Shown: piece by piece, positions 1 through 63,701 of the stretch | How the letters are laid out: each line of letters begins with the position of its first letter | Position numbering within the stretch: position 1 is the first letter of the stretch | Assembly (NCBI GenBank): GCA_030637025.1 | Contig: DAOVVV010000011.1 | Location: 1 to 63,701 of the forward strand | Length of the DNA stretch: 63,701 nucleotides | Reading direction: 5' to 3' | From: Clostridia bacterium | GTDB lineage: Bacteria; CBDUZB01; JAGLHV01 | Position numbers and translations under genes: made by a program | Notes under the pieces: generated by a model | Databases searched by the model: none | What the model saw: the letters and a program-made list of their open reading frames with translations, nothing else | What the model was told of the DNA's origin: nothing

Positions 1-960
1 AATAGGCCTGTTTTAGAATATACATTACAATTATTAAAAAAACATAATATTACCGAAGTAACCATTAATTTGTACACTGCACCTGAAATGATTACCGGTT
101 ATTTTGGGGATGGTTCTTCTTTGGGGATGAAAATTAATTATTCCGTAGAAAAGGAATTAATGGGTACTGCCGGGGGAGTAAAAAAAGTGGAGGATTTTTT
201 TGGTGAAACATTTTTAGTGATGAGCGGGGATGGGCTTACCGATATTAATTTAACTGAAGTAATTGAATTTCATCGTCAAAAGAAAGCATTGGCTACGATG
301 GTACTAAAAGCGGTTGATACCCGTTTTGAATACGGGGTTACTATGGTGGACAATGAAAATAGAATTGAAAAATTTGTAGAAAAGCCGAACTGGGGAGATG
401 TTTTTTGTAATACCGTAAATACGGGGATTTATGTTTTCCAAAAAGAAATTTTTAACTTTATGCCCTCTAATAAATTTTATGATTTCGGACATGATTTATG
501 GCCTTTGCTTTTGGAAAAAAGAGAAAAAATTTTTGGTTGCCTCAGGGAAGAATATTGGTGTGATATTGGAAATTTGGACGAATATAAAAAAGCCCAGCAA
601 AATGTTTTAGAAGGTAAAGTAGAAATATGTATGCCCGGGGAAAAATATGCGGAAAATGTTTGGGTAGGAAAAGAAACTAAAATAGACAAAACAGCCCGAA
701 TAACAGGGCCATGTTTAATTGGTAAAAAATGTCAAATAGAGAAGGGTGTTTGTCTGGGACCGGGTACTAGTATCGGAGATTATTCGATTATTAAAGAGGG
801 GGCAATTTTAAACAATTGTATCCTATGGAATAACGTTTGTATTGATGAGAATGTAGAATTAAAAAATTGTATTTTGGGAGATTCCACGCATATTTCCGGA
901 AATATTTCCGCTTTTAATGGAGTGGTGATTAATGTCGGGAAAAAAGAGGAAAAAAAATGA
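1..960 (+). CDS. NDP-sugar pyrophosphorylase (mannose-1-phosphate guanylyltransferase-like), 5' end outside window
   Basis: Frame is open from base 1 (NRPVLEY...). Contains E-LMGTAGGVK, SGDGLTD, FVEKP, NTGIY and YWCDIG motifs plus a C-terminal hexapeptide-repeat region. Confidence 0.85.
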   Translation, partial: NRPVLEYTLQLLKKHNITEVTINLYTAPEMITGYFGDGSSLGMKINYSVEKELMGTAGGVKKVEDFFGETFLVMSGDGLTDINLTEVIEFHRQKKALATMVLKAVDTRFEYGVTMVDNENRIEKFVEKPNWGDVFCNTVNTGIYVFQKEIFNFMPSNKFYDFGHDLWPLLLEKREKIFGCLREEYWCDIGNLDEYKKAQQNVLEGKVEICMPGEKYAENVWVGKETKIDKTARITGPCLIGKKCQIEKGVCLGPGTSIGDYSIIKEGAILNNCILWNNVCIDENVELKNCILGDSTHISGNISAFNGVVINVGKKEEKK

Positions 961-1895
961 AGAATTTAATTTCTATTTGTTCTTTAACCAGACAGGAAAT
1001 AGAAAAGATTATTGCTCTTACCGGCAAAATAAAATATGAGAAAAAGGTAAAAAAAGGCGATAAACCTTTGGCCGGAAAAATTTTGGCTATGATTTTCGAA
1101 AAACCTTCTTTACGCACCAGGGTAACTTTTGAAGTAGGAATGATTCAATTGGGCGGTAATACTATTTATTTATCCAGTGAGGATGTACAATTAGGAAAAA
1201 GAGAGGCTGTTTCCGATGTGGCTAAGAATTTATCCCGTTGGGTAGATGTAATAATGATTAGGACTTACCACCAGGAAAAAATCGAAATAATGGCCAGGAC
1301 AGCAAACATTCCCGTGATTAACGGCCTTTCCGATTTAGAGCATCCCTGTCAGGTATTAGGCGATTTTTTTACTATTCTGGAGAAAAAAAAGAGTTTTAAA
1401 AATTTAAAGATTTGTTTTATCGGTGACGGGAATAATGTATGTTATTCTTTAATGTTTGCAGCAGCTAAATTGGGAGTCAATATTAGTCTGGCGATTCCGG
1501 ATAGCTATAGGCCTGAAAAAAAATATATTAATATGGCCCAAAAAGATGCATTGGTTTCAGGGAGTAAAATAGAATTTTTAAAAGATCCTTATCAGGCAGT
1601 AAAAGATGCTGATGTTGTTTATACTGATGTGTGGACATCAATGGGTAAAGAAAAAGAAAGAAAAAAAAGGATAAAGGATTTTAAAAATTATCAGGTTAAC
1701 CGGAAATTACTTGAAAAAGCACATAAAGATTTCATTGTGATGCATTGTTTACCGGCTCATCGGGGAGAAGAAATTACCGGGGAAGTGATAGATGGTTTGC
1801 ATTCCGTGGTTTTTGATCAGGCAGAAAACAGGCTCCATGTACAGAAAGCTATTTTAACTTTACTGATGAAATCAAAAATCAGAAAAAGTAAATAA
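957..1895 (+). CDS. argF: Ornithine carbamoyltransferase
   Basis: FEKPSLRTR, HPCQ, DVWTSMG, HCLPAHRGEE and QAENRLH motifs. Confidence 0.95.
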   Translation: MKNLISICSLTRQEIEKIIALTGKIKYEKKVKKGDKPLAGKILAMIFEKPSLRTRVTFEVGMIQLGGNTIYLSSEDVQLGKREAVSDVAKNLSRWVDVIMIRTYHQEKIEIMARTANIPVINGLSDLEHPCQVLGDFFTILEKKKSFKNLKICFIGDGNNVCYSLMFAAAKLGVNISLAIPDSYRPEKKYINMAQKDALVSGSKIEFLKDPYQAVKDADVVYTDVWTSMGKEKERKKRIKDFKNYQVNRKLLEKAHKDFIVMHCLPAHRGEEITGEVIDGLHSVVFDQAENRLHVQKAILTLLMKSKIRKSK

Positions 1896-1920
1896 GTTGC
1901 GGTTGAGTTTTTTAAATATT

Positions 1921-2374
1921 TTAAGGCTGTTCTTCAGCTGTTATAGTTACAGTTATAGTTTGTTGTGTTTTTAAAGTAGTACTGCTGGGTGATTCAAACC
2001 TGAACCATAAATATCTATCTTCACTGGGCGGCACATTATATCCTTTAGCCGCTTCCCCCTCGTCATCTTTGGCAAAATCTCCCGTAGAACATACCCGCTG
2101 AGTAGTTCCAATGGCATCGGAAAAACTTCCTCCGATATCAAAATGGCTGGTTTGTGCTGTGGCCGTCTGGAAATTACCGCACATACGGAATTCTTCCGCC
2201 CCGGGAGCAGTGTCAGTAACGCAGGTCCAGCCGGGATGGGAAGCAAGGTGAAGGCAATAGCGTTCGTTGACATCTCCGTCATTGGTAACGGTAATTGAGC
2301 TAATGGAAACATTTGTACTGTTTTTAAGCACTGTTCCGAAATCGCAAGCAGAAGAATCAATGGAGATACTTATG
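1921..2374 (-). repeat. Shared 3' cassette copy 1 (pilin-like domain, about 450 bp)
   Basis: Near-identical DNA and protein (YDFGTVLKNSTN...GAEEFRMCGNFQT...RYLWFRFESP...TITVTITAEEQP) at 5003, 11369, 13549, 14627 and 20056. Confidence 0.95.
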
Positions 2375-4545
2375 TTAGTTCCGGCTCCGCTCCGTGAGGC
2401 CTGGTCGGTATTGGCATAGGCACCCATATTAACCATGTCTCCGTTGTCTTCAGTTTCATTATCATAATATGTATACTCTACACTACCTGAATAAGGGGTT
2501 CCGGCATCAATACAGGGACTGGATTCAGCATCATTAATCCAACCTCCGCTTGTCCAGTGACCGGCAGTGGATTTTAAATGAAAATCACTGCCGGGAGTTA
2601 CGAATTTCGGGTCTTCTGATATTGAATTTGCATCTGGAGATAGATAACAGGCTTGCCAATCAACCAGGGTGGTGTAAGTTTCTGACGGGTTTACCCAAGA
2701 CCAGGTGTAAGCCAACCGGTTACCGGCGTCAACATAAAAAATATTATAATCGGAATCCGGTGCGTTATTATAAAAACCACCATCGCTCAAAAAAACTTGC
2801 TCTATTAGTGTTGAGCAATCATTAACACAGAAGATATTGTTCCGAACAGTAGCTCCTGAAAAGTCCGGCTGGAAGATGGCTGAGATAACATTATAAAATG
2901 TATTATTGTATGCCTGGGAATTTTGGCCTAATCGCCAGATTCCAGCGCTGTTGTGATTAAAATTCCCATTAGTGCTAACACGAATTAAATCGTGAAATAT
3001 GCAGTTACGAATAGTAGTAAAAGAAGCAGCTGCTCCAACCCCATGCGATAGTGTTCCGGTAAAGTTTATTCCTTGAATTGTAACATAAGAAATGCTGATC
3101 AGTAAAGCTCCGTAAGAGTTTTGGCTGTCATAATTAGCAAATAAAACCGTACTGGTATCGTTTTTCCATGTGGGCCTTTCTCCGGTCTTAGAACGGATAG
3201 TTAATGTGTCTGATGAAGTAGTAGTCAGACCGGAAAGAGCTACTCCTTCTACGTAATCAGCACTGTTTTGAATTTGAATATAAAATTTACCTTTACCAGT
3301 TAAATCATTGGATTCATTGGTGCAAAGGTCGGAAAATGCCTGTCCTATCGTTTGCCAGCAGTTATCCAGTACATCAGGATTCCCATCAGGGACACCACTA
3401 TTGTCAGGGGCAGTAGAATTGACATAATAAAAAGTGAAGGACTTAATTATTGCTGCACCTAATTGAACGGCATAAGTGCTAATATCATCACTTGCAGAGG
3501 AAATAGTAACGTCACCCGAAGAAGTGATTTCTATTCCCACGGTAGTATCTTCCACTGCGGAAGGGCTTACATCCAGGATTACATGGATGTAGTTTGTTGT
3601 TGCATATTCTGCAGTTACCGGTGTAGATGAAAAATCAAAACTGGCCTGATTACTGGCATTAAAACTTGTGCTTGTTGCCAGTTGACTTTCGGTTCCGTTG
3701 TAGATACCGTCTGTATCGGTAAATAATTTTATATTACTCAGGACAGCATCGGCATCACAGGTTCCGTATTCGGTAATGGTAATAGTGCTCAAATCACGCG
3801 CTTCGCTGGTGTTATCAGCGTAATATTTAAAGGTCCCGACAACCAGATTGGAGGTACCTTTGCATAACGAATTAACTCCGCTATGTTTAGCAATAGTTAC
3901 CTGTGTTTGCCCCGTAGTGGTATAATCAATTACCAATTTAGGTCTGTAATTATTGTATCCGGTATCTACCGTATAAAATCCGCAGTTATTAAAGGGTTGT
4001 CCGCTTTCAGCATCATTTTTAACCAGTAAACCGTCATTATTAGCCGGTGTATTCCACCAGTCCTGGATTGTGCTGGTAGCCGTATAACTTGCTTCTGCTC
4101 CGTTAGTATCCTGGTAGGTGTAATTACCAAGTTCAGTGGGATTAAAGGTACCCCCGGCAGTAGTCCAGGCGGTTGCATTATCTCTATTATTCCAGCAGGC
4201 GTATCCTGAAGTCCAGTTTTCGGTGAGTTGATAACATCTAAGGGTTAAACCACTACTTCCTACGGTATTTTCATACATATAGAAAGTAGCCGAATTTATT
4301 GAAGAACCAGGGGGAATAATGGAAAGAAGGTCAAATTGGGCAATGTATCTATACACAGTACTATTAGTGTGTCCTATTGCGTATGAAGTTTGTGAGCGAT
4401 TTATAGTAGTTGGGTCGTCACTATCTATTCCGTTATCTGCGGTTGGGTATATGGTCACAATATCTGTTTTGGCATATTCAATCCAGAAAGCAAGATGAAA
4501 AACAATAAAAAGTAATAATAAAACAATTTTTTTGTGTAATTTCAT
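1921..4545 (-). CDS. Secreted adhesin-like protein: DNRLRE/CBM96-like domain + Ig-like + parallel beta-helix + shared C-terminal pilin-like domain
   Basis: Signal peptide. QFDL..IPPGSSINSATF...RPKLVIDY (DNRLRE-like). YNNTF/RNNIF and DFHLKS...SPCIDAG...NMGAY (beta-helix end). The last ~150 aa are shared with four other proteins here. Confidence 0.75.
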   Translation of the reverse strand: MKLHKKIVLLLLFIVFHLAFWIEYAKTDIVTIYPTADNGIDSDDPTTINRSQTSYAIGHTNSTVYRYIAQFDLLSIIPPGSSINSATFYMYENTVGSSGLTLRCYQLTENWTSGYACWNNRDNATAWTTAGGTFNPTELGNYTYQDTNGAEASYTATSTIQDWWNTPANNDGLLVKNDAESGQPFNNCGFYTVDTGYNNYRPKLVIDYTTTGQTQVTIAKHSGVNSLCKGTSNLVVGTFKYYADNTSEARDLSTITITEYGTCDADAVLSNIKLFTDTDGIYNGTESQLATSTSFNASNQASFDFSSTPVTAEYATTNYIHVILDVSPSAVEDTTVGIEITSSGDVTISSASDDISTYAVQLGAAIIKSFTFYYVNSTAPDNSGVPDGNPDVLDNCWQTIGQAFSDLCTNESNDLTGKGKFYIQIQNSADYVEGVALSGLTTTSSDTLTIRSKTGERPTWKNDTSTVLFANYDSQNSYGALLISISYVTIQGINFTGTLSHGVGAAASFTTIRNCIFHDLIRVSTNGNFNHNSAGIWRLGQNSQAYNNTFYNVISAIFQPDFSGATVRNNIFCVNDCSTLIEQVFLSDGGFYNNAPDSDYNIFYVDAGNRLAYTWSWVNPSETYTTLVDWQACYLSPDANSISEDPKFVTPGSDFHLKSTAGHWTSGGWINDAESSPCIDAGTPYSGSVEYTYYDNETEDNGDMVNMGAYANTDQASRSGAGTNISISIDSSACDFGTVLKNSTNVSISSITVTNDGDVNERYCLHLASHPGWTCVTDTAPGAEEFRMCGNFQTATAQTSHFDIGGSFSDAIGTTQRVCSTGDFAKDDEGEAAKGYNVPPSEDRYLWFRFESPSSTTLKTQQTITVTITAEEQP

Positions 4546-4571
4546 TTTTTAAAATCCTCTTTTTAAACTAC

Positions 4572-4881
4572 TTATTCGGCTACTAGAATTGTTCCGGTTA
4601 TTGCTTTTCCGTTAACTTTTAATTGATAGACATAAATACCACTTCTTACTTTTATTCAGTCATTAAATTTTCTATTTCAGCAAAGAGAATTAGTTATTTC
4701 TCCGTGAAGCATATCTGCTACATAAGAGCCGGTTATTTAATGTATCATTAATAATATCGTTGGATATATCAAATTGGCCAAGACAATCATAAGCGTTCTG
4801 ACCATTAGTAAATGCATAACTTTTTATATGCAGAAAAAAAATAAATATAAAAATGAAATAAAATAAAATAATTTTTTTCAT
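4572..4881 (-). pseudogene. Internally deleted remnant of a secreted CTD-bearing protein
   Basis: Signal peptide plus AFTNGQNAYDCLGQFD is joined to DNA at 4572-4730 that aligns with the 3' end of the 581-aa CTD gene (24000-24160; SGIYVYQLKVNGKAITGTILVAE) but out of frame. Confidence 0.8.
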
Positions 4882-5002
4882 TGTTTTAAACTTTATTAAT
4901 TTTGTAAACTTTTAGTTAAACATTTTTATTATGATATTTATTATATAAAAAACCATATTCTGTTTCAATACTTTATTTTTTAAATATAAATATAATTATT
5001 GA

Positions 5003-5460
5003 TTAAGGCTGTTCTTCAGCCGTTATAGTTACAGTTATAGTTTGTTGTGTTTTTAAAGTAGTACTGCTCGGTGATTCAAACCTGAACCATAAATATCTAT
5101 CTTCACTGGGAGGCACATTATATCCTTTAGCCACTTCACCTTCGTCATCTTTAACAAAATCTCCTGTAGAACATACCCGCTGAGTAGTTCCGATGGCATC
5201 GGAAAAACTTCCGCCAATATCAAAATGGCTGGTTTGTGCAGTAGCCGTCTGGAAATTACCGCACATACGGAATTCTTCTGCCCCGGGTGCAGTATCAGTG
5301 ACACAGGTCCATCCGGCAGGGGCAGCAAGGTGAAGAGAATAGCGTTCGTTGACAATGCCATCGTTAGTAACGGTAATGGAGCTGACAGAAACATTAGTAC
5401 TGTTTTTCAGCACAGTTCCAAAATCGTAAGAAGAAGAATCAATGGAAATGCTGATACTAC
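5003..5460 (-). repeat. Shared 3' cassette copy 2
   Basis: Near-identical to 1921-2374. Confidence 0.95.
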
Positions 5461-5917
5461 TTATTTGTGCCCAGGCATTAGTCTTATTTGATATTCCCGA
5501 CCAGTTTAAAGCTCCATCGGCGGTTTTGATGTAGAAATAATAAGTAGTTCCGTCAATTAGACTACCGATGGTTTTATTTTCATTATTTCCGGGTGATGTA
5601 TTCGTTGACCATTGTAATTCGTAAGGCATATCATCCCATATATGAGCAGTTTCGGAAGAATATTTTATGTGATACTGGCCGTTAGTAATATTTCCTGTAT
5701 TTCCATCGTCTCCGGAAGCTGTCCAGGTTAAATCTATTGTACCTCCCGATGTCCCTGTAGAAGCCGACAAATCGGTAATGTCTGCCGGTGGTGTAGTATC
5801 CGGGGTACAGCTTACGGTAAGGGTATTGGGATTAAGGGCATAAATACAGGTAACTAACAGCAAATAACAAATGAGTGCAAAAAGAACAAAAATAATATTT
5901 TTTTTAAAGTTAGTCAT
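5003..5917 (-). CDS. Secreted FN3 + shared pilin-like domain protein (minor subunit)
   Basis: Likely start MTNFKK at 5917 with a GGAG RBS. Signal peptide ends IYA. One FN3 domain (DTTPPADITDL...LTWTASGDDG...TTYYFYIKT), then the shared cassette. Confidence 0.8.
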   Translation of the reverse strand: MTNFKKNIIFVLFALICYLLLVTCIYALNPNTLTVSCTPDTTPPADITDLSASTGTSGGTIDLTWTASGDDGNTGNITNGQYHIKYSSETAHIWDDMPYELQWSTNTSPGNNENKTIGSLIDGTTYYFYIKTADGALNWSGISNKTNAWAQISSISISIDSSSYDFGTVLKNSTNVSVSSITVTNDGIVNERYSLHLAAPAGWTCVTDTAPGAEEFRMCGNFQTATAQTSHFDIGGSFSDAIGTTQRVCSTGDFVKDDEGEVAKGYNVPPSEDRYLWFRFESPSSTTLKTQQTITVTITAEEQP

Positions 5918-5961
5918 TTTTTTTCTCCGGTTTTTAATTTTTTTCTTTTTATATTTCCTCT

Positions 5962-6888
5962 TCAATCCAAGATTACTATCTGATTACGATAGTAATATTC
6001 TACAGACTTCAGTCCAAAAGGACTCATAGTAACAGTGGGATCAAGATATGCTTCGTTTGTTTCAAAGAGATATATTAGAAATAGCGAAGATCCAGTATTA
6101 TCTTCCCATCCTGCGTACCATGTTGTAAAAGAATAAGAAAGAGTAGTACTTCTGGCTTTTCTTGATGCAGAGGTAAACGTGCTGATGCTGGATGTAATAG
6201 GCCAATAAAAACCACCGGTTGTGCTATAGTAAAAAATCGTGTTATCTATCGCAGTATCAATTAATGATTGTGAAGAAGTAGGGAGCTGTGACCATCCGGT
6301 ATAAGAGCCTTTTGTTATCGGAGTAATACATGTATCAAGTGCACTTGAATAATCACTTTCGGATGTTCCATACCCTACATTTTTATAATATAGATCTCCG
6401 TCGGCTAAGTAAATATATCCTGCAGGAAGACCTGCCTGTAACTTAACGGCTATATTTTGAGTTAAGGTAGCTGTTGTATTGGTCGGAGAGTTAAGTTCCA
6501 GATCAAAAGTCTGGGTAGTGCCTTTAGGTAACTCTGAATTTATTGTTTGAGTAGAAGCAATGGAAGTAAAGGAGACCAACTGACCTCCTTGAGCCTTTAA
6601 ACAGAATATTTCATTTCCTGCTGCATCCCCTTTAGTCCAATCCTGGGAGTTTTCACACCAGAGTTCCATTACCGAAGAATGGGAAGACCATCCACCAAAA
6701 TAACCACTGGAGGTGGAAGTGGAAAAATTAAGTCCAACCCTTCCGAAATCATAGGTAGTTGTTGTCACGGATACCTGCCATTCCCAGGCATAGCTTTTTT
6801 GAGTAAGTATTGTGTAAAAAAGCAATCCAATAAATAAAATCAATAAATAAAATCTTATAAATGAAATATTTTTTTTAAAGTTACTCAA
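5962..6888 (-). CDS. Secreted minor subunit B (divergent N-terminal pilin-like domain + variable C-terminal domain)
   Basis: TTG start and signal peptide. The first ~190 aa are nearly identical to 7880-8794. YDFG, W..GDAAGNEIF and SPTNTTATLTQNI motifs parallel the shared domain. Confidence 0.65.
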   Translation of the reverse strand: MSNFKKNISFIRFYLLILFIGLLFYTILTQKSYAWEWQVSVTTTTYDFGRVGLNFSTSTSSGYFGGWSSHSSVMELWCENSQDWTKGDAAGNEIFCLKAQGGQLVSFTSIASTQTINSELPKGTTQTFDLELNSPTNTTATLTQNIAVKLQAGLPAGYIYLADGDLYYKNVGYGTSESDYSSALDTCITPITKGSYTGWSQLPTSSQSLIDTAIDNTIFYYSTTGGFYWPITSSISTFTSASRKARSTTLSYSFTTWYAGWEDNTGSSLFLIYLFETNEAYLDPTVTMSPFGLKSVEYYYRNQIVILD

Positions 6889-7852
6889 TTTTTTTCTCCG
6901 ATGCGGATTTAATTTTTATTCGGCTGAAAGCATCATTTCCTTCATCAATAGAGTGAACGAAAATTAAACATTCTAACTTTTTATCAATAAACTCTTTTGT
7001 TTTTGGTAGATAAATTTTCAAGGTTATTGTTTGCGATTCTTTTCCCTTTATTTTTAATTCGGATAGAGTTTCTTCAAGACAAATACCCTGAGCAAAGCAT
7101 TTGGCCCATTTGTGATAGCGATCCTGATGCAGCCAATTAAATTCCCGGCTATGAGGAATAAATTCCCCCTGCGGAATTCTCCACGGACTAATGGTTCGTA
7201 CCCGGTAGAAATGCTCTTCTTTTGTGTTGTTATAAAGTTTGACCTGTGCCTGAACGGTAGTACCTAAAGGTAAGTTTTTAAATTCTATCACACTTGGAAT
7301 AAGAGTGAATGTATTTAATAATTTTTTATTTAGAGAATTTATTTTTATATCTGATTTGCTTTCGGTTTCTATTTGATAACGCGTTTCCATATTTAATCCG
7401 AACAATTCTCCTTTTTCTTGTTTAGTACTTACAATAATGCCTACTTCCCAATGCCGGTTGTAGTATTCTTCCTTTTTAGGAATTTTAAAGTAAAGAGGAA
7501 TTTCTTTTTTCTGCCGGGGTTTTAAGGTAATTGTATTTTTTTCAAACCAGACCCAGGAGGTATTTGGGATAGCTTTATATCCCTGAAATGTCCTTTGAGG
7601 TTTTTTAATGGAAAGCATAAATGTATGCGGTAAATCACTGTTGTTTTTAATACAAAAATTTATTTCTGACATCTGTTTTAAACTGATTTTTTTCCCTAAA
7701 GGAAGATTTTCTATGAGTTGAATATGGGGTTGGATACCTATCCCTGTTGCCCGGATAAATGAAACGTTGATGAAAAAAGTGCCCAATATAAAAACCCCCA
7801 ATGAGATGAATTTTTGGTAAAATCGGGATTTGGTTTTATTTTGTTTGGTCAT
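6881..7852 (-). CDS. Exported tandem-Ig chaperone-like protein 2 (PapD/DUF916-like)
   Basis: Signal/TM segment followed by two internally similar beta domains (IKNNSD...SWVWFEKNTITLKPRQKKEIPLYFKIPK). Paralog of 27309-28226. Confidence 0.55.
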   Translation of the reverse strand: MTKQNKTKSRFYQKFISLGVFILGTFFINVSFIRATGIGIQPHIQLIENLPLGKKISLKQMSEINFCIKNNSDLPHTFMLSIKKPQRTFQGYKAIPNTSWVWFEKNTITLKPRQKKEIPLYFKIPKKEEYYNRHWEVGIIVSTKQEKGELFGLNMETRYQIETESKSDIKINSLNKKLLNTFTLIPSVIEFKNLPLGTTVQAQVKLYNNTKEEHFYRVRTISPWRIPQGEFIPHSREFNWLHQDRYHKWAKCFAQGICLEETLSELKIKGKESQTITLKIYLPKTKEFIDKKLECLIFVHSIDEGNDAFSRIKIKSASEKKIE

Positions 7853-7879
7853 TATATCTCTCCTTGTTATCTGTTTACT

Positions 7880-8794
7880 TCAATCAAGAATTACTATCTG
7901 ATTACGGTAGTAAATTTCGATAGTTTCTTGTGCGTACCCAACCATCTCGCTGGTATTCTCTATTGCTCTTAATAACTGTGTTAGATAAATGGAAGAATCG
8001 CTATTATCTTCCCATCCTGCGTACCATATTGTATGCCACTGAGTTAGTCTAGTAGTAGTATTTACTTGTCTTGATGAGGATGAACTACTAAAAGAGGATG
8101 TAACAGGGAAATAAAAACCACCAAGGATACTGTAGGAATATTTAGTCTGAGGTCCAAATCCTGGGAAGGAAACTCTAACTGATGAAGAATAGGTATCCAT
8201 TTGGCTCCACCCTGTATATGTATTCTTCATTAACGGGGTAATACAGGTATCAAGTGCACTCGAATAATCACTTTCAGATGTTCCATATCCTACATTTTTG
8301 TAATACAGGTCTCCATCGGCTAAATAAATATATCCTGCAGGAAGCCCGGCTTGTAACTTAACGGCTATATTTTGAGTTAAGGTAGCTGTTGTATTGGTCG
8401 GAGAGTTAAGTTCCAGATCAAAAGTCTGGGTAGTGCCTTTGGGTAACCCTGAATTTATTGTCTGAGTAGAAGCAATAGAGGTAAAGGAAACCAACTCGCC
8501 GCCTTGAGCTTTTAAACAGAATATTTCGTTTCCTGCTGAATCTCCTTTTGTCCAATCCTGGGAGTTTTCAGACCACAGTTCCATAAGTGAAGAATGGGAA
8601 GACCATACACCAAAATAACCACTGGAGGTAGAAGTCGAAAAATTAAGCCCAACCCTTCCGAAATCATAGGTAGTTGTTGCCACGGATACCTGCCATTCCC
8701 AGGCATAGCTTTTTTTTGGGAAAAAGGAATAAAAAAGCAATCCAATAAATAAAATCAATAAATAAAATCTTATAAATGAAATAATTTTCTCCAT
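7880..8794 (-). CDS. Secreted minor subunit A (paralog of 5962-6888)
   Basis: Signal peptide ending SYA. Same architecture and the same C-terminal YYRNQIVILD as the paralog. Confidence 0.65.
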   Translation of the reverse strand: MEKIISFIRFYLLILFIGLLFYSFFPKKSYAWEWQVSVATTTYDFGRVGLNFSTSTSSGYFGVWSSHSSLMELWSENSQDWTKGDSAGNEIFCLKAQGGELVSFTSIASTQTINSGLPKGTTQTFDLELNSPTNTTATLTQNIAVKLQAGLPAGYIYLADGDLYYKNVGYGTSESDYSSALDTCITPLMKNTYTGWSQMDTYSSSVRVSFPGFGPQTKYSYSILGGFYFPVTSSFSSSSSSRQVNTTTRLTQWHTIWYAGWEDNSDSSIYLTQLLRAIENTSEMVGYAQETIEIYYRNQIVILD

Positions 8795-8814
8795 AATTTT
8801 AAGTTCCTTTTTTT

Positions 8815-11250
8815 CTATTTTGATAATCGGCGATTATTTAAAACTATAAGGCGTTGTTGAGCCGGTCTAAAATTAGTATCTATTTCCAATGTTTTTACAT
8901 ACTGTTCAATAGCCTTACCGTAATAACCGGTAGATTCATAATTAAGTCCTAAATTGAAATAAGCAAATATAAAAGCCGGGTCTGTTTGAATCGCTTTTTT
9001 GAATTCGGCAATGGCTTTTTCATAACTTCCCCGCTGCCACCAGATAGTTCCTATTATATTATATCGTTCGGCATTTTGAGGGTTTTTTGGGTTTATTTTT
9101 ATTTCCTGATGCATTTTAGCAATTTCTATATTTTGTTTTAGGATAGCTTTTGTTACATAAGCAAACTCAAGAGGCAGAGTTTTTTTAAATACTCTAAGTG
9201 ATTTTTCGTATTCGCCGGCATTAAGAAGGGCTGTTCCCCAGTTAAAATGATAGATGGAATTATCAGGTTTTATTAATGCTGCTTTTTTAAATTCACCGGC
9301 AGATTGGAAATAATCTTTTTTGTGGTAGTAAATGTAGCCTAAAATATTATGTAAACCATCATTTTCAGGATAGAGTTTTAGTATATTTTTGTATTTTGTA
9401 ACGAGATTTGCAAAATCCTTCTTTTTCTTTTTCTGGGTGTGGCCTTGAGTATTTTTATCAATTTTGTAGACAAGAAGATTCCCGATATGTGTTTCGGGTT
9501 TAAAATTATGGGTGGTTGAGGAATAAAAGAGATGGTCATAATCGGATGAGTTGTTTATTCCCACGGAGGCAATAAGATATTCTACTTTGTTTTCTTTTAT
9601 TGATTGCTCAAAACTTTTTATCCAGGGGGCACACTTGGGGTCATAACTAACAACTTTTCTATCAGACCAGAGCCAGAGCTCGTTTCCTCCCATTATTACA
9701 GTAGATGAAGGAGTATTTTCTTTTAACCATTTTCCTGCTTTCATCCAGATGGATTTGTTGCGCAGGGGAAGATTATGCTTAATTAAATTTTCTGAAGTAA
9801 TCGCGGCCGGTAAGACAAAAATTAAAATCAAAGCAGCAGATATTAAATAACGCATATAACAGATAATATATTTTTCGCTTTTTGTTTTGATAGAGCTGTT
9901 AGAGGGTATTGAGTTTTTTGAATTAGTTTCATTTTGGTCAATTATCCATTGAATTCCTTTTATTAAAAAATAAAAGGTAAAAGGTATCAGAGGAACCAGA
10001 TATCGATGTTGGCGATAAGTAAAGCAGAGATGTAAGGCTAAGTAAAAAAAGGGGTAGAGAATAATTATATCGATATTACTTAGATACCGGAAAGATAGAA
10101 GAGGTTTAGCAGGGTGTATTTTATTACCTTTTAAATGACTCCAAATGCCCAGAATAAGGAGTAAAGAAGTTATTGAATAGAATAAAAATATTATAATTTG
10201 ATAAGTTTTAATTTTTTCCAGCCAGGGTATGCTGTAGTGATATTCAAAAGGGAAAAGGGGATTGATAATTCCCATCCCTTTTTTAAAATAGAATTTAAGA
10301 TTAAGTAAAATACGTTTGGTTAATAAACGCGGGGTTATTTTAGAGGCAAAAGGGTCTGCTGCCCAAACTGAAAAGATTTGGGATACATAATTTTCCCCGG
10401 AAGTAGATGCATTACGGGAAACATGAATATCCCGATAAATCCAGGGTATAACTAAGATGATAAAAATAAAAGATATGGTCAAAGCTTTCTTTATATTTTC
10501 AAGGCAGAAAAAAGATTTGGTTTTTTTGTATCCGTTAAAAAAAAGATAAACCAGGCCCGTAGGTAGCAGAACAATACCATCTCCCCGGGTGAAAAAAGCA
10601 AGTGCCATCAAAAGAGAGGTGAAAAAAGCCCAAATTAAAAAATTAAATATTTTACCCTTTTCAAATTTTTTGTCTGCGAAATGGCGAAGAAAAATAAGTG
10701 CCCAGATTGTTATACACAAAGCCGGAATATGGCTCATTACCTCTGTGGAATATATCAGGAAAGTCGGATTGATTATTATTAGCAAAAATAAAATAGAAAA
10801 GAAAATAAAAGGCAAAGTCTTAGATTGAGCTTTTTTGTTATGGGATAAATCATTACTTATGCCGGGGTCAATTTCAAAAGGTATTTGTTTTTTATTTTTT
10901 AATACAAGCATAAAAGGTTTAAAGAAGAAATATATACCAATTAGTGTAACGACGGCAAGAAGGATTGATAAACATTTCCAGGCTAAAACATTTTCCGGAA
11001 AAAGAAGAACCCAGGGGATAAGCATAACAGGATAGAAAAAAGGATATTTAGTGTGATCCGGATTTCCACATTGGGAGATATCGCGATAACCTTGTCCGCT
11101 GGAAATAGCTTTGGCCAGTGTAACATATTCCCCACAATCAGGATGATAAAGAAATTCCGGATTGAGTCGCAGGATTGCCAATCCAATAAATAGAAAAATA
11201 AAAATTATAAATATAACCCTGAATTTTATAAATGTATTTTTATAAGTCAT
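8815..11250 (-). CDS. GT-C fold (ArnT/PMT-like) membrane glycosyltransferase with C-terminal TPRs
   Basis: D..EYVTLAKAISSGQGY, YPFFYP, multiple TM helices, RYLVPLIP and TPR repeats. Likely start MTYKN at 11250. Confidence 0.75.
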   Translation of the reverse strand: MTYKNTFIKFRVIFIIFIFLFIGLAILRLNPEFLYHPDCGEYVTLAKAISSGQGYRDISQCGNPDHTKYPFFYPVMLIPWVLLFPENVLAWKCLSILLAVVTLIGIYFFFKPFMLVLKNKKQIPFEIDPGISNDLSHNKKAQSKTLPFIFFSILFLLIIINPTFLIYSTEVMSHIPALCITIWALIFLRHFADKKFEKGKIFNFLIWAFFTSLLMALAFFTRGDGIVLLPTGLVYLFFNGYKKTKSFFCLENIKKALTISFIFIILVIPWIYRDIHVSRNASTSGENYVSQIFSVWAADPFASKITPRLLTKRILLNLKFYFKKGMGIINPLFPFEYHYSIPWLEKIKTYQIIIFLFYSITSLLLILGIWSHLKGNKIHPAKPLLSFRYLSNIDIIILYPFFYLALHLCFTYRQHRYLVPLIPFTFYFLIKGIQWIIDQNETNSKNSIPSNSSIKTKSEKYIICYMRYLISAALILIFVLPAAITSENLIKHNLPLRNKSIWMKAGKWLKENTPSSTVIMGGNELWLWSDRKVVSYDPKCAPWIKSFEQSIKENKVEYLIASVGINNSSDYDHLFYSSTTHNFKPETHIGNLLVYKIDKNTQGHTQKKKKKDFANLVTKYKNILKLYPENDGLHNILGYIYYHKKDYFQSAGEFKKAALIKPDNSIYHFNWGTALLNAGEYEKSLRVFKKTLPLEFAYVTKAILKQNIEIAKMHQEIKINPKNPQNAERYNIIGTIWWQRGSYEKAIAEFKKAIQTDPAFIFAYFNLGLNYESTGYYGKAIEQYVKTLEIDTNFRPAQQRLIVLNNRRLSK

Positions 11251-11368
11251 CTTAATTCCTTTTATAAAAGAGCTTTGTTTAAAGTGGATTAACAATTATA
11301 TTAAATATCCAGGTTTTTTTCAAAGATATTTTCATATTTGTTTAATAGTAACATCTTTAGTTTTTTAT

Positions 11369-11790
11369 TTATGGCTACTCTTCAGCAGTTATAGTTACAG
11401 TTATTGTTTGTTGTGTAGTTAAGCTTGTACTTGTAGGTGATTCAAACCTGAACCATAAATATCTATCTTCACTGGGATGCACATTATATCCTTTAGCTTC
11501 TTTCCCTACGTCATCTTTAACAAAATCTCCGCTGGTGCATACTCCGGAGGTGGTTCCTATAGCATCGGAAAAACTTTCCCCAATATCAAAATGTCTGCTT
11601 TGTGCCGTATCTAGTGACACATGTTCAACCAGCAGGGACTGCCAGCTGTAAGGAATATCGTTCGTTAACATTTCCATTGTTAGTAACGGTTAAAGAGCTG
11701 ATAGCAGTAGTGGTACTTTATTTAATTACCGTTACAAAATTATAATTGGAAGAATTTACCGAAACACTTAATGCAATTCCGGTTTTTGTT
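11369..11790 (-). pseudogene. Decayed orphan copy of the shared pilin-like cassette (copy 3)
   Basis: Translates as ALSVSVNSSNYNFVTVIK*...ERYSLQLAVPAG*TCVT[deletion and frameshift]TAQSRHFDIG...TITAEE*P*. It has three in-frame stops and has lost the PGAEEFRMCGNFQ segment. Confidence 0.9.
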
Positions 11791-11803
11791 TGGGACGAAT
11801 AAT

Positions 11804-13510
11804 TCAATGTTGGGGGTAAATTTTCTTTAATTTCTTTTCAATTTCAGCAATTGTTTGCTCTAATGCTGATATTTTCTGCTGTTGTTGTTTTACCACCTCT
11901 AATAAATAGACAGAGATTAGGTCGTACTCAACAGCAACAGGTCTTCCTTTTTTGTCGTAATTTACCAATTCCGGTATTACCTCGTTTACTTCTTCTGCTA
12001 TTAATCCTATATCCTCTTCGTCCGTTTTCTTCCACTTGAATCTTACCGGCCTTAATTTAAATACATCTTCTGAATTGATTTCCAAATCTCTTATATCTTT
12101 TTTGTACCTTAGACTTGAACCGAGGTAGCTTAGTTCCCCTGTTGTAGTATTTATTTCCAGGCTCGCCTGATTGGTTGCAGGTAGATTGTTAATATATATC
12201 CCGTTAGTGGCATTCACATGCAGTGTTCCTGATGGATTATTCGTTCCAATACCGACATAGCCATTAGTTGAAACAACCAATCCATAACCAGTAGTTGTGT
12301 GGCTGGCTATAAATACCGCCGAATTTGTAGAATCTGATACAACATGCAATTTGGCTCCAACAGTCGTTGTTCCGACACCGACATTGCCACCGTTATGAGC
12401 AAGGATAACATTACCGGCATTAGGCCATCCATTTCCACCGTAGAGATACAAGTTTCCACCAATATCCAGATTTCCATTAGCGGCAGTAATTTTTAAGTCA
12501 TTACCAGGGCTTTCTATCCAAGGACTCTCTACTCCTATGGTGCATATTCCCTTGAAGAGGACATCCCCGGAAATAAATAACTTTGAGCTCCCGCCGGTAT
12601 ACGGAGTCATTCCTATGCCGACTTCATTCTGGAAAAAATGTGTCCCTCCATTTGAATATATACTATACCGTGTGGGATCGGCATGACTAATTTGTAGAGC
12701 ACTAGTTATACTTGAGTCGCTGGCATGTGCATATAATGCCGCGGTGGTTCCTTTACATGCCTGCACAGTGGTGTAGGTATCTTTAATTTCCAATGGAGTT
12801 ACTGGACTATCTGTCCCGATGCCGACATTACCATCGAAATAATGTTGAAATGCATCTGCATATAGTCCATATCCCCCTAAAGCATAATTTTCAACATGCA
12901 AAGTTTTATCTATAGATAAATGACTGGACTCTACATATAATGCCGCATTATTGCCATCTAAAACCTTTACATTTTTATAATCAGAAGGGCCCCCTCGGAT
13001 ATCTAATGCAACCCCTGGATTATTTGTCCCGATGCCGACACAGCCGTTCGTTGAAACAACCAATCCGTAACCGTTAGTTGTGTGGCTGGCTATAAATACC
13101 GCCGAATCTGTAGAATCTGATTCAACATGCAACTTGGCTCCAGTATTCGTCGTTCCTATGCCGACATTGCCGTCAACAATTAAGTCTTCAGACGTGGTGC
13201 ATTCTGCACCTGCTGAATCTAATCTTAATCCACCTTTAATTACCACGTTTCCATCGGAATCGATATGGGAGACTACAGAATCTACCGAATCCCTGACTTC
13301 AAATGTCGTTGAACCATCGTTTGTGCTCAATTTGTTTTCAATATCACCGGCAAATCCGGGCGATTGAGAAAAACCCAAAATCAAGACCCCAAGCATCCAT
13401 ATTCGGCTTAAATGTATCCAAAAACTACACCGATTATGGTTTGACAAAATTGGAACTCCTTTTTTGCTTCCTACTAATTTAATCCATACTGTAGTAATTC
13501 TCTTTACCAT
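11804..13510 (-). CDS. Secreted tail-fibre-like protein with GNVGIGT repeats and C-terminal peptidase S74 intramolecular chaperone
   Basis: Repeated GNVGIGT motifs. C-terminal SSLRYKKDI...LRPVRFKWK...IGLIAEEV..VIPELV followed by a coiled coil. The true start may be downstream (MLGVLILG). Confidence 0.85.
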   Translation of the reverse strand: MVKRITTVWIKLVGSKKGVPILSNHNRCSFWIHLSRIWMLGVLILGFSQSPGFAGDIENKLSTNDGSTTFEVRDSVDSVVSHIDSDGNVVIKGGLRLDSAGAECTTSEDLIVDGNVGIGTTNTGAKLHVESDSTDSAVFIASHTTNGYGLVVSTNGCVGIGTNNPGVALDIRGGPSDYKNVKVLDGNNAALYVESSHLSIDKTLHVENYALGGYGLYADAFQHYFDGNVGIGTDSPVTPLEIKDTYTTVQACKGTTAALYAHASDSSITSALQISHADPTRYSIYSNGGTHFFQNEVGIGMTPYTGGSSKLFISGDVLFKGICTIGVESPWIESPGNDLKITAANGNLDIGGNLYLYGGNGWPNAGNVILAHNGGNVGVGTTTVGAKLHVVSDSTNSAVFIASHTTTGYGLVVSTNGYVGIGTNNPSGTLHVNATNGIYINNLPATNQASLEINTTTGELSYLGSSLRYKKDIRDLEINSEDVFKLRPVRFKWKKTDEEDIGLIAEEVNEVIPELVNYDKKGRPVAVEYDLISVYLLEVVKQQQQKISALEQTIAEIEKKLKKIYPQH

Positions 13511-13548
13511 TTTCTTTGTCCTCCTTTAAGGGTAATACAAAACTTTGT

Positions 13549-14005
13549 TTATGGCTGCTGTTCAGCCGTTATAGTTACTGTGATTGTTTGTTGTGTAGTT
13601 AAGTTTGTACTTGTTGGTGATTCAAACCTGAACCATAGATATCTCTCTTCACTGGGCGGCACATTATATCCCTTAGCCGCTTCCCCTTCGTTGTCTTTGG
13701 CAAAATCCGCATTGGAACATACGCTTTGTGCGGTTCCTATAGCATCGGAAGAAGATACGGCAATAACAAAATGACTTGCTTGTGCCGTAGCCGTCTGGAA
13801 ATTACCGCACATGCGGAATTCTTCTGCCCCGGGTGCAGTATCAGTGACGCAGGTCCAGCCGGCAGGAGAAGCAAGATTTAGTGAATATCGTTCGTTGACA
13901 TTTCCGTCATTAGTGACAGTTGTAGAACTGGCAGCTACATTTGTACTATTTTTTAGAACTACGCCAAAATCATATCCGGAAGAAGAGATGCTTATACTAA
14001 TGATG
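13549..14005 (-). repeat. Shared 3' cassette copy 4
   Basis: HFVIAVSSSDAIG subtype, nearly identical to copy 5. Confidence 0.95.
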
Positions 14006-14592
14006 GTGCCAAATATCCAGTTGGAATTGTTATTTCCTGAATTTGTAGAATTAGAGCAAGTTACAGTATTATAAAGAGCATCGGAATCTTTTACATCTAC
14101 ATAATCTACTGTTTGGTTCCCGTTGGGGAAGGATATATACCATTTTTGGGTATCAACAGAAGATCTTAAGTTAATAAGATTTCCGGTTGCACCGTTTAAT
14201 GTAAAAAGATTAGTTACTGTCTGGGTTGAACCGGTTGTAAAATATATTGTTTTCCCTGCTGTTTGGCAAACAAGATTATAAAAAGTAGTGTTGCCGAGGA
14301 GAGTAGATGCGGTTGTATTATTCTCAAAGGTTACTGTTGATGTTCCTGCATTAAAGGTGCCTTGATTTTCCCAGTTTCCAGAAAGAAAAAGTTGGGACTG
14401 AAAACAATTTATTGCACCACTATTGATTTTTATACTGCCACTGTTTCCTGCAATACTGAGTTCAGTGTTATTATTGAAAGTTACGGTTGCTCCATTGATT
14501 TCAAAATTAGCATAAAGTGGACGCACAAAAAACAAGAAAACGATAAAAATTAAATATTTTAGCTTTTTTTCGAAATCTATCATTTTTTTCAC
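13549..14592 (-). CDS. Secreted beta-helix-like domain + shared pilin-like domain (putative adaptor)
   Basis: Signal peptide, then GNWENQGTFNAGTSTVTF...TTFYNL...NSTNSGNNNSNWIF, then the shared cassette. Confidence 0.7.
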   Translation of the reverse strand: MKKMIDFEKKLKYLIFIVFLFFVRPLYANFEINGATVTFNNNTELSIAGNSGSIKINSGAINCFQSQLFLSGNWENQGTFNAGTSTVTFENNTTASTLLGNTTFYNLVCQTAGKTIYFTTGSTQTVTNLFTLNGATGNLINLRSSVDTQKWYISFPNGNQTVDYVDVKDSDALYNTVTCSNSTNSGNNNSNWIFGTIISISISSSGYDFGVVLKNSTNVAASSTTVTNDGNVNERYSLNLASPAGWTCVTDTAPGAEEFRMCGNFQTATAQASHFVIAVSSSDAIGTAQSVCSNADFAKDNEGEAAKGYNVPPSEERYLWFRFESPTSTNLTTQQTITVTITAEQQP

Positions 14593-14626
14593 CTTTTCAC
14601 CCGGGGGTTATCAGCAACATTTCTGT

Positions 14627-15080
14627 CTACGGCTGCTGTTCTGCCGTTATAGTTACAGTTATTGTTTGCTGTGTTTTCTGTGTAGTGCTGCTCGGTGATT
14701 CAAACCTGAACCATAAATATCTATCTTCACTGGGCGGCACATTATATCCTTTAGCTGCTTCCCCTTCGTTGTCTTTGGCAAAATCCGCAATGGAACATAC
14801 GCTTTGTGCTGTTCCTATAGCATCGGAAGAAGATACGGCAATAACAAAATGACTTGCTTGTGCGGTAGCCGTCTGAAAATTACCGCACATACGGAATTCT
14901 TCTGCCCCGGGGACAGTATCAGTGACACATGTCCAGCCGGCAGGAGAAGCAAGGTTTAGTGAGTATCGTTCGTTGACATTTCCGTTATTAGTAACGGTAA
15001 TGGAGCTGGTAGCAACGTTGGTACTGTTTTTCAGCACTGTGCCAAAATCGTATCCGGAAGAAGAGATACTTATACTAATA
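14627..15080 (-). repeat. Shared 3' cassette copy 5
   Basis: Nearly identical to 13549-14005. Confidence 0.95.
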
Positions 15081-18000
15081 GTCGAACCGGAATCTTCATA
15101 TTTTATTATCTTGGCTTCAGAAGGGATAGCATTAGCTAAAACATAGAGTAGATAATAACCCTGAGGCAAATCAGCAGGGGTGGTAAAAGATATTTGGGTA
15201 TCGGCATTTGCCCATTCACCATTGGTCATCGGGTATACGCTGGTAGAAACATCTATGAAATAACCGGATGGACAGGTAAAATTATAATTACCGGAATTCA
15301 TAAATTGCAGATAAACTCTGGGATAATTTGTCGGTGAATTCATTTGACAGTATGATCCACCTGTGGCTTGCGAATAGGCTTTAAATCTTGTACCTGTAAG
15401 ATCATAGGAAGTATTGGGATTGACTTGTTGAGGATAAGTAGAAATGCTGGGCTGCATAATAGATGCATACGTTGTATAATCGTATTCGGTATATAAAGCA
15501 GATTCGCAAGAATCAAGGGCTCCGCTGCTATTTTCTCCTCCCGCTATCAAAATTTTGCCGTTGGGAAGCAAAGTGGCGGTATGATTTTTTCTTGATGTAT
15601 TTAAGGAAGCAGTTGTAGACCAACTACCGGAAGCAGGATCATAAAGTTCACAGTTAGATAAATAATTAGTCCCATCAGTACCTCCGCTGACCAGAACCTT
15701 ACCGCTGGGGAGTAAAAGAGCAAAATGCTCATAGATAGCCGTATTTAATGAACCGGTAGTAGACCAGGTGGCAGTAGTTGGATTGTATAATTCACACACA
15801 GCACTGGCGGCACTATTAATGATTCCACCGGTTACTAAAACTTTGTTGTTAGGTAGTAAAGTGGCAGTGTGGGATTTTTTTGTAGTACTCATTGAACCGG
15901 TAGTAGACCAGGTTGTTGCTGAAGGATTGTATAGTTCACAGGTAGAAAGAGAGCTACTACCGTTATCACCTCCGGTTATTAAAACCTGACCGTTAGCCAG
16001 CAGGGTGGTTGTATGTGTATCTCTTAATCCACTTAATGAACCGGTAGTAGACCAGGTTGTTGCCGAAGGATTGTATAATTCACAGGTAGAGAGAGGTCCG
16101 GAGCCGTTATTTCCGCCGGAAACCAGAACCTTGCCGTCACCAAGCAAGGCAGCTGAATGAGTATATCGGTTTGAATTCATTGAGCCGGTAGTAGACCATG
16201 TACCTGCTGAAAAATCGTAAAGTTCACACGTAGAAAAATAGTTTGTACCATCATATCCACCGGACACCAGAACCTTGCCGTTGGCCAGTAAAATAGGCAG
16301 ATGTTGACTTCTTGTTGTATTCATTGAATTTGTCGTTGACCAGGTTCCTGCAGAGGGATCGTAAAGTTCGCAGGTAGAAAAATAACTTGTTCCGTCGTTT
16401 CCGCCGGTTACCAGGACTTTTCCGTTGGGAATCAGGGTAGCTGTATGCATAAATCTTTCGGTGTTGAGAGAATTACTGGTTGACCAGGCGGCTGATGAAG
16501 GGTCGTACAATTCACATGAGGAATGGCGAACGCTATCATTATATCCGCCCACAGTTAGTACTTGATTGTTGGGAAGAGAGATGGTTGAATGATAATATCT
16601 TGCTACGGACATCGCATCTGTGGTGGACCAGGTACCGCCGGAGGGGGTATATAGCTCACAGGTAGAATGGGGGGTAGCACCCATCCAATCGGTATCGTGT
16701 CCGCCGCTGACTAATAATTTCCCGTTAGGAAGTAAGGTGGCGGTATGAGCACGCCGTTTAGCGGACATTGGTGATGTGGTAGACCAGGTACCGGTAGAAG
16801 GATCGTATAATTGACAGGTAACGACACTGCCCCCAAACAGACCGAGATATCCCCCAGCAGCCAGGACTAATCCGTTGGGAAGCAGGGTTGTCGTGTGCTC
16901 AAGTTTTCCCTGTGACATAGAATTAGTGGTAGTCCATGTTCCTAAAGCAGGGTCGTATATTTCGCAAGTAGATAAAAAGGTGGTAGACTGGCTAATATAT
17001 CCGCCGGTTACTAAAACTTTTCCGTTGGGAAGTATGTTTGAATTTTGACCCATTCTCTGAGTGGACATAGAATTGGTAGTAGACCATGTGCCCAGGGACG
17101 GATCGTATATTTCGCAGGTGGAAACGGTTTGATTTGTACCCATGTTCCAACCACCCGCCACTAAAAGTTTTCCGTTGGGAAGTAAAGTGGGCATATGGGT
17201 ACATCTTACTGCGGACATAGGATTGGTAGTAGCCCATGTGCCCAGGGAGGGATTATATAATTCAGCAGTGGATAAAGAGGCACTGCCATCTATTCCGCCG
17301 GTTACTAAAACTTTTCCGTTGGGAAGTAATACGGCTATATGTTCTTCCCGGGTAGTAGACATAGAACCGGTCGTGCTCCAGGTACCCATAGAGGGGTCAT
17401 ACAGCTCGCAGGTAGAGAGAACTGCAGCGGCATTATTGCGTCCCCCGGTAACCAATATTTTTCCATTAGGGAGCAGGGTGGTAGTGAGATAGTCTCTTGT
17501 ACTACTCATTGTACTATCTGTAGGTTGTTTCCATACAGGGTCGACTAAAATAGGAAACTTAAGTCTGTCAAAATTAAAGCAAAGGTGTAAAATGGCTGAA
17601 GGTTGTATATTACCAAACATATCTTTTACATTAGGTAGTTTTTTAAGAATAAAAAAACCTTTTCGTTTCTGTCCACAGATATCAATAATTTCCGGTCTAC
17701 TCAAAATTAAAGTAAGATTACCTTTTTTATCCAATATTTGCAGATTCCCTTCTTTGCCTAGGAAGAAAGAATTTGCTTTTCCCTTAAGTGATAATTGGTA
17801 ACTGAAACTTATTTCCTTATCCGAAAGGGTGGGTTTTATTTTTTCAACCGGATAGACGGTTTTCTCTACAGGGGGCGAGTGTATAAAGAGCATTTCCTCT
17901 ATTCCCTGTGCAGTGGCTAAATAAAGCACATCTGTTCCGGGATAGGCAGAATGATAGCTGATGATACCGGCTTCTACTTGGGTTTTGACGGATAAACAAT

Positions 18001-20029
18001 TAACCGGATTATGGTATATTTGTGGTATTATTTTTATCTCATATTCATTAGTAGATAAATATATTGGCTGCCCATAAGACTGTGGAAAGAAGGAGTCAAT
18101 AAGGGAATATTTGTTTTTTCCTATCCGGTATCCTTCAATTCCATCCAGTTTTATTTGCTGATGGGTGGATTGTAGGGCTTCTGTAAATCTTTCTTTAATC
18201 TGGGGAAAATTTTTCGGAATAAATTTAGTTAAGTTATTGTTTTCTTTTTTCAAAGTTTGCAGATTTCCGTTGATTATTTTATCCCATTCTCTCTGTGCCT
18301 CTTTTCTTAAACCAATTGACTGATAAAAAAGTCCGAGATTATAACATGTTTTAATTATTTCAGGGTCTTGTTTGATAATCTCTATACAACTATTTATTGC
18401 TTTTTTCATATTTCCTGAATAGGCATAGGCACAAGCAAGGTTATTTTTTACCTCTAAATTGCCGGGTTTTAATAAGGATGCTTTCTCCAGTATTTTCAAT
18501 GCTTTTTTGTAGTTACCGTTATTAAAACAGGCAATACCCAGATTATGCAAACCTTCAAAGAAATCCACTTTTTTTTGAACGGATTGGCGGTATTTATTTA
18601 TTACTTGCTTTGTATGTCCTCTGTTTGCCCAAATCATGCCTAAATCATTCAATGCCTGTGCATATTGGGGGTCTATTTTAAGGCATAGTTCAAATTCTTC
18701 TATTGCTTTATCAAATTCTCCTTTTGATGCATAAGCTCTGCCCATACCATAATGGAGGGTAGCTGATTGTGGACAGGTTTTTAAGTTTTCAATGACAAGT
18801 GTTCGGTGGTTTTGCCATGTTTTATTGCGATGGATAGTTAAAAAGGAATAAATCAAAATTAACGGTATAAAGGTAAAAAATATAGCATATTGAAGTTTTT
18901 TATTTTTTAAATTAGTTAAAATTACAGCAAGCACTAATCCGAATCCAATAGTAGATAAATATAAAAACCGTTCATTGATTATTGTTCTTATCGGAATGAT
19001 GTTGGATACAGGAAGAAGGTTGATAAAGAAAAAAAGTATGCCAAAACTAATTATAGGTTTTCTTTTTCTGATTTTCCAGGCTGTATAAACTAAACCGGAT
19101 AATATTAGTAATGAAAATAAAACTTTTGGCTCAAATATACTATGACTTACCGGGAAAAGATATTCAACACTTAAAGGGTAAGGAATAAACATCAATTTAA
19201 GATAATGGAAAAATCCTTTGGACATGGTTAAAAGAGTAGGATATAATCCACCGGCCCAATATGTAGTTTGAGATAACCGTCCCAGTAATAAGTAACGGGT
19301 TGCTACAAATATAGCAGTAATAAGAAAATAAGGTATTGTATAACCGTAATTAAATAGAAAAGAAAAGTATCGGTTATTTTTTTCTTTGTTATTTAAAACA
19401 GATTGAGTGAGAAAAAGATACTCGTATAATAAAATAACCAGGGGAAAACTTACTGCCATTTCTTTGGAAAGCAAGGAAAAGGAAAAAAATATAAGGGATA
19501 GATAGTAACAAAACAGATTATTAATTTTACGGAATTTTATGTATAAAATTAAACAGGATAAATAGAATATGGAAAATAGTAAATTACTGCGTTGTGATAT
19601 CCATGCTACCGATTCGGTTTGAACCGGGTGAGCAATGAAAATGAGACTGACCATCAAAGCAATGCTTTTTTTTTTAATAAGCAAAAGCAGTAAAAGATAA
19701 ATAAGTAAGCCATTGAGTAAATGAAGTATTATATTAGTAAAATGAAACGTTTTAGGGTTGAGTCCGGAGAAGTGGTAATTAAGGGCATAGGATAGTGTAG
19801 TTATTGGCCGCCAGACATCACAATTCATTTGTGAATTGTGGGATGTGGTATTTCTGTCAATTAAAAATCGTAAGGGGTCATTGAGAGAGCGGATAGCAGG
19901 ATTAAGAACGATAAAAGTATCATCGTCATAAAGAAAGTCATTTTTAAGGGTATTAGCATAAATTGAAAAACCTAAAATAATAATCAGCAGAGGGAAAAAA
20001 AAATAAGTTAATTTGTTTTTTTTAGTCAT
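14627..20029 (-). CDS. 1800-aa fusion: TMTC-like GT-C + TPR + linker domain + 14 Kelch repeats + shared pilin-like domain
   Basis: NDFLYDD, WRPITTLSY, HPVQTESVAWISQR, SKEMA and ERFLYL (TMTC-like). TPRs, then FPILVDP. Fourteen repeats of T-LLPNGKVLVTGG...CELYDP..GTW, then the shared cassette. Confidence 0.85.
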   Translation of the reverse strand: MTKKNKLTYFFFPLLIIILGFSIYANTLKNDFLYDDDTFIVLNPAIRSLNDPLRFLIDRNTTSHNSQMNCDVWRPITTLSYALNYHFSGLNPKTFHFTNIILHLLNGLLIYLLLLLLIKKKSIALMVSLIFIAHPVQTESVAWISQRSNLLFSIFYLSCLILYIKFRKINNLFCYYLSLIFFSFSLLSKEMAVSFPLVILLYEYLFLTQSVLNNKEKNNRYFSFLFNYGYTIPYFLITAIFVATRYLLLGRLSQTTYWAGGLYPTLLTMSKGFFHYLKLMFIPYPLSVEYLFPVSHSIFEPKVLFSLLILSGLVYTAWKIRKRKPIISFGILFFFINLLPVSNIIPIRTIINERFLYLSTIGFGLVLAVILTNLKNKKLQYAIFFTFIPLILIYSFLTIHRNKTWQNHRTLVIENLKTCPQSATLHYGMGRAYASKGEFDKAIEEFELCLKIDPQYAQALNDLGMIWANRGHTKQVINKYRQSVQKKVDFFEGLHNLGIACFNNGNYKKALKILEKASLLKPGNLEVKNNLACAYAYSGNMKKAINSCIEIIKQDPEIIKTCYNLGLFYQSIGLRKEAQREWDKIINGNLQTLKKENNNLTKFIPKNFPQIKERFTEALQSTHQQIKLDGIEGYRIGKNKYSLIDSFFPQSYGQPIYLSTNEYEIKIIPQIYHNPVNCLSVKTQVEAGIISYHSAYPGTDVLYLATAQGIEEMLFIHSPPVEKTVYPVEKIKPTLSDKEISFSYQLSLKGKANSFFLGKEGNLQILDKKGNLTLILSRPEIIDICGQKRKGFFILKKLPNVKDMFGNIQPSAILHLCFNFDRLKFPILVDPVWKQPTDSTMSSTRDYLTTTLLPNGKILVTGGRNNAAAVLSTCELYDPSMGTWSTTGSMSTTREEHIAVLLPNGKVLVTGGIDGSASLSTAELYNPSLGTWATTNPMSAVRCTHMPTLLPNGKLLVAGGWNMGTNQTVSTCEIYDPSLGTWSTTNSMSTQRMGQNSNILPNGKVLVTGGYISQSTTFLSTCEIYDPALGTWTTTNSMSQGKLEHTTTLLPNGLVLAAGGYLGLFGGSVVTCQLYDPSTGTWSTTSPMSAKRRAHTATLLPNGKLLVSGGHDTDWMGATPHSTCELYTPSGGTWSTTDAMSVARYYHSTISLPNNQVLTVGGYNDSVRHSSCELYDPSSAAWSTSNSLNTERFMHTATLIPNGKVLVTGGNDGTSYFSTCELYDPSAGTWSTTNSMNTTRSQHLPILLANGKVLVSGGYDGTNYFSTCELYDFSAGTWSTTGSMNSNRYTHSAALLGDGKVLVSGGNNGSGPLSTCELYNPSATTWSTTGSLSGLRDTHTTTLLANGQVLITGGDNGSSSLSTCELYNPSATTWSTTGSMSTTKKSHTATLLPNNKVLVTGGIINSAASAVCELYNPTTATWSTTGSLNTAIYEHFALLLPSGKVLVSGGTDGTNYLSNCELYDPASGSWSTTASLNTSRKNHTATLLPNGKILIAGGENSSGALDSCESALYTEYDYTTYASIMQPSISTYPQQVNPNTSYDLTGTRFKAYSQATGGSYCQMNSPTNYPRVYLQFMNSGNYNFTCPSGYFIDVSTSVYPMTNGEWANADTQISFTTPADLPQGYYLLYVLANAIPSEAKIIKYEDSGSTISISISSSGYDFGTVLKNSTNVATSSITVTNNGNVNERYSLNLASPAGWTCVTDTVPGAEEFRMCGNFQTATAQASHFVIAVSSSDAIGTAQSVCSIADFAKDNEGEAAKGYNVPPSEDRYLWFRFESPSSTTQKTQQTITVTITAEQQP

Positions 20030-20055
20030 ATTTGTTTTCTCTTAAATATTTTATT

Positions 20056-20506
20056 TTACGGCTGCTCTTCAGCCGTTATAGTTACGGTTATGGTTCGTTG
20101 TGTTTTTTGTGTAGTACTGGTGGGTGATTCAAACCTGAACCATAAATATCTATCTTGACCGGAAGGAACATTATATCCTTTAGCTGCTTCTCCTTCGTCA
20201 TCTTTGGCAAAATCTCCTGTAGAACATGCCCGCTGAGGGGTTCCGACAGCATCGGAAAAACTTCCTCCGATATCAAAATGGCTGGTTTGTGCGGTAGCCG
20301 TCTGGAAATTACCGCAAAGCCGGAATTCTTCTGCCCCGGGAGCAGTATCAGTAACGCATGTCCAGCCGGCAGGGGCAGCAAGGTGAAGAGAATAGCGTTC
20401 GTTGACTCCTCCATTATTGGTGACAGTAATGGAACTTACGATGATATTGGTACTTCCTTTAAGTACTGTGCCAAAATCATAAATAGAAGAATCGATAGAA
20501 ATATTT
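20056..20506 (-). repeat. Shared 3' cassette copy 6
   Basis: Near-identical to copies 1 and 2. Confidence 0.95.
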
Positions 20507-23500
20507 AGTCCTCCGCTGCGTGAAGCCTGGTCTGTATTGGCGTAAGCACCCATATTAACCCTATCTCCGTTATCTTCAGTTTCATTATCATAATATGTAT
20601 ACTCTGTGCCACCGGAATAAGGAGTTCCGCTATCAATACAGGGGCTGGACTCATCGTCGTCAATCCAGCCGCCGGTTGTCCAGTGGCCGTTTAAGGATTT
20701 TAAATGAAAATCAGTGCCGGGAGTTACGAATTTAGGGTCTCCTGATATTGAATTTTGATCAGGAGCGGGAGTGATAGGACAACTTTGCCAGGAAACAAGG
20801 TCGGCAAAAGAATCTACGATATTATCAGCATAGAATCCCCAATCATAAGCTAAGAAATTGCCGGGAGCAATTTGAAAGATATTATAATCTGAGTTGGGGT
20901 CATTATTTTCAAAGTCACCGGGCCGAATAAAACCCATTTCTAATTCCGAAGAACAATTATTAATACAAAAAATATTATTCCTAATTGTATAGGCAATTCC
21001 TGTTGATCCTATTCGGATAGAATAAATAACATCATAAAATGTATTATTGTAAACTTCACAACCTTCACCTAATCCCCAGATTGCACAGCTATTATGATTA
21101 AAGTTTGGTAGAGGACTAATAAAAGTTAAATCATGAAAGACACAATTACGTATAGTTGTATTGGAAGTTGGGTGAATTCCATGCGATTTTGTTCCTGTGA
21201 AGTTTATTCCTTCAACCGTAACATAAGGAATAGAAATCATTAAGCATCCATAGGAATTGTAACTATCCACACTAGTAAATAAAACTGTACTATTATCGTT
21301 TTTCCATGTAGCTCTTTCTCCGCTTTTACAACGGATAGTTAATGTGTCGCTGGAAGTAGTAGTCAGACCGGAAAGCGCAACTCCCTCTATATAATCATCA
21401 CTATTTTGAATTTGAATAAAAAAAGGATCTTTGCCGGTTAAATCATTGGATTCATTGGTGCAAATGTCGGAAAACGCCTGGCCAATGGTTTTCCAGCAGT
21501 TATCCGGCACAGCATAATTACCATTAGGTACACCACTGTCATTAGGGGCATCGGAGTGGACATAATAGATAGTTCCTGTTTTAGTAGTAGCTTTATTTTC
21601 GTCACCTGAATAGGGGGCACTGGACCAGGAGCCATAATTAGAACTGTTATCATAAGCTTTTATGGCTACCCAGTAAGCTGTATTTGATTCTAAACCATAA
21701 ACTATCCTGTTTTCTGTTGTTCCGAAATTCACCGGGGTCCATGAAGAGGCGCCGGTATAAATTGTAGCGCTAGAGTAATTAGCAGAAGTTATTTGAGCAG
21801 TAGAAGAATATCTAACTTCGTATCCGGCACAGTTTCCCCCTCCTGCTCCATCGTCGCCGGGAGCAGTCCAGGTTAGATTTATAGAGCCGAAATCATTTCC
21901 GGTGTTAGCTTCAATATCAGTAATAGCTGCCGGAGGGATAGCAGGGGTATTTGCGGCATAAGCTTGTGCCTGGGTGCTGGTTTGGTCGGCATTTTCGTCA
22001 ATATCCGATATATTTAAACATTTATCAGTCGTTTTTATCGCAAAAAAATAAGTTGTACCCGGAGTCAGGTTATCTATATCCTTTGATTCCGAACTTCCCT
22101 GGGCTGCTACGGTCCAGGTCTGGGTGTGGGTGGATACATTTACATGATTCCACCATGTTTCGGTAGAGCCGGCAACTTGACAGGAAAAAGTTGCGTAGCG
22201 AACAGTATAGTAAGCATCTTCGGTATTATTTCCACTGGCTTCGTCATCCCCGGGAGCGGTCCAGGACAGGTCTATTTCTCCTTGTTCCGTACCCGTCTGG
22301 CCGGTTAGATCAGTTAAAGCGTTAGGCGGGGTGGTTTCACATTCAATATTTTTATAGGTTTTATTATTTGTTTCGTTAGATTCGGTAATTAGATTATCCG
22401 GGTCGATTTTTATATAAATATCATGACTTCCACCTGGGTAGGTCCAGGTACTGTTGATGATGTCCGTTCCGGAAGAAGGTATGGGGGTATTGATACAAAC
22501 GGTACTGATGAATATTCCGCTACTATCCGGGTCACCGTCATAGAACAGTACAAAAGTCCCTGTATATGCTCTAAACCAGAAATCATCCGTAGCAGTCATT
22601 ATTGACCATGGCTGACCTGAACCGGCATTGTATGCCAAATTACCACCTGAAAAATTTGTTCCGGTATCTCTGTCACACTGCCATCCCCAGCAGTTGGAGT
22701 TATCTGCGCCATTACCTTCGGCAACAATCCAATAGGTTGTTGCGTTACTTAAATCAGGAGGAGCAGAAAAGTCAAAATCAAGCCAGGTTTTAGTTCCGGA
22801 GCCACTGTCCAGAGTCGGGGCAGTGGCTAAAATATCAGCCCCGTTATTGCTTGGTTTCCCCGAGCCGTCATCATTGACTATTTTTACGGTTAAAGTTCCG
22901 CAAGTACCGGTAGCGGAAAGATATAAGCTTATTCTGCCTAATTTAATATTAGAGGATGGAGTGAATGATTGAGCCAGGAATTCGTCAGTATGAATAGCAT
23001 AACTATCAGTAGCTAAAGCTCCTACATTATCATCCCAATTTTGGTAAAGATGGGAATAATCATCCCCATTATTATGTATAGTTGCGGATATGGTAATTTC
23101 TCCTCCCGGGGGAGGATCGTCGTTGGAGAAGCTAATATCTGCTGCATTTAAAGTTAAATCAGATTGAAGATAAATAATAACCTTTACATAGTTAATAGAC
23201 ATTGTGCTGTGTGCAGGAGCGAATGAGTCTGCCTCATAAGCTAATAAGGTAATATACCCGGAACCATCTATATAATTTGCACAGTTGGAAACTTTTGTAT
23301 TACTTAAGGTGACATCTGTTGTCCCTACATTTGCCTGCTCCAGCAGTTCATACGCCGAGCTATTATAATTCCAGATAAGAAATCTTAGCGGATAGGTGCT
23401 TCCCTGATTGCCTTTCCATTCGGCATAAATCATTCCTACATTGGCCGGGGTTTCATTAACCTTGATTTTACAGCGAATAGCACAGTCATCTCCGGCCCCG

Positions 23501-23775
23501 GGATCGGGAAAGACGGCATAAGAAGTGTCGGAGGTTTCAATTCCCTGATATTCAGCGGTGCTAATTTCAGTAGCGGGAATGGTATTACTGGTAGGATCTG
23601 CGGTTACATCAATTTCATAACCATAGGCAATATGGGAAGAAGAAGGATTGGTAACACCCGTAAAATCATAGGTGGTGGCACCAAAAGCAGGTAAACAAAG
23701 AATAATTAACAGAATAATGGAAAAAAAAAAGAGTTTAATTTTTGGTAAAAGAAATTCTTTAACTAAGTTTATCAT
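20056..23775 (-). CDS. Secreted adhesin-like protein: beta-sandwich domains, CARDB-like, 2x FN3, parallel beta-helix, shared pilin-like domain
   Basis: Likely start MINLV at 23775 after GGAGG. Signal peptide, AQSFTP domain, IDPDNLITESNETNN (CARDB) and two WTAPGDD FN3 domains. The beta-helix is homologous to that in 1921-4545. Confidence 0.8.
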   Translation of the reverse strand: MINLVKEFLLPKIKLFFFSIILLIILCLPAFGATTYDFTGVTNPSSSHIAYGYEIDVTADPTSNTIPATEISTAEYQGIETSDTSYAVFPDPGAGDDCAIRCKIKVNETPANVGMIYAEWKGNQGSTYPLRFLIWNYNSSAYELLEQANVGTTDVTLSNTKVSNCANYIDGSGYITLLAYEADSFAPAHSTMSINYVKVIIYLQSDLTLNAADISFSNDDPPPGGEITISATIHNNGDDYSHLYQNWDDNVGALATDSYAIHTDEFLAQSFTPSSNIKLGRISLYLSATGTCGTLTVKIVNDDGSGKPSNNGADILATAPTLDSGSGTKTWLDFDFSAPPDLSNATTYWIVAEGNGADNSNCWGWQCDRDTGTNFSGGNLAYNAGSGQPWSIMTATDDFWFRAYTGTFVLFYDGDPDSSGIFISTVCINTPIPSSGTDIINSTWTYPGGSHDIYIKIDPDNLITESNETNNKTYKNIECETTPPNALTDLTGQTGTEQGEIDLSWTAPGDDEASGNNTEDAYYTVRYATFSCQVAGSTETWWNHVNVSTHTQTWTVAAQGSSESKDIDNLTPGTTYFFAIKTTDKCLNISDIDENADQTSTQAQAYAANTPAIPPAAITDIEANTGNDFGSINLTWTAPGDDGAGGGNCAGYEVRYSSTAQITSANYSSATIYTGASSWTPVNFGTTENRIVYGLESNTAYWVAIKAYDNSSNYGSWSSAPYSGDENKATTKTGTIYYVHSDAPNDSGVPNGNYAVPDNCWKTIGQAFSDICTNESNDLTGKDPFFIQIQNSDDYIEGVALSGLTTTSSDTLTIRCKSGERATWKNDNSTVLFTSVDSYNSYGCLMISIPYVTVEGINFTGTKSHGIHPTSNTTIRNCVFHDLTFISPLPNFNHNSCAIWGLGEGCEVYNNTFYDVIYSIRIGSTGIAYTIRNNIFCINNCSSELEMGFIRPGDFENNDPNSDYNIFQIAPGNFLAYDWGFYADNIVDSFADLVSWQSCPITPAPDQNSISGDPKFVTPGTDFHLKSLNGHWTTGGWIDDDESSPCIDSGTPYSGGTEYTYYDNETEDNGDRVNMGAYANTDQASRSGGLNISIDSSIYDFGTVLKGSTNIIVSSITVTNNGGVNERYSLHLAAPAGWTCVTDTAPGAEEFRLCGNFQTATAQTSHFDIGGSFSDAVGTPQRACSTGDFAKDDEGEAAKGYNVPSGQDRYLWFRFESPTSTTQKTQRTITVTITAEEQP

Positions 23776-23811
23776 AAAAATTAAAAAACCTCCCAATATT
23801 TACAAATAATA

Positions 23812-23985
23812 AGAGTTCTGCGAAATAGCTTTTTGTCTTTTTTGCCTGCCCGCTCCGCCTTAGGCGGATAGGGAAGGTCATTCCTGCGAAAGCAGGAAGC
23901 TATTGATATTTAAGAACATTATAGATTCCGCATCATCCGCCTGAGGCGGAGTGGAATGACAGAATGTGCTATTTTGCAGAAGTCT
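23812..23985. mobile_element. MITE-like element containing REP-like palindromes
   Basis: Terminal inverted repeats AGAGTTCTGCGAAATAGC / AGACTTCTGCAAAATAGC. Flanking direct repeat TTACAAATAATA at 23800-23811 and 23987-23998. Internal TCCGCCTTAGGCGGA, TTCCTGCGAAAGCAGGAA and TCCGCCTGAGGCGGA palindromes. Confidence 0.7.
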
Positions 23986-23999
23986 ATTACAAATAATAG

Positions 24000-25745
24000 T
24001 TATCTGGCTACTACAACTGTTCCGTTTATTGCTTTTTCGTTAACTTTCAATTGATATACATAAACACCGCTTCTTGCTTTTCTTCCGTCATTGAATCTTC
24101 CGTCCCAGCAAAGAGAATTAGTTATTTCTCCGGGAACTAGATCTGCTACATAAGAGCCGCCTAAATCATAAATTTTGCCGGTAACTGCCTCATTATTAGG
24201 ATTTTCAAAGACAAAGTTAGCAACATCATTTATTCCGTCACCATTAGGGCTAAAAATACGAGGATAAACATTGGTTAGGGTGAACCTGGAAAAAATTAAC
24301 CTTTGAATAATTTTATAATTACCCAGGTATCTGGAGTTAATAGAGATGGTTTGATTGGCTGTATCGACATTTCCTCCCAGATTTATCCATTCTACTCCGT
24401 TATGCCAGGAAATGACAAGTTGTTCATCAGCCTGAGCAGCAAAAATATCAGTTCCGCTAACGAATCCGTTACTGATGGGATAACGGAGAATAATTTCTAA
24501 TTCTGCTTCCGGAAAAACGCAATTAACTCTTCGGTTGTCGTTAAAGGTGTTAGCCGCAAACAGAAAAGAACAGATAGATCCGTCATTTACGCTTATTTGT
24601 GGTTGAGTGACGGTAAGTACTAAATCATCATTAAAATTATTGCTTTCTAAAAAGAGCGGAGAATTAATTGTTTCCGGAGTTAATATCCTGGTGTAAAAAT
24701 CTGTTGCCAGAGCAATAATATTTGTGTTAGTACTGCTATCAACGATCATTGTTGCATTAAGGCTTTCATTATTTGCAGAATCTTCTGCTTTTACCCGGTA
24801 ATAAAAGATTTGTCCGCTAACAGTATTGTCTGTCCAGAATAAATCGGTAACCAATGAACCGTTGACCAATGTCCAGATATCCAGATGGATATTATCAGTG
24901 CGATAGATATTATATCCGGCTAAATCAGTACAGGGTGTTCCGTCAACATTTTGAGTTACCGCATGCCAGTTTAAAGTAATACTGCTTCTATCCGGGCTTA
25001 AAGTTCCTCTTAACCCCGAGGGTTCTTTGGGAGCAAGGGTATCTATAAAAGGTAGTGTTGTTTGAGAAACAATATTACCGGCTGAGGTAATAATACTGTC
25101 TCCGTTATATCCGGATACCCGGTACCAATAAGTAGTGTTGTCATTTAAGCCGTTATCAGTGAAATTAGGAGTAGTAATATTATCCGACCAGGTTCTAATA
25201 AATCCCCATGTTCCGGGAACACCGCTATTATCCGGTGCCCTTTCTACGGCATAACGGGTGTTTCCACCTGTACCTGCTGTCCAGGAAAGTGAAATTGAAG
25301 TTTGAGTGCTGGTTGGTGAAATTAAACCAGTGGGGAAATTAGCTAAGGTATAGCGGGTATACTGATTAGAGGAAGTGCTTTCTCCTGAGCCATTAAAAGC
25401 TGTAACATATCGTCCATAGTGAGTATTTGCGTTTAACCCGCCTTCCGACCAGGTGGTTATATCTGTAATTACTTCTACTTTAAATCCGTCCGTAGAAGTA
25501 TAAATACGGTAACCATCTTCATTAGCTACATTATCCCATGACCATTGAATAGTAGTCGTAGATAAAGCTGTTCCAGTAAAATTAGTCGGGACAGGAGGTG
25601 TTTGAGGAATAATCATCACAGTGCAGTAAATATCTTCGGATAGGGCAGCAGCCAGGAAAGGGGTATAGAAAACCATTCCTATAGTTAACAGGCTAATGGT
25701 AAGAATCATTATGCGTAAAATGAAACTATTCCTTTTAGTCTTCAT
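24000..25745 (-). CDS. Putative pilus anchor/terminator: ALSEDIYCTV N-terminal strand + 3x FN3 + gliding-motility-associated (T9SS type B-like) CTD
   Basis: Signal peptide followed by ALSEDIYCTV and FN3 repeats. C-terminal PRIFSPNGDGIND...IYDLGG...WDG...SGVYVYQL...GTVVVAR. Confidence 0.8.
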   Translation of the reverse strand: MKTKRNSFILRIMILTISLLTIGMVFYTPFLAAALSEDIYCTVMIIPQTPPVPTNFTGTALSTTTIQWSWDNVANEDGYRIYTSTDGFKVEVITDITTWSEGGLNANTHYGRYVTAFNGSGESTSSNQYTRYTLANFPTGLISPTSTQTSISLSWTAGTGGNTRYAVERAPDNSGVPGTWGFIRTWSDNITTPNFTDNGLNDNTTYWYRVSGYNGDSIITSAGNIVSQTTLPFIDTLAPKEPSGLRGTLSPDRSSITLNWHAVTQNVDGTPCTDLAGYNIYRTDNIHLDIWTLVNGSLVTDLFWTDNTVSGQIFYYRVKAEDSANNESLNATMIVDSSTNTNIIALATDFYTRILTPETINSPLFLESNNFNDDLVLTVTQPQISVNDGSICSFLFAANTFNDNRRVNCVFPEAELEIILRYPISNGFVSGTDIFAAQADEQLVISWHNGVEWINLGGNVDTANQTISINSRYLGNYKIIQRLIFSRFTLTNVYPRIFSPNGDGINDVANFVFENPNNEAVTGKIYDLGGSYVADLVPGEITNSLCWDGRFNDGRKARSGVYVYQLKVNEKAINGTVVVAR

Positions 25746-26126
25746 TTTCCTAAGCCCCTTTGACTTTGTTTTACTTTAATTATCACAAGAAACCTCTCTA
25801 CTGCTTTCAGTTTTTATACTATTTCTTTTTCTTTGTTAAACTTTCTAACCTATATAACCACTGCTTAATTTAGTTAAACAGATTACGCCATTGATAAATT
25901 ACAGGTAAAGCAACAAATATTGTAGTTCATCGCCAAAGTTTACTGTTTGGGTTTTCTTTTCTCAGAGTGGATAATTGTTATTAACACAGAGTCTTTTAAA
26001 AGTATTAATTTATCTGTAGTTATTGGTTTTAGCTAAAATGACTAATTTAGCCGATTAATCAGTTATCATCCACTCAACAATTCAACCCGTTTTCCGTTTT
26101 AAAGAACCACACCTGTTCTCTTTTAG

Positions 26127-26166
26127 GACATAAGGAATATATTCTAAAGGGTAAATTCCTTATATC
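26127..26166 (-). terminator. Stem-loop 30 nt after the major-subunit stop codon (terminator or mRNA stabiliser)
   Basis: Minus strand GATATAAGGAATTTACCCT-TT-AGAATATATTCCTTATGTC forms a long imperfect hairpin. There is no clear U-tract. Confidence 0.45.
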
Positions 26167-26195
26167 TTTGTGAGAACTTACCTATTATACTATAC

Positions 26196-26768
26196 TTACG
26201 TGGCAGTAGCGGTAATAGTAACCGTAATATACTGCTGTGCTGTTACATCAGTACTTGTAGGTGCTTCAAAACAGAAATTTAAGTCTCTGGTAGCAGTGGT
26301 GGCAACACTATATCCTTTTAAACCCACTGCTTCGGCATCTATTGCGAATTTAGTAGCAGTAGAGGTTTGGTCACTGGTAGTGAGTGCATCTACGGCTCCA
26401 TCGTAGCTGCCTGCTGCGTTAGCTGTTGTTGAAAAGATAGCTGACATTCTGAATTCGTCTGCTCCCGGTGCTGCAGTTACTGATGTCCAGGGGGTTCCAC
26501 TTCCGGTCAAGGTGTAAGCAAGGCTTATATCATAGGTTTCGGTTACATTTCCATCGTTAGTAACGGTAATGGCTTGCGCGCCTGGTGCACTGGTTCCACC
26601 GGCAGATAATGCTCCAAAGGGATAGCTCGAACTACTTAGAGACACGCTTAAATCCTGGATCAATACTGTACAATAGATATCCTCGCTTAAAGCAGCGTAA
26701 ACAGTACCGCCGGCGATACTCAACAAAAATACTATCCCGATGATACTCAATAATTTTGATATTTTCAT
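26196..26768 (-). CDS. Putative major fimbrial subunit (190 aa, TasA-like signal junction)
   Basis: Strong RBS (AAAGGAGGA) before MKISK. Signal peptide ..IAGGTVYA|ALSEDIYCTV. The rest is a stand-alone homolog of the shared cassette (SSSSYPFG, ITVTNDGNV.E.Y, PGADEFRM, KGYSV, FEAPTST...QQYITVTITAT). Confidence 0.75.
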   Translation of the reverse strand: MKISKLLSIIGIVFLLSIAGGTVYAALSEDIYCTVLIQDLSVSLSSSSYPFGALSAGGTSAPGAQAITVTNDGNVTETYDISLAYTLTGSGTPWTSVTAAPGADEFRMSAIFSTTANAAGSYDGAVDALTTSDQTSTATKFAIDAEAVGLKGYSVATTATRDLNFCFEAPTSTDVTAQQYITVTITATAT

Positions 26769-27022
26769 CTTTAAATCCTCCTTTAGTTTATACATCTAAA
26801 TTATAGGTAAAAACCTATGTTTACATCTTTTTTTACTTTATTTTTTTCACCTCCTTTAGGATAGAATTTTGTGTTCATTTTTTTACCACTTCCTTTCTTT
26901 TTAATTTTTAAAATATTTCATTTAAATTTTTGTAATTGATTAATCAAACAATGCAAATAAATAACCGGATTACCCTTTTTTACTACAGATAACCCGGATT
27001 TTAAAGGCTTTTTTTATTGCCT

Positions 27023-27108
27023 TTGGGCAGCCCAGCCTCCCATCCTCCCTTGACTAATTCCGGGACCGTAGCTTTGTGTCTCCGCCTTACGACGGATTTA
27101 CCTTTTTC
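27023..27108 (-). ncRNA. Cyclic di-GMP-I (GEMM) riboswitch upstream of the major subunit
   Basis: Minus strand GGTAAA-TCCGTC-GTAA-GGCGGA-GACACAAAGC-TACGGTCCC...GGGA...GCTGGGCTGCC matches the GEMM-I layout, including a GNRA-capped stem. Confidence 0.85.
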
Positions 27109-27155
27109 CAATAAAGTTTTGAAAAGAAATACATTTTAAGTATCCTTATACCATA

Positions 27156-27200
27156 AAATTAGCACGAATTTTAATATTTGTCAACCCTAATTAAGGTTGA
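27156..27200 (-). promoter_or_regulatory. Sigma70-type promoter with a palindrome overlapping -35
   Basis: TTGACA-17 nt-TAATTT (TGn-extended) on the minus strand. Palindrome TCAACCCTAATTAAGGTTGA at 27181-27200. Confidence 0.5.
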
Positions 27201-27308
27201 TTTTGTCTTCGGAATTTCATTTTTAAATGCATTTTTTTTAAAGAAAAACATTTTTGAGTTTTTTATGTTCACCTATAAAAATTATTTAGTACTTTAAAGA
27301 TTCGGGAT

Positions 27309-28226
27309 TTATTTATTTATAGCAACATAAAGCCTGGAAAGAACTTTTAGATGAACTTTTTCCCCCAGTATTTTTGCTTGAATGATAAATACATATTTTT
27401 TACCTTTGTATTCTTTTTCCTTAGGAAAAGAAAGGTACATTTTTACTTCTCTTTCCTCTTTCGCCGGAACAAAAACTTTCGTTTTATTAAAAGTTAAAAA
27501 CCCCGGATTAGGCGTATCTTTGTAACCTTTTTTTAATTTTCCTCCTACATCTTCTACAGAAAGACTTTTTATTTCATAGGTAAAACCATATTTTTTATTG
27601 GGATTTATTATTTTAAGGGTTTGTTTAAGGTTATACACTTTACCCATTTTAATATTTTTTACTACAATATCATAAGGAAGAACGCTGAATTGGTAGTTCC
27701 CTTTTATTTTACCCGTTTCATCTTGAAAAGCCCCGCCTTTAGGAAGGGGGGAATGCTTGGAGGCAATAGTAAATAAGAGTTTACTTTTCAGGCCTATAGC
27801 AATGGAACCTGTACCGGCGATACTATGTGACCAAAAATAAACGATAAATTTTTTCCCTAAATATTTTTTGTTTTTAGGAATAGAAAGGAATAAATTTGTG
27901 ACCCCTGTTTGGTGAGCGGGTATAGTAAGTATTTCTTTTTCTATTTTTACCCATGAAATATCCGGAATAGCTTCAAAATCCCTTTCTAATTGATTCTTAC
28001 CCGGATAAACAGGTTCTACTTTGAGTGTTAAAGCAATATCACTGGTATTTTTTATTTTTAAAGGAAGATTAATTAAGTCTTTGGTATTATAAGTTTCCCC
28101 GATTTGCAAATTTTCTATGAGTATTTTTCCGAAAGAAGTGGATAAACCGGCAGTATAGGAAGGTTTTACAATTGAAAATTGCAGAGTAAAAATTAACAAA
28201 ACAAATAAAATGATTTTTTTTGGCAT
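27309..28226 (-). CDS. Exported tandem-Ig chaperone-like protein 1 (PapD/DUF916-like)
   Basis: Signal peptide followed by two internally repeated beta domains (LKIKNTSD...SWVKIEKEILTIPAHQT / LKIINPN...FLTFNKTKVFVPAKEE). Lies directly upstream of the major subunit. Confidence 0.55.
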   Translation of the reverse strand: MPKKIILFVLLIFTLQFSIVKPSYTAGLSTSFGKILIENLQIGETYNTKDLINLPLKIKNTSDIALTLKVEPVYPGKNQLERDFEAIPDISWVKIEKEILTIPAHQTGVTNLFLSIPKNKKYLGKKFIVYFWSHSIAGTGSIAIGLKSKLLFTIASKHSPLPKGGAFQDETGKIKGNYQFSVLPYDIVVKNIKMGKVYNLKQTLKIINPNKKYGFTYEIKSLSVEDVGGKLKKGYKDTPNPGFLTFNKTKVFVPAKEEREVKMYLSFPKEKEYKGKKYVFIIQAKILGEKVHLKVLSRLYVAINK

Positions 28227-28229
28227 AAC

Positions 28230-30362
28230 TTATTTTTCTCCTGTTTTAATTATTTTTTTTAAATTAGCTAAATGAAATGTAGCTTCAGTAAAGTTTGGAT
28301 TAATTTTTAAAGCTTCTTGCCAGCAATTAATAGCTTTTAAGTTGTTTTTTTCTAAGGCATACATAATTCCTAAATTAAAGTGGGTGAGTGCTACCCGTGG
28401 ATTTATGTTTAATGAGTTTTTAAGTGTATCGATAGCCAACTTAGTCTTACCTTGCAAATAATAGACAGCGCCCATATTTGTGTAAGGTTCTATAAAATAG
28501 GGGTCTAGCACGATTGCTTTTTGGAAATTAATTATTGCGGGATTATAGAATTGTTTGTTTATTTTTCCTAAATAGACATAAGTTACCCCCAGGCCGTTGT
28601 ATCCCAGGGCATCCTGAGGAATAAATTTAATGTATTTTGTGTATTCTGTAATTGCTTGATTTAAAATTAATTTTTTTTCTTTATTATCCCTGGTAAACAA
28701 TGCTTTGTCCTGGTAAGCCTTAGCAAAATTTTGATGATATACTGCTTGATAAGGATTTAGTTGAACGGCTGTTTTATATTTTTCTATTGCCTGGTCATAT
28801 ATTTTTTTAGTGGAGAGAAACATACCGCTTTTAAAATAACGGTCAGCCCGATAAATTCTAAAAGCAAATAAGATAAGCATAAGGGTAGTAATACCAATTA
28901 TAGAATAAAGCGGATACTTAAGGGCTTTTAGATTTAAAGAGTATGGCAATTTAACTTTAACAAGAGAAAACATAGGAGATTCTTTATTTTCAGCAACAGG
29001 GTTATTAGATGTTCCTTTTTCAATAATAGTAATGAAACTAACCAACAACCAAAAAATAACGGAAGTGGTTAAAATGCTGAAACTGAATTGATTCTGGATT
29101 AAAAGCGCCGCAGCGGAAGAAATTAATCCGGCAGTTAAAAGTTTTATTTCTAAACTGCCGGGGCACAACCGGCCGTTTAAAGATAAATCTTTTTTTTTGA
29201 TAATTTTTATTCCTGCCTGAAAAAAAGTAAATAATAAAAAAAGATATATTATTAAACCAATTATTCCCCGGGTGGCAATAATTTGTAAAAATTCATTATG
29301 GGCATAACCGGCATTAACATTTCTTCGGGAAAATGTTTCGTAAGCAGGAGACATATAATGGCGGAAATGTATACCAAAGGTATCTTGTCCCGTGCCCAAA
29401 AGAGGGTTTTTTTTGATCATATTTAAAGAACTTTTCCATCCACTTAAGCGGGAAGCTATATCCGCTTCTTCTAAATTTGTAATTGAGTTAATTCTTGCTT
29501 TGACCGGAGAAAAAATATTTGAGCGAAAGTTTTTTCCGGGAAGGGTATTATTAAAAAAGAAAAGAATAATAGTAAATAAAATAATAGTTCCGGTTAGGTA
29601 AAGTATTTTTTTAGGAAGATGAAAGAAAAGGGTTTTGGGGGTTAAAATTACCCATAACAGGATTGATCCGCTTAATCCCAGCCATGCTGCACGTGAATAA
29701 GTAAAGATGAGACAGGTAAAGAGCAAAAGCAGAAGAAAAAGGTAATATATTTTCATTTTTTTAATTATTCTGCTTAAAGTAAGAGGGATAAGCATAATCA
29801 GGTAGGCGCCTAAAAAATTAGGATTACCTAAACTTGAACAAACTCTTTCTTGAGGAGAAAAAGACCATTTAACGAAATCCAGGCCAAAATGTTGAAATAT
29901 TCCATATAAGGCAACAAATGCTCCACTAATAAGCAGGAAAGAAATTATTTTTTCTATTTTATGGAAAGATAAATTAGTAGTTACTAAAAAGTATAAGAAG
30001 ATACAACCGCTTATACAAATAAACCCTTCAAAATAAAACAGATACATTCCCCATAGACTGATATAAATATTGGTAGAATATATTACGGAAGCAAAAATGC
30101 TTATAAAATAAACAAAAACAGCAATATTTAAGGGTGTTTTCAAAGTTGTAATTGAAAGATTAGGGTTTTCTGTTGTTTTTATTAACCAGGCCGCACCTAA
30201 AATTAAAAGAAAGCAAATAAATAAACAGGCTTTTGGTAGGGAAAAAACATCATTTAAGTAGGGGTTAAATACCAGAGGAAGCAAGAATACCAGACTAAGT
30301 AGTCCTTTTTCTATTACCAGGGTGCAAAAAATTAAGTTTTTTTTATCCGGCATAAATATCAC
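28230..30362 (-). CDS. O-antigen ligase / O-oligosaccharyltransferase family (Wzy_C) protein with C-terminal TPRs
   Basis: R..SSLGNPNFLGAYL, TYSRAAWLG, PLLGTG.DTF and AHNEFLQ motifs, multiple TM helices and TPRs. Confidence 0.85.
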   Translation of the reverse strand: MIFMPDKKNLIFCTLVIEKGLLSLVFLLPLVFNPYLNDVFSLPKACLFICFLLILGAAWLIKTTENPNLSITTLKTPLNIAVFVYFISIFASVIYSTNIYISLWGMYLFYFEGFICISGCIFLYFLVTTNLSFHKIEKIISFLLISGAFVALYGIFQHFGLDFVKWSFSPQERVCSSLGNPNFLGAYLIMLIPLTLSRIIKKMKIYYLFLLLLLFTCLIFTYSRAAWLGLSGSILLWVILTPKTLFFHLPKKILYLTGTIILFTIILFFFNNTLPGKNFRSNIFSPVKARINSITNLEEADIASRLSGWKSSLNMIKKNPLLGTGQDTFGIHFRHYMSPAYETFSRRNVNAGYAHNEFLQIIATRGIIGLIIYLFLLFTFFQAGIKIIKKKDLSLNGRLCPGSLEIKLLTAGLISSAAALLIQNQFSFSILTTSVIFWLLVSFITIIEKGTSNNPVAENKESPMFSLVKVKLPYSLNLKALKYPLYSIIGITTLMLILFAFRIYRADRYFKSGMFLSTKKIYDQAIEKYKTAVQLNPYQAVYHQNFAKAYQDKALFTRDNKEKKLILNQAITEYTKYIKFIPQDALGYNGLGVTYVYLGKINKQFYNPAIINFQKAIVLDPYFIEPYTNMGAVYYLQGKTKLAIDTLKNSLNINPRVALTHFNLGIMYALEKNNLKAINCWQEALKINPNFTEATFHLANLKKIIKTGEK

Positions 30363-30408
30363 CTGAGGACAGATCGTTATTAGAATATTCCTCCATGTAA
30401 AGAATATT

Positions 30409-31905
30409 TTATTGTACTTTCAAAGATATTAAGGTTATATCATCGTTTTGTTCGGCACCGGCAGTAAAATTTTCTATTTCTTTTTTAAGTTTATTAATAA
30501 TATTCTGAGCAGTATTATCTTTATAGTTTAAAACTGCCTTTTCCAGCCGGGATTCTCCAAATTCTTCTTTTTTTCTATTCATTGCTTCTGTTATGCCGTC
30601 AGTATAAAAAATTATTAAGTCATTTTCACTTAGAGAAATGGTTTCTTGTTTTATATTTTGATTAAATAATGTTTCGGTAGCTATTCCTAAAGCTATGCCG
30701 CTGGATTTAGTCCAGGATGCTTTGTTTTGTTGAATAAGTAATAATGGATTATGACCGGCACTTGCATATTGAAATGTTTTGTTTTTTGTGTCCAGAATGG
30801 CAAAAAGCATGGTTACAAAAAGTCCTTTTTTTATATCGCGGCAGACTAAAATATTAGTTTTGGCTAAAACTTCTGCCGGTGGACTTGTTTTTGTTATTTG
30901 AGAACGGAATATACTGCGGGTAAGAGCCATTCCTAAAGAACCGGGAATTCCTTTTCCGGAAACATCAGCAATTACAAGACCAAGTTTTTCCGGGGTTATC
31001 CAGAAGAAATCATAGTAATCACCACCAATTTCTTTAGCTGCTTTGTAAAAAGCGCCAATATCAAAAGATGCATTTTCAGGGCATTTTTTAGGAAGTAAAG
31101 ATTGTTGGATTTGTTGTGCAATTTGTAATTCCTTTTTTAAACGTGCCCCTTCAATAAGTTTTTCTTGTGCATTTTTTAATTTTTGGGTCATTTCGTTAAA
31201 AGTTTCAGCTAGTTGACCGATTTCATCTTTAGTCGGGATTATGATTTTGTAGTCTAAATTACCGGTACCGATTATTCGTACTCCTTTAGTGAGTATCCCT
31301 ATCGGTTTGGTAATAAAAGAAACCAGTATCCAGGAAATAATTAATCCTAAAACAAGGACAAAAACAGTAATAGCAAAAATAATGTTTTTTACTTTCTTTA
31401 TTGTTGCAGCAATTTCTTTCCCCGAAAATCCTAAACGGATAGTTCCTAGTTTATTGTTGTTGCTTAAAATAGGGACAGCGATGTCATAATAATCATCCAT
31501 GGAAGAATCTGTGTTATGCTGAATAAGGGTTCCTTTCTTTACTTCTACTGCCTTTTGCCAAAAAGGATCCTTAAAGGTTGTCCCTTTGATTACACGGTGA
31601 TCAGAATGAGAAATAACCTTGCCGGTCTTATCCAGAATCATAGCATACAATATGGATTTATCTTCTGCGATTTTATCCATATAAATACCTAAAAGTAATT
31701 CATCCCCACTTAGTAAAGCTTCTGCGCTTGTTGCTGCTAAATTAGAACCTAACGCTTCACCTTTTTTTTGCATTTCTTTAATTAGTGGTTTTTTTATTTC
31801 ATTGGAAATGATTAATCCAACACTTATCATAGTTAGGGCGATTAGTCCGCTGATGATCAAACTGAATTTTTTTTTCAAACTTGTTTTTCTTTTTCGTTCT
31901 TTCAT
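30409..31905 (-). CDS. Membrane sensor HAMP + PP2C (SpoIIE/RsbU) phosphatase
   Basis: Two TM helices. HAMP (DEIGQLAETFNEM). IGGDYYD, IADVSGKG, SAGH, YTDGITEA and DDITL motifs. Confidence 0.9.
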   Translation of the reverse strand: MKERKRKTSLKKKFSLIISGLIALTMISVGLIISNEIKKPLIKEMQKKGEALGSNLAATSAEALLSGDELLLGIYMDKIAEDKSILYAMILDKTGKVISHSDHRVIKGTTFKDPFWQKAVEVKKGTLIQHNTDSSMDDYYDIAVPILSNNNKLGTIRLGFSGKEIAATIKKVKNIIFAITVFVLVLGLIISWILVSFITKPIGILTKGVRIIGTGNLDYKIIIPTKDEIGQLAETFNEMTQKLKNAQEKLIEGARLKKELQIAQQIQQSLLPKKCPENASFDIGAFYKAAKEIGGDYYDFFWITPEKLGLVIADVSGKGIPGSLGMALTRSIFRSQITKTSPPAEVLAKTNILVCRDIKKGLFVTMLFAILDTKNKTFQYASAGHNPLLLIQQNKASWTKSSGIALGIATETLFNQNIKQETISLSENDLIIFYTDGITEAMNRKKEEFGESRLEKAVLNYKDNTAQNIINKLKKEIENFTAGAEQNDDITLISLKVQ

Positions 31906-31919
31906 TTTTTCCCTTACAG

Positions 31920-33911
31920 CTAGTTTTTAGTTTCGATAATAATTTCTACTCTGCGGTTCTTAGCGCGTCCTAAAACTGTTTTGTTGGAAGCTGTAGGTTT
32001 CGTTTGGCCGAAACCTTTTACAGAAAAAGCTTCTGCGGATAAAGTATTATCCTTTATTAAAGCTTGAAAAACAGTGTGTGCACGAGCTTGAGAAAGTTTT
32101 AAATTAGAAGAATAGAGACACTTGCTTCCTATGGGAACATTGTCGGTGTGTCCGTTTATTTTAATTTTAAGATTGGGGTATTTTTCCGAAGGATATCTTT
32201 TTAAGAAATTAACCACTGTAGCAATTGTTTCGTCTCCGCCTTTTTTTATTTGAGCACTTCCGGAGTCAAAGAGTAAGGTTTCCTGTAGAGTAAGACGGGT
32301 AACAACTTCTTTCTTTTTTGCGGTAGTAATTTTTTCTACCAGGATTGCGGGAGTAGATTTAACTTTGGCTATCATTACGGTCTTTGTTGTTGCCGTTTGG
32401 CCAAGCCAGTCGGTTAAAGTTGCCCGGATAGGGTTTTTTCCTTCTTCCAGATTGATTAGAGCGGTAAATGTTTGGTTGGTAGAGTCTAAGGTAGCTAATA
32501 TATTACCCGGTTGAACAAGTATGTTGTCAATTTTGTTTTTGTTGTATGTTCCTGAAATCTTTTGTAGTCCTATGTTTCGGGTGGCAGTAGTAGAGTCAAT
32601 GGTGATTTTAGGAGGAATAGTATCTATTTTAATGGTAGCTAAGGATGAATTATAATCTTCTTGTTCATTTTCAACGGTTAGGCGAAGATTATAAGTATCA
32701 CTTAAACAAGGTAAATTTTCCATTGTCCAAATAATTTGGTAATGGTTTTTTGTTTTAGCAGGAATAACGGTTATTTCTGTATTAGTCCATATGTCAGGGA
32801 AAGATGCTGTACTGTATTCTATTACCGGTTTGCCCATTTTTTGATAACTGGAAATAAAACAATCTATTTTTAACGGGGTAGAAATTTTTAGTTTGGTAAG
32901 AGAACTTAGTTTTGTATTAATTTCTACTTGAGGAATTTGTTTGTTATATCGGCGGATTCCTTTATCATCTGTGCCAAACCAGACATAATTTCCGTCTACC
33001 AGGATTGTGCTTAATGATATGCCTTCTTTAGAGGAAAATGTTTTCCATTTTTTCGTATCCATATTAAAGAGACTTATTCCATCAAATGTTCCCACCCATA
33101 GATTTTTTCCATCACGGGCAATTGCCTGAACAAAGTTATCACATAACCCGTTAGAAGTTGTATAGGTTTTCCATGTTTGAGAAGATTTGTTATAGCTGCG
33201 TACCCCCCCCCCATTAGTTCCACACCAGATAAAGCCCCTTTCTGCGGTTAAAACGATATTGCTGTAAAGAGTAGTTTGAGGATATTGTATGTTCCATTCT
33301 CCTGTATGGAGATTAAGGGTGTTGATTACCGCGCCGACAGTTCCTATAATCAGGTAAGCTCCATCCCGGATCAAAGTCTTAATTCTATTATCAAAAAGGC
33401 CGTCTTTGGTTGTGTAAACAGCACCCATAGTCTTAGTTGTTTTATTAAAAGAAGTTAAACCTATTTCGGTGCCTATCCAGATAGTATTTCCAATGTTTAG
33501 AAGCGTATTTACCTGGTTATGGGGTAAACCGTTTTTCATGGTGTAAGTGGTCCAGGATTTTTTATTTTTATTAAATAGGGTTAATCCTTTTTTTGTGCCG
33601 AACCAGACCTTGTCGTTCAGGACAAGAATACTGTTGATGTAATTAGAAGCGAGGCCGTCGTTAATGGTATAATTAGTCCAGGTGTTTTTTTTTGTGTTGA
33701 AAAGGCTTACTCCCTTTTGAGTTCCAATCCAGAAAGCATGTTTATCTTTAGCGATACAGTTAATGGTTTCTCCTATTAATCCACAATTTGTCTTGTTGTA
33801 AAAAGTCCAGTCCGGGTTTTTATCGCTTTCCGCTATGCTTTTTGCAGGATAAAGGAAAAAATAGTTACAACAGCAGATGAATAATATAACTAATATACTT
33901 TTTTTGGACAT
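31920..33911 (-). CDS. Beta-propeller (Reg_prop-like repeats) + Ig-like + OmpA-like peptidoglycan-binding protein
   Basis: Signal peptide and repeated WIGT..G...W..YT..DGL..N blades. C-terminal LFDSG...GHTD...NLKLSQARA...G.G...P...NRRVEI. Confidence 0.85.
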   Translation of the reverse strand: MSKKSILVILFICCCNYFFLYPAKSIAESDKNPDWTFYNKTNCGLIGETINCIAKDKHAFWIGTQKGVSLFNTKKNTWTNYTINDGLASNYINSILVLNDKVWFGTKKGLTLFNKNKKSWTTYTMKNGLPHNQVNTLLNIGNTIWIGTEIGLTSFNKTTKTMGAVYTTKDGLFDNRIKTLIRDGAYLIIGTVGAVINTLNLHTGEWNIQYPQTTLYSNIVLTAERGFIWCGTNGGGVRSYNKSSQTWKTYTTSNGLCDNFVQAIARDGKNLWVGTFDGISLFNMDTKKWKTFSSKEGISLSTILVDGNYVWFGTDDKGIRRYNKQIPQVEINTKLSSLTKLKISTPLKIDCFISSYQKMGKPVIEYSTASFPDIWTNTEITVIPAKTKNHYQIIWTMENLPCLSDTYNLRLTVENEQEDYNSSLATIKIDTIPPKITIDSTTATRNIGLQKISGTYNKNKIDNILVQPGNILATLDSTNQTFTALINLEEGKNPIRATLTDWLGQTATTKTVMIAKVKSTPAILVEKITTAKKKEVVTRLTLQETLLFDSGSAQIKKGGDETIATVVNFLKRYPSEKYPNLKIKINGHTDNVPIGSKCLYSSNLKLSQARAHTVFQALIKDNTLSAEAFSVKGFGQTKPTASNKTVLGRAKNRRVEIIIETKN

Positions 33912-33948
33912 AATTACTTCCTCCCTGAATATAATGTTGATAAATTTC

Positions 33949-35961
33949 TTATCTTAATTCTTTCAGTCTCTTTATTTTTGTTTTGGCTCTCTTTAAGTAT
34001 TTCGTTGTTTTTTTGTGTCCGGGTTGAATAATTAAAGCTTTTTCCCATATTTTTGCTGCTTCTTTTAATTTATTTTCCCGGTAATAAATGATTCCCTGAG
34101 CCAGATATGCTTCTAAACAAATATTTTTAATTTTTTGATGTTGGGGAGTAATTTGTAAGGCTTTTTTCCAGAAAATAATGGCTTTTAAATATTTACCTGC
34201 ATTATATTCTTTAATTCCTTGCTGATGAAGTTTATCGCTTTTTTCAATGAATTCTTTCCTTGTTTTTTGGATGGCTCTTTTAGCCCGGACATAAGTAGGA
34301 GTAAGTTTAAGCAGTTGAGTCCATTGATTAATTGCTTCTTTGAAATTTCCGTTTTTATAAAAAAGCATTCCCTCTTGAAAGAGTTTATTACCTAATTCTG
34401 TAAATAAACGGGAAGTTTCTTTTTGATAGGGGTCTAAATTTAATACCTGTTTCCATTTTCTTACTGCAGAAAAGTAATCTTTATTATGATAGAAATTCAA
34501 ACCTTCTTTTATGTATTTTCTGATAATTTCTTTTTTAAGAGATATTTTTTGTTTTTTTATGTTGACCAAAGCTTGTTGTATTTTTTCATCTATTTGTGGA
34601 TAATAGGGATAAACCTTTGCTATTTTTTCCCATTCTTTAATGGCTTGAATATATTTTTTTTCTTGAGACAGATTTATTCCCTGCCGGAAGTAGTTATCTA
34701 ATTTTTGTTCCATTGAATGAATAAATGTTTGGGCCTGTTTTTCCGAGGGGTCTAAAACTAAAATACGTTGCCATTTTTTTTCAGCTTCTTTCCATAAAGA
34801 GTTTTTATAGTAAGAAGAAGCTTTTTTATAAAGAGTTTTTATTTCTATCTTTATTCGACCGTTGATGCTGTCTATGTGCTGATTTGCTACTTTAGAGCGG
34901 GGGTCAATCCTGAAAATTTTTTTAAAAATATCGCGTGCTTCGGCAAGTTTCTCTCTCTGATATAAATCTATTCCTTCTCTCAAGTATGCAGTAATAACGA
35001 CCTGTTCTTCTTCTGTTAGCGAGGATTTAAAAATAATTTCTTTCCCGAATTTCAAGGTTAAGGATATTTGGTGTGTTCCGTATGTTTTTTCAATTCCGGA
35101 AAGGGGATAAGCAAAAGCATAGTCTATTTGAAATAAAGGATAATTCCAACTTAGTCCACAGGTTAAGTCTCTATATAAATGGTCTCCTATCCCAAATCCG
35201 CCTCTTATGCCTAATATTTTTTGAAAAAGCCATTTTTCTCCCCCGGTATAAAATTTTAGATTATCGTCTTTATAATATGTATCCAAACCCACATTAAAAG
35301 TATCCTTTTTATAGGCACAGCCTAGTTTAATACCCATAAGTGTTTTATCTTCCAGTTTAAGACCCATATCCGGTTGATTAACATCAATTAAAATAAGGCC
35401 GAAAGAAATGGTTTCAGTTAGTTTATATAAGCTGCTAATATCTATACTGTAGTTATTAACCACTGACCCATTGCTGAAAAGAGGATCTATATGAGTCTCG
35501 GAATTTTCCCCGAATCTTTTTACCAACCATTTCAAATTTATTCCTCCGGCAAAGCGATTTTTATATAATCTTTTACCGTAAGAGAGAATAATAATGTCTT
35601 CCTGGTATAAGTCAGCCAGAATAAAATTTAACCAGCCTATACCAATTGTTCCCCATGATGATTCTTCCTGAATGTTTTTTAAAGGGTGGGCATAAAAACA
35701 AAGACTATTAATTAAATTACTATTGTCTTTCAATCCCCAGTAAATTTTTCCACAACTGGTAGTAAGTTCTTTTCTGCTTAGTTGAGATAGTCCCGCAGGA
35801 TTGTAATAAATACTGTAAACATCATCACAAACAGCAACAAAATTTTTTGCTCTGCCAATACATCGTGCTCCTACGCCAACTTCTTCGAAGTGAGCATAAA
35901 GATATGAATTACACAACAAACAAATAATAACAGCAATTAAAGACCTCTTATTAGCTTTCAT
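33949..35961 (-). CDS. PorV/PorP-like outer-membrane beta-barrel with C-terminal TPR array (copy 1)
   Basis: GVGAR..G...VAV.DD.YSIYYNPAGL, a barrel ending IDYAFAYPL...THQISLTLKFG, then TPRs. Confidence 0.75.
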   Translation of the reverse strand: MKANKRSLIAVIICLLCNSYLYAHFEEVGVGARCIGRAKNFVAVCDDVYSIYYNPAGLSQLSRKELTTSCGKIYWGLKDNSNLINSLCFYAHPLKNIQEESSWGTIGIGWLNFILADLYQEDIIILSYGKRLYKNRFAGGINLKWLVKRFGENSETHIDPLFSNGSVVNNYSIDISSLYKLTETISFGLILIDVNQPDMGLKLEDKTLMGIKLGCAYKKDTFNVGLDTYYKDDNLKFYTGGEKWLFQKILGIRGGFGIGDHLYRDLTCGLSWNYPLFQIDYAFAYPLSGIEKTYGTHQISLTLKFGKEIIFKSSLTEEEQVVITAYLREGIDLYQREKLAEARDIFKKIFRIDPRSKVANQHIDSINGRIKIEIKTLYKKASSYYKNSLWKEAEKKWQRILVLDPSEKQAQTFIHSMEQKLDNYFRQGINLSQEKKYIQAIKEWEKIAKVYPYYPQIDEKIQQALVNIKKQKISLKKEIIRKYIKEGLNFYHNKDYFSAVRKWKQVLNLDPYQKETSRLFTELGNKLFQEGMLFYKNGNFKEAINQWTQLLKLTPTYVRAKRAIQKTRKEFIEKSDKLHQQGIKEYNAGKYLKAIIFWKKALQITPQHQKIKNICLEAYLAQGIIYYRENKLKEAAKIWEKALIIQPGHKKTTKYLKRAKTKIKRLKELR

Positions 35962-36013
35962 TTTTCTCCATCCTTAAATAAAAGTAAGCAGTATACTTCC
36001 TTCTTTTATAAAA

Positions 36014-36042
36014 AGAATAACACTATTTTTTTTTTTTGTCAA
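36014..36042 (-). promoter_or_regulatory. Sigma70-type promoter (duplicate of the 38782-38810 promoter/leader)
   Basis: TTGACA-17 nt-TATTCT followed by GGAAGTATACTGCTT, which is shared with the leader upstream of the MerR-type gene. Confidence 0.6.
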
Positions 36043-36059
36043 GCTGTTACCCCTGTGTA

Positions 36060-36360
36060 GTTAAACTGATTTTTTTCCTTAAGACTTACTTTTCTTTTTT
36101 GTTCTTTCCTTTTTTTCCTTACAACTAATTTTTAGTTCCGATGATAATTTCTACTCTGCGGTTCTTAGCGCGTCCTGGAACTTGTTTTCTTGGAAGCTGT
36201 AGTTTTTATTTTGCCGAAACTTTTTACGGAAAAAGCTTCTGCAGATAAATTATTATCTTTTATTAAAGCTTGAAAAACAGTGTGTGCACGAGCTTGAGAA
36301 AGTTTTAAATTAGAAGAATAGAGACACTTGCTTCCTATGGGAACATTGTCGGTGTGTCTG
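36060..36360 (-). pseudogene. Duplication scar: 3' remnant of the OmpA gene and decayed start of the SpoIIE gene
   Basis: Aligns with 31860-32155 (HTDNVPIGSKCLYSSNLKLSQARA...). It is frameshifted near the end, and the following ATGAAAGAA has become AGGAAAGAA. Confidence 0.9.
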
Positions 36361-36361
36361 C

Positions 36362-38380
36362 TTATTCTAATTCTTTCAGTGTCTTTATTTTTGTTTCTGC
36401 TCTCTTTAAGTATTTCGCTGCTTTTTTGTGTCCGGGTTGAATAATTAAAGCTTTTTTCCATATTTTTTCTGCTTCTTTTAATTTATTTTCCCGGTAATAA
36501 ATGATTCCCTGAGCTAGATATGCTTCTAAACAAATATTTTTAATTTTTTGGTGTTGGGGAGTAAGTCGTAAAGCTTTTTCCCATAAAGTAATGGCTTCTA
36601 AATATTTACCTGCATTATATTTTTTAACTCCTTGTTGATGAAGTTTAGTGCTTTTTTCAATGAATTCTTTATTAGTTTTATTAATTGCGATTTGGGCTTT
36701 GGCATAAGTAGGAATGATTTCAAGCAGTCGAGTCCATTGGTTAATTGCTTCTTTGAATTTTTCGTTTTGATAAGAAAGCGTACCCTCTTGAAAAAGTTTA
36801 TTACCTAATTCTTCAAATAAACGGAAAACTTCTTTTTGTTCGGGGTCTAAATTTAATACCTGGTTCCATTTTCTTGCTGCAGAAAAGTAATTTTTTTTGC
36901 GGTAAAAATTTAAACCTTCTTTTATGTATTTTTGAATAATTTCTTTTTTAAGGGATAATTTTTGTTGTTTTATCTTGACTAATGCTTGGTGGATGTTTTC
37001 ATTTATTTGTGGATAATCGGGGTAAACCTTTACTATTTTTTCCCATTCTTTAATGGCTTGAGCATATTTTTCTTTTTGATATAGGTTTATTCCTTGCTGG
37101 AAGTAGTTATCTATTTTTTGTTTAATTGATTGGATAAATGCTTGGGCCTGTTTTTCATTCCGGTTTAAAATTAAAATATGCTGCCATTGCTTTTCGGCTT
37201 CTTTCCACAAAGAGTTTTTATAGTAAGAAGAAGCTTTTTTATAAATATTTTTTATTTCTATCTTTATTCGACCGTTGATGCTGCTTATGTACTGATGTGC
37301 TAATTCAGATCGGGGGACAAGCCTAAAAATTTTTTTAAAAATAATACGTGCTTCGGCAAGCCTTTTTTTCTGGTATAAATCTATTCCTTCTCTTAAGTAT
37401 GCAGTAACAACGGCCTGTTCTTTTTCAGTTAGAGGGTATTTATAAATAATTTCTTTTCCGAATTTTAAGGTTAAAGATATTTGGTGTGTTCCATACATCT
37501 CTTCAATTCCATAAAGAGGATAAGCAAAAGCATAGTCTATTTGAAATAAAGGATAATTCCAACTTATTCCACAGGTTAAATTTCTATATAAATGGTCTCC
37601 TGCCCCGATTCCACCTCTTATGCCTAATATTTTTTGAAAAATCCATTTTTCTCCCCCGGCATAAAATTTTAGACTATCATCCTTATAATGGGTATCTAAA
37701 CCTACATTAAAGACATCTTTTTTATAAGCAATACCCAGTTTGATACCCATAGGTGTACGTTCTTCTTCTTTTTCAAGTTCCATGTTAGGTTGATTGACAT
37801 CAGTTAAGATAAGGCCAAAAGAAAGAGTTTGAGTTGGTTTGTATAGGCCGCTAAGATCTATGCTGTAGTTACTAACCACTGACCCATTGCTGAAAAGAGG
37901 ATCTAGTTGGGTATAAGCATTTTCCCCATATTTTTTTGCCAGCCATTTTAAGTTTATTCCCCCGGCAAGGCGATTTTTATATAATCTTCTACCATAAGAG
38001 AGTATAATAGTGTCTTCCTGGTATAAGTCAGCCAGACTAAAATTTAACCATCCTATACCAATAGTTCCCCACGATAATCCTTCGGTCTTACCTTTTAAAG
38101 GCTGAGCATAAAAACAAAGGCTATTGACTAAATTGCTGTTATCGTCTAGTCCCCAGTGAATTTTTCCACAACTGGTACTAAGTTCTTTTTTGCTTAGTTG
38201 CGATAATCCGGCAGGATTGTAATAAATACTGTAAACATCATCACAAACAGCAACAAAATTTTTTGCTCTGCCAATGCAGCGTGCCCCTACACCTATTTTT
38301 TCGAAGTGAGCATAAAGATATGAATTACACAATAAACAAAGAATAGGGATTAAAAAATATTTAATTTTTGTTATTGTCAT
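36362..38380 (-). CDS. PorV/PorP-like outer-membrane beta-barrel with C-terminal TPR array (copy 2)
   Basis: Highly similar over its full length to 33949-35961. Likely start MTITK at 38380. Confidence 0.75.
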   Translation of the reverse strand: MTITKIKYFLIPILCLLCNSYLYAHFEKIGVGARCIGRAKNFVAVCDDVYSIYYNPAGLSQLSKKELSTSCGKIHWGLDDNSNLVNSLCFYAQPLKGKTEGLSWGTIGIGWLNFSLADLYQEDTIILSYGRRLYKNRLAGGINLKWLAKKYGENAYTQLDPLFSNGSVVSNYSIDLSGLYKPTQTLSFGLILTDVNQPNMELEKEEERTPMGIKLGIAYKKDVFNVGLDTHYKDDSLKFYAGGEKWIFQKILGIRGGIGAGDHLYRNLTCGISWNYPLFQIDYAFAYPLYGIEEMYGTHQISLTLKFGKEIIYKYPLTEKEQAVVTAYLREGIDLYQKKRLAEARIIFKKIFRLVPRSELAHQYISSINGRIKIEIKNIYKKASSYYKNSLWKEAEKQWQHILILNRNEKQAQAFIQSIKQKIDNYFQQGINLYQKEKYAQAIKEWEKIVKVYPDYPQINENIHQALVKIKQQKLSLKKEIIQKYIKEGLNFYRKKNYFSAARKWNQVLNLDPEQKEVFRLFEELGNKLFQEGTLSYQNEKFKEAINQWTRLLEIIPTYAKAQIAINKTNKEFIEKSTKLHQQGVKKYNAGKYLEAITLWEKALRLTPQHQKIKNICLEAYLAQGIIYYRENKLKEAEKIWKKALIIQPGHKKAAKYLKRAETKIKTLKELE

Positions 38381-38455
38381 TTTTTTCCTTTTTTGATTTA
38401 TCATTATAATGTTTGAATTTCAGTCAAAAGTTTAATGTTCTTCTTTGACCTATAT

Positions 38456-38743
38456 TTACTTTCTATTTTTAAAAAAATCCTTATTATTTAAGGAATTTTT
38501 AATTTCTTGCAGGGAACGGCGTCTTTCAAAAGGTGGCCTGATTTTATAAATTATTTTTAAGCTCGACTGTTTATTGTATAATCGGTAACCGGCCGGGGTT
38601 TTTGCTTCTATTTTAAGCAACCCGATGTCTGTATAATATCTAATAGTTGAAACCGGTACACCCGCTACTTTGGCCAGTTCTCCTATAGTTAAAAATCCCA
38701 ATTTTAAACGTTCTTCTTTGTTAGGCAAGTTTTTTTCCTCCAT
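38456..38743 (-). CDS. Small MerR-family HTH regulator
   Basis: LTIGELAKVAGVPVSTIRYYTDIGLL...T.AGYRLY...SLQEIK, with no effector domain. Confidence 0.85.
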   Translation of the reverse strand: MEEKNLPNKEERLKLGFLTIGELAKVAGVPVSTIRYYTDIGLLKIEAKTPAGYRLYNKQSSLKIIYKIRPPFERRRSLQEIKNSLNNKDFFKNRK

Positions 38744-38781
38744 AAACAAAAGCAAGCAGTATACTTCCTGCTTTCATAAAG

Positions 38782-38810
38782 AAGATAATACCATTTTCTT
38801 TTTTTGTCAA
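38782..38810 (-). promoter_or_regulatory. Sigma70-type promoter of the leftward locus
   Basis: TTGACA-17 nt-TATCTT on the minus strand. Confidence 0.6.
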
Positions 38811-38982
38811 GCTCCTTTTTATTTTAAGGCTTTTAAAATTAATCTTTGCTAAATTTTATAATTTTTCCGGGAGTTTTTCCCAAAACTTGTTTCTCATCGG
38901 AAAAAGTTGAATATAAAAATTATTTAAAATCACAAAATATCCGGATTGAAAATAAATCAGGAAACTTCACTAATTTTTCTAC

Positions 38983-39010
38983 TTGACAAACGGGGTTCTT
39001 GTGTTATACT
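38983..39010 (+). promoter_or_regulatory. Sigma70-type promoter upstream of riboswitch 2
   Basis: TTGACA-16 nt-TATACT with a TGn extension. Confidence 0.6.
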
Positions 39011-39057
39011 TAAGAGTGGAAAGATGGTAGATAGAAAAAGAAGTTAAAATGGTCTTC

Positions 39058-39146
39058 GAAAAAGGCAAATCTATCATTATTAGGGATAGAGACGCAAAGC
39101 CACGTGGTCTGCTATGTAAGTAATGGCGGATAGCCGGGCTACCGAA
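39058..39146 (+). ncRNA. Cyclic di-GMP-I (GEMM) riboswitch upstream of the flp/tad locus
   Basis: GGCAAA-TCTATC-loop-GATAGA-GACGCAAAGCCAC...GATAGCCGGGCTACCG. Confidence 0.85.
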
Positions 39147-39249
39147 GGGATATCACGAGTGTTCAGATTCTTGAACAGGGGGGGGGCAGTAAGCTTAAAA
39201 ACCGACCTTTCCGGGTGATCATCAGAAGGTAGTGCGGCTTTTTTCTTGC

Positions 39250-39278
39250 TTGACAAAAAAAGAAAAGAAGAGTATAAT
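39250..39278 (+). promoter_or_regulatory. Perfect consensus sigma70 promoter downstream of the riboswitch
   Basis: TTGACA-17 nt-TATAAT. Confidence 0.7.
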
Positions 39279-39358
39279 TCTAAAGTATATTGCAATTATA
39301 TAAATGACCGGATTACAGCATTGAAAAAAGGAATTATAGGAAAATTAGAGGAAAGAAA

Positions 39359-39526
39359 ATGAAACGGTGGAGAAATGTATTAAATAAGAAAGGCCAAGCT
39401 TTACTGGAATATCTGCTGGTTGTTGCTGTGGTGTCTTTGGGGATGATGACTATAGGTGTTAAGATGAAAAAATCTTTGGATGATTACTTTGACAAAATTT
39501 CTCAAAGAATGATAAATTGTAATTAA
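39359..39526 (+). CDS. flp: Flp-type pilin 1 (55 aa)
   Basis: MKRWRNVLNKKG|QALLEYLLVVAVV..., a class III signal with E+5/Y+6 and a hydrophobic helix. Confidence 0.8.
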   Translation: MKRWRNVLNKKGQALLEYLLVVAVVSLGMMTIGVKMKKSLDDYFDKISQRMINCN

Positions 39527-39555
39527 AATAGATTAAAAAAGAGAGAAGATAGTGA

Positions 39556-39708
39556 ATGAAAAAAGAAAAAATGCAGGGACAGAGTCTACTTGAGTATTTA
39601 GTTTTGGTAGGAGTGGTGGTATTAGGTTCTATCGCGGGGTTGAGTTATTTTAAAAATCAGATAACAGATAGTTTTAACACCGTAATAAATGCGATGACCG
39701 ATAAATAA
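39556..39708 (+). CDS. flp: Flp-type pilin 2 (50 aa)
   Basis: MKKEKMQG|QSLLEYLVLVGVVVLGSIAGLSYFKNQ... Confidence 0.8.
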   Translation: MKKEKMQGQSLLEYLVLVGVVVLGSIAGLSYFKNQITDSFNTVINAMTDK

Positions 39709-39755
39709 AAGAATAAAGAAGAATTAATTTTTAAAAAAAAGGGGGGGTGATTTTA

Positions 39756-39926
39756 GTGAGGATGTTAAATAAAAAGGGACAGAATGTAATAGAGTATATC
39801 TTGATAATTGCAGTATTAGCCGCAGGAATAATAATTGCGGGTAAGGCATTAAAAACTTATATAGAAGCGAATTCGGATCCGGCTGGCCATGAAGCGTCTG
39901 CAGAAACAGGAACAGGATCATTCTGA
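39756..39926 (+). CDS. flp: Flp-type pilin 3 (56 aa)
   Basis: GTG start after GGGGGTGA. MRMLNKKG|QNVIEYILIIAVLAAG... Confidence 0.8.
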   Translation: MRMLNKKGQNVIEYILIIAVLAAGIIIAGKALKTYIEANSDPAGHEASAETGTGSF

Positions 39927-39990
39927 GAAGAAGCAAGATAAATGTCGTAAGGCAGGTATCAATAAAAGTAAAGGGAAGGTGTTTTAAAAC

Positions 39991-40158
39991 TTGAATAAAA
40001 AAGGGCAAAATATTATAGAATATATATTAATTATTTCAGTAATTGCTGCCGGGATAGTTGTTGGCGTAAAAAACGCAAAGGACTATATGAAAGAGGAAGC
40101 ATCGGTTACTGTGCATGCTGATGAAGAGGGTTACTGGGGTAGCTGGAAAAGCAGATAG
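39991..40158 (+). CDS. flp: Flp-type pilin 4 (55 aa)
   Basis: TTG start after GGAAGGTG. MNKKG|QNIIEYILIISVIAAG... Confidence 0.75.
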   Translation: MNKKGQNIIEYILIISVIAAGIVVGVKNAKDYMKEEASVTVHADEEGYWGSWKSR

Positions 40159-40266
40159 GATAATTTAATTAAGTATATTAAGAGATGAAATATAATGTTT
40201 TGGCCTGGTTTTTCCGGTAGAATTAATTTGCGGGTGTAAAGAATAAAATAAAGGGAGGGGATAAAA

Positions 40267-40440
40267 ATGCTTAAGATGTTAAGGAAAAATAAGAAAGGGC
40301 AGTCGGCAATAGAATATGCGGTTATTTTAGGAGTAATGGCTATGGCAGCTGTTGTTATTATCAATATTATGAGAGCGGGTATCGAAACAGGGTATACCGG
40401 TATTGCTAACAGTATAGCCTCGTTTGGAGGGGACGATTGA
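40267..40440 (+). CDS. flp: Flp-type pilin 5 (57 aa)
   Basis: RBS GGGAGGGG. MLKMLRKNKKG|QSAIEYAVILGVM... Confidence 0.8.
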   Translation: MLKMLRKNKKGQSAIEYAVILGVMAMAAVVIINIMRAGIETGYTGIANSIASFGGDD

Positions 40441-40491
40441 GAAGTGAGGATAATTTACTTACTTATATTAAATAAAAGGAAGGTGATAAAT

Positions 40492-40671
40492 ATGTATAAA
40501 CGCAGAAAAAACAGAGGACAGAGTTTAGTAGAATACTTGGTTTTAATAGCAGTAGTAGTATTAGGTGCTATTGCCGGACTGAGTTATTTTAAAAATCAGG
40601 TTTCTGATGGCTATAATACTGCAGGAGACAAAATAAAGACATCAGTAGTCACAATAGATCCAAGTTTTTAA
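40492..40671 (+). CDS. flp: Flp-type pilin 6 (59 aa)
   Basis: RBS GGAAGGTG. MYKRRKNRG|QSLVEYLVLIAVVVLGAIAGLSYFKNQ... Confidence 0.85.
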   Translation: MYKRRKNRGQSLVEYLVLIAVVVLGAIAGLSYFKNQVSDGYNTAGDKIKTSVVTIDPSF

Positions 40672-40802
40672 CTAAGAACTTTACATTTTGTCAGGTACAA
40701 CGACAACAACAAAGATAGTAGAAAAAGATAATTGTAGTAATAACGGAATTGGTTAAAGAAATATAGATTTAGTAAAATATAGAACAAGGTTGATAGGTTT
40801 GA

Positions 40803-41297
40803 TTGAGTCATAGATTAAACTTTTCAATAAAGAGAAGCAGTGGAGTGATAGTATTGGTTAAGCAGAGAATGCATAATGTAAAGAAAATTTTGTTGTGTTT
40901 TTTTGTAATTATTTTAGTCAGGGAGGTGCTTCTCTACACGGGTGCAGGACAAATAGTGGGTGGGAAAGGAAAGAGATTTGTAATTTCTGCTACAGAAAAA
41001 TTAAAAGAAATGTTTAGTTTTTCTAATCATGTTTCTAAAGTAGATATTCCCAAAATAGAGAAACCGGAAGTACCCCGGATAGACATTATGCCTGTAGAAA
41101 AAGTGGATGTTTCCCAAATAAATGGCTTTCATGACCAAAAGCCGCAGATTCCAAAAGTAGATGTTTATAAGATAGAAAGGCCTTGGGTTCCCAAAGTAAA
41201 TATTTCTAAGCAGAAAAGATTTCGGTTTCCTAAAATAGATATTCCTAAGCAGGAAAGGACCCGGGTTCCCAAGGTGAATATTCCTAAAGTAAGGTAA
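40803..41297 (+). CDS. Membrane-anchored protein with PKV(D/N)IPK-type repeats
   Basis: One hydrophobic segment, then about six imperfect P-K/R-V/I-D/N-I/V repeats. The start is uncertain (possibly MHNVK). Confidence 0.55.
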   Translation: MSHRLNFSIKRSSGVIVLVKQRMHNVKKILLCFFVIILVREVLLYTGAGQIVGGKGKRFVISATEKLKEMFSFSNHVSKVDIPKIEKPEVPRIDIMPVEKVDVSQINGFHDQKPQIPKVDVYKIERPWVPKVNISKQKRFRFPKIDIPKQERTRVPKVNIPKVR

Positions 41298-41350
41298 AGT
41301 AAGAATATATCAGTGAAAGAGCAACAGTGGATGAAAAAGAGGTGAATAAT

Positions 41351-41740
41351 ATGTGGAGAAAAATGAAAGAAAAAAAAGGTCAAACTGTGATTGAATTTTT
41401 GTTGCTTTCTCCTTTGCTAATTTATTCTCTATTTTTACTGTTAGTTATTTGGGATGTATGTAATAATATTATTATTGCTAATCATGCTGCTTATTATTTT
41501 TGTCGGACTTTTGTAGTAGAAAGAAGCAAGGGGACATTAGCCACGCCAGCAATAGCGATCAATGCAGCAGCAGCGGTAATGCCTTCAGACTGGGATAGAA
41601 AGCATACTTTCCAGGAAGGACCGGAAGACGTAAGCGTAAGGATCGGGTATAAGTACCCTTTTCCCGCTATATTAGATTTTTTTAGCAGTGATGGGAGTTC
41701 TTGGCAAATTCGTGGTTATTGTTTGATGAGGAAGTTATAG
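41351..41740 (+). CDS. tadE: TadE-like pseudopilin
   Basis: RBS GAGGTG. MWRKMKEKKG|QTVIEFLLLSPLL...NHAAY..CR, and V.V.I.Y.Y near the C-terminus. Confidence 0.8.
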   Translation: MWRKMKEKKGQTVIEFLLLSPLLIYSLFLLLVIWDVCNNIIIANHAAYYFCRTFVVERSKGTLATPAIAINAAAAVMPSDWDRKHTFQEGPEDVSVRIGYKYPFPAILDFFSSDGSSWQIRGYCLMRKL

Positions 41741-41818
41741 AATAATAATTATTTTTTACGGATAAATTACTGTCATTGGTTTTTTTAATTTAAGCTTAAA
41801 ATCAGATTGATATTTTTG

Positions 41819-41857
41819 CTCACCTTATTTGAGTAAGGTGAGTATTATAATTATAAT
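41819..41857 (+). promoter_or_regulatory. Internal promoter with a palindrome centred on -35, upstream of cpaB
   Basis: TTGAGT (41829)-17 nt-TATAAT (41852). Inverted repeat CTCACCTTA-N6-TAAGGTGAG at 41819-41842. Confidence 0.5.
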
Positions 41858-41891
41858 AAGAAATTAAGATAATAACTAAGGAGGAAGGGCA

Positions 41892-42671
41892 ATGGGTGGA
41901 AAAGCAGGGTTGGTAATTGCTGCAATTGCGGGGATGTTGGCGGTAATGTTTAATGGGTGGTATTTGGCCAAGAAGGAAAGAGCATTAGAGCGGGGGTTAA
42001 TTAAAAGCCGAGTGGTAGTTGCTGTGAGAGATATACCTAAAAGGAGTGTAATTAAAACTAATATGTTAGGTTTTATGGAAATACCACAGAAGTATATCCA
42101 ACCCAAGGCAATTCGTGATCCGAAAGCAGCAGAAGGCTTGGTTAATTTAGTTCCTATTTCCCGGGGGATGCAGGTTTTGCAATCCAGTTTGGTCCCATTA
42201 AGTAAAGAAACAGGTTTATCGGTTAAAATTCCAATGGAAATGCGTGGGATTGTAACAAAGGCAGATACTAATTTATTGTCTTTAATTAACCCGGGGGATC
42301 ACTTAGATATTTTACTTACTTTGCCGGACCTTAATTATTCAGGGGATTGTGTTATTACCCGATTGCAAAATGTTATTGTGTTAAGTGTAGGAGAAGATTT
42401 TGGTAATGGAGGGAAAAAGGGAAATTTCTTCACTTTTGCTTTAACTCCGGAACAATGTCAGCTGTTTACTCTCGCTACAGGGGAAGGAAAAATTACTTAT
42501 ATTGTGCGTCCCTATAATGATGGTAAAATAAGTAATATAAAAAAGACTTCGCAACCTGCTCTTTATGAAAGGCAGAAAGTATCTGTAACTCCTAAAGTTG
42601 TGAGTGTAGGGGAGGATAGTAAACAAATAGAAAAAAAAGATGCGCTAAAAGTAGAAAAGGAGGGAAAGTGA
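41892..42671 (+). CDS. cpaB: Flp pilus assembly protein CpaB/RcpC
   Basis: TM helix, SAF domain (VVVAVRDIP), IP..MR, INPGDHLDIL, LQNVIVLSVG and ALTPEQ. Confidence 0.9.
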   Translation: MGGKAGLVIAAIAGMLAVMFNGWYLAKKERALERGLIKSRVVVAVRDIPKRSVIKTNMLGFMEIPQKYIQPKAIRDPKAAEGLVNLVPISRGMQVLQSSLVPLSKETGLSVKIPMEMRGIVTKADTNLLSLINPGDHLDILLTLPDLNYSGDCVITRLQNVIVLSVGEDFGNGGKKGNFFTFALTPEQCQLFTLATGEGKITYIVRPYNDGKISNIKKTSQPALYERQKVSVTPKVVSVGEDSKQIEKKDALKVEKEGK

Positions 42672-43492
42672 AAAGGGGAATAGTTAAGATAGCCGGAAAA
42701 TTTTTTTTAGGTTTTATCCTTTTGCAAGGATATGGATTGTTTGGAGAACCGCTTTTTGTTTGTAGTGCAAAACAGATGATAGAAGTAAGTGTTGATGCAA
42801 TAGAAATAACGGAAACAAATCTTAAAAAGTTAGGAGTAGAGTGGATAGATGCTTTTAGTTTTGAAGAAGGCAGTATCCCTTCTATTTTGACTGAAGATGG
42901 TAAAAGTCGAGAGCTTAGCGGTTTTAGCGGTAATCAGACGGGGTTACCTTATGATGTCTACAAAATAGGAAAAATGTTTAGAACAACTCCTTTTATGGGT
43001 ACACTCCATGCTTTAATTAACAATAATGAAGCTCGTCTTTTAGCCAATCCTAAATTAGTTACTGAAAGTGGTTCGAATGCCCATTTTTTAGTGGGGGGGG
43101 AAATTCCTTATGTTTATTACACAGAGGATGAAGTTATTATTGAATGGAAAGAATATGGAGTAGCTTTAGACGTACAACCTGAAGTTGTTGATAAGGTAAC
43201 TATTAGAGCAAAGATGAAAGTCGAAGTTGTGGAAATAGGGGATTGGTATACTTATGGAATTTTTCGCCTGCCTTCTTTTACCAAACGGGAAATGAGCAAT
43301 AGAGTAATGATTAAAAATAAAGAAACATTGGTTATTGCCGGTTTAAAAAAATCCGCAAAGGTAAGTGGTAAAAGAAGGGTTCCTTTATTAGGATATATTC
43401 CTATTATTGGAGATTTATTTTTCACTTATGCAGATACTAAAGACGTAAAAAGTTCATTGGTTATGTTTGTAACGTTTAAAATAATAAGATAA
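42668..43492 (+). CDS. cpaC: Minimal type II/III secretin (CpaC/RcpA-like)
   Basis: ARLLANPKLVTESG..A.FLVGGEIP, EWKEYGV.L, LVIAGL and VPLLG.IPIIG.LF motifs. No N-domains. Confidence 0.8.
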   Translation: MKRGIVKIAGKFFLGFILLQGYGLFGEPLFVCSAKQMIEVSVDAIEITETNLKKLGVEWIDAFSFEEGSIPSILTEDGKSRELSGFSGNQTGLPYDVYKIGKMFRTTPFMGTLHALINNNEARLLANPKLVTESGSNAHFLVGGEIPYVYYTEDEVIIEWKEYGVALDVQPEVVDKVTIRAKMKVEVVEIGDWYTYGIFRLPSFTKREMSNRVMIKNKETLVIAGLKKSAKVSGKRRVPLLGYIPIIGDLFFTYADTKDVKSSLVMFVTFKIIR

Positions 43493-43515
43493 ATAAAAGG
43501 AAGTAAATTAAAGAA

Positions 43516-45708
43516 ATGGAAAGTAATAATCGGATAATTATTTTTTCCGGTCCGCAAAAAGGGATGGGAAAAACAATAATAAGTACTAATTTAGCTATAG
43601 ATTGGGCTATGAGATCTAGAAAACAGGTAGTACTTATTGATTTAGATCCCCTTTGTAAGGGAGAAATAGCCGGGATGTTGGGTGTTTCTGCTCATTATAT
43701 TTCAGAAATGTCGATAGTAATGCAAAGAGATACTTTGGATGGGGAATTCTTGAGAGGCCGGATAGGTTTTAATAAATGGGGAGTAGGTGTTTTAGCTTTA
43801 GCTCCGGACGAAAAAACAGCAGCAGAGCTTTCTTTAGGGCAAATAACCAGGACTTTAATTGGATTAAGTAGAATTTATTCTCTGGTAATAGATATGGATA
43901 GTGATATTACGCGAAAAGGAATGTTAATATTTGATTTTGCGGATGTAGTTTTTTGGATTTTTCTTCCTTCCAATGTTTTTCTCAAACAAACTATGGATAA
44001 AATGAAACTTCTTGCTTCTTATAAGTTTAGTTTTAGCAAATTTTGTTTTATTTTAAATCAATCTAATATAAAAGGGGCAATAAAAAGTGCGGAAATTAAT
44101 GCTGCTTTAAATAGTTTTGGAAAGAAAATTGAAGAGTTTATTCCACAAGATAAATTAGTTCCCCAGTCAGATAAGAAGAAAATACCTTTAGTTGTAAATG
44201 AACCACATACTATTTTTTCAGAAAGCATTAGAAGAATAAGAGGAATTATGCTTAATCTTCCGCCACGGGGCAGGAAAATAGAAGAAGTAAGTGTTTTAGA
44301 AGGGTTACTGGATAAATTTGACTTGGTGATTAAAAAGGAAAAAAAACAAAGCAAGGATTTTGTTGTTTCTAATTTGTCACCTGAAGAACTTTTAATAAAG
44401 GAAGAAGAAGAAAAGAAACGTACTGCATTAAAACAGAAGATTCATCAACAGTTGATTAAACGGTTGGATGTAAGAAAGATAGATTTGATTTCCAGTGCTA
44501 AAAATCAACAAGTAAAGATAATTGTTGAAAAAACGGCTACTTTTATTTTAAGTACGGAAATAGATGTTGATTCTATGTCCAGGCAAGAAAGAGAAGAATT
44601 AATTGCGGAGATAGTGGATGAAGCATTAGGTTTAGGCCCGTTAGAGGCTTTAATGTCGGAACCATCTATTACTGAAATTATGGTGAATAAATGTGATCAA
44701 ATTTATATTGAACAAGATGGTAGACTGCAGCTTACTGACCGGAAATTCATTAACAATGATCAGGTTATTCAGGTGATTAGAAAAATAGTTGCTCCTTTAG
44801 GCCGGAGAATAGATGAAAGTATGCCTTTTGTGGATGCCCGGCTTAAAGATGGTTCTAGAATAAATGCGATTATTCCTCCTTTGGCTTTACAGGGTCCGAT
44901 GCTTACTATTAGACGTTTTCCCCAGGACCCTTTGACCGGAGAAGATTTAGTAGAAATAGGTACTTTTAGCAAAGAAATGCTTCAATTTTTATCTGCATGT
45001 ATTAAGATAAGAAAGAATGTACTTGTCTCCGGAGGTACGGGAACAGGTAAAACTACTATGTTGAATATTTTATCAGCTTCTATTCCTGAAAAAGAAAGAA
45101 TTATTACCATAGAAGATACTGCTGAACTAAAGTTAAAACAAGAACATGTGGGGCGGTTAGAATCACGGCCGTCTAATGTTGAAGGGAAGGGAGCAGTCTC
45201 TATACGTGACTTAGTAAGAAATACTTTGCGTATGCGTCCGGACCGTATTATTGTAGGTGAATGTCGCGGGGCTGAAGCATTAGATATGTTGCAGGCAATG
45301 AATACGGGGCATGAAGGTTCGATGTCGACTATACATGCGAATACACCCCGGGATATGCTGAGCAGATTGGAGACGATGATACTTATGTCCGGAACGGAAT
45401 TACCTTTACGGGCAATTCGGGAACAAATTGCTTCTGCTATACATATTGTAGTCCAATTATCTCGTTTTTCGGATGGAACAAGAAAAGTAGTTAAAATAAC
45501 CGAAGTGACCGGTAGAGAAAAAGATGTTATAACAGTGCAGGATATTTTTATTTTTCACCGGACAGAGATAAAAGATAAAAAAATAATGGGATATTTTCAA
45601 CCTACGGGAAATGTTCCACGGTGTTATTATGAATTTAGAACACAAGGAATTAATTTGCCTGTGGAAATATTTCGGGTCAAAAAAAATGAAAAAGCTTTAA
45701 ATCCGTGA
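43516..45708 (+). CDS. cpaF: CpaE/TadZ (MinD-like) - CpaF/TadA ATPase fusion
   Basis: N-terminal KGMGKT...NLA...VVLIDLD. C-terminal GLGPLE, SGGTGTGKTT, IEDTAEL, LRMRPDRIIVGE.RG.E and MNTGHEGSMSTIHAN. Confidence 0.9.
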   Translation: MESNNRIIIFSGPQKGMGKTIISTNLAIDWAMRSRKQVVLIDLDPLCKGEIAGMLGVSAHYISEMSIVMQRDTLDGEFLRGRIGFNKWGVGVLALAPDEKTAAELSLGQITRTLIGLSRIYSLVIDMDSDITRKGMLIFDFADVVFWIFLPSNVFLKQTMDKMKLLASYKFSFSKFCFILNQSNIKGAIKSAEINAALNSFGKKIEEFIPQDKLVPQSDKKKIPLVVNEPHTIFSESIRRIRGIMLNLPPRGRKIEEVSVLEGLLDKFDLVIKKEKKQSKDFVVSNLSPEELLIKEEEEKKRTALKQKIHQQLIKRLDVRKIDLISSAKNQQVKIIVEKTATFILSTEIDVDSMSRQEREELIAEIVDEALGLGPLEALMSEPSITEIMVNKCDQIYIEQDGRLQLTDRKFINNDQVIQVIRKIVAPLGRRIDESMPFVDARLKDGSRINAIIPPLALQGPMLTIRRFPQDPLTGEDLVEIGTFSKEMLQFLSACIKIRKNVLVSGGTGTGKTTMLNILSASIPEKERIITIEDTAELKLKQEHVGRLESRPSNVEGKGAVSIRDLVRNTLRMRPDRIIVGECRGAEALDMLQAMNTGHEGSMSTIHANTPRDMLSRLETMILMSGTELPLRAIREQIASAIHIVVQLSRFSDGTRKVVKITEVTGREKDVITVQDIFIFHRTEIKDKKIMGYFQPTGNVPRCYYEFRTQGINLPVEIFRVKKNEKALNP

Positions 45709-45744
45709 AAAGGATTAAAATGAAATTTAAGGAGTTTTAATAGT

Positions 45745-46608
45745 ATGGTTTTATTAAAAGGAATCTCAATGTTTTTATTTGCTTTTGGGTTGTGGTTAAT
45801 ATTAACATTTGTTTATCAGACAGTAAGCTTTTTTTATTTGCGGTATAAAGGGTATTATGAACAAATGGTAACTAAAACAACTTCTGAGCTGGGAGGGATG
45901 TTTATTAAAGTTAAAGAGAAACAAATGGGATTTTTTTTAATTTTAGGAATGCTAATGATCGGAGTATTTGTTTATTTTATGACAAACAATATAGTGCTGG
46001 CTATTTTTGCCGTAGCCGGGAGTGCGGCTTTACCTCGGTTGTTCGTGCAGTTTGCCAGGATGAAGCGTATTAAAAAATTTGAGGAACAATTAATAGAGGC
46101 ATTAATATTGCTTTCTAATGCGCTAAAAGCAGGTCTTGATTTAACCCAGGGAATGCAATTAATTGTTCGGGATATGCCTTCTCCGATTTCTGATGAATTT
46201 AGATTAGTACTGCAAGAAACGAATATCGGTTCTCCGTTAGAAAATAGTTTAGAAAACTTAGCGAAGCGCATTAATAGTGAGTTGGTACAGTTTATTGTAA
46301 CAGCAATGGTTATTCAGCGAGAATCAGGGGGAGATATCACGAAAATTTTGGATCAGGTTGTTCGTTCTATTAGAGATAATTATACGTTATTGAGAAAAGT
46401 TCAGGTTTTGACTGCACAAGGAATATTGGAATCTATTGTATCTTTTATCCTTCCCTGGGGGTTGGCCGCGGCTTTATCTGTACTGCAACCGGGATTTATG
46501 AGTCCTTTATTTAATAATCCTATAGGTATAATTGTATTGATAGCAGCTACGGGATGGCAAATTATAGGTATTTTTATTGTTTTTAAGATGTCCAAAATAA
46601 AGGTGTAA
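45745..46608 (+). CDS. tadB: TadB (T2SS F family)
   Basis: FEEQL.EAL.LL.NALKAG, IQRESGG and V.VLTAQG motifs, plus gene position. Confidence 0.9.
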   Translation: MVLLKGISMFLFAFGLWLILTFVYQTVSFFYLRYKGYYEQMVTKTTSELGGMFIKVKEKQMGFFLILGMLMIGVFVYFMTNNIVLAIFAVAGSAALPRLFVQFARMKRIKKFEEQLIEALILLSNALKAGLDLTQGMQLIVRDMPSPISDEFRLVLQETNIGSPLENSLENLAKRINSELVQFIVTAMVIQRESGGDITKILDQVVRSIRDNYTLLRKVQVLTAQGILESIVSFILPWGLAAALSVLQPGFMSPLFNNPIGIIVLIAATGWQIIGIFIVFKMSKIKV

Positions 46609-46702
46609 AAATTTTTAATATAAATAAGCATAATTTTATTAATTATAATTAAGTGTGCGAAGTCTTAATGAATAGAAATTAAATAATTAGGAAGGGGTAA
46701 GA

Positions 46703-47602
46703 ATGCCAATAGTAAGTACGGTTTTATTTTTCGTTGCTATTTTTCAAATAGTTTATTTTTTGTATTTACTGCGGGAAAAAAGGAACACGCTGGATAATTA
46801 TGCAGTGGAGGATTTGTATTCATTAGAAGGAGAAAAAGTAATAGAAAAGGAGAAAGGTGCGTTTAATGTCGTTAAAAAGGTTTTGAAAAAATTTAATAAA
46901 AAATTTTTTAAACAGGGAAAAATAAAAATGAGGATGGAACAGCAGCTGGCAAAATTAGGCGGTCAATCGCATCTTCGGCCCGGAGATATTTTAGTATTTA
47001 AAGAACTTTCAGTGGTTGGGGGTTGTATTGCCGCATTTCTTTTGTATAAAAAAGGTATAAGTAATCCTGTGATTTTAGTGGGTGTTGTGATATTAAGTTT
47101 TTTTGTTCCGGATTATTTTCTTTCAAAAAGGATAAAGGACAGAGAAGACAGTATTCGTATTTCTTTGCCGGGAGTGGTAGATCTTTTAACTTTATGCGTG
47201 GAGGCAGGAATGGATTTTATGTCAGCTTTTGAAAAAATAATTACGAAGCAAAAAAACACGAAGGAAGATCCATTTATTGAAGAGATTAATGTGATGTTGG
47301 GTGAAATAAGGATAGGTTTAACCAGAAGAGATGCCTTAAAAAATATGGCTAAGAGGATAGAGATTCCGGAAATTAGCGCTTTTATTTCCGTGCTTCTCCA
47401 AACAGAGGAATTAGGAACGGATCTGGTAAATATTATGCGTGATTATGCAGCAGAAATAAGGATGAAGCGTTTACAAATGGCTGAGAAAAAGGCAGCACAA
47501 ATTGGAACGAAAATGATATTTCCAATGATACTTTTTATTTTTCCGATGACTTTTGTAATAATTTTGGTTCCTTTGATTTTAAATTATTTTATGGGGAAGT
47601 AG
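46703..47602 (+). CDS. tadC: TadC (T2SS F family)
   Basis: LP..VDLL.LCVEAG, G.TRR.AL, AEKKA....KM.FPM..FIFP motifs. Confidence 0.9.
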   Translation: MPIVSTVLFFVAIFQIVYFLYLLREKRNTLDNYAVEDLYSLEGEKVIEKEKGAFNVVKKVLKKFNKKFFKQGKIKMRMEQQLAKLGGQSHLRPGDILVFKELSVVGGCIAAFLLYKKGISNPVILVGVVILSFFVPDYFLSKRIKDREDSIRISLPGVVDLLTLCVEAGMDFMSAFEKIITKQKNTKEDPFIEEINVMLGEIRIGLTRRDALKNMAKRIEIPEISAFISVLLQTEELGTDLVNIMRDYAAEIRMKRLQMAEKKAAQIGTKMIFPMILFIFPMTFVIILVPLILNYFMGK

Positions 47603-47952
47603 TGATAATAAAAAAAGTTTTTAATTTTACCCAAAATTGTTTTTTGGCAGAAAAGGCAGGGGAAGCAAACTCGTTTGTTTCGCGACTCGTTGGTTTAATG
47701 GGAAGGAAAAGGTTAAAGGAAAAAGAGGGTTTAATAATTTTAAAAACTTCATCGATTCATACGTTTTTTATGCGTTTTTCAATTGATGTGATTTTTTTTA
47801 ATAAAAAAGGAAAAATTATAAAAATTATTTCAGAGTTGAAGCCTTACAAAATGAGTCCGTGGGTTTGGGGTGCTTATGGAGTGATTGAACTTCCTGCCGG
47901 TAAAGTTTTTGAAACTAAAACCCAAAAAGGCGACCGTATAGAAATAAAATGA
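47602..47952 (+). CDS. DUF192 family protein
   Basis: RLVGLMGR, SIHTFFMRFSIDVIF and VIELPAG motifs. Commonly found next to tad loci. Confidence 0.85.
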   Translation: MIIKKVFNFTQNCFLAEKAGEANSFVSRLVGLMGRKRLKEKEGLIILKTSSIHTFFMRFSIDVIFFNKKGKIIKIISELKPYKMSPWVWGAYGVIELPAGKVFETKTQKGDRIEIK

Positions 47953-48031
47953 ATTTTAATATTCGTTGTCTGTAAATTTAGTATTTATTGATATTTAAAA
48001 GATTATAAATTGTAAAAGAGAGGTAAAGTTA

Positions 48032-49291
48032 GTGAAAATAACTGTCGTAGGTAAAGTAATTGTTATAATAATATGTTTTGTAAATATTAGTATTTCGTGT
48101 TTATTTGCCAGTAAAAAAAGTGCCGAAATTGATAAAATGCTTAGAATGGATCCTTTTTTAAGAGGGGAGGATAAAGTCGTTTATCAAAAGATAGTTCAGG
48201 AAAAAGAAAATGAAATAATGAAAAATATGTTCAGTTTTTTATACAAAGATGCTATTTCAGCCTATAAGGAAAATAGATTTGGAGATGCCTTGATAGGAGT
48301 AAAAGAAATGTTGCTTCTTGATCCGAAAAATAAAAAAATTTCAATTTTTAGAGAAGGGATTAAGGAGATAATTAATTATGGGGGAACAAAGAAAGCAAAG
48401 AAAAAAGTTATTGAGCGATATTATCAAAGGGGATTAGATTGTTATACTCAGGGAGATTTGGTAAAGGCTGTTGAACTTTGGCAAAAAACACTTGTACTTA
48501 GTCCGGGATATAAAGATTGTAAAAATTTAATAAAAAGGGCAAGGAAACATTTAACAGAAGTGTATTACCAGGAAGGATTGAATTTTTATAAAGGGAGGAA
48601 ATATGCCCTGGCTTTGGGGAAATGGTATATTGTAGCAAAAATTGATCCTAATTATGGTAATGTGCTTGATCTTATTCAAATCGCTAAAGAGGAAGTTTTT
48701 AAGCAAAAAGTAGATAGTTTATATAAAAAGGGGCATGCTCTTCGTAAAGCAGGAAAATTAGAAAAGTCTTTAGAAGTATTTAAAAAATTACTGGCATTGT
48801 CTCCCCGGAATAAGAGAGGATTAGCAGGAAAGAAGGAAATAAAAAGTAGTTTAATTTCTCTTTATTTTAATAAAGGTAAAAAATATTTTAAGAATAAAAG
48901 TTTTAAAAAAGCTATTAAGTTTTTTAAAAATGCATTGCGCTTTAGTCCGGGTTCTACCAAAATACTCAATTATTTGTCAAAAGCAAGGGAACAACAGGCT
49001 CTTCTTGCTTTAAAACCAAAGCCAAAAATAAAAGCACAAGTAGAAGAAATTACTTTGTTTTCTGAGAAAAAATCTACTGATTTGGCTAAAATAAAAAAAC
49101 GGGAAATAACTCAGGCGGATATTGAGGAAGCGGAAAAACATTATATTACAGGCTTATATTATTACCAGAATGGATTTTTAGAAGAAGCTGTTGCTGAATG
49201 GGAAACGGTTTTAAGGATTAATCCCCGTCACGATAAAACAAGAACAAGTCTTAAAAAAGTTAAAGGGGAATTACGAAAATTAAGATATTAG
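48032..49291 (+). CDS. Exported TPR-repeat protein (TadD-like position)
   Basis: N-terminal hydrophobic segment and repeated Y..G..YY..G...A...W...L...P units. Confidence 0.75.
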   Translation: MKITVVGKVIVIIICFVNISISCLFASKKSAEIDKMLRMDPFLRGEDKVVYQKIVQEKENEIMKNMFSFLYKDAISAYKENRFGDALIGVKEMLLLDPKNKKISIFREGIKEIINYGGTKKAKKKVIERYYQRGLDCYTQGDLVKAVELWQKTLVLSPGYKDCKNLIKRARKHLTEVYYQEGLNFYKGRKYALALGKWYIVAKIDPNYGNVLDLIQIAKEEVFKQKVDSLYKKGHALRKAGKLEKSLEVFKKLLALSPRNKRGLAGKKEIKSSLISLYFNKGKKYFKNKSFKKAIKFFKNALRFSPGSTKILNYLSKAREQQALLALKPKPKIKAQVEEITLFSEKKSTDLAKIKKREITQADIEEAEKHYITGLYYYQNGFLEEAVAEWETVLRINPRHDKTRTSLKKVKGELRKLRY

Positions 49292-49312
49292 ATAATAAAG
49301 GGAAAATAAAAA

Positions 49313-50485
49313 ATGTTTTTTAAAAAATTGTCCAGTAAAAATAGTTCTCAAAAAGACAAAAAATCAAAAGCTAAAAATTTTTTTCTTTCTAAAATCGCCA
49401 ATAAGTTAGGTCTTGGTTTATTAAGTCTTAAATTTACTTTTTTATTTGTAATATTACTTTTAATCATTTTATTTATGGGGAAAATAGCAATAATTGATTA
49501 TAGAAAGAGTGGTTTAGAGGAAGAACTTCAAAAAAAAGGACAGGTTTTAGCTAAAATTTTTACTCCCTGGTGTATAAAGGCGCTGGAAGAACAGGATGAT
49601 ATTTTCTTATTGAATATATTGAATTCTTTGCGGCAGCAGGAAGATATAATGTACAATGTTGTTTTGGATGAAAAAGGAATAGTTATTGGTCATACCAATG
49701 TTTATAAATTGGGGAAAGAATATAATGATGATATTACCCGAAAAGCTTTAGGAGCCAGTAAGATTTTAATACAATCGTATCGCAGGGGAAATAAGGATTT
49801 GTACGATTATGGAATTCCTTTGTTAAGTTTAGGCGAAAAGTTAGGAGTTTTACGTTTTGGTTTATCGAGGGAGAATGTAGACATGGAATTAGAACATTTT
49901 GCTTCGAGAATAAAATTCTTTATGTGGGTAATCATTCTTTTGTTAGGAACGGAAGTGTTTTTTTTAGTCAATTATAAAATATCCAAACCTTTAATTAAGA
50001 TTAAAGAAGCGGTAAATTTATTAGGGGGGCAATATTTCGAATATAAGGTTCCCGTGGAAACTAATGATGAAATAGGAGGAATATCAAAAGGTATAGAAAA
50101 TTTTATTGGGCAAATAAAAAGAGAGCTGGAGTTTCAGGAGGAAAAAAATAAAAGGGGTTCATTGTTGGAAATAAAAAGATTGGGGGAAATGTTAAATGTT
50201 CTGCTGGAAAATACCGATAAAAAGGTATTGGTTGCTGATGTAAATAATAATGTAGTTTTTTCTAATATAGAGACACAAGAAGATAAAATGGTGGGGGGCC
50301 ATTTATTGGATATAATTAAGGAAAAAGATTTTGTTGCGTTATTAAATGATGCTTTTAGCAAAAGAGGAGAAATTGTAAAAGAGATTATAAATTTTTCAGG
50401 CAAAAAAAGAGTAAGTATCTTAACTTTAGCTAATGAAGAAGAAAGAGGTCCAAAAACAATAGTTGTTTTGGAAAATATACTATAA
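49313..50485 (+). CDS. Membrane sensor-like protein (periplasmic Cache-like + HAMP + PAS-like), no output domain
   Basis: Two TM helices. The periplasmic part resembles that of the SpoIIE protein (YDYGIPL...LGVLRFG.S). HAMP NDEIG. No kinase, cyclase or phosphatase motifs. Confidence 0.65.
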   Translation: MFFKKLSSKNSSQKDKKSKAKNFFLSKIANKLGLGLLSLKFTFLFVILLLIILFMGKIAIIDYRKSGLEEELQKKGQVLAKIFTPWCIKALEEQDDIFLLNILNSLRQQEDIMYNVVLDEKGIVIGHTNVYKLGKEYNDDITRKALGASKILIQSYRRGNKDLYDYGIPLLSLGEKLGVLRFGLSRENVDMELEHFASRIKFFMWVIILLLGTEVFFLVNYKISKPLIKIKEAVNLLGGQYFEYKVPVETNDEIGGISKGIENFIGQIKRELEFQEEKNKRGSLLEIKRLGEMLNVLLENTDKKVLVADVNNNVVFSNIETQEDKMVGGHLLDIIKEKDFVALLNDAFSKRGEIVKEIINFSGKKRVSILTLANEEERGPKTIVVLENIL

Positions 50486-50522
50486 GGTAATAAAAAAAAG
50501 GAGGTTTTTAAATTTTTAAAAA

Positions 50523-50804
50523 ATGTTAATAAAATTAAAAAAAATAGAAAGCAGTTCAGTAGTTAAATGTAGCAGTGTTGTTTTTTTTATGTTAGGATTG
50601 GTAATTGGAATAATCTCTTTTGTTTATGCGTTATTTACGCAAAGCTTGACAGCCGGCGGGATATTAGTTGGGTTTTTGGCTATAATTCTTTACGCAGTAA
50701 TTTTTAGTATAATTACTTCTATAGTAGCTGTTTTAATCAGTTTGTTTTATAATATAGCACTAACCAAACTGGGTGGAATTAAAGTTGTAATTGAATCGGA
50801 ATAA
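50523..50804 (+). CDS. Small two-TM membrane protein (DUF3566-like)
   Basis: LKKI...SV.K, two TM helices and LFYN....K.GGIKV. Confidence 0.6.
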   Translation: MLIKLKKIESSSVVKCSSVVFFMLGLVIGIISFVYALFTQSLTAGGILVGFLAIILYAVIFSIITSIVAVLISLFYNIALTKLGGIKVVIESE

Positions 50805-50860
50805 AAAAGATAATTTAAATGAGGAGAAAAGAAAACTTTTGAAAACTAAATTTTAAAATA

Positions 50861-52486
50861 ATGAAACTGGAAGAAAGAACGAGTATTTTTTATAAATTTA
50901 AGACAAAATATTTATTAGTTAGTTATCTTTTTGGGTTTGTTGCTTATTTGAGTTTAAGAAAAATAGGATCTTTAGACCTTTGGTGGCATTTACGTACCGG
51001 GCAATATATTGTTTCTCAAAAAGTCTTTCCCTACCGTAATATTTTTTCTCATAGTGCTCCGTCTCATTTTTGGATTGCTTATAGTTGGCTAACAGAAATA
51101 ATTTTTTACTATGTAAGCATAATAGGTTTTAACTGGCTGCTTATTTTAAAAACGTGTTTAATGCTAAGTACTTTTGTAATAGTTTTTAAAACAACCTATG
51201 AGTCGTCATATAAAAATTTTAATCTCTCAATCGTGATTACTCTTTTAATGGCGTTTGTTTCTTCGTCTTCCTGGGTGATGCGACCTCAACTTTTTTCTTT
51301 TCTGTTTACTGCTTTTTTTGTCTATATCCTGCATAAATTTGAAAGTAACGGTGAAAAAAAAATACTTTGGTTTATTCCTTTAATAATGCTTTTTTGGGTA
51401 AACTTACATGTTTATTTTGTGATAGGTTTCTTTTTAGTTTTGGTACATTTGTTAGGTAGTGCTTTTCGAAGTTGGTTTTTGTCCGGTGAGAATAAAGAAG
51501 AAGAAATAAAAAAGCGGAAAGTGCTATTTAAAATAATAGCGGTTAGTTTGTTTGTTTGTCTTATTAATCCTTATACCTATCGTATATTTTGGGAAGTAAT
51601 TCGACTTTTCGGTCAACACTGGGCGAGAGAAAATATTACCGAACTCCAGTCGCCCAACTTTCATTCTATCATTCCTATGTTTTTTGAAATAATGTTATTT
51701 CTTTTGATATTTTCCCTTTCTGTAGCAAAGAAAAGGCCTTCTTTCGTTGAGTTAGTTCTTTTTTCAGCGTTTACTTATCAGGCATTCTATTCTCTTCGTG
51801 ATTTACCTTTTTGGGCTATTGTCATGGCTCCTATGTTGGGCCGCTATTTAGGGGAATTTCTTATATATTTTAAAAAAAGTAAAAATTTGGTACAAAATAA
51901 AATTCAAATAGATGTATCTGAAAATTTTATAGATAAATTTTTAAAAAAAACATATCCTTTTATTAATGGGTTTCTATTAGTACTTTTGATTGGGGTAATT
52001 GGGTGTAGTTTTCTAAAAAACAAAAAATTCGAATCTTGTGTAGATATAAAATACTTTCCCCTGGGAGCAGTAGAATTTATTAAAGAAAACAATTTGCCCG
52101 GGAGAATGTTTAATTCTTTTAATTGGGGGGGGTATTTAATTTATTCTCTTTATCCGGAATGGAAAGTATCTATAGATGGAAGAACTCAGGCTTACGGAGA
52201 TAAGTTTTTAACCGATTATAGTGCTATTTGGAAACTTTCGATGGGATGGGAAAAAAAATTTAAAAAACATAAAATAAATTTTATCCTCTGGCCCGCAAAA
52301 ACTCCTTTGACTGAAATTTTTTTGTTAATAAATGATTGGAAATTAATTTATTTTGATGAGGTAGCAGTTATATTCATAAAAGATATTCCGCAAAACAGGG
52401 GAATTATTAGAAAATATAATGAAAAGGTAAGAATAAAAATGGAAAAAGCGGGAATTGAAGAAAAAAACAAAAACGCAGATAGGTAA
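50861..52486 (+). CDS. Multi-pass membrane protein, putative GT-C glycosyltransferase (paralog 1)
   Basis: DLWWHLRTGQYI, W.AYSWL, RPQLFSF, LFWVNLH, INPY, E.QSP, WGGYL and IDGRT motifs. Confidence 0.65.
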   Translation: MKLEERTSIFYKFKTKYLLVSYLFGFVAYLSLRKIGSLDLWWHLRTGQYIVSQKVFPYRNIFSHSAPSHFWIAYSWLTEIIFYYVSIIGFNWLLILKTCLMLSTFVIVFKTTYESSYKNFNLSIVITLLMAFVSSSSWVMRPQLFSFLFTAFFVYILHKFESNGEKKILWFIPLIMLFWVNLHVYFVIGFFLVLVHLLGSAFRSWFLSGENKEEEIKKRKVLFKIIAVSLFVCLINPYTYRIFWEVIRLFGQHWARENITELQSPNFHSIIPMFFEIMLFLLIFSLSVAKKRPSFVELVLFSAFTYQAFYSLRDLPFWAIVMAPMLGRYLGEFLIYFKKSKNLVQNKIQIDVSENFIDKFLKKTYPFINGFLLVLLIGVIGCSFLKNKKFESCVDIKYFPLGAVEFIKENNLPGRMFNSFNWGGYLIYSLYPEWKVSIDGRTQAYGDKFLTDYSAIWKLSMGWEKKFKKHKINFILWPAKTPLTEIFLLINDWKLIYFDEVAVIFIKDIPQNRGIIRKYNEKVRIKMEKAGIEEKNKNADR

Positions 52487-52500
52487 AAGGATAAAAAGAA

Positions 52501-54096
52501 ATGGAAAAACTAAATAAATTAAATTTTTTTAAAGGTTTAACTACTAAACGGTTGCTTGCAATTTATTTTTTTGGGATGATTTTTGTGGCTGGTTTTGGTG
52601 TAAAAATGTTTGAAGCGGATATCTGGCGTCATCTTGCAACCGGAAAATATATTCTTCAAAATAATACATTTCCTCAAACAGAAATTTTTTCCTATACTGC
52701 TTTGTCTAAATCATGGATGGCATATAGTTGGTTATCGGATATAATTTTTTATAAAATTAGCCTTTTAGGAATAAATTGGTTAATAATATTAAGAGTGTTT
52801 TTAGTTGCCGTTACTTTAGGCATAATTTTAAAAGGAATTTATAATCGTACGGAAAACTTTAATTTATCTGTCTTGGCCGGTTTTATGATTATTCTTGCTT
52901 TTACTCCCGCATGGGAGGAAAGGCCGCAACTTTTTTCCTTTGTATTTACCGGTCTATTTAGTTACATTCTTTCAGAATATAAATATAGAAACAAAGATTA
53001 TCTTTGGCTTTTACCGGGTATTATGTTGTTTTGGGTGAATTTACATATTTATTTTATAATCGGGTGGATACTTATGGGGGGATATATTGTAGGGGAATAT
53101 TTCAGGAATTGGTTTGATTGGTCGGATAATCCACGCTTATCTTACGGGCAAATAAAGAAATTAATGAAGATATTATTGATAAGTATAGTGGTTTGTTTTC
53201 TCAATCCATATACTTATCGTATTTTCTTCCAGGTATATGAGTTTGTTACTATGGGATCTACCGTAGTAGAGATTTCCGGAGAGATGTCTTCTCCCGACTT
53301 TCATGTGTTATTCATTTTTGCTTTTGAAATACTACTGTTTATTGCTTTTTTATCCTTAATTTGTTCTCCCCGTCGTCCTGATTTTACTGAGTGGTGTGTT
53401 TTTTTCGGTTTTACCTATCAAACCTTGTATGCTGCTCGTAATATGCCATTTTGGGGAATTGTTGCTGCTCCGATTTTTGTGCCCTATTTAGACGATGTAG
53501 TTAAATTAATTTCAAATAAATTTAAAAAAAGGATTAAAATTGATTTTACCGAAAAAAGCAAACCGTCTGTAGAAGTAGTTCTGAAAAAATATCATTGGTT
53601 GTTTAATTGGGTGTTACTTGTTTTTTTGATAGGTGGTATTAGTTTGCGTTTTCCTTATAATAAAGAAATTAAATATTTGGCAAAGGAAAAGGCTTATCCA
53701 ATAGCATCTGTTGAATTTATCAAGGAGAATAAATTACCCGGGAGAATGTTTAATCCTTTACTCTGGGGGTCATATTTAATTTACACATTGTACCCACAAT
53801 ACAGGGTTGCTATTGATGGAAGGACACAGGTATACGGGGAGGAATTTCTCCGGGAATATCGTAAAGTACATTTTATCAAAAATGGTTGGAACGATGTTCT
53901 TGAAAAATATAAAGTTAACTTTATTCTCTGGAAAAAAAGAGAACCACTTACTCAAATATTAATAAAAGATACAAATTGGGAATTAATTTATCAAGATAAA
54001 TGGGCTGTGATATTTATTAAGGATGTAATAGATAACAAGGAAATAATAGAAAAATTTGGACGGCAAATATTGGATGAAAGTGAGATTGAATTTTAA
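52501..54096 (+). CDS. Multi-pass membrane protein, putative GT-C glycosyltransferase (paralog 2)
   Basis: Same motif set as the preceding gene, consistent with tandem duplication. Confidence 0.65.
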   Translation: MEKLNKLNFFKGLTTKRLLAIYFFGMIFVAGFGVKMFEADIWRHLATGKYILQNNTFPQTEIFSYTALSKSWMAYSWLSDIIFYKISLLGINWLIILRVFLVAVTLGIILKGIYNRTENFNLSVLAGFMIILAFTPAWEERPQLFSFVFTGLFSYILSEYKYRNKDYLWLLPGIMLFWVNLHIYFIIGWILMGGYIVGEYFRNWFDWSDNPRLSYGQIKKLMKILLISIVVCFLNPYTYRIFFQVYEFVTMGSTVVEISGEMSSPDFHVLFIFAFEILLFIAFLSLICSPRRPDFTEWCVFFGFTYQTLYAARNMPFWGIVAAPIFVPYLDDVVKLISNKFKKRIKIDFTEKSKPSVEVVLKKYHWLFNWVLLVFLIGGISLRFPYNKEIKYLAKEKAYPIASVEFIKENKLPGRMFNPLLWGSYLIYTLYPQYRVAIDGRTQVYGEEFLREYRKVHFIKNGWNDVLEKYKVNFILWKKREPLTQILIKDTNWELIYQDKWAVIFIKDVIDNKEIIEKFGRQILDESEIEF

Positions 54097-54167
54097 TAAA
54101 TGCAAATAAATTTAATGGGGAAAGCCGATTATTATTTGGGATAACCTATGAGACAAAACGGACTTAT

Positions 54168-55820
54168 ATGAATATCGATATGTTTAATAACCGTGAATTA
54201 AATAAAAAGAATAAAGATATGGATAAAAACTGTAAATGGTTAATGTTCATAATCTTTTTAGTTTTTTTAATTACCAAATTACCAAACTTTTTTTCTTTTG
54301 TGAATAGGGATGCAGGTTCATTTGCATATATTGGAGAGCAGATTTTAGAAGGCAAGATACTTTATAAAGATATTTGGTCATCCAAGCCCCCGGGAGTTTA
54401 TTATTTAAATGCTTTTATTTTTTGTTTTTTACCTAAAACCTTTTTAAGTTTACGCATCTTTGAATTAATTTATTGCCTGATTACAAGTTTTGTTGTATAT
54501 AAATTGGCGCTGTTTTTTTATAGCAAAAAAACCTCTTTAATTGTTACTGCAATATACAGTCTCTTTTCGAATATGTATAGTATAAGCGAAGCGGGAATGA
54601 TGACTGAAACCTATATGTTATTGCCGATGGTTCTTGCTATTTATTTTTTTATTCTTTTTCGAAAAAAACAGGAAAAAAAATATTTAGTTTTGGTCGGTTT
54701 GATGAGTGGACTATCTTTCATGTTCAAACAACCGGGTCTTTCTTCTTTAGCCGGCATATTTGTTTTTTTAATGACAGAAAGTTTTTTAAATAAAGGTCAT
54801 TTTAAAAAACTTTCTATTCAGTTTTTATTAATTAGTATCGGAGTGGGGGTTATAATTGTTACAGGTACGTTATATTTCATTTTAAAACAAGGGATGACTA
54901 ATTTAATTTCTGATGTCTTTATTTATAATTATTGGCGGAGCAAGGCTTACGGTATTGGTATCTTTAGTCTGGCGAAAAAAATACTGTACCATTGTTTTTT
55001 AGCAGTACCGTTGCGAGGTCTGTTTATTCTGACGATATTGTTATGTCTTCTATTTTTTTGGCGGAATTTTATTCTTAAAAAAAGAAGAAAGAAAGAAAAT
55101 GAAATTATAAATATTCCGTATTTTTTAGTGCTTATATTTTGGCTGATATTTGATTTGTTGGGAGTTTACATAGGAGGGGCTTTCTATGCACACTATTGGA
55201 TTCAGATAATACCTTCTTTTTCATTAATTGTCGGTTATATGATAGAAAGGGTTTTTGTTTATCCAAAAACGTTCCAAAGTGTAAAAATTAAAAATATGTT
55301 TATTTGTGTTCTGATATGTTCTTTTCTTTTTTCTATTGGTGTACAAATGATATATTGCTTTAATATTTTCAAGAAGCGTATTATTTTAAAAGAGAAAACT
55401 GTGCAGGAAATGACAGCACAATGGTTAATCAAAAACAGCAGGGATAATGACTCTATTTATGTTTGGGGAGACGAGTGTGCTATTAGTTTCTTGTCTAAAA
55501 GGAAAATTCCCAGCCGCTATATTCATTTGTATCCGCTTTATACTGCAAACCATGCAACAGAAAAGAAAATTACAGAATTTATTAATGATCTAAAGCAGAA
55601 TCCTCCTAAATATATAATTGATACAAGTATTACAAACTGGATGATGCCTTTGCTTTGGAAATATAATTTGCGAAAGAATTATGTAAATAAAAGAATACCG
55701 AAAGCAATTAATAAATTATATGAACTTAAATGGGTAGTTCCGATTATGCATTTTATCCAGGATAATTACGTTTTAGAGCAGGCTATTGGTGGGAAATATG
55801 CTATACTTGTTTTGAAGTAG
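54168..55820 (+). CDS. ArnT/PMT-like (GT83/GT39) membrane glycosyltransferase
   Basis: RD.G.F.YIG..IL.G..LYKD.W..KPPG, FKQ, HYW.Q..P and TM helices. Confidence 0.75.
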   Translation: MNIDMFNNRELNKKNKDMDKNCKWLMFIIFLVFLITKLPNFFSFVNRDAGSFAYIGEQILEGKILYKDIWSSKPPGVYYLNAFIFCFLPKTFLSLRIFELIYCLITSFVVYKLALFFYSKKTSLIVTAIYSLFSNMYSISEAGMMTETYMLLPMVLAIYFFILFRKKQEKKYLVLVGLMSGLSFMFKQPGLSSLAGIFVFLMTESFLNKGHFKKLSIQFLLISIGVGVIIVTGTLYFILKQGMTNLISDVFIYNYWRSKAYGIGIFSLAKKILYHCFLAVPLRGLFILTILLCLLFFWRNFILKKRRKKENEIINIPYFLVLIFWLIFDLLGVYIGGAFYAHYWIQIIPSFSLIVGYMIERVFVYPKTFQSVKIKNMFICVLICSFLFSIGVQMIYCFNIFKKRIILKEKTVQEMTAQWLIKNSRDNDSIYVWGDECAISFLSKRKIPSRYIHLYPLYTANHATEKKITEFINDLKQNPPKYIIDTSITNWMMPLLWKYNLRKNYVNKRIPKAINKLYELKWVVPIMHFIQDNYVLEQAIGGKYAILVLK

Positions 55821-56071
55821 ATGTGGAAAAACGTCTGTTATTAAGGATGGAATTTTGTTTGACTTTGCTGTTAAATAGTTTAAAAACAAGGGAACCCATA
55901 ATGGATGAAGATATTCGTAATGGATTTGTTACCTAAGTTTGCTTAAAAAGAATAAAAGGAAAAATTGTTATCCATGTAGTAATTTTAAATTATCATATAA
56001 TGAAATTATTATGTTTTTGCTAAAATTTTTTTTATGAATGAAAAACAAATTTAAAATTTGGGGGAAAATAA

Positions 56072-57343
56072 ATGTTTCGGTTAAATCTTTTAAAGAGGCA
56101 TAGTGTTATTTTAATGCTATTTTATAGTATTACTTTGTGGTTTATTATCCCTCGAGCATGGCTTCCTTCCTGTCAGTTTAATAGATATCATCTTACCGGA
56201 AATACCTGGACAGAAAAAAAAGTTTTGTATGGGGGAGAATGTTTTGATAAATATGGATTTATTAAGTGTCGCTTTTTGCGTGTAAGTCGTTGGGGAGAAA
56301 AGCCTTATTTCTATACACATTATCCTCCACTGCCTTCTATTATTAACGGCCTTTTGAGAAAGGTGGGGTTTAACAATCTTTTTTGTTTTAGATTGTTTTC
56401 TGTTTTTTTATCATTTCTTATGTTGACGATGCTTTATTTTTTGATTAAATTTTTATTTAACGATGCTTCTCTTGCTTTAATTGGAACGATTTATGCCGGG
56501 CTGACTCCGTATTTTTTGTTTTTTGCGGATAATGTGGGGAAACATTTATATAATGAATTTTTTATGATAGGAACAATTTTATTTTTTATTTTGTTTGATA
56601 AGAAATCGGAAAAAAAGTATTTAATTTTAACTTGGGTATTTGCATTTTTATTGTCTTTAACTTCTTATGGTTATATCCCATTTATACTTGTATTTTTTTG
56701 GGGTTATTATTTTATATTAAGAAAAGATTGGCCGATTAAATATTTATTAATTTTTAGTTCTTCTATTTTTTGTGGGCTGTTTTTGCATTTTGCCCAAAAT
56801 GTTTGGGCATTAGGGAGTATAAAGGAAGCTTTTCTTGATCATAAGATAGCTTTCTGTTATAGGACGACAGGAAAATTAATAGCTACTCCTTATACTGATA
56901 CGTTCCCTGATCTTTGTTTGGATAAAAAGATAATAAAAGTTATTATTCCAACGATTATAAAGAGAATTGAATGGTTTTTTTCCATAAGTCCCATTGTTGC
57001 TGTTGGTTCTTTATCTCTATTGCCGGTTTTGTGTGTAAATAATAAAGAGAAATTAAAGTTTTATTATAAAATATTAGGGTTATTGTTTTTTTGTGGGATT
57101 TTATGGTGGGGAATATTTATACAACATACAGCAGTTCATGGTTTTACTGCAAAACGGATAGCATTATTTATGATTTTAGCTATAAGCATTTTGATAAAAG
57201 AAGGCGGGACCTACGTTTTTAAATATCAAAAAAGTTGGATTTATAAAATTATGTTGTCAATTGTTTTGTTGGCAGTTATTATTTTTCCTATAGTTTTTAA
57301 ATTTATAATAATATACTATAATTTATTTTTAGGGGTTGATTAA
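56072..57343 (+). CDS. ArnT/PMT-like membrane glycosyltransferase
   Basis: YTHYPPL...FRLFS motif and many TM helices. Confidence 0.6.
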   Translation: MFRLNLLKRHSVILMLFYSITLWFIIPRAWLPSCQFNRYHLTGNTWTEKKVLYGGECFDKYGFIKCRFLRVSRWGEKPYFYTHYPPLPSIINGLLRKVGFNNLFCFRLFSVFLSFLMLTMLYFLIKFLFNDASLALIGTIYAGLTPYFLFFADNVGKHLYNEFFMIGTILFFILFDKKSEKKYLILTWVFAFLLSLTSYGYIPFILVFFWGYYFILRKDWPIKYLLIFSSSIFCGLFLHFAQNVWALGSIKEAFLDHKIAFCYRTTGKLIATPYTDTFPDLCLDKKIIKVIIPTIIKRIEWFFSISPIVAVGSLSLLPVLCVNNKEKLKFYYKILGLLFFCGILWWGIFIQHTAVHGFTAKRIALFMILAISILIKEGGTYVFKYQKSWIYKIMLSIVLLAVIIFPIVFKFIIIYYNLFLGVD

Positions 57344-57386
57344 AATTTCAACAATAAAAATTTAATAATAACTGGTCATGTTTTCC

Positions 57387-57551
57387 AGACTGTGTCATAA
57401 TTAATGTAATTGTTCAATGAACTTGTAGTGAGTGGAATTGAAATATTGGGTTGCTGAATAATTTTGTCGATGATCTTCATTATTCAGAGGTGGACAGGTA
57501 AATGAGGTAACTACAATTACTGCAAAAAATGGGTTTAGAATACTACAGTCT
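57387..57551. mobile_element. Small MITE/IS remnant
   Basis: Ends AGACTGT...ACAGTCT (inverted), flanked on both sides by GTTTTCC. No ORF. Confidence 0.45.
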
Positions 57552-57577
57552 GTTTTCCGGGATGGCCCTTCTTATTC

Positions 57578-57612
57578 TCCGCCTAAGGCGGATGAGGCGG
57601 AGCGGGCAGGCA
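57578..57612. repeat. REP-like palindromic repeat shared with 23842-23869
   Basis: TCCGCCTAAGGCGGA plus GAGGCGGAGCGGGCAGGCA. The reverse complement matches TGCCTGCCCGCTCCGCCT at 23842. Confidence 0.75.
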
Positions 57613-57673
57613 ATAAAGGTAAACTATTTTTCATAATTATGGAAAAAAACAAAAAAGAGGGAGCGTAAAATAA

Positions 57674-58525
57674 ATGGTTAGTGTTATAATTCCTGTATAC
57701 AACGAGAAAAATCATATTGACGATGTGGTCGAAAAGATTATTTTTATTCTCCGAAATAATTTTACTGAATATGAAATAATTATTGTTGACGATGGTTCTG
57801 TGGATGGTGGTGTAGTAAATTTAAGAAACGATAACAGGATTAAGTTAATTACACATAAGTATAAACGGGGATATGGTGCTGCTATAAAGACTGGAATTGA
57901 GAATGCACGATGGGAATTTATTGTTATTATTGATGGGGATGGGACATATCCAGCTGAAGATATTCCTAAGTTGGTGGAAAGTTTAAAAGACAATGATATG
58001 GTTGTGGGTGCAAGAACTGGGCAAGTGGTGAAAATTCCTTTATTCAGAAGACCGGTTAAATGGGTATTAAAAAAATTAGCTAATTATTTGGTTGAATTTA
58101 AAATTCCTGATCTAAATTCCGGGTTTAGGGTTTTTAAAAAAAGTATTGCGATGAAATCTTTCTATATATTACCCAATGGGTTTTCTTTTACGACAACAAT
58201 TACCCTGATAATGCACAGTGAAAGGTATAATGTAAAATATATACCTATTAACTATTTTCAACGAAAGGGAAAATCGAAAATAAGTCCGATAAGGGATACT
58301 TTAACCTTTTTTCAATTAATTATAAGAACCATTTTATATTTTAATCCATTAAAAATTTTTTTGCCGATAAGTTTGATTTTATTTTTAGCAAGTTTGTTAT
58401 GTTTGTTTTACCGTTTATTTATTGCTCGTGCTTTATTTACGACCGCTGTTAGTTTGTTTATAGCAGCTATTCAAATATTAGCGATTGGGATGTTGGCGGA
58501 TATGATTAATAAAAAAGTACGATAA
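57674..58525 (+). CDS. Glycosyltransferase family 2 (polyprenyl-phosphate sugar synthase-like)
   Basis: VSVIIPVYNE, VDDGS.D, GYGAAIKTG, IDGDG.Y, D.NSGFR and R.GKSK motifs, plus two C-terminal TM helices. Confidence 0.9.
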   Translation: MVSVIIPVYNEKNHIDDVVEKIIFILRNNFTEYEIIIVDDGSVDGGVVNLRNDNRIKLITHKYKRGYGAAIKTGIENARWEFIVIIDGDGTYPAEDIPKLVESLKDNDMVVGARTGQVVKIPLFRRPVKWVLKKLANYLVEFKIPDLNSGFRVFKKSIAMKSFYILPNGFSFTTTITLIMHSERYNVKYIPINYFQRKGKSKISPIRDTLTFFQLIIRTILYFNPLKIFLPISLILFLASLLCLFYRLFIARALFTTAVSLFIAAIQILAIGMLADMINKKVR

Positions 58526-58557
58526 ATTATTTGGGATATGTTTTATGGATATTTAAA

Positions 58558-59265
58558 ATGATAAAAATAATGAAAAATAAATTTTGTTCAAAAAAGGAAT
58601 TAGCAGAATGGAATGATAGAATGGTTAAAAAATATCATTCCGAAGGAACTTTGTTTGAAAGTAAGAATCCCCTTTTACGATATGTAGAAAAAAATCGGGT
58701 AAAAATGATTATTCGATTGAGCCGAATTACAATTAGCGATAAAATAATTGATATTGGCTGTGGAGAAGGATATCTGCTTTCTTTATTACCCAAAATAAGG
58801 CAGGTAATAGGTTTGGATATTTCAAAAACCGCCTTGGTAAAAGCGAAGGAATTACTAAAAGAAAATTTGTATGTACGATTAATATATGGGGATGCTCAAG
58901 ATTTACCTCTTGCGGATAATTCCTTTAACAAGGTCGTTTGTTCTGAAGTGTTTGAGCATGTCCCGGATCCTGAGTTAGTAATAAAAGAAATTTATAGGAT
59001 TTTAAAGAAGAATGGAGTGGTAGTGATAAGTGTTCCTGATGAAAAACGAATTCAGTTTATAATGCGGGTATTAAAATTTTTAAGACTTCAGAAATTAATA
59101 CATTCAGCCAGAAAAAACGAAGATTATGAATGGCATTTGCATAAATCAAGTTTAAAGTTTGTACGAGATATCTGCAAAGATTTTTTTAGGATAGTAGAAG
59201 TAAAAAGAATGCCTTATATATTGGGATATAGATTTGTAATTAAGTTGTGTCCTATAAAAGAATAA
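58558..59265 (+). CDS. Class I SAM-dependent methyltransferase
   Basis: IIDIGCGEG, GLDIS, GDAQDLP and SEVFEHVPDP...EIYRILK..G motifs. The start is uncertain. Confidence 0.9.
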   Translation: MIKIMKNKFCSKKELAEWNDRMVKKYHSEGTLFESKNPLLRYVEKNRVKMIIRLSRITISDKIIDIGCGEGYLLSLLPKIRQVIGLDISKTALVKAKELLKENLYVRLIYGDAQDLPLADNSFNKVVCSEVFEHVPDPELVIKEIYRILKKNGVVVISVPDEKRIQFIMRVLKFLRLQKLIHSARKNEDYEWHLHKSSLKFVRDICKDFFRIVEVKRMPYILGYRFVIKLCPIKE

Positions 59266-59377
59266 GGAAGAAACTAAATTAAATTTGGGGTTGCTTAGTT
59301 TTTCCGCAGCTTTTCAAATGAATTATTGTGTTTTTAATAAGTTTTACAAAAAAAATAATAGAAAGGAAAATAAAAAG

Positions 59378-60061
59378 ATGGGTAGATTTCAGACATTTCA
59401 GGAGTTTTTAACAACACAAAGTATCAGAGTGCCTTTAGCAGGTTATATGGTTAACCTGGTTTTATCAGCAATATTATCCTTTATTTTAAGTTATGTTTAT
59501 GTTAAATATGGTACTTCTTTATCTAATCGGAGAATGTTTGCCAAAAATTTTATGCTGATTACCATGGTCACAATGTTAGTGATTACCATTGTAAAATCAT
59601 CATTGGCTTTATCTTTAGGCCTGGTGGGAGCTCTTTCCATTGTTAGATTTCGTGCAGCAATCAAAGAGCCGGAAGAACTATCTTATTTGTTTTTTGCTAT
59701 TGCAATTGGGTTAGGTTTTGGTGCGGGACAATGTAAGATTACAATAACGGCATTTATTATTATTGTGGGAATGATTATATTAAAAATCCGTTTTTCTAAG
59801 TTTCAGGATAATCAAAACCTGTATTTAACCGTTACCAGCCATGTTCCCGGAAAAATCACATTAGAACAAATTGTTGAGATACTAAAAGAATGTTCACAAG
59901 TAGTCAATATGAAACGATTTGATGAGACTAAAAATTTAATTGAAGCATCGTTTCTATTAGAGTTTAGTAATTTTAAAGAACTAAATAAAGCCAAATCTAA
60001 ATTGCAAAGGATAGATGATTCTATTAAAATTACTTTTTTGGATAATAAAGGTGTTTTGTAA
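59378..60061 (+). CDS. DUF4956 membrane protein
   Basis: SSLALSLGLVGALSIVRFRAAIKEP motif. Likely start MGRFQ. Confidence 0.85.
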   Translation: MGRFQTFQEFLTTQSIRVPLAGYMVNLVLSAILSFILSYVYVKYGTSLSNRRMFAKNFMLITMVTMLVITIVKSSLALSLGLVGALSIVRFRAAIKEPEELSYLFFAIAIGLGFGAGQCKITITAFIIIVGMIILKIRFSKFQDNQNLYLTVTSHVPGKITLEQIVEILKECSQVVNMKRFDETKNLIEASFLLEFSNFKELNKAKSKLQRIDDSIKITFLDNKGVL

Positions 60062-62674
60062 ATGGAAATTAAGCGTTTTAATAAAAAAAAAGTAAATGCT
60101 AATTTGACTTCTAAATCATGGAGCAGTATTGGTGGTTGGTACCTAATCAGTTCTATCCTCTTGATAGCAATTATAACTATATTTTTTTACAGGGCAGGAT
60201 ATATTAATTATGCTGTTTCTTATATGAAATATTTTTGCGGGGACAAGATAAAGGGGTTAATAGCAATATATAAAGCCAATCCTCAACAAATAAATATAGA
60301 CATTAAATATAAAGATTTTCAGAAATTAGCCTATAAAAGAAAAATTGCTTTAGCTGATAAGATTTTGATTGCCGATGCACAAGATTATGTCCCTGCCGTA
60401 ATTCGATATAAAAATAAATATGTGAAGGTTAAGATTCGTTTAAAAGGTGATTGGGCCATGGATAATCTAAAGGGAGAAAAATGGTCGTTCAGGGTGAGAA
60501 CAAAAGGGGATAATACTTTTTTAGGAATGAAGCATTTTTCGCTTCATCATCCCCAAGTGCGAAACTATATCTACGAATGGATTTTTCACCAGGCTCTTAA
60601 AAGGGAAGGCATATTAGCACTTAGATATGAATTTATAAAAATTATACTTAATGGAAAAAATTTGGGAATATATGCTCTTGAAGAACATTTTGGAAAACAA
60701 TTGATAGAACATAATCAAAAACGAGAAGGGGTGATCATTAAATTCGACGAAGATATTTTGTGGGCGGACAGAAAAGAACATCATTTCTATGAGAAAGACG
60801 GACCTACCATATTACAATCAGAATTTTCCAGCAGTATTAGCGCTTTTAAAATGAATCGTATTTTTGAAAATCCTTCTTTGTATAAACAATTTCTTATTGG
60901 AAAAAATTTATTGGAATCATTTAGAAAAGGGAAATTACCTACACATAAGGTTTTTGATATTAAAAAATTAGCAAAATATTTTGCTATTAGTGAAGTAATG
61001 GGAGGGGTGCATGGGATGTGTTGGCATAATCTTAGATTTTATTATAATCCGATTACCTCTTTTTTGGAACCGGTAGGTTTTGATGCAATGGTCGGTGATA
61101 AGTCAGGGGTATCTGCGAAAAATATCCATAAGGAATTAATAGAAAAACCGCCGGTTACTTTTTATGCTAAAATTTTTAGCGATTTTATCTTTTTTGAAGA
61201 ATACATAAAAGCTCTTGAACAAATTTCAGATTCTGCCTATCTGGATGAATTATTTCTGGACATAGATAAGGATTTAAAAAATAATTTGCATATTATTTAT
61301 AGTGAATTTCCACATTTTGATTTTTCAGAAGATGTTTTTCGTGAAAATCAAAAATATATCCGCTTTACTTTAAATCCGGCAAGGGGTATTTTAGTTTATT
61401 TCCATAAACCTTTTAAAGACGGGATAGAGCTCCAGTTAGGAAATATTCAATCGATGCCGGTGGAAGTGTTAAATGTTACTGATGAGGATTCTATTGTGTT
61501 AAAACCGGCAGAGAGAATTATTCTTGCTCCAAAGGTATGGGAAAGGTTGGTGGACTATGAAAAGGTTAATTTTAGTTTTCCTGAAGATTTTATTTGGTCA
61601 AGGGAGAAAATAAAAAATTTAGCAGTTAATTACAAAATTTTGGGTACGAACACGATTAAACAGCAGAAAATTTTTCCCTGGTCGTGGTTTGATGAGAATT
61701 TTGTAAAAAATGATTTTGTAAGACAGGAGCCTAATATTCACCAGTTTGAATTTTTGATCGTAGATAAAACAGGTAAAAAAATATTCATAAAGCCGGGTAT
61801 TTGGAAGCTTGATCAGAATTTGATTATTCCTTCGGGATATGTGGTTGTTGCTGAAGGGAAAACCCGCTTGGATTTATTAAACGGGTCTAATATATTATCG
61901 TATTCTCCCCTTAAATTAATCGGGACGGAAGAAAATCCCATTATAATATGTTCATCTGATTCTACGGGCCAAGGCCTGGTACTAATAAATTCTAATCGAA
62001 AATCGATGTTAAGGTACGTTAGTTTTGATAAATTGTCGAATTCTTTAAAAGGGGGGTGGTCATTAACCGGAGCAGTTACTTTTTATAATTCTCCGGTTAA
62101 TATGCATTACTGCCGATTTTTAAATAATAATTCGGAAGATGCTTTAAATATCATCCATTCGGAATTTACAATTAACAAAACAATTTTTAAAAATATATTA
62201 TCTGACGGAATAGATGTTGATTTTAGCAAAGGGGAAATAACAAATTGTTCTTTTATAAATTGCGGCAATGATTCTATTGATTTATCCGGAAGCAGAGTGA
62301 AAATGCGGAATATTTTTGTCAAAGGAGCTGGTGACAAGGCTTTAAGTGTTGGAGAAAATAGTGTGGTACATGCTGAGCAAATCGATATAAAAAATGCTAA
62401 AATAGCCATAGCCAGTAAAGATATGTCGGTAACAGTTGTTAAACAGGTAGAATTATCTAATTGTGAAATTGGTTTTGCTGTTTATCAAAAGAAGAGTGAA
62501 TTCAGAGGTTCTTTTATGAGCGTAGCGGAATTAAAAATGGATAAAGTTGATTTATCTTATATCGTTGAAAAAGGGTCAAGATTAAAAGTAGAAGGGGAAA
62601 TGATTAAGCATGATAGAGAAACTGTAGGAGAACTTTTAGATGGAGTTGAAGATGCTGAAGAAAAAAACAAATAA
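60062..62674 (+). CDS. CotH-family kinase with C-terminal parallel beta-helix
   Basis: KIRLKGD...KWSFRV, NG.NLG.Y..EE and H...W.N.RFYYNP....EP..FD motifs. C-terminal EDALN, DGID.DFS and GDKALSVGE repeats. Confidence 0.75.
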   Translation: MEIKRFNKKKVNANLTSKSWSSIGGWYLISSILLIAIITIFFYRAGYINYAVSYMKYFCGDKIKGLIAIYKANPQQINIDIKYKDFQKLAYKRKIALADKILIADAQDYVPAVIRYKNKYVKVKIRLKGDWAMDNLKGEKWSFRVRTKGDNTFLGMKHFSLHHPQVRNYIYEWIFHQALKREGILALRYEFIKIILNGKNLGIYALEEHFGKQLIEHNQKREGVIIKFDEDILWADRKEHHFYEKDGPTILQSEFSSSISAFKMNRIFENPSLYKQFLIGKNLLESFRKGKLPTHKVFDIKKLAKYFAISEVMGGVHGMCWHNLRFYYNPITSFLEPVGFDAMVGDKSGVSAKNIHKELIEKPPVTFYAKIFSDFIFFEEYIKALEQISDSAYLDELFLDIDKDLKNNLHIIYSEFPHFDFSEDVFRENQKYIRFTLNPARGILVYFHKPFKDGIELQLGNIQSMPVEVLNVTDEDSIVLKPAERIILAPKVWERLVDYEKVNFSFPEDFIWSREKIKNLAVNYKILGTNTIKQQKIFPWSWFDENFVKNDFVRQEPNIHQFEFLIVDKTGKKIFIKPGIWKLDQNLIIPSGYVVVAEGKTRLDLLNGSNILSYSPLKLIGTEENPIIICSSDSTGQGLVLINSNRKSMLRYVSFDKLSNSLKGGWSLTGAVTFYNSPVNMHYCRFLNNNSEDALNIIHSEFTINKTIFKNILSDGIDVDFSKGEITNCSFINCGNDSIDLSGSRVKMRNIFVKGAGDKALSVGENSVVHAEQIDIKNAKIAIASKDMSVTVVKQVELSNCEIGFAVYQKKSEFRGSFMSVAELKMDKVDLSYIVEKGSRLKVEGEMIKHDRETVGELLDGVEDAEEKNK

Positions 62675-63701
62675 ATTTTTAATTGGTTTTTTCCTTTTTT
62701 CTTTGTTTAGTTCATTGCTATTGGCAGAACAACAGGTTAAATCTTCATTGAATAATTTAACTCTATACTCTAAAGGAGAAAGAGAAAAATATTCTTTTTT
62801 AGTTGCCGGTCATATTTATGGTTCCCATAATAAATCAATTTATCCGGCAGCTTCAATATTAGCTAATATTTCATTACTGAATAATGCCGGTGCCGGTTTT
62901 ATGGTTTTATTAGGGGATATTGTTCAAAGAATTAGCGGGTTTGAAATAGAAGCTCTGAAAAATAGTTTTTTAATGAAACTTAATTTTCCTGTTTTTAACG
63001 CTCCGGGCAATCATGATATGAAAAACCGTAAATTGTATGAAGAATATTTCGGGAAAACTTTTTTTAGTTTTCAATATTCTACGGAATTATTTATTTTTCT
63101 TGATACTGAAATTAGTGATGGGAAACTGGAAACTGGTCAGTTAGAATTCATGATTAAAAACATTGAACATTGTAAAAAAGCGTCCCGGATAAAAAACATA
63201 TTTGTTTTTTCCCACCGGTTACTCTGGGCAATTGGAAATGAACCCTATAATAGAATTATTCCTTTTGTAAATTATCCTTTAGCTCATCATAATAAAGCAA
63301 ATACTATTTCAGCTATTATTTTACCGCAATTAAAATCTTTGGCTGGAAAAAATGTATATTTTGTGAGTGGGGATGTGGGGTGTTACTGGTCTCTTCCCCT
63401 TTTTTACCAGGAAGATACAACTTCTAATATTACTTATGTAGCCGTTGGTATAGGTGATACCAAAAAGGATTTAATTTGTCGCGTTACTGTCGATAAGTCA
63501 GGAAAAGTGATTTTTAAACCTATTTCTTTAACCGGAGAAAAATTAGATTCTATTGAATGTTATGGTCTTGATTATTGGGAGAAATATTTTAGGCAGAAGC
63601 AAGGGATAAAAATTCTGACTAAAATAAAAAACAAACTGAACACATCAGGAGTCGAATACTTTTGGGGAATACTATTTATTTTTGGGCTATCGGCATTATT
63701 G
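62652..63701 (+). CDS. Calcineurin-like metallophosphoesterase, 3' end outside window
   Basis: Absent from the ORF track. MLKKKTNKFLIGFF signal, then LVAGHIYG, LLGDIV, APGNHD, IFLDTE and FSHR motifs. Confidence 0.8.
   Translation, partial: MLKKKTNKFLIGFFLFSLFSSLLLAEQQVKSSLNNLTLYSKGEREKYSFLVAGHIYGSHNKSIYPAASILANISLLNNAGAGFMVLLGDIVQRISGFEIEALKNSFLMKLNFPVFNAPGNHDMKNRKLYEEYFGKTFFSFQYSTELFIFLDTEISDGKLETGQLEFMIKNIEHCKKASRIKNIFVFSHRLLWAIGNEPYNRIIPFVNYPLAHHNKANTISAIILPQLKSLAGKNVYFVSGDVGCYWSLPLFYQEDTTSNITYVAVGIGDTKKDLICRVTVDKSGKVIFKPISLTGEKLDSIECYGLDYWEKYFRQKQGIKILTKIKNKLNTSGVEYFWGILFIFGLSALL

Follow-up and report, generated by a model that had tools for sequence, protein, structure and literature searches.

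The gene cluster described here probably encodes a chaperone-assisted, donor-strand-exchange pilus of an outer-membrane-bearing bacterium, a candidate reading that is based on the genes and on modelling and is given a probability of about 0.6. The fibre is most likely undescribed, with the qualification that the accessible part of an October 2026 preprint gives a four-part logic of this kind for the Gram-positive WxL/Elr pilus (10.64898/2026.10.17.759780). The tips are most likely swappable, each bearing an enzyme or an adhesin, and the base is most likely fastened via parts of the type IX secretion system (T9SS). By analogy, the cluster looks like an outer-membrane-bearing counterpart of the recently described Gram-positive pilus.

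The source of the window, the whole stretch of 63,701 nucleotides that was analysed, is an uncultured sediment bacterium. The window holds a large gene cluster with all five part classes on the minus strand, and every coordinate below refers to that strand. A sequence-only reading had listed these classes as a stand-alone subunit, proteins ending in a cassette related to it, a protein joining the N-terminal peptide to a C-terminal domain (CTD), a tandem-Ig pair, and barrels with a propeller-OmpA protein. All five are present where that reading placed them, and their similarities are far above chance.

The stand-alone subunit, M (26196..26795; probable start ATG at 26768), is the major pilin candidate. 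Its 190-aa product begins with a signal peptide ending in VYA, followed by a 14-aa N-peptide, ALSEDIYCTVLIQD (26652..26693; mature residues 1-14), and a 151-aa incomplete Ig-like domain. The secreted form of about 165 aa opens, as judged from its sequence, with an amphipathic strand, of which V10 is invariant in the family. The domain has no sequence match in Pfam, NCBIfam or the PDB. The signal peptide is of the ordinary AxA type without a lipobox cysteine. The same is seen in the homologues, where the donor strand starts from mature residue 1-3.

The base or anchor candidate, L (24000..25745), is a 581-aa protein with a signal peptide unrelated to that of M. Its mature N-terminus, AALSEDIYCTV, is identical to that of M, and the shared donor strand lies at 25605-25646. 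Synonymous differences occur in 8 of the 11 codons, which speaks for selection acting on the peptide and against a recent gene conversion. L contains no pilin domain; a stalk of FN3 domains separates the strand from a T9SS type-B / CHU_C CTD (about 24015-24266), which scores 32.1 bits with the CHU_C Pfam profile (cut-off 27) and 35.1 bits with TIGR04131 (cut-off 35). No type IX CTD was found in M or in the cassette proteins.

Five large proteins lack the N-strand and end in an acceptor cassette of exactly 150 aa. These are the putative tip protein A (874 aa; 1921..4545; cassette 1924-2373), with a DNRLRE / disaggregatase-type beta-helix; B (320 aa; 5003..5965; cassette 5006-5455), with FN3; the small putative tip or cargo protein I (347 aa; 13549..14592; cassette 13552-14001); J (1800 aa; 14627..20029; cassette 14630-15079), with a polytopic membrane N-terminus, TPR and Kelch propellers; and the putative tip or cargo protein K (1246 aa; 20056..23796; cassette 20059-20508), with CARDB, FN3 and a beta-helix-like part common to A. 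Due to its polytopic N-terminus, J as it stands cannot be a secreted tip. The other cassettes are 83-92% identical to that of B (E 5e-70 to 7e-86) and the cassettes 41-43% identical to M (tblastn). At the DNA level their identity is 77-90%, against 41-47% for the 450 nt upstream, with the exception of the A-K pair (73%); apart from this pair, the upstream parts of the five proteins are unrelated. Further copies are G, a frameshifted remnant (11372..11774; two frames at 63% and 67% identity, with internal stops); a sixth cassette, located where contig C7 ends; and a pair of divergent ones on contig C58 of the same genome, within a second mini-locus that has the same parts.

The AF2 model of the M monomer has a pLDDT of 89.3. 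As a homotrimer, M is modelled head-to-tail with a median ipSAE of 0.71, compared with 0.00 for the best control; the runs share at least 98% of contacts and the partner pLDDT is at least 88. The ipSAE value is the model's own confidence. Of the proteins solved as pairs, 20 of 30 reached the ipSAE mark, as did 1 of 23 solved as single chains; this calibration was made with two copies and other alignments and holds only roughly. Residues 1-14 contact residues 15-31 and 138-162, with residues 8, 10 and 12 facing 140, 142 and 144. The model thus predicts that the next subunit completes the fold of M with its N-terminal extension. Part of this result may reflect likeness, as the fold class includes solved donor-strand complexes. 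A closed fold that leaves no room for the N-peptide had been named as the outcome that would speak against a pilin; instead, the modelled domain takes up the N-strand in the trimer. No characterised non-fimbrial family was matched either, and the weak fold matches are mostly to subunits of donor-strand fibres.

The pilin family comprises 2541 cluster representatives at E<=1e-3. Among 182 family proteins examined, the match starts at the signal peptide or N-strand in 116 of the 124 small members, and the domain lies within 10 aa of the C-terminus in 54 of the 58 large ones. The proposed assignment of parts to shaft, tip and base therefore extends across the family. In 50 large members, the payloads consist of extracellular modules, including CBMs, GH113, subtilase, FN3 and CARDB.

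Gene order was compared in 29 loci from MAGs labelled Ignavibacteria, Eisenbacteria, Zixibacteria, Omnitrophota and Planctomycetia. The co-occurrence anticipated from the single locus is borne out across several phyla: 24 out of 24 loci that could be evaluated have the tandem-Ig gene beside the pilin gene, and 19 of the 25 loci holding the tandem-Ig gene encode next a small protein with a donor-like strand and a T9SS CTD. The HMMs used for this scoring (CTD, chaperone and pilin) derive partly from these loci themselves. A separate neighbourhood comparison supports the result independently, as does TIGR04183, which scores 27.8-57.8 bits (cut-off 23) with the products of this third gene in 10 of 10 cases tested from other phyla. 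Against 1026 background ORFs, a donor-strand PSSM places 16 of 20 third-gene products at the 95th percentile or higher and 7 of 20 at the 99th or higher; their donor-like motif is a low-complexity VTVTV strand, and the same PSSM gives the cassettes' own last strand 12.0. PorV-like barrels are present in 7 of the 29 loci. Large cassette-bearing proteins are often encoded just upstream; in many loci the pilin, tandem-Ig protein and base are present with no large cassette protein in view.

These counts bear on an unlikely alternative, in which the locus encodes a static display platform. The cassette would then act as a dockerin-like module on a CTD-anchored stalk, forming short 1:1 or 1:1:1 complexes (L-cargo or L-M-cargo) with no long polymers of M. 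Acceptor-only cassettes outnumber the pilin gene 5:1 in the window, the family payloads are mostly enzymes and carbohydrate-binding modules, and a cassette could bind the donor strand of L directly; an earlier model of WxL clusters was similar, according to the accessible part of the preprint (10.64898/2026.10.17.759780). However, M combines donor and acceptor, and no other kind of member is as conserved or as common (124 of the 182 examined are small). The many loci without a large cassette protein and the high-confidence head-to-tail homotrimer also argue for a polymer.

Under the pilus reading, N (27309..28226) is the candidate pilin chaperone. It is a predicted periplasmic tandem PapD-like protein with a signal peptide and without a C-terminal TM helix. 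N and its paralogue D (6881..7852), the second tandem PapD-like protein, are homologous two-domain Ig-like proteins, and the best structural matches of N are WxLIP and chaperone-usher (CU) chaperones. Matches to PF06030 (WxLIP_PGBD/DUF916; source paper PMC10599100) are below the cut-off for both N (E 0.04) and D (E 0.001); D also matches Cep192_D4 (E 2e-6). One member of the N family, P0210, passes WxLIP_PGBD with 31.8 bits (cut-off 27.3), PF06030 is found in 2 of the 100 homologues listed, and ESM Atlas clusters with PF06030 score 0.87. Neither N nor D has a DUF3324 match or a hydrophobic tail; both end in a hydrophilic beta-strand, with the AF2 model also ending in a strand. D lies between E (7880..8794) and C (5962..6888), which are paralogues of each other. 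In C, the stretch of residues 37-153 is a homologue of the pilin domain by hhalign (probability 93%, E 2.6e-7); C has no N-terminal donor strand and has a conserved C-terminal end, YYRNQIVILD. E has a signal peptide followed directly by the pilin-like domain and then a 155-aa C-terminal part. The three genes E-D-C may represent a second, divergent module of pilin-like and chaperone-like proteins.

The presence of this chaperone-like gene also weighs on a second, improbable alternative, a matrix fibre like TasA or the archaeal threads. Such a fibre would self-assemble without a chaperone, N being an accessory protein or adhesin and the CTD protein an unrelated neighbour. TasA/TapA, the archaeal bundling pili (AbpA), Sulfolobus threads and cannulae are likewise Ig or jelly-roll fibres complemented by donor strands, which are N-terminal. 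In Foldseek, M matches the TasA fibre best (E 2.3e-3, TMq 0.47), followed by CS20, CfaB, FocH, SafA, FimG, PapE and Csu; the weak best fold matches are 8aur, 9ikk, 7ueg, 7pnb and 9h8b. The failure to find an usher in the genome would also suit such a fibre. In contrast, fibres of this type need no PapD-like chaperone and are without modular C-terminal-cassette tips or a CTD base, whereas here every evaluable locus has the tandem PapD-like gene directly beside the pilin gene, N finds its best structural counterparts among WxLIP and CU chaperones, and a third gene with a donor-like strand recurs in 19 loci. TasA depends on SipW; TIGR02228 has 0 matches in the genome, with a positive control in B. 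subtilis, in accordance with the earlier statement for the window, and no Peptidase_M73/TasA Pfam match was obtained.

A third alternative is very improbable, namely that the 150-aa domain serves as a novel signal for secretion or sorting, which either the PorV-like barrels or the tandem-Ig protein would read, with M as a free copy that regulates or plugs the pathway and no fibre at all. The domain's terminal position in nearly all large members, its concerted evolution within the genome, as is often seen in T9SS CTDs, and the many CTD/PorV-like pairs of this genome would fit. However, known sorting tags do not resemble an open-groove Ig fold of 150 aa whose matching N-strand sits on two other proteins, and both the identical N-peptide on L and the head-to-tail model would be left unexplained.

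The donor-strand pilus would need a route across the outer membrane that differs from the classical one. The absence of an usher, first noted for the window, extends to the genome (97.8% complete), with 0 matches to PF00577 and a positive control in E. coli. Candidate anchoring parts are encoded in the locus. R (33949..35961) combines a PorV-family outer-membrane barrel (residues 25-305) with a TPR domain of about 360 aa, and S (36362..38404) is its paralogue with the same two parts; their PorV-family matches are sub-threshold (48 bits; 60.6 and 31.6 bits in a second search, cut-off 90). Q (31920..33911) combines a Reg_prop beta-propeller with an OmpA-type peptidoglycan-binding domain. The genome as a whole has 33 CHU_C and 32 PorV_fam matches, often adjacent. 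It also encodes a 1734-aa SprA-like protein, matched in four collinear pieces of 37-61 bits (cut-off 200). Profiles for GldL, GldM and C25/PorU gave 0 matches in this genome, a weak result as the controls did not respond properly for these profiles. In other host genomes, SprA is over the cut-off in 4 of 5, and GldM_1st was found in 0 of 5.

The mechanism proposed for the pilus is as follows. A payload protein, as acceptor only, would cap the distal end of the fibre. M would polymerise head-to-tail into the shaft, and L, as donor only, would end growth. N would cap the subunit grooves until exchange, like PapD/FimC and the WxL chaperone ElrE. Without an usher, assembly of the fibre probably takes place in the periplasm; its exit would then be base-first, through an SprA-like translocon that recognises the single CTD on L, and this is the least certain step. 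Attachment of the fibre to the outer membrane would involve the CTD of L together with R and S, the PorV-like proteins with barrel and TPR parts, and Q with its peptidoglycan-binding domain. Three polytopic TPR proteins may modify the fibre or a lipid anchor: O (28230..30362), a Wzy_C (O-antigen-ligase-type) membrane protein with possible roles in pilin glycosylation or LPS attachment; F (8815..11295), a possible glycosyltransferase whose membrane part has no Pfam match; and the N-terminus of J. The full proposal is tentative and rather doubtful as a whole. It would make this system a diderm relative of the WxL/Elr pilus, part of an ancient chaperone-pilin system reaching beyond Bacillota, in which the chain is pre-assembled in the periplasm and one CTD on the base subunit exports and anchors the entire non-covalent chain via an SprA-like pore and PorV-like barrels. 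If true, a donor-strand pilus would here have a route that does not depend on an usher, T9SS export would have a 'piggy-back' form, and the interchangeable 150-aa cassette would let the cell show enzymes and adhesins at the fibre tip.

The system that is most similar is the WxL/Elr pilus of Enterococcus faecalis and other Bacillota, with its four parts ElrD, ElrA, ElrB and ElrE; the accessible part of the preprint states that it is confined to Bacillota (10.64898/2026.10.17.759780). The system described there and the present locus both have a small pilin that combines a donor strand at its N-terminus with an incomplete Ig-like domain, adhesins with the same domain most C-terminal behind variable payloads, a donor-strand-only base with a cell-anchoring signal, and a gene for a two-Ig-domain chaperone, a candidate one in the locus, beside the pilin gene. 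The architecture of donor-plus-acceptor pilin, acceptor-only adhesins and donor-only anchored base is found in this locus. The WxL domain itself, PF13731, was not matched in M or the cassette at E<=10 or genome-wide at E<=1, with a positive control in Lactococcus lactis; the sole WxL lead is the nearest named ESM Atlas cluster (score 0.79), in which 12% of members have WxL. In comparison with the accessible account, the donor consensus differs. A C-terminal transmembrane helix tethers 96.7% of WxL chaperones (10.64898/2026.10.17.759780), whereas N is without one and predicted to be periplasmic. A T9SS-type CTD and PorV-like barrels stand in place of LPxTG and sortase, and the hosts are outer-membrane-bearing members of candidate phyla instead of Bacillota.

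Chaperone-usher pili (type 1/P, CFA/I and archaic Csu) also use an N-terminal extension that runs antiparallel to the last strand in donor-strand exchange, an arrangement that is modelled here. Their tip adhesins likewise consist of a payload and a C-terminal pilin domain without donor strand, and they too have a two-domain protein of the PapD-like kind in the periplasm. Here, neither PapD_N nor a fimbrial family of Pfam was matched. No usher was found in the genome, and the proposed base is a dedicated donor-only protein with a T9SS CTD, whereas PapH and other CU terminators are complete pilins. The type V pili of Bacteroidia (FimA/Mfa1) are, in the sources as far as accessible, usher-less strand-exchange fibres of the Bacteroidota group whose growth is ended by an anchor subunit. 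Type V pilins are lipoprotein precursors that are cleaved by gingipains and donate C-terminal strands. M, in contrast, has a signal peptide of the AxA type that lacks a lipobox cysteine, and its donor strand is N-terminal. T9SS cargo with a type-B CTD has cognate PorP/SprF-like barrels, such as SprB-SprF of Flavobacterium. L similarly ends in a type-B / CHU_C CTD and PorV-family barrels lie in its locus; it differs in that L would carry a non-covalent fibre of other subunits without a CTD.

Donor-strand exchange pili are known with an outer-membrane usher in Proteobacteria. Sortase anchoring in Bacillota is a recently added solution, according to the accessible part of the preprint (10.64898/2026.10.17.759780). 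If the pilus reading is true, this would be a third, with the same polymerisation chemistry, no usher and a base held by type IX parts, and with its 2541 representatives as relatives in uncultured phyla. The confinement of WxL-type chaperone-pilin systems to Bacillota would become testable. A large unannotated protein family would gain a proposed function, as would a C-terminal domain that is common in giant surface proteins of candidate phyla, and the passage of a fibre across an outer membrane would become a new question. The modular cassette may also serve as a natural protein-display tag.

The cluster also holds the following genes. H (11804..13510) is tail-fibre-like and lacks a cassette; it has an intramolecular chaperone domain of the Peptidase_S74 type. 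P (30409..31905) is a Cache-HAMP-SpoIIE (PP2C) sensor phosphatase and a probable regulator, and T (38456..38755), at the head of the locus, is a MerR-family regulator. The membrane protein O is kept beside N in loci L001-L003.

The long ORFs from 1.9 to 38.8 kb of the window all lie on the minus strand. This locus is interpreted, with a probability of roughly 60%, as encoding a donor-strand fibre that is assembled with the help of a chaperone and has cassette proteins at its tips and a T9SS C-terminal sorting domain (CTD) on its base. The remaining probability is shared by three rivals: a platform for static display, a TasA-like fibre that needs no chaperone, and a sorting-signal reading of the parts. 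The sequence-only reading, a modular donor-strand fimbrial system, was supported by every test run, all of them computational; these included multimer prediction of the mature subunits, co-occurrence across genomes and fold comparison with known fibres.

The component list in that reading was borne out throughout. The pilin candidate M (26196-26795, minus strand) is a small secreted protein with a signal peptide ending in VYA, followed by ALSEDIYCTVLIQD and a 151-aa domain, as claimed for a subunit made of an N-terminal peptide and a domain of ~150 aa. The five large proteins said to end in a homologue of this domain each end in an exactly 150-aa copy of it, termed the cassette. These are A, of 874 aa, which bears a DNRLRE/disaggregatase beta-helix; B and K (320 and 1246 aa), both with FN3 and K also with CARDB; I (347 aa); and J (14627-20029, minus strand). 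In J, a single frame of 1800 aa joins a polytopic membrane domain, whose DDD motif is close to the N-terminus, to TPR repeats, a pair of Kelch propellers and the acceptor cassette. The proposed protein with the N-peptide, a type-B-like CTD and no pilin domain is the base candidate L (24000-25745, minus strand), which consists of a signal peptide, AALSEDIYCTV, FN3 domains and a CHU_C / T9SS type-B CTD. The two tandem-Ig proteins N (27309-28226, minus strand) and D (6881-7852, minus strand) are homologous two-domain proteins with a predicted chaperone role. The expected PorV/PorP-like barrels are R and S, PorV-family proteins with ~360 aa of TPR each, and the propeller-OmpA protein is Q. A 98-aa ORF between S and R (36165-36461, minus strand) is a near-exact repeat of approximately the last 65 residues of the OmpA domain of Q; it has the appearance of a leftover from a duplication of the R-Q pair, S being the copy of R that survived.

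Other genes of the locus encode a Wzy_C membrane protein with TPR (O), a Cache-HAMP-PP2C sensor (P), a MerR regulator (T) and a protein that resembles a tail fibre and bears a Peptidase_S74 intramolecular chaperone domain (H, within 11372-13510, minus strand). Directly downstream of H is a frameshifted cassette remnant (11372-11774, minus strand). Pfam gave no family for the C-terminal half of C or for the membrane regions of J and F; these two may be 'GT-C / TMTC-like'.

The cassette copies start with I/L-S/N-I-S-I and end two to three residues past the last strand. They share 83-92% protein identity with the cassette of B and 77-90% DNA identity with each other, but the 450 nt upstream of them are only 41-47% identical, the random level, with the exception of the A-K pair (73%). 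Within the genome, therefore, the cassette copies are kept alike, whereas their payloads are different. A sixth cassette lies at the end of another contig of the same genome (C7).

None of the five cassette proteins has the N-peptide in front of its cassette. When all proteins of the window were scored with a donor-strand PSSM, only M (27.3) and L (20.5) scored high, and the best score of each cassette protein was its own last strand (12.0). A 14-column version of this PSSM with an ANPA prefix was too noisy and was replaced by a 9-column core. L and M share the 11-residue peptide AALSEDIYCTV and have unrelated signal peptides. As 8 of the 11 codons differ at synonymous positions, the identity points to selection on the peptide rather than gene conversion.

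The mature M protein, modelled by AlphaFold2 with a 38-row alignment, is predicted to be a beta-sandwich (pLDDT 89.3, pTM 0.83). No Foldseek match was obtained for the model at E<=1e-3. The TasA fibre leads the weak matches (E 2.3e-3); most of those after it are donor-strand pilins (CS20, CfaB, FocH, SafA, FimG, PapE and Csu), and a Sulfolobus thread is also included. The predicted fold is therefore taken as a PapD-like/Ig sandwich, a fold from which family membership cannot be claimed. Neither VIA nor Foldseek listed a WxL-domain structure for M; the model of ElrD, the enterococcal WxL pilin, may be outside the PDB copy searched, so a likeness in fold to it may exist.

The model of a homotrimer of mature M reached a median ipSAE of 0.71, against 0.00 in three controls, with contacts that agree by at least 98% between runs and a partner pLDDT of at least 88. 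Among proteins solved as pairs, 20 of 30 reached the calibration mark of this score, against 1 of 23 among those solved as single chains; the calibration holds only roughly here. In the model, residues 1-14 of one copy lie against residues 15-31 and 138-162 of the next. The pairings 8-24, 10-26 and 12-29 place the N-strand parallel to the first strand, and residues 8, 10 and 12 face 140, 142 and 144. Within the N-strand, V10 alone is invariant across the family; F142 is almost so. The modelled geometry is that of donor-strand exchange as in chaperone-usher and WxL pili. A disulfide lock joining the donor Cys8 to Cys141 was rejected, as residue 8 touches 140 and 142 in the model, not 141; it is also countered by two homologues (P0002 and P0005) which keep the donor Cys and have Arg instead of Cys141.

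The model of N contains two PapD-like domains (pLDDT 80.6). Its Foldseek matches are tandem ASH/HYDIN-type domains at ~1e-13 and the chaperones Caf1M, FimC and PapD at ~1e-8. Against the Pfam family WxLIP_PGBD (DUF916), N and D gave sub-threshold matches with E 0.04 and 0.001 respectively. Among the 100 listed members of the N family, WxLIP_PGBD was found in two, and one family member is over the curated cut-off (31.8 vs 27.3 bits). In a protein atlas N is placed near clusters with WxLIP_PGBD (0.87) and PapD_N (0.86), values which serve as leads only. The N profile returned chance-level matches among PDB sequences, and the WxLIP structure 9i1y was not found by sequence. There is no C-terminal membrane helix in N.

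The closest precedent is the enterococcal elr/WxL cluster, which has been reported to build a pilus. In that report, ElrD forms a donor-strand-exchange polymer through an N-terminal strand of 14-15 residues, the chaperone ElrE is a DUF916/DUF3324 membrane protein, the WxL domain forms the module closest to the C-terminus of ElrA and of thousands of other adhesins, and the small ElrB has a donor strand and an LPxTG anchor without an acceptor; the system is described there as confined to Bacillota (10.64898/2026.10.17.759780). The same four roles are present in both systems, but the hosts considered here have an outer membrane, the pilin domain is not recognised by Pfam WxL, the chaperone-like protein is soluble whereas ElrE is a membrane protein, and a T9SS CTD replaces LPxTG on the base. 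With the same four roles and three replacements, the present system is therefore likened to WxL/Elr and chaperone-usher pili, which it would resemble in its working, and is filed as a member of neither. No paper describing such a system was found in the literature on donor-strand/T9SS pili, WxL in diderms and TasA-like fibres.

M, the cassette and the M profile had no match in Pfam, NCBIfam or PDB sequences (for M even at E 10). A word-indexed search with M returned 34 relatives, nearly all of ~180 aa and unnamed, and an exhaustive profile search gave 2541 cluster representatives at E<=1e-3 and 1247 at E<=1e-10. Re-scoring of 182 family proteins revealed a clean dichotomy. The small members (124 of 182, at most 230 aa) match from the signal peptide or N-strand in 116 cases. 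The 58 longer members, of up to 3983 aa, carry the domain within 10 aa of the C-terminus in 54 cases; their median profile start is position 34, the end of the donor-strand columns, and in 18 of the 58 the match starts at position 30 or before. Payloads were scanned in the 50 large members of at most 1300 aa and are extracellular modules: mannanase-type GBD (6), FN3 (5), CBM11 (3), CBM30, CBM4_9, GH113, subtilase and CARDB (2 each), as well as LTD, FG-GAP and ice-binding-like domains.

The neighbourhood survey used a single genome for each GTDB species and yielded 29 loci, in MAGs that bear the labels Ignavibacteria, Eisenbacteria, Zixibacteria, Omnitrophota, Planctomycetia, PVC or 'bacterium'. 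A stand-alone pilin gene is present in 25, one of which ends 6 nt past the gene. In all of the remaining 24 the adjoining gene is an N or D homologue (23 downstream, 1 upstream). In one more locus the tandem-Ig gene is present but the locus edge cuts off the pilin gene, giving 25 tandem-Ig loci; in 19 of these the next gene (gene-3) encodes a T9SS-CTD protein, and three of the other six are cut by contig ends. The HMMs behind this synteny table were partly built from the same loci. Two checks are independent of them: phmmer searches with proteins of the window led to the same result, and all ten gene-3 proteins tested pass the NCBIfam T9SS type-A domain (27.8-57.8 bits, cut-off 23). Cassette-bearing proteins are often encoded just upstream of the pilin gene, and PorV-like barrels occur in seven loci (L001-3, L007, L009, L015 and L017).

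Outside the close relatives of the window, gene-3 proteins are mostly of 150-340 aa and carry, behind a signal peptide and a linker, an alternating strand (e.g. SSISVTVVVV, SSVAVTVTVV or STLAVTVTVT) which resembles the ATI-VTVTIQ of the pilins. With the 9-column PSSM, 16 of 20 gene-3 proteins reach the 95th percentile or higher, and 7 of 20 the 99th or higher, of 1026 other ORFs of the same loci, several of whose top scorers are themselves operon neighbours. The motif is low in complexity, and the PSSM is thus moderate evidence for a putative donor strand in these proteins.

The prevalence of the system is patchy. The pilin was found in all four species genomes of the host's own very small GTDB phylum, which comprises one genus, and in 6 of 101 and 5 of 101 sampled genomes of a second and third phylum, the centre genome included in each. 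The close relatives are labelled 'bacterium' or 'Clostridia bacterium' at NCBI, and the latter is probably a mislabel. The 20 sequencing runs listed are all sediment or cold-seep metagenomes, none of them RNA; four runs from one study contain at least 94% of the words.

Further modules of this kind were found. C and E (5962-8794, minus strand), which flank D, have an M-type domain that follows the signal peptide without a gap (hhalign probability 93%, E 2.6e-7), no N-donor, and a 155-aa C-terminal part with a conserved strand-like end, YYRNQIVILD. Subunits of this type may act as donors through their C-terminal end. D-type proteins also pair with pilin-like genes of ~160 aa in Omnitrophota- and PVC-labelled loci (L027 and L029). 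On contig C58 of the same genome, a mini-locus (14046-23167, minus strand) contains the same parts in divergent form: a PorV-like barrel, a 372-aa cassette protein, a 529-aa CTD protein, a second PorV-like barrel, a 295-aa tandem-Ig protein and a 315-aa FN3 and cassette protein. It has no stand-alone pilin gene.

The host genome (GCA_030637025.1) is 97.8% complete and contains no usher and no SipW-type peptidase, with positive controls for both. GldM, GldL and C25/PorU gave no match there, with uninformative controls. A 1734-aa protein (contig C73, 5258-10459; L030 covers 6857-10201) has four collinear sub-threshold SprA matches, and the genes beside it look like LptF/LptG permeases from their N-termini. 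SprA is clear in four of five other host genomes, and a reduced T9SS-like export route may exist in this one. The genome also has 33 CHU_C-type CTD and 32 PorV-family barrel matches, frequently adjacent (e.g. on C13, C40, C14, C29 and C58), which suggests a general pairing of a CTD protein with its own barrel. In the simplest model, which is speculative, the fibre would assemble in the periplasm, beginning with the tip and finishing with the base. A SprA-like translocon and PorV-like barrels would then recognise the CTD on the base subunit, and the thin chain would trail the base outward and stay attached via the CTD-barrel-OmpA module. M and the tip proteins have no CTD. The polytopic membrane N-terminus of J is left unexplained by this model, and a membrane-embedded acceptor does not fit a secreted tip. 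O, F and J's N-terminal part are candidates for glycosylating the fibre or joining it to LPS, a role suggested by Wzy_C-type ligases and O-oligosaccharyltransferases; Pfam gave nothing for F and J.

A Tad/Flp-type pilus locus (40444-47952, plus strand) adjoins the donor-strand locus in divergent orientation. It contains a 75-aa prepilin, without a Pfam hit and read as Flp-like from its sequence pattern, together with RcpC/CpaB, a CbiA-T2SSE (CpaE-CpaF-like) fusion and T2SSF.

Follow-up and report, generated by a model that had tools for sequence, protein, structure and literature searches.

A shared C-terminal domain with interchangeable cargo points to a probable donor-strand pilus in an uncultured diderm bacterium

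The window, the whole stretch of 63,701 nucleotides that we analysed, comes from an uncultured sediment bacterium whose genome (G000) is a metagenome bin of 77 contigs, 97.8% complete. A repeat search found one direct-repeat family of six copies of ~450 nt each (families D1 and D3), starting at positions 1921, 5003, 11369, 13549, 14627 and 20056. The copies form a shared 3' cassette of ~453 nt on the minus strand, carried by five intact genes and one decayed relic. In a MAFFT alignment the similarity runs from the codons for ISISI(D/S)SS to the stop codon exactly, and the flanks are unrelated between copies; only g1 and g6 also have paralogous sequence farther upstream. The first-pass annotation had described six near-identical cassettes; the six-copy family holds, but "near-identical" does not, as pairwise identity is 75.1–89.8% in DNA and 73.5–92.7% in protein. 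The two subtypes that it distinguished, HFDIGGSF...AEEQP and HFVIAVSS...AEQQP, are both present, the latter in the adjacent genes g4 and g5.

All cassette-bearing genes in the window lie on the minus strand, and the different cargo assigned to each copy at first pass was mostly borne out by Pfam. Cassette 1 (1921–2376) makes up the last 151 codons and the stop of g1 (1921–4545, 874 aa), whose cargo matches the beta-helix families Disaggr_repeat and Disaggr_assoc. Its sister, cassette 2 (5003–5458), ends g2 (5003–5965, 320 aa), which has a signal peptide and a sub-threshold Pfam match to fn3, and whose cargo has a paralogue in g7 on contig C7. Cassette 3 (11369–11771) is the relic, without cargo and with a 50-nt deletion and in-frame TAA, TGA and TAG. 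Cassette 4 (13549–14004) ends g4 (13549–14592, 347 aa), with cargo outside any Pfam family, and cassette 5 (14627–15082), nested within the g4 cassette clade, ends g5 (14627–20029, 1800 aa), in which a polytopic membrane N-terminus is followed by TPR and 13 Kelch stretches (propellers). Cassette 6 (20056–20511), which groups with its orthologue in a second genome of the genus (G003), ends g6 (20056–23796, 1246 aa), with CARDB, fn3 and a beta-helix region paralogous to that of g1. A seventh intact cassette lies on contig C7 (locus L006), two diverged copies lie on contig C58, and remote versions occupy the N-termini of two proteins of 304 and 308 aa.

Repeats in a 77-contig metagenome bin could in principle arise from assembly or binning, and pieces of the Logan contigs do break near cassettes. 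However, the copies differ at 10–25% of their bases, enough for short reads to separate them, which makes an artefact unlikely. Independent Logan contigs, from runs X1 and X3, span each of the 30 bins across 1800–21500, mostly at ≥99% identity, and their pieces span several cargo-cassette and cassette-intergenic junctions (for example 13756–14717, 14834–16214 and 18347–20150). Orthologous genes ending in the cassette also occur in three other genomes. We therefore regard an artefactual origin, which the first-pass annotation had named as one outcome that would undo its reading, as highly improbable.

The genes around the cassettes, also on the minus strand, include what may be the remaining parts of one system. 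A stand-alone subunit, P0001 (26196–26795, 199 aa), consists of a signal peptide, an N-terminal strand (SEDIYCTVLIQ) and a cassette domain with 45% amino acid identity to the cassettes; it is conserved across the four genomes of the genus and is a putative major pilin and strand donor. Beside it, a 581-aa protein (24000–25745) has FN3 domains and a CHU_C-type C-terminal domain and has no acceptor domain. Its mature N-terminus, ALSEDIYCTVMI, is a near-repeat of the pilin strand, which suggests a donor-only base or anchor subunit. On the other side of the pilin gene lies a conserved gene for a secreted 305-aa protein with two Ig-like domains (27309–28226), which has a cleavable-looking N-terminal signal and no hydrophobic C-terminal segment or membrane helix, and which we take as a putative periplasmic chaperone. 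Directly upstream of the two-Ig gene in 4/4 genomes is a gene for a Wzy_C (O-antigen-ligase-like) membrane protein with a TPR tail (28230–30362), possibly involved in glycosylating the Ser/Thr-rich subunits. The order Wzy_C-TPR, two-Ig protein, pilin, 581-aa donor-only protein is the same in all four genomes of the genus.

A second set of related genes, again on the minus strand, lies between cassettes 2 and 4. A 323-aa protein (6881–7852) is a paralogue of the 305-aa two-Ig protein. The 308-aa protein (5962–6888) begins with a remote, shortened cassette (hhalign probability 92%, E 5.4e-7) and has an additional domain at its C-terminus; repeat families D5, D10 and D11 link it to its 304-aa paralogue (7880–8794). 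Directly downstream of the relic cassette is a gene for an 826-aa polytopic membrane and TPR protein (8815–11295). The cargo of cassette 3 would be expected where a 568-aa fibre-like protein with a C-terminal Peptidase_S74 intramolecular-chaperone domain (11804–13510) now sits. Across five genomes, 9/11 matches to the two-Ig family lie ≤2 kb from a match to the cassette family; one of these genomes, G017, is related to G000 only at the level of the domain Bacteria. The two-Ig family (n=26) has only sub-threshold matches to Ig families, with fn3_5 in 21/26 members and WxLIP_PGBD (PF06030) in 3/26 at a best E of 0.001. PF11797 is absent among the 25 families listed for it. No PapD_N or PapD_C (PF00345/PF02753) match is listed for the family or for the 305- and 323-aa proteins, and the sub-threshold matches of all of these are to other Ig-like families (Cep192 domains, MSP, fn3_5).

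We then asked what kind of domain the cassette encodes. No Pfam or NCBIfam family matched it, including the T9SS C-terminal-domain families Por_Secre_tail and CHU_C, and it is an uncharacterised Ig-like domain of ~150 residues. A profile built from nine copies found at least 1,308 clusters at 50% identity with a cut-off of E≤1e-3, and 580 with one of E≤1e-10. In 147 of the 151 proteins examined, no more than 10 residues separate the end of the domain from the C-terminus. Fifty-three of the 151 are ≤230 aa and the others are fused forms of up to 4,536 aa, with cargo that includes FN3, CBMs, C25 and S8 peptidases, GH113, FG-GAP and beta-helices. An AF2 model of cassette 2 has a pLDDT of 96.3 for the domain folded alone, a value that does not demonstrate an open groove. 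Foldseek returned no match in the PDB at E≤1e-3. Its leading rows are mostly donor-strand pilins or chaperone-usher subunits (AbpA, CsuA/B, CfaB, TasA, FimG, PapE, CS17), headed by AbpA (7ueg, E 5e-3), and in a wide VIA search donor-strand pilins gave the longest alignments (106–124 of 151 residues, Z 5.6–6.9). These matches are middling (Z ≤7.7), and generic PapD-like or MSP Ig domains score as well as the pilins do.

The strand that precedes the domain separates the two kinds of family member. A full alternating-hydrophobic strand is present in the 13 residues before the domain in 32/51 stand-alone members vs. 6/102 fused ones, and g1, g2, g4, g5 and g6 score only 0–2 of 4 for it. When the cassette and the mature pilin were predicted as a complex, the score was 0.93 (median of three runs), vs. 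0.00 for the best of three controls. The mark used for this score is reached by 58/80 solved complexes and 2/110 mismatched pairs, counts that apply only roughly here, as our own alignments were used. The runs agreed in ≥98% of contacts, with a partner pLDDT of ≥85. The predicted interface brings residues 35–48 of the pilin, its N-terminal strand, against residues 2–18 and 135–147 of the cassette. The predicted residue pairs (144:39, 143:40, 142:41, 141:42 and 140:43) imply antiparallel pairing with the last cassette strand, the canonical geometry of strand exchange. Solved chaperone-usher complexes known to the model may have shaped the score, which speaks for likeness and not for binding.

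Taken together, we think it probable that the cassette is a pilin domain that accepts a strand, part of a chaperone-type donor-strand pilus whose tip cargo is interchangeable, in a diderm host. The domain would take a beta-strand from a neighbouring subunit, and P0001 would polymerise head to tail by inserting its N-terminal amphipathic strand into the next subunit (donor-strand complementation). The products of g1, g2, g4, g6 and g7 have the proposed acceptor domain and lack a donor strand, so each could only start a chain, placing its beta-helix, FN3 or CARDB cargo at the distal end of the fibre. The 581-aa protein, with a donor strand and no acceptor domain, would end and anchor the chain, and the conserved two-Ig secreted proteins of 305 and 323 aa are candidate chaperones. 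The proposal made at first pass, of a constant docking domain with swappable cargo, is supported by the C-terminal position in 147/151 proteins, the diversity of cargo, the missing strand in fused forms, the predicted docking and the differences in cargo and gene order among four genomes. Several points count against a pilus, among them the confident fold of the lone cassette, the middling structural matches, the limits of the complex score and the sub-threshold Ig matches of the two-Ig family. G000 encodes BamA, but the usher (PF00577) had no match at E≤0.01 in this 97.8%-complete genome, although the control matched in E. coli and Deinococcus, and the fibre would need another route across the outer membrane. 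The cassette of g5 lies behind a polytopic membrane domain, a misfit with a position at the distal tip. Finally, C25 and S8 peptidases and glycoside hydrolases are carried by secretion-signal domains as well.

In a different reading, the cassette is a sorting or anchoring module that does not polymerise, either a new C-terminal secretion signal of the T9SS kind or a binder of the outer membrane, LPS or S-layer, and the stand-alone copies are small surface proteins or decoys. T9SS C-terminal domains are likewise Ig-like and form the very C-terminal end of secreted proteins whose cargo is highly diverse and extends to peptidases and glycosidases, and the C25, S8, GH113, CBM and FN3 cargo of the cassette recalls theirs. 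A SprA-like ORF of 1,734 aa on contig C73 (four collinear sub-threshold matches), the CHU_C-type domain at the end of the 581-aa neighbour, the absence of an usher from the search of G000 and the ability of the cassette to fold alone (pLDDT 96) fit this reading as well. PorP/SprF had no match in G000, a search made uninformative by a control that matched nowhere. In contrast, the cassette matches no T9SS C-terminal-domain family or other Pfam or NCBIfam family. T9SS C-terminal domains are about half as long as the cassette. Little or no cargo is present in the 53/151 members of ≤230 aa, and a sorting function leaves the conserved extra N-terminal strand of the abundant stand-alone members unexplained. 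The predicted docking of the pilin strand on the cassette (0.93 vs. 0.00) also favours a strand acceptor. On balance, we consider a sorting module unlikely and the pilus the better reading.

How the cassettes came to be so alike is a separate question, and the first-pass annotation attributed it to ongoing gene conversion or recombination, with new cargo now being captured onto a constant domain. Several observations are in line with this. Adjacent genes with unrelated cargo hold sister cassettes, and these are the most similar pairs (g1-g2 at 89.8% and g4-g5 at 88.5% nucleotide identity), closer to each other than to their G003 orthologues (85.2% and 82.6%). The tree supports (g1,g2) at 96/94 and (G003 g4 orthologue,(g4,g5)) at 86/98 and 92/99. 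Mosaicism, which the same annotation had suggested looking for in an alignment, is detected across 12 cassettes (PHI p=0.0005), but not within the six intact G000 copies alone (p=0.26). The nearest neighbour shifts along the cassette, and the cassettes of orthologues are mosaic. For the g4 orthologues, dS is 0.21 in the cargo and 0.50 in the cassette. Logan contigs of related strains contain weak joints, such as 14626->20057 in run X6, which skips exactly g5.

However, the divergence between copies is large. Cassette pairs within G000 have a dS of 0.44–1.19, the closest two (g1-g2, g4-g5) at 0.44–0.48 and all others at 0.53–1.19, which equals or exceeds the dS of 0.18–0.74 between orthologues of different species. 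There are no long identical tracts: the best GENECONV-like runs, at p=0.001 among 66 pairs, lose significance on correction. Where residues are invariant, codon identity stays even over the length of the cassette (0.45–0.77), and the g6 cassette groups with its G003 orthologue (96/92) and not with its genomic neighbours. With dN/dS at 0.08–0.20, which accounts for the likeness at the protein level, the dS values indicate that purifying selection, not ongoing gene conversion, keeps the cassettes alike. We thus judge ongoing conversion to be distinctly improbable: the cassettes are old paralogues whose likeness is maintained by strong purifying selection at the docking interface, and exchange between neighbours is rare and old, accompanied by gain and loss of modules. 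The suggested comparison of relatives bears this out, as cargo set and gene order differ among the four species of the genus. The g5 gene was not found in the three sister species, and the relic cassette 3 is the positional orthologue of the cassette of an intact 876-aa gene in G001, which precedes the orthologue of the 826-aa protein gene. Over the span of speciation, cassettes have now and then been copied into an adjacent gene, and entire cassette-ended genes have been gained, lost and reordered.

Does the proposed fibre resemble any described system? In classical and archaic chaperone-usher pili (Fim, Pap, Csu, CFA/I), the tip adhesin is a two-domain protein whose C-terminal pilin domain lacks the N-terminal extension, and the partner is a soluble two-Ig periplasmic protein, as is proposed here. 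Csu, Cfa, Fim and Pap subunits are also among the best, if weak, structural matches (E 9e-3 to 0.1; Z 5.6–6.9). In their pilins the N-terminal extension of a neighbour completes the Ig fold, an arrangement that for the cassette is predicted by the docking model. Unlike in those pili, no usher was found in G000, no PapD_N match is listed for the two-Ig proteins, the cassette domain falls outside the SCPU and fimbrial Pfam families, and many putative tip genes share one locus, with cargo across the family that includes enzymes and giant proteins. In TasA/CalY fibres, archaeal bundling pili (AbpA), threads, cannulae and Tafi, too, strand donation links Ig or jelly-roll subunits that Sec exports (PMC12337348 among others), and the longest structural alignments to the cassette are those with TasA and TLP-1. 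However, the scores are weak (E 5e-3, Z 5.8–6.9), and as far as the accessible texts go these are homopolymeric matrix fibres without a repertoire of cargo-fused acceptors.

The proposed pilus would be analogous to the WxL and Pam pili described in 2026. In the available portion of its description, the Pam pilus is a donor-strand-exchange pilus of uncultured bacteria, exclusive to CPR and without an usher (PMC13278184); its tip is one domain that only accepts a strand, its FN3-type anchor (PamR) only donates one, and it has two-Ig proteins that resemble chaperones. [quoted passage not shown] The WxL (Elr) pilus, from Enterococcus faecalis and other Bacillota and reported in the accessible text as confined to Bacillota, has a small pilin in which a single incomplete Ig-like domain follows an N-terminal donor strand (bioRxiv 10.64898/2026.10.17.759780). 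As far as that text goes, its large adhesins vary in their N-terminal payload, lack a donor strand and all finish in this domain; a protein that only donates is proposed as fibre end and anchor, a two-Ig partner gene adjoins the pilin gene, the donor strand runs antiparallel to the last acceptor strand (here predicted only), and rare members have the domain at the N-terminus, like the 304- and 308-aa proteins. The WxL distinction between small pilins with the strand and adhesins without it is found in our family (32/51 vs. 6/102, with 147/151 C-terminal). There is, however, no detectable sequence relationship: Pfam WxL (PF13731) matched 0/63 members of the cassette alignment (A3) at E≤1 and nothing in G000, with the control matching in Lactococcus, and WxL as the nearest named cluster in the Atlas, at 0.82, is a lead only. 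The cassette host is a diderm (BamA), and its candidate anchor has a CHU_C-type C-terminal domain in place of LPxTG. The WxL chaperone, DUF916/DUF3324 (PF06030 and PF11797), has a C-terminal transmembrane helix in the part of its description available to us, which the 305-aa protein lacks; the WxLIP study, accessible in part, is tied to the same system (PMC10599100). The 305-aa two-Ig protein is analogous to that chaperone, not a member of its family.

Thin surface fibres joined by strand swapping have only recently begun to be recognised as a pilus type beyond the classic model bacteria. Tentatively, and with somewhat less confidence than we place in the pilus itself, the locus could be the first recognised outer-membrane-bearing member of a third large, unnamed family of donor-strand pili of the chaperone type, beside WxL and Pam. 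Such a family would comprise at least 1,308 clusters, all from uncultured organisms and all labelled "hypothetical", in which a 150-residue acceptor mounts adhesins, lectins, peptidases, glycosidases and giants of up to 4,500 residues, without an usher, and in which cassette-ended genes are traded between species. The g5 product, a membrane glycosyltransferase-Kelch protein, hints that in such a family the socket could also link the fibre to a protein of the inner membrane. If so, the logic of pilin, acceptor-only cargo, donor-only anchor and two-Ig partner would have a large unannotated counterpart in sediment diderms, and how a fibre without an usher crosses the outer membrane would become a testable question. 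It would also allow a function to be assigned to more than 1,000 families of "hypothetical" proteins, and would account for the display of enzymes and giant proteins on the surface of these organisms. The locus also illustrates the evolution of a docking domain, with strong purifying selection on the interface, rare exchange between neighbours and turnover of modules between species.

A direct-repeat search of window positions 1-24000 returned a single family of six ~450-nt copies, starting at 1921, 5003, 11369, 13549, 14627 and 20056. All six are on the minus strand at the 3' ends of ORFs, five intact and one decayed, which bears out the repeated 3' cassette described in the first-pass annotation. 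In the alignment, similarity runs from the codons for 'ISISI(D/S)SS' to the stop codon, and the flanks are unrelated except in g1 and g6, where paralogy extends over another ~1.1 kb upstream. The intact copies end five minus-strand genes: g1 (1921-4545; 874 aa, with Disaggr_repeat and Disaggr_assoc cargo), g2 (5003-5965; 320 aa, with fn3 cargo below the cut-off), g4 (13549-14592; 347 aa, with no Pfam family in its cargo), g5 (14627-20029; 1800 aa, with a polytopic membrane N-terminus followed by TPR and 13 Kelch stretches) and g6 (20056-23796; 1246 aa, with CARDB and fn3 cargo). Pfam agrees with most of the cargo labels assigned earlier. The decayed copy, c3 (11369-11771), carries three in-frame stops and has lost 50 nt to a deletion; it begins ~30 nt past the stop codon of the preceding gene and is therefore without cargo. 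A whole-genome search added a seventh intact cassette (contig C7), fused to FN3 cargo that is paralogous to g2; a 199-aa version that stands alone (26196-26795, minus strand, 45% identity); and two diverged, cargo-fused versions on contig C58. At this second locus (L009, L011), the diverged cassette-ended proteins of 363 and 312 aa adjoin genes of the two-Ig family, and one of the two-Ig N-domains forms part of a 529-aa fusion protein. Inside the cassettes, other frames hold ORFs of 108-129 aa (1971-2360, 5053-5394, 20088-20414 on the minus strand and 20155-20508 on the plus strand) that recur because the cassette does; these are most likely not genes.

The g5 product is unusual in that one ORF joins a polytopic membrane N-terminus with a 'YDDD' motif, which we take to be GT-C/TMTC-like, to TPRs, ~13 Kelch repeats and the cassette; the Kelch repeats are made of 144-150-nt tandem units (repeat families D2 and D4). 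Because its cassette comes after a polytopic membrane domain, g5 misfits a tip role. Speculatively, it might tether the fibre to the inner membrane, or be a processed product.

The cassette codes for a ~150-residue Ig-like domain that matches no family in Pfam or NCBIfam. NCBIfam likewise has no family for the putative pilin (the stand-alone subunit), the two-Ig proteins or the 308-aa protein, its sole row being a phage tail tube model at E 0.008, below that model's cut-off, which was taken as chance. A profile built from nine copies matched 1,308 representative clusters at E≤1e-3 (580 at E≤1e-10). The nearest Atlas clusters carry the label Elusimicrobiota. Architecture was sampled in the best 150 family matches plus the window's subunit. 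In 147 of these 151 members, at most 10 residues separate the end of the domain from the C-terminus; the members range widely in size (53 at 230 aa or shorter, 21 above 1,500 aa). When 67 fused members were scanned, 40 had recognisable cargo (E≤1e-5) and 27 had none; cargo in the family includes fn3, CBMs, C25 and S8 peptidases, GH113, FG-GAP, ice-binding-like, dockerin and beta-helix domains. The close relatives of the stand-alone form (87/87) and the relatives of the two-Ig protein (39/39) are unnamed or 'hypothetical', and come from metagenomes or unclassified bacteria. Literature searches found nothing on a donor strand in Elusimicrobia and, for donor-strand pilins in uncultivated or metagenome-assembled organisms, nothing on the cassette family among the matches listed.

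The AF2 model of the cassette, from a 63-sequence alignment, is a confident beta-sandwich (pLDDT 96.3). Foldseek returned no match to this model at E≤1e-3; its leading rows were mostly strand-donation pilins (AbpA, CsuA/B, CfaB, TasA, FimG, CS17, PapE). In the VIA wide search, generic PapD-like/MSP domains came out on top (Z 7.7) and pilins next (Z 5.6-6.9), yet the pilins gave the longest alignments (106-124 residues). Against PDB sequences, neither the pilin profile (best E 1.4) nor the two-Ig profile (best E 0.72) gave a hit. The pilin likeness of the predicted fold is a lead rather than proof.

Stand-alone members carry, after the signal peptide and ahead of the domain, a strand such as 'ADITVTVTV'. 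Within the 13 residues preceding the domain, all four alternating positions are hydrophobic in 32 of 51 stand-alone members versus 6 of 102 fused ones. The window's cargo genes have donor-strand scores of 0-2, and its stand-alone subunit carries the strand 'SEDIYCTVLIQ'. The 581-aa protein (24000-25745, minus strand) starts, after its signal peptide, with ALSEDIYCTVMI and is without an acceptor domain. The predicted complex of the g2 cassette with the mature subunit scored 0.93 (median of three runs) versus 0.00 for the best of three controls, with between-run contact agreement of at least 98% and a partner pLDDT of at least 85. Of 80 solved complexes, 58 reached the mark used for this score, as did 2 of 110 mismatched pairs; these rates are rough since alignments of our own were used. 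The predicted interface sets subunit residues 35-48 against cassette residues 2-18 and 135-147, and the predicted residue pairs (144:39, 143:40, 142:41, 141:42, 140:43) imply antiparallel pairing with the last strand of the cassette. A pass in complex prediction can stem from likeness to solved complexes, and the result supports a strand-donation mechanism by analogy rather than demonstrating binding. The plug-in docking domain proposed in the first-pass annotation is supported by architecture, family-wide statistics, gene linkage and this controlled complex prediction.

The same annotation had read the likeness of the copies as ongoing gene conversion, which we found unsupported; the pattern is one of purifying selection, with neighbours only rarely exchanging sequence and whole modules turning over. 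Cassette pairs share 75.1-89.8% DNA identity and 73.5-92.7% protein identity, with dS of 0.44-1.19 and dN/dS of 0.08-0.20 (Nei-Gojobori). Orthologues of the same locus in this genome (G000) and its congeners G001 and G003 have dS of 0.18-0.74; cassette dS matches or exceeds this, and the copies are therefore as old as the species or older. Their likeness comes mainly from removal of non-synonymous change. Along the cassette, invariant residues show even codon identity (0.45-0.77 per 15-codon block, 12 cassettes). No long conversion tract is common to the copies. A 33-nt stretch invariant among the window copies was rejected as a shared conversion tract or nucleotide-level element, given the even codon identity across the 12 cassettes, a pattern compatible with the codon bias of a 35% GC genome.

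An IQ-TREE analysis of 17 cassette sequences from three genomes gave a star-like tree with three supported groups: g1 with g2 (96/94), g6 with its G003 orthologue (96/92), and the G003 g4 orthologue with the pair g4 and g5 (86/98 and 92/99). The g6 cassette, grouping with its orthologue, thus evolves as an ordinary orthologue. The two adjacent-gene pairs g1-g2 and g4-g5, with unrelated cargo, have sister cassettes that are closer to each other than cross-species orthologues are (89.8% vs. 85.2% and 88.5% vs. 82.6%). Between g4 orthologues, the cassette (dS 0.50, dN 0.127) has diverged more than the cargo (dS 0.21, dN 0.058), and the nearest neighbour of the G003 g4-type cassette switches along its length. 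Over the 12 intact cassettes from three genomes, the PHI test gave p = 0.0005, also when limited to third positions; on the six intact G000 cassettes alone it gave p = 0.26. A GENECONV-like run test had a best p of 0.001 among 66 pairs, not significant after correction. The sister cassettes, the cassette/cargo contrast, the switch of nearest neighbour and the PHI result over three genomes are signs of past exchange.

Gene order was compared in four genomes of a single genus, the sole ones of the phylum in the collection compared. All four share a core order of a Wzy_C-TPR membrane protein, the 305-aa two-Ig protein, the stand-alone subunit and a 580/581-aa protein, beyond which gene content and order vary. 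In G000, the core is followed by g6, g5, g4, an S74 fibre gene, c3, an 826-aa membrane-TPR gene, the genes for the 304-, 323- and 308-aa proteins, g2 and g1. In G003, it is followed by the g1 orthologue and the start of the g6 orthologue, with the end of the latter, the g4 orthologue and the S74 gene on a second contig; in G001, by a 541-aa cassette gene with other cargo, an 876-aa g1-type gene and the orthologue of the 826-aa gene. Searched with a 251-aa part of g5, G001, G002 and G003 (97, 89 and 86% complete) gave no match. Cassette-cassette recombination may account for the absence of g5 from G003, where the g6 orthologue ends in AEQQP plus TAG, as g5 does; however, this orthologue is followed by an unrelated spacer of ~330 nt, and other cassettes also have the AEQQP ending. 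The spacer 3' of c3 is homologous to the G001 spacer 3' of the 876-aa gene's cassette, and c3 is therefore the remnant of a gene that lost its cargo. The region is covered by Logan contigs from runs labelled as cold-seep or marine-sediment metagenomes (30/30 bins in runs X1 and X3); in related strains, these contigs show a few weak joints. One of these, in run X6, joins 14626 to 20057 (depth 4.6, side 22 letters) and skips exactly g5, the arrangement present in G003. Being drawn from contigs, which put absence and frequency beyond reach, and having short sides (20-45 letters, depth 3-10, 90% likeness threshold), such joints are only hints.

The product of the S74 gene (11804-13510), 568 aa long, contains 'GNVGIGT'-type repeats and ends in a Peptidase_S74 intramolecular-chaperone domain, a domain of phage tail fibres and endosialidases. 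Within the gene, a 156-nt stretch is duplicated at a distance of 783 nt (D8). The gene occupies the exact expected place of the c3 cargo and is kept in G003.

The 305-aa (27309-28226) and 323-aa (6881-7852) two-Ig proteins, both on the minus strand, are homologous (E 4e-12) and internally duplicated; both carry a signal at the N-terminus and lack a hydrophobic helix at the C-terminus. Among 26 members of their family, Ig matches are sub-threshold only (fn3_5 in 21, FixG_C in 14, WxLIP_PGBD in 3, MSP in 3). Nine of 11 two-Ig family matches lie within 2 kb of a cassette-family match, in five genomes that include G017, which has only the domain Bacteria in common with G000. In the 304-aa (7880-8794) and 308-aa (5962-6888) proteins, also on the minus strand, the N-terminal domain is a remote version of the cassette (hhalign probability 92%). 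Their genes with upstream regions form a duplication (5917-6564 and 7835-8479; D5, D10, D11; 72-86% identity, 1.9-kb spacing) that brackets the 323-aa gene. Upstream of the pilin core, all four genomes keep the Wzy_C-TPR protein (28230-30362), a Cache-HAMP-SpoIIE phosphatase (30409-31905), an OmpA-propeller protein (31920-33911) and two ~670-aa TPR proteins with weak DUF6340 matches (33949-35961, 36362-38404).

Further along the window, a c-di-GMP-I riboswitch (39054-39146, plus strand; RF01051, 51.6 bits vs. a gathering score of 35) precedes six small genes (39359-40671; 50-75 aa) with a 'KGQ..(I/L)EY' motif, presumably the Flp-type prepilin motif, followed by RcpC, a secretin and a TadA-type ATPase (40803-46608). 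From its gene content, the 39054-46608 region looks like a Tad/Flp pilus operon under c-di-GMP control.

The closest description is that of the WxL (Elr) pilus, for which a preprint of October 2026 describes a small pilin with a donor strand, a donor-only LPxTG terminator and a membrane-anchored DUF916/DUF3324 chaperone, and which it reports only from Bacillota (bioRxiv 10.64898/2026.10.17.759780). The Pam pilus has a similar logic and is reported to be exclusive to CPR bacteria (PMC13278184). The cassette system matches the logic of both; however, it was negative in the sequence tests for WxL, and a soluble-looking two-Ig protein is found here in contrast to the membrane-anchored chaperone there. 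The host is a diderm, with BamA present in G000, and no match to an usher was found in that genome. A SprA-like 1,734-aa ORF on another contig (C73:5465-8752; L035, L036) has four collinear SprA matches (best E 2.6e-17), each below the 200-bit cut-off. A PorP/SprF search had no match, but its control also matched nowhere. For the CHU_C-ended 581-aa protein, and perhaps also for the fibre, the SprA-like protein is a candidate way across the outer membrane. We file the system as a probable chaperone-type donor-strand pilus with modular tips, outside the WxL, chaperone-usher and T9SS families.
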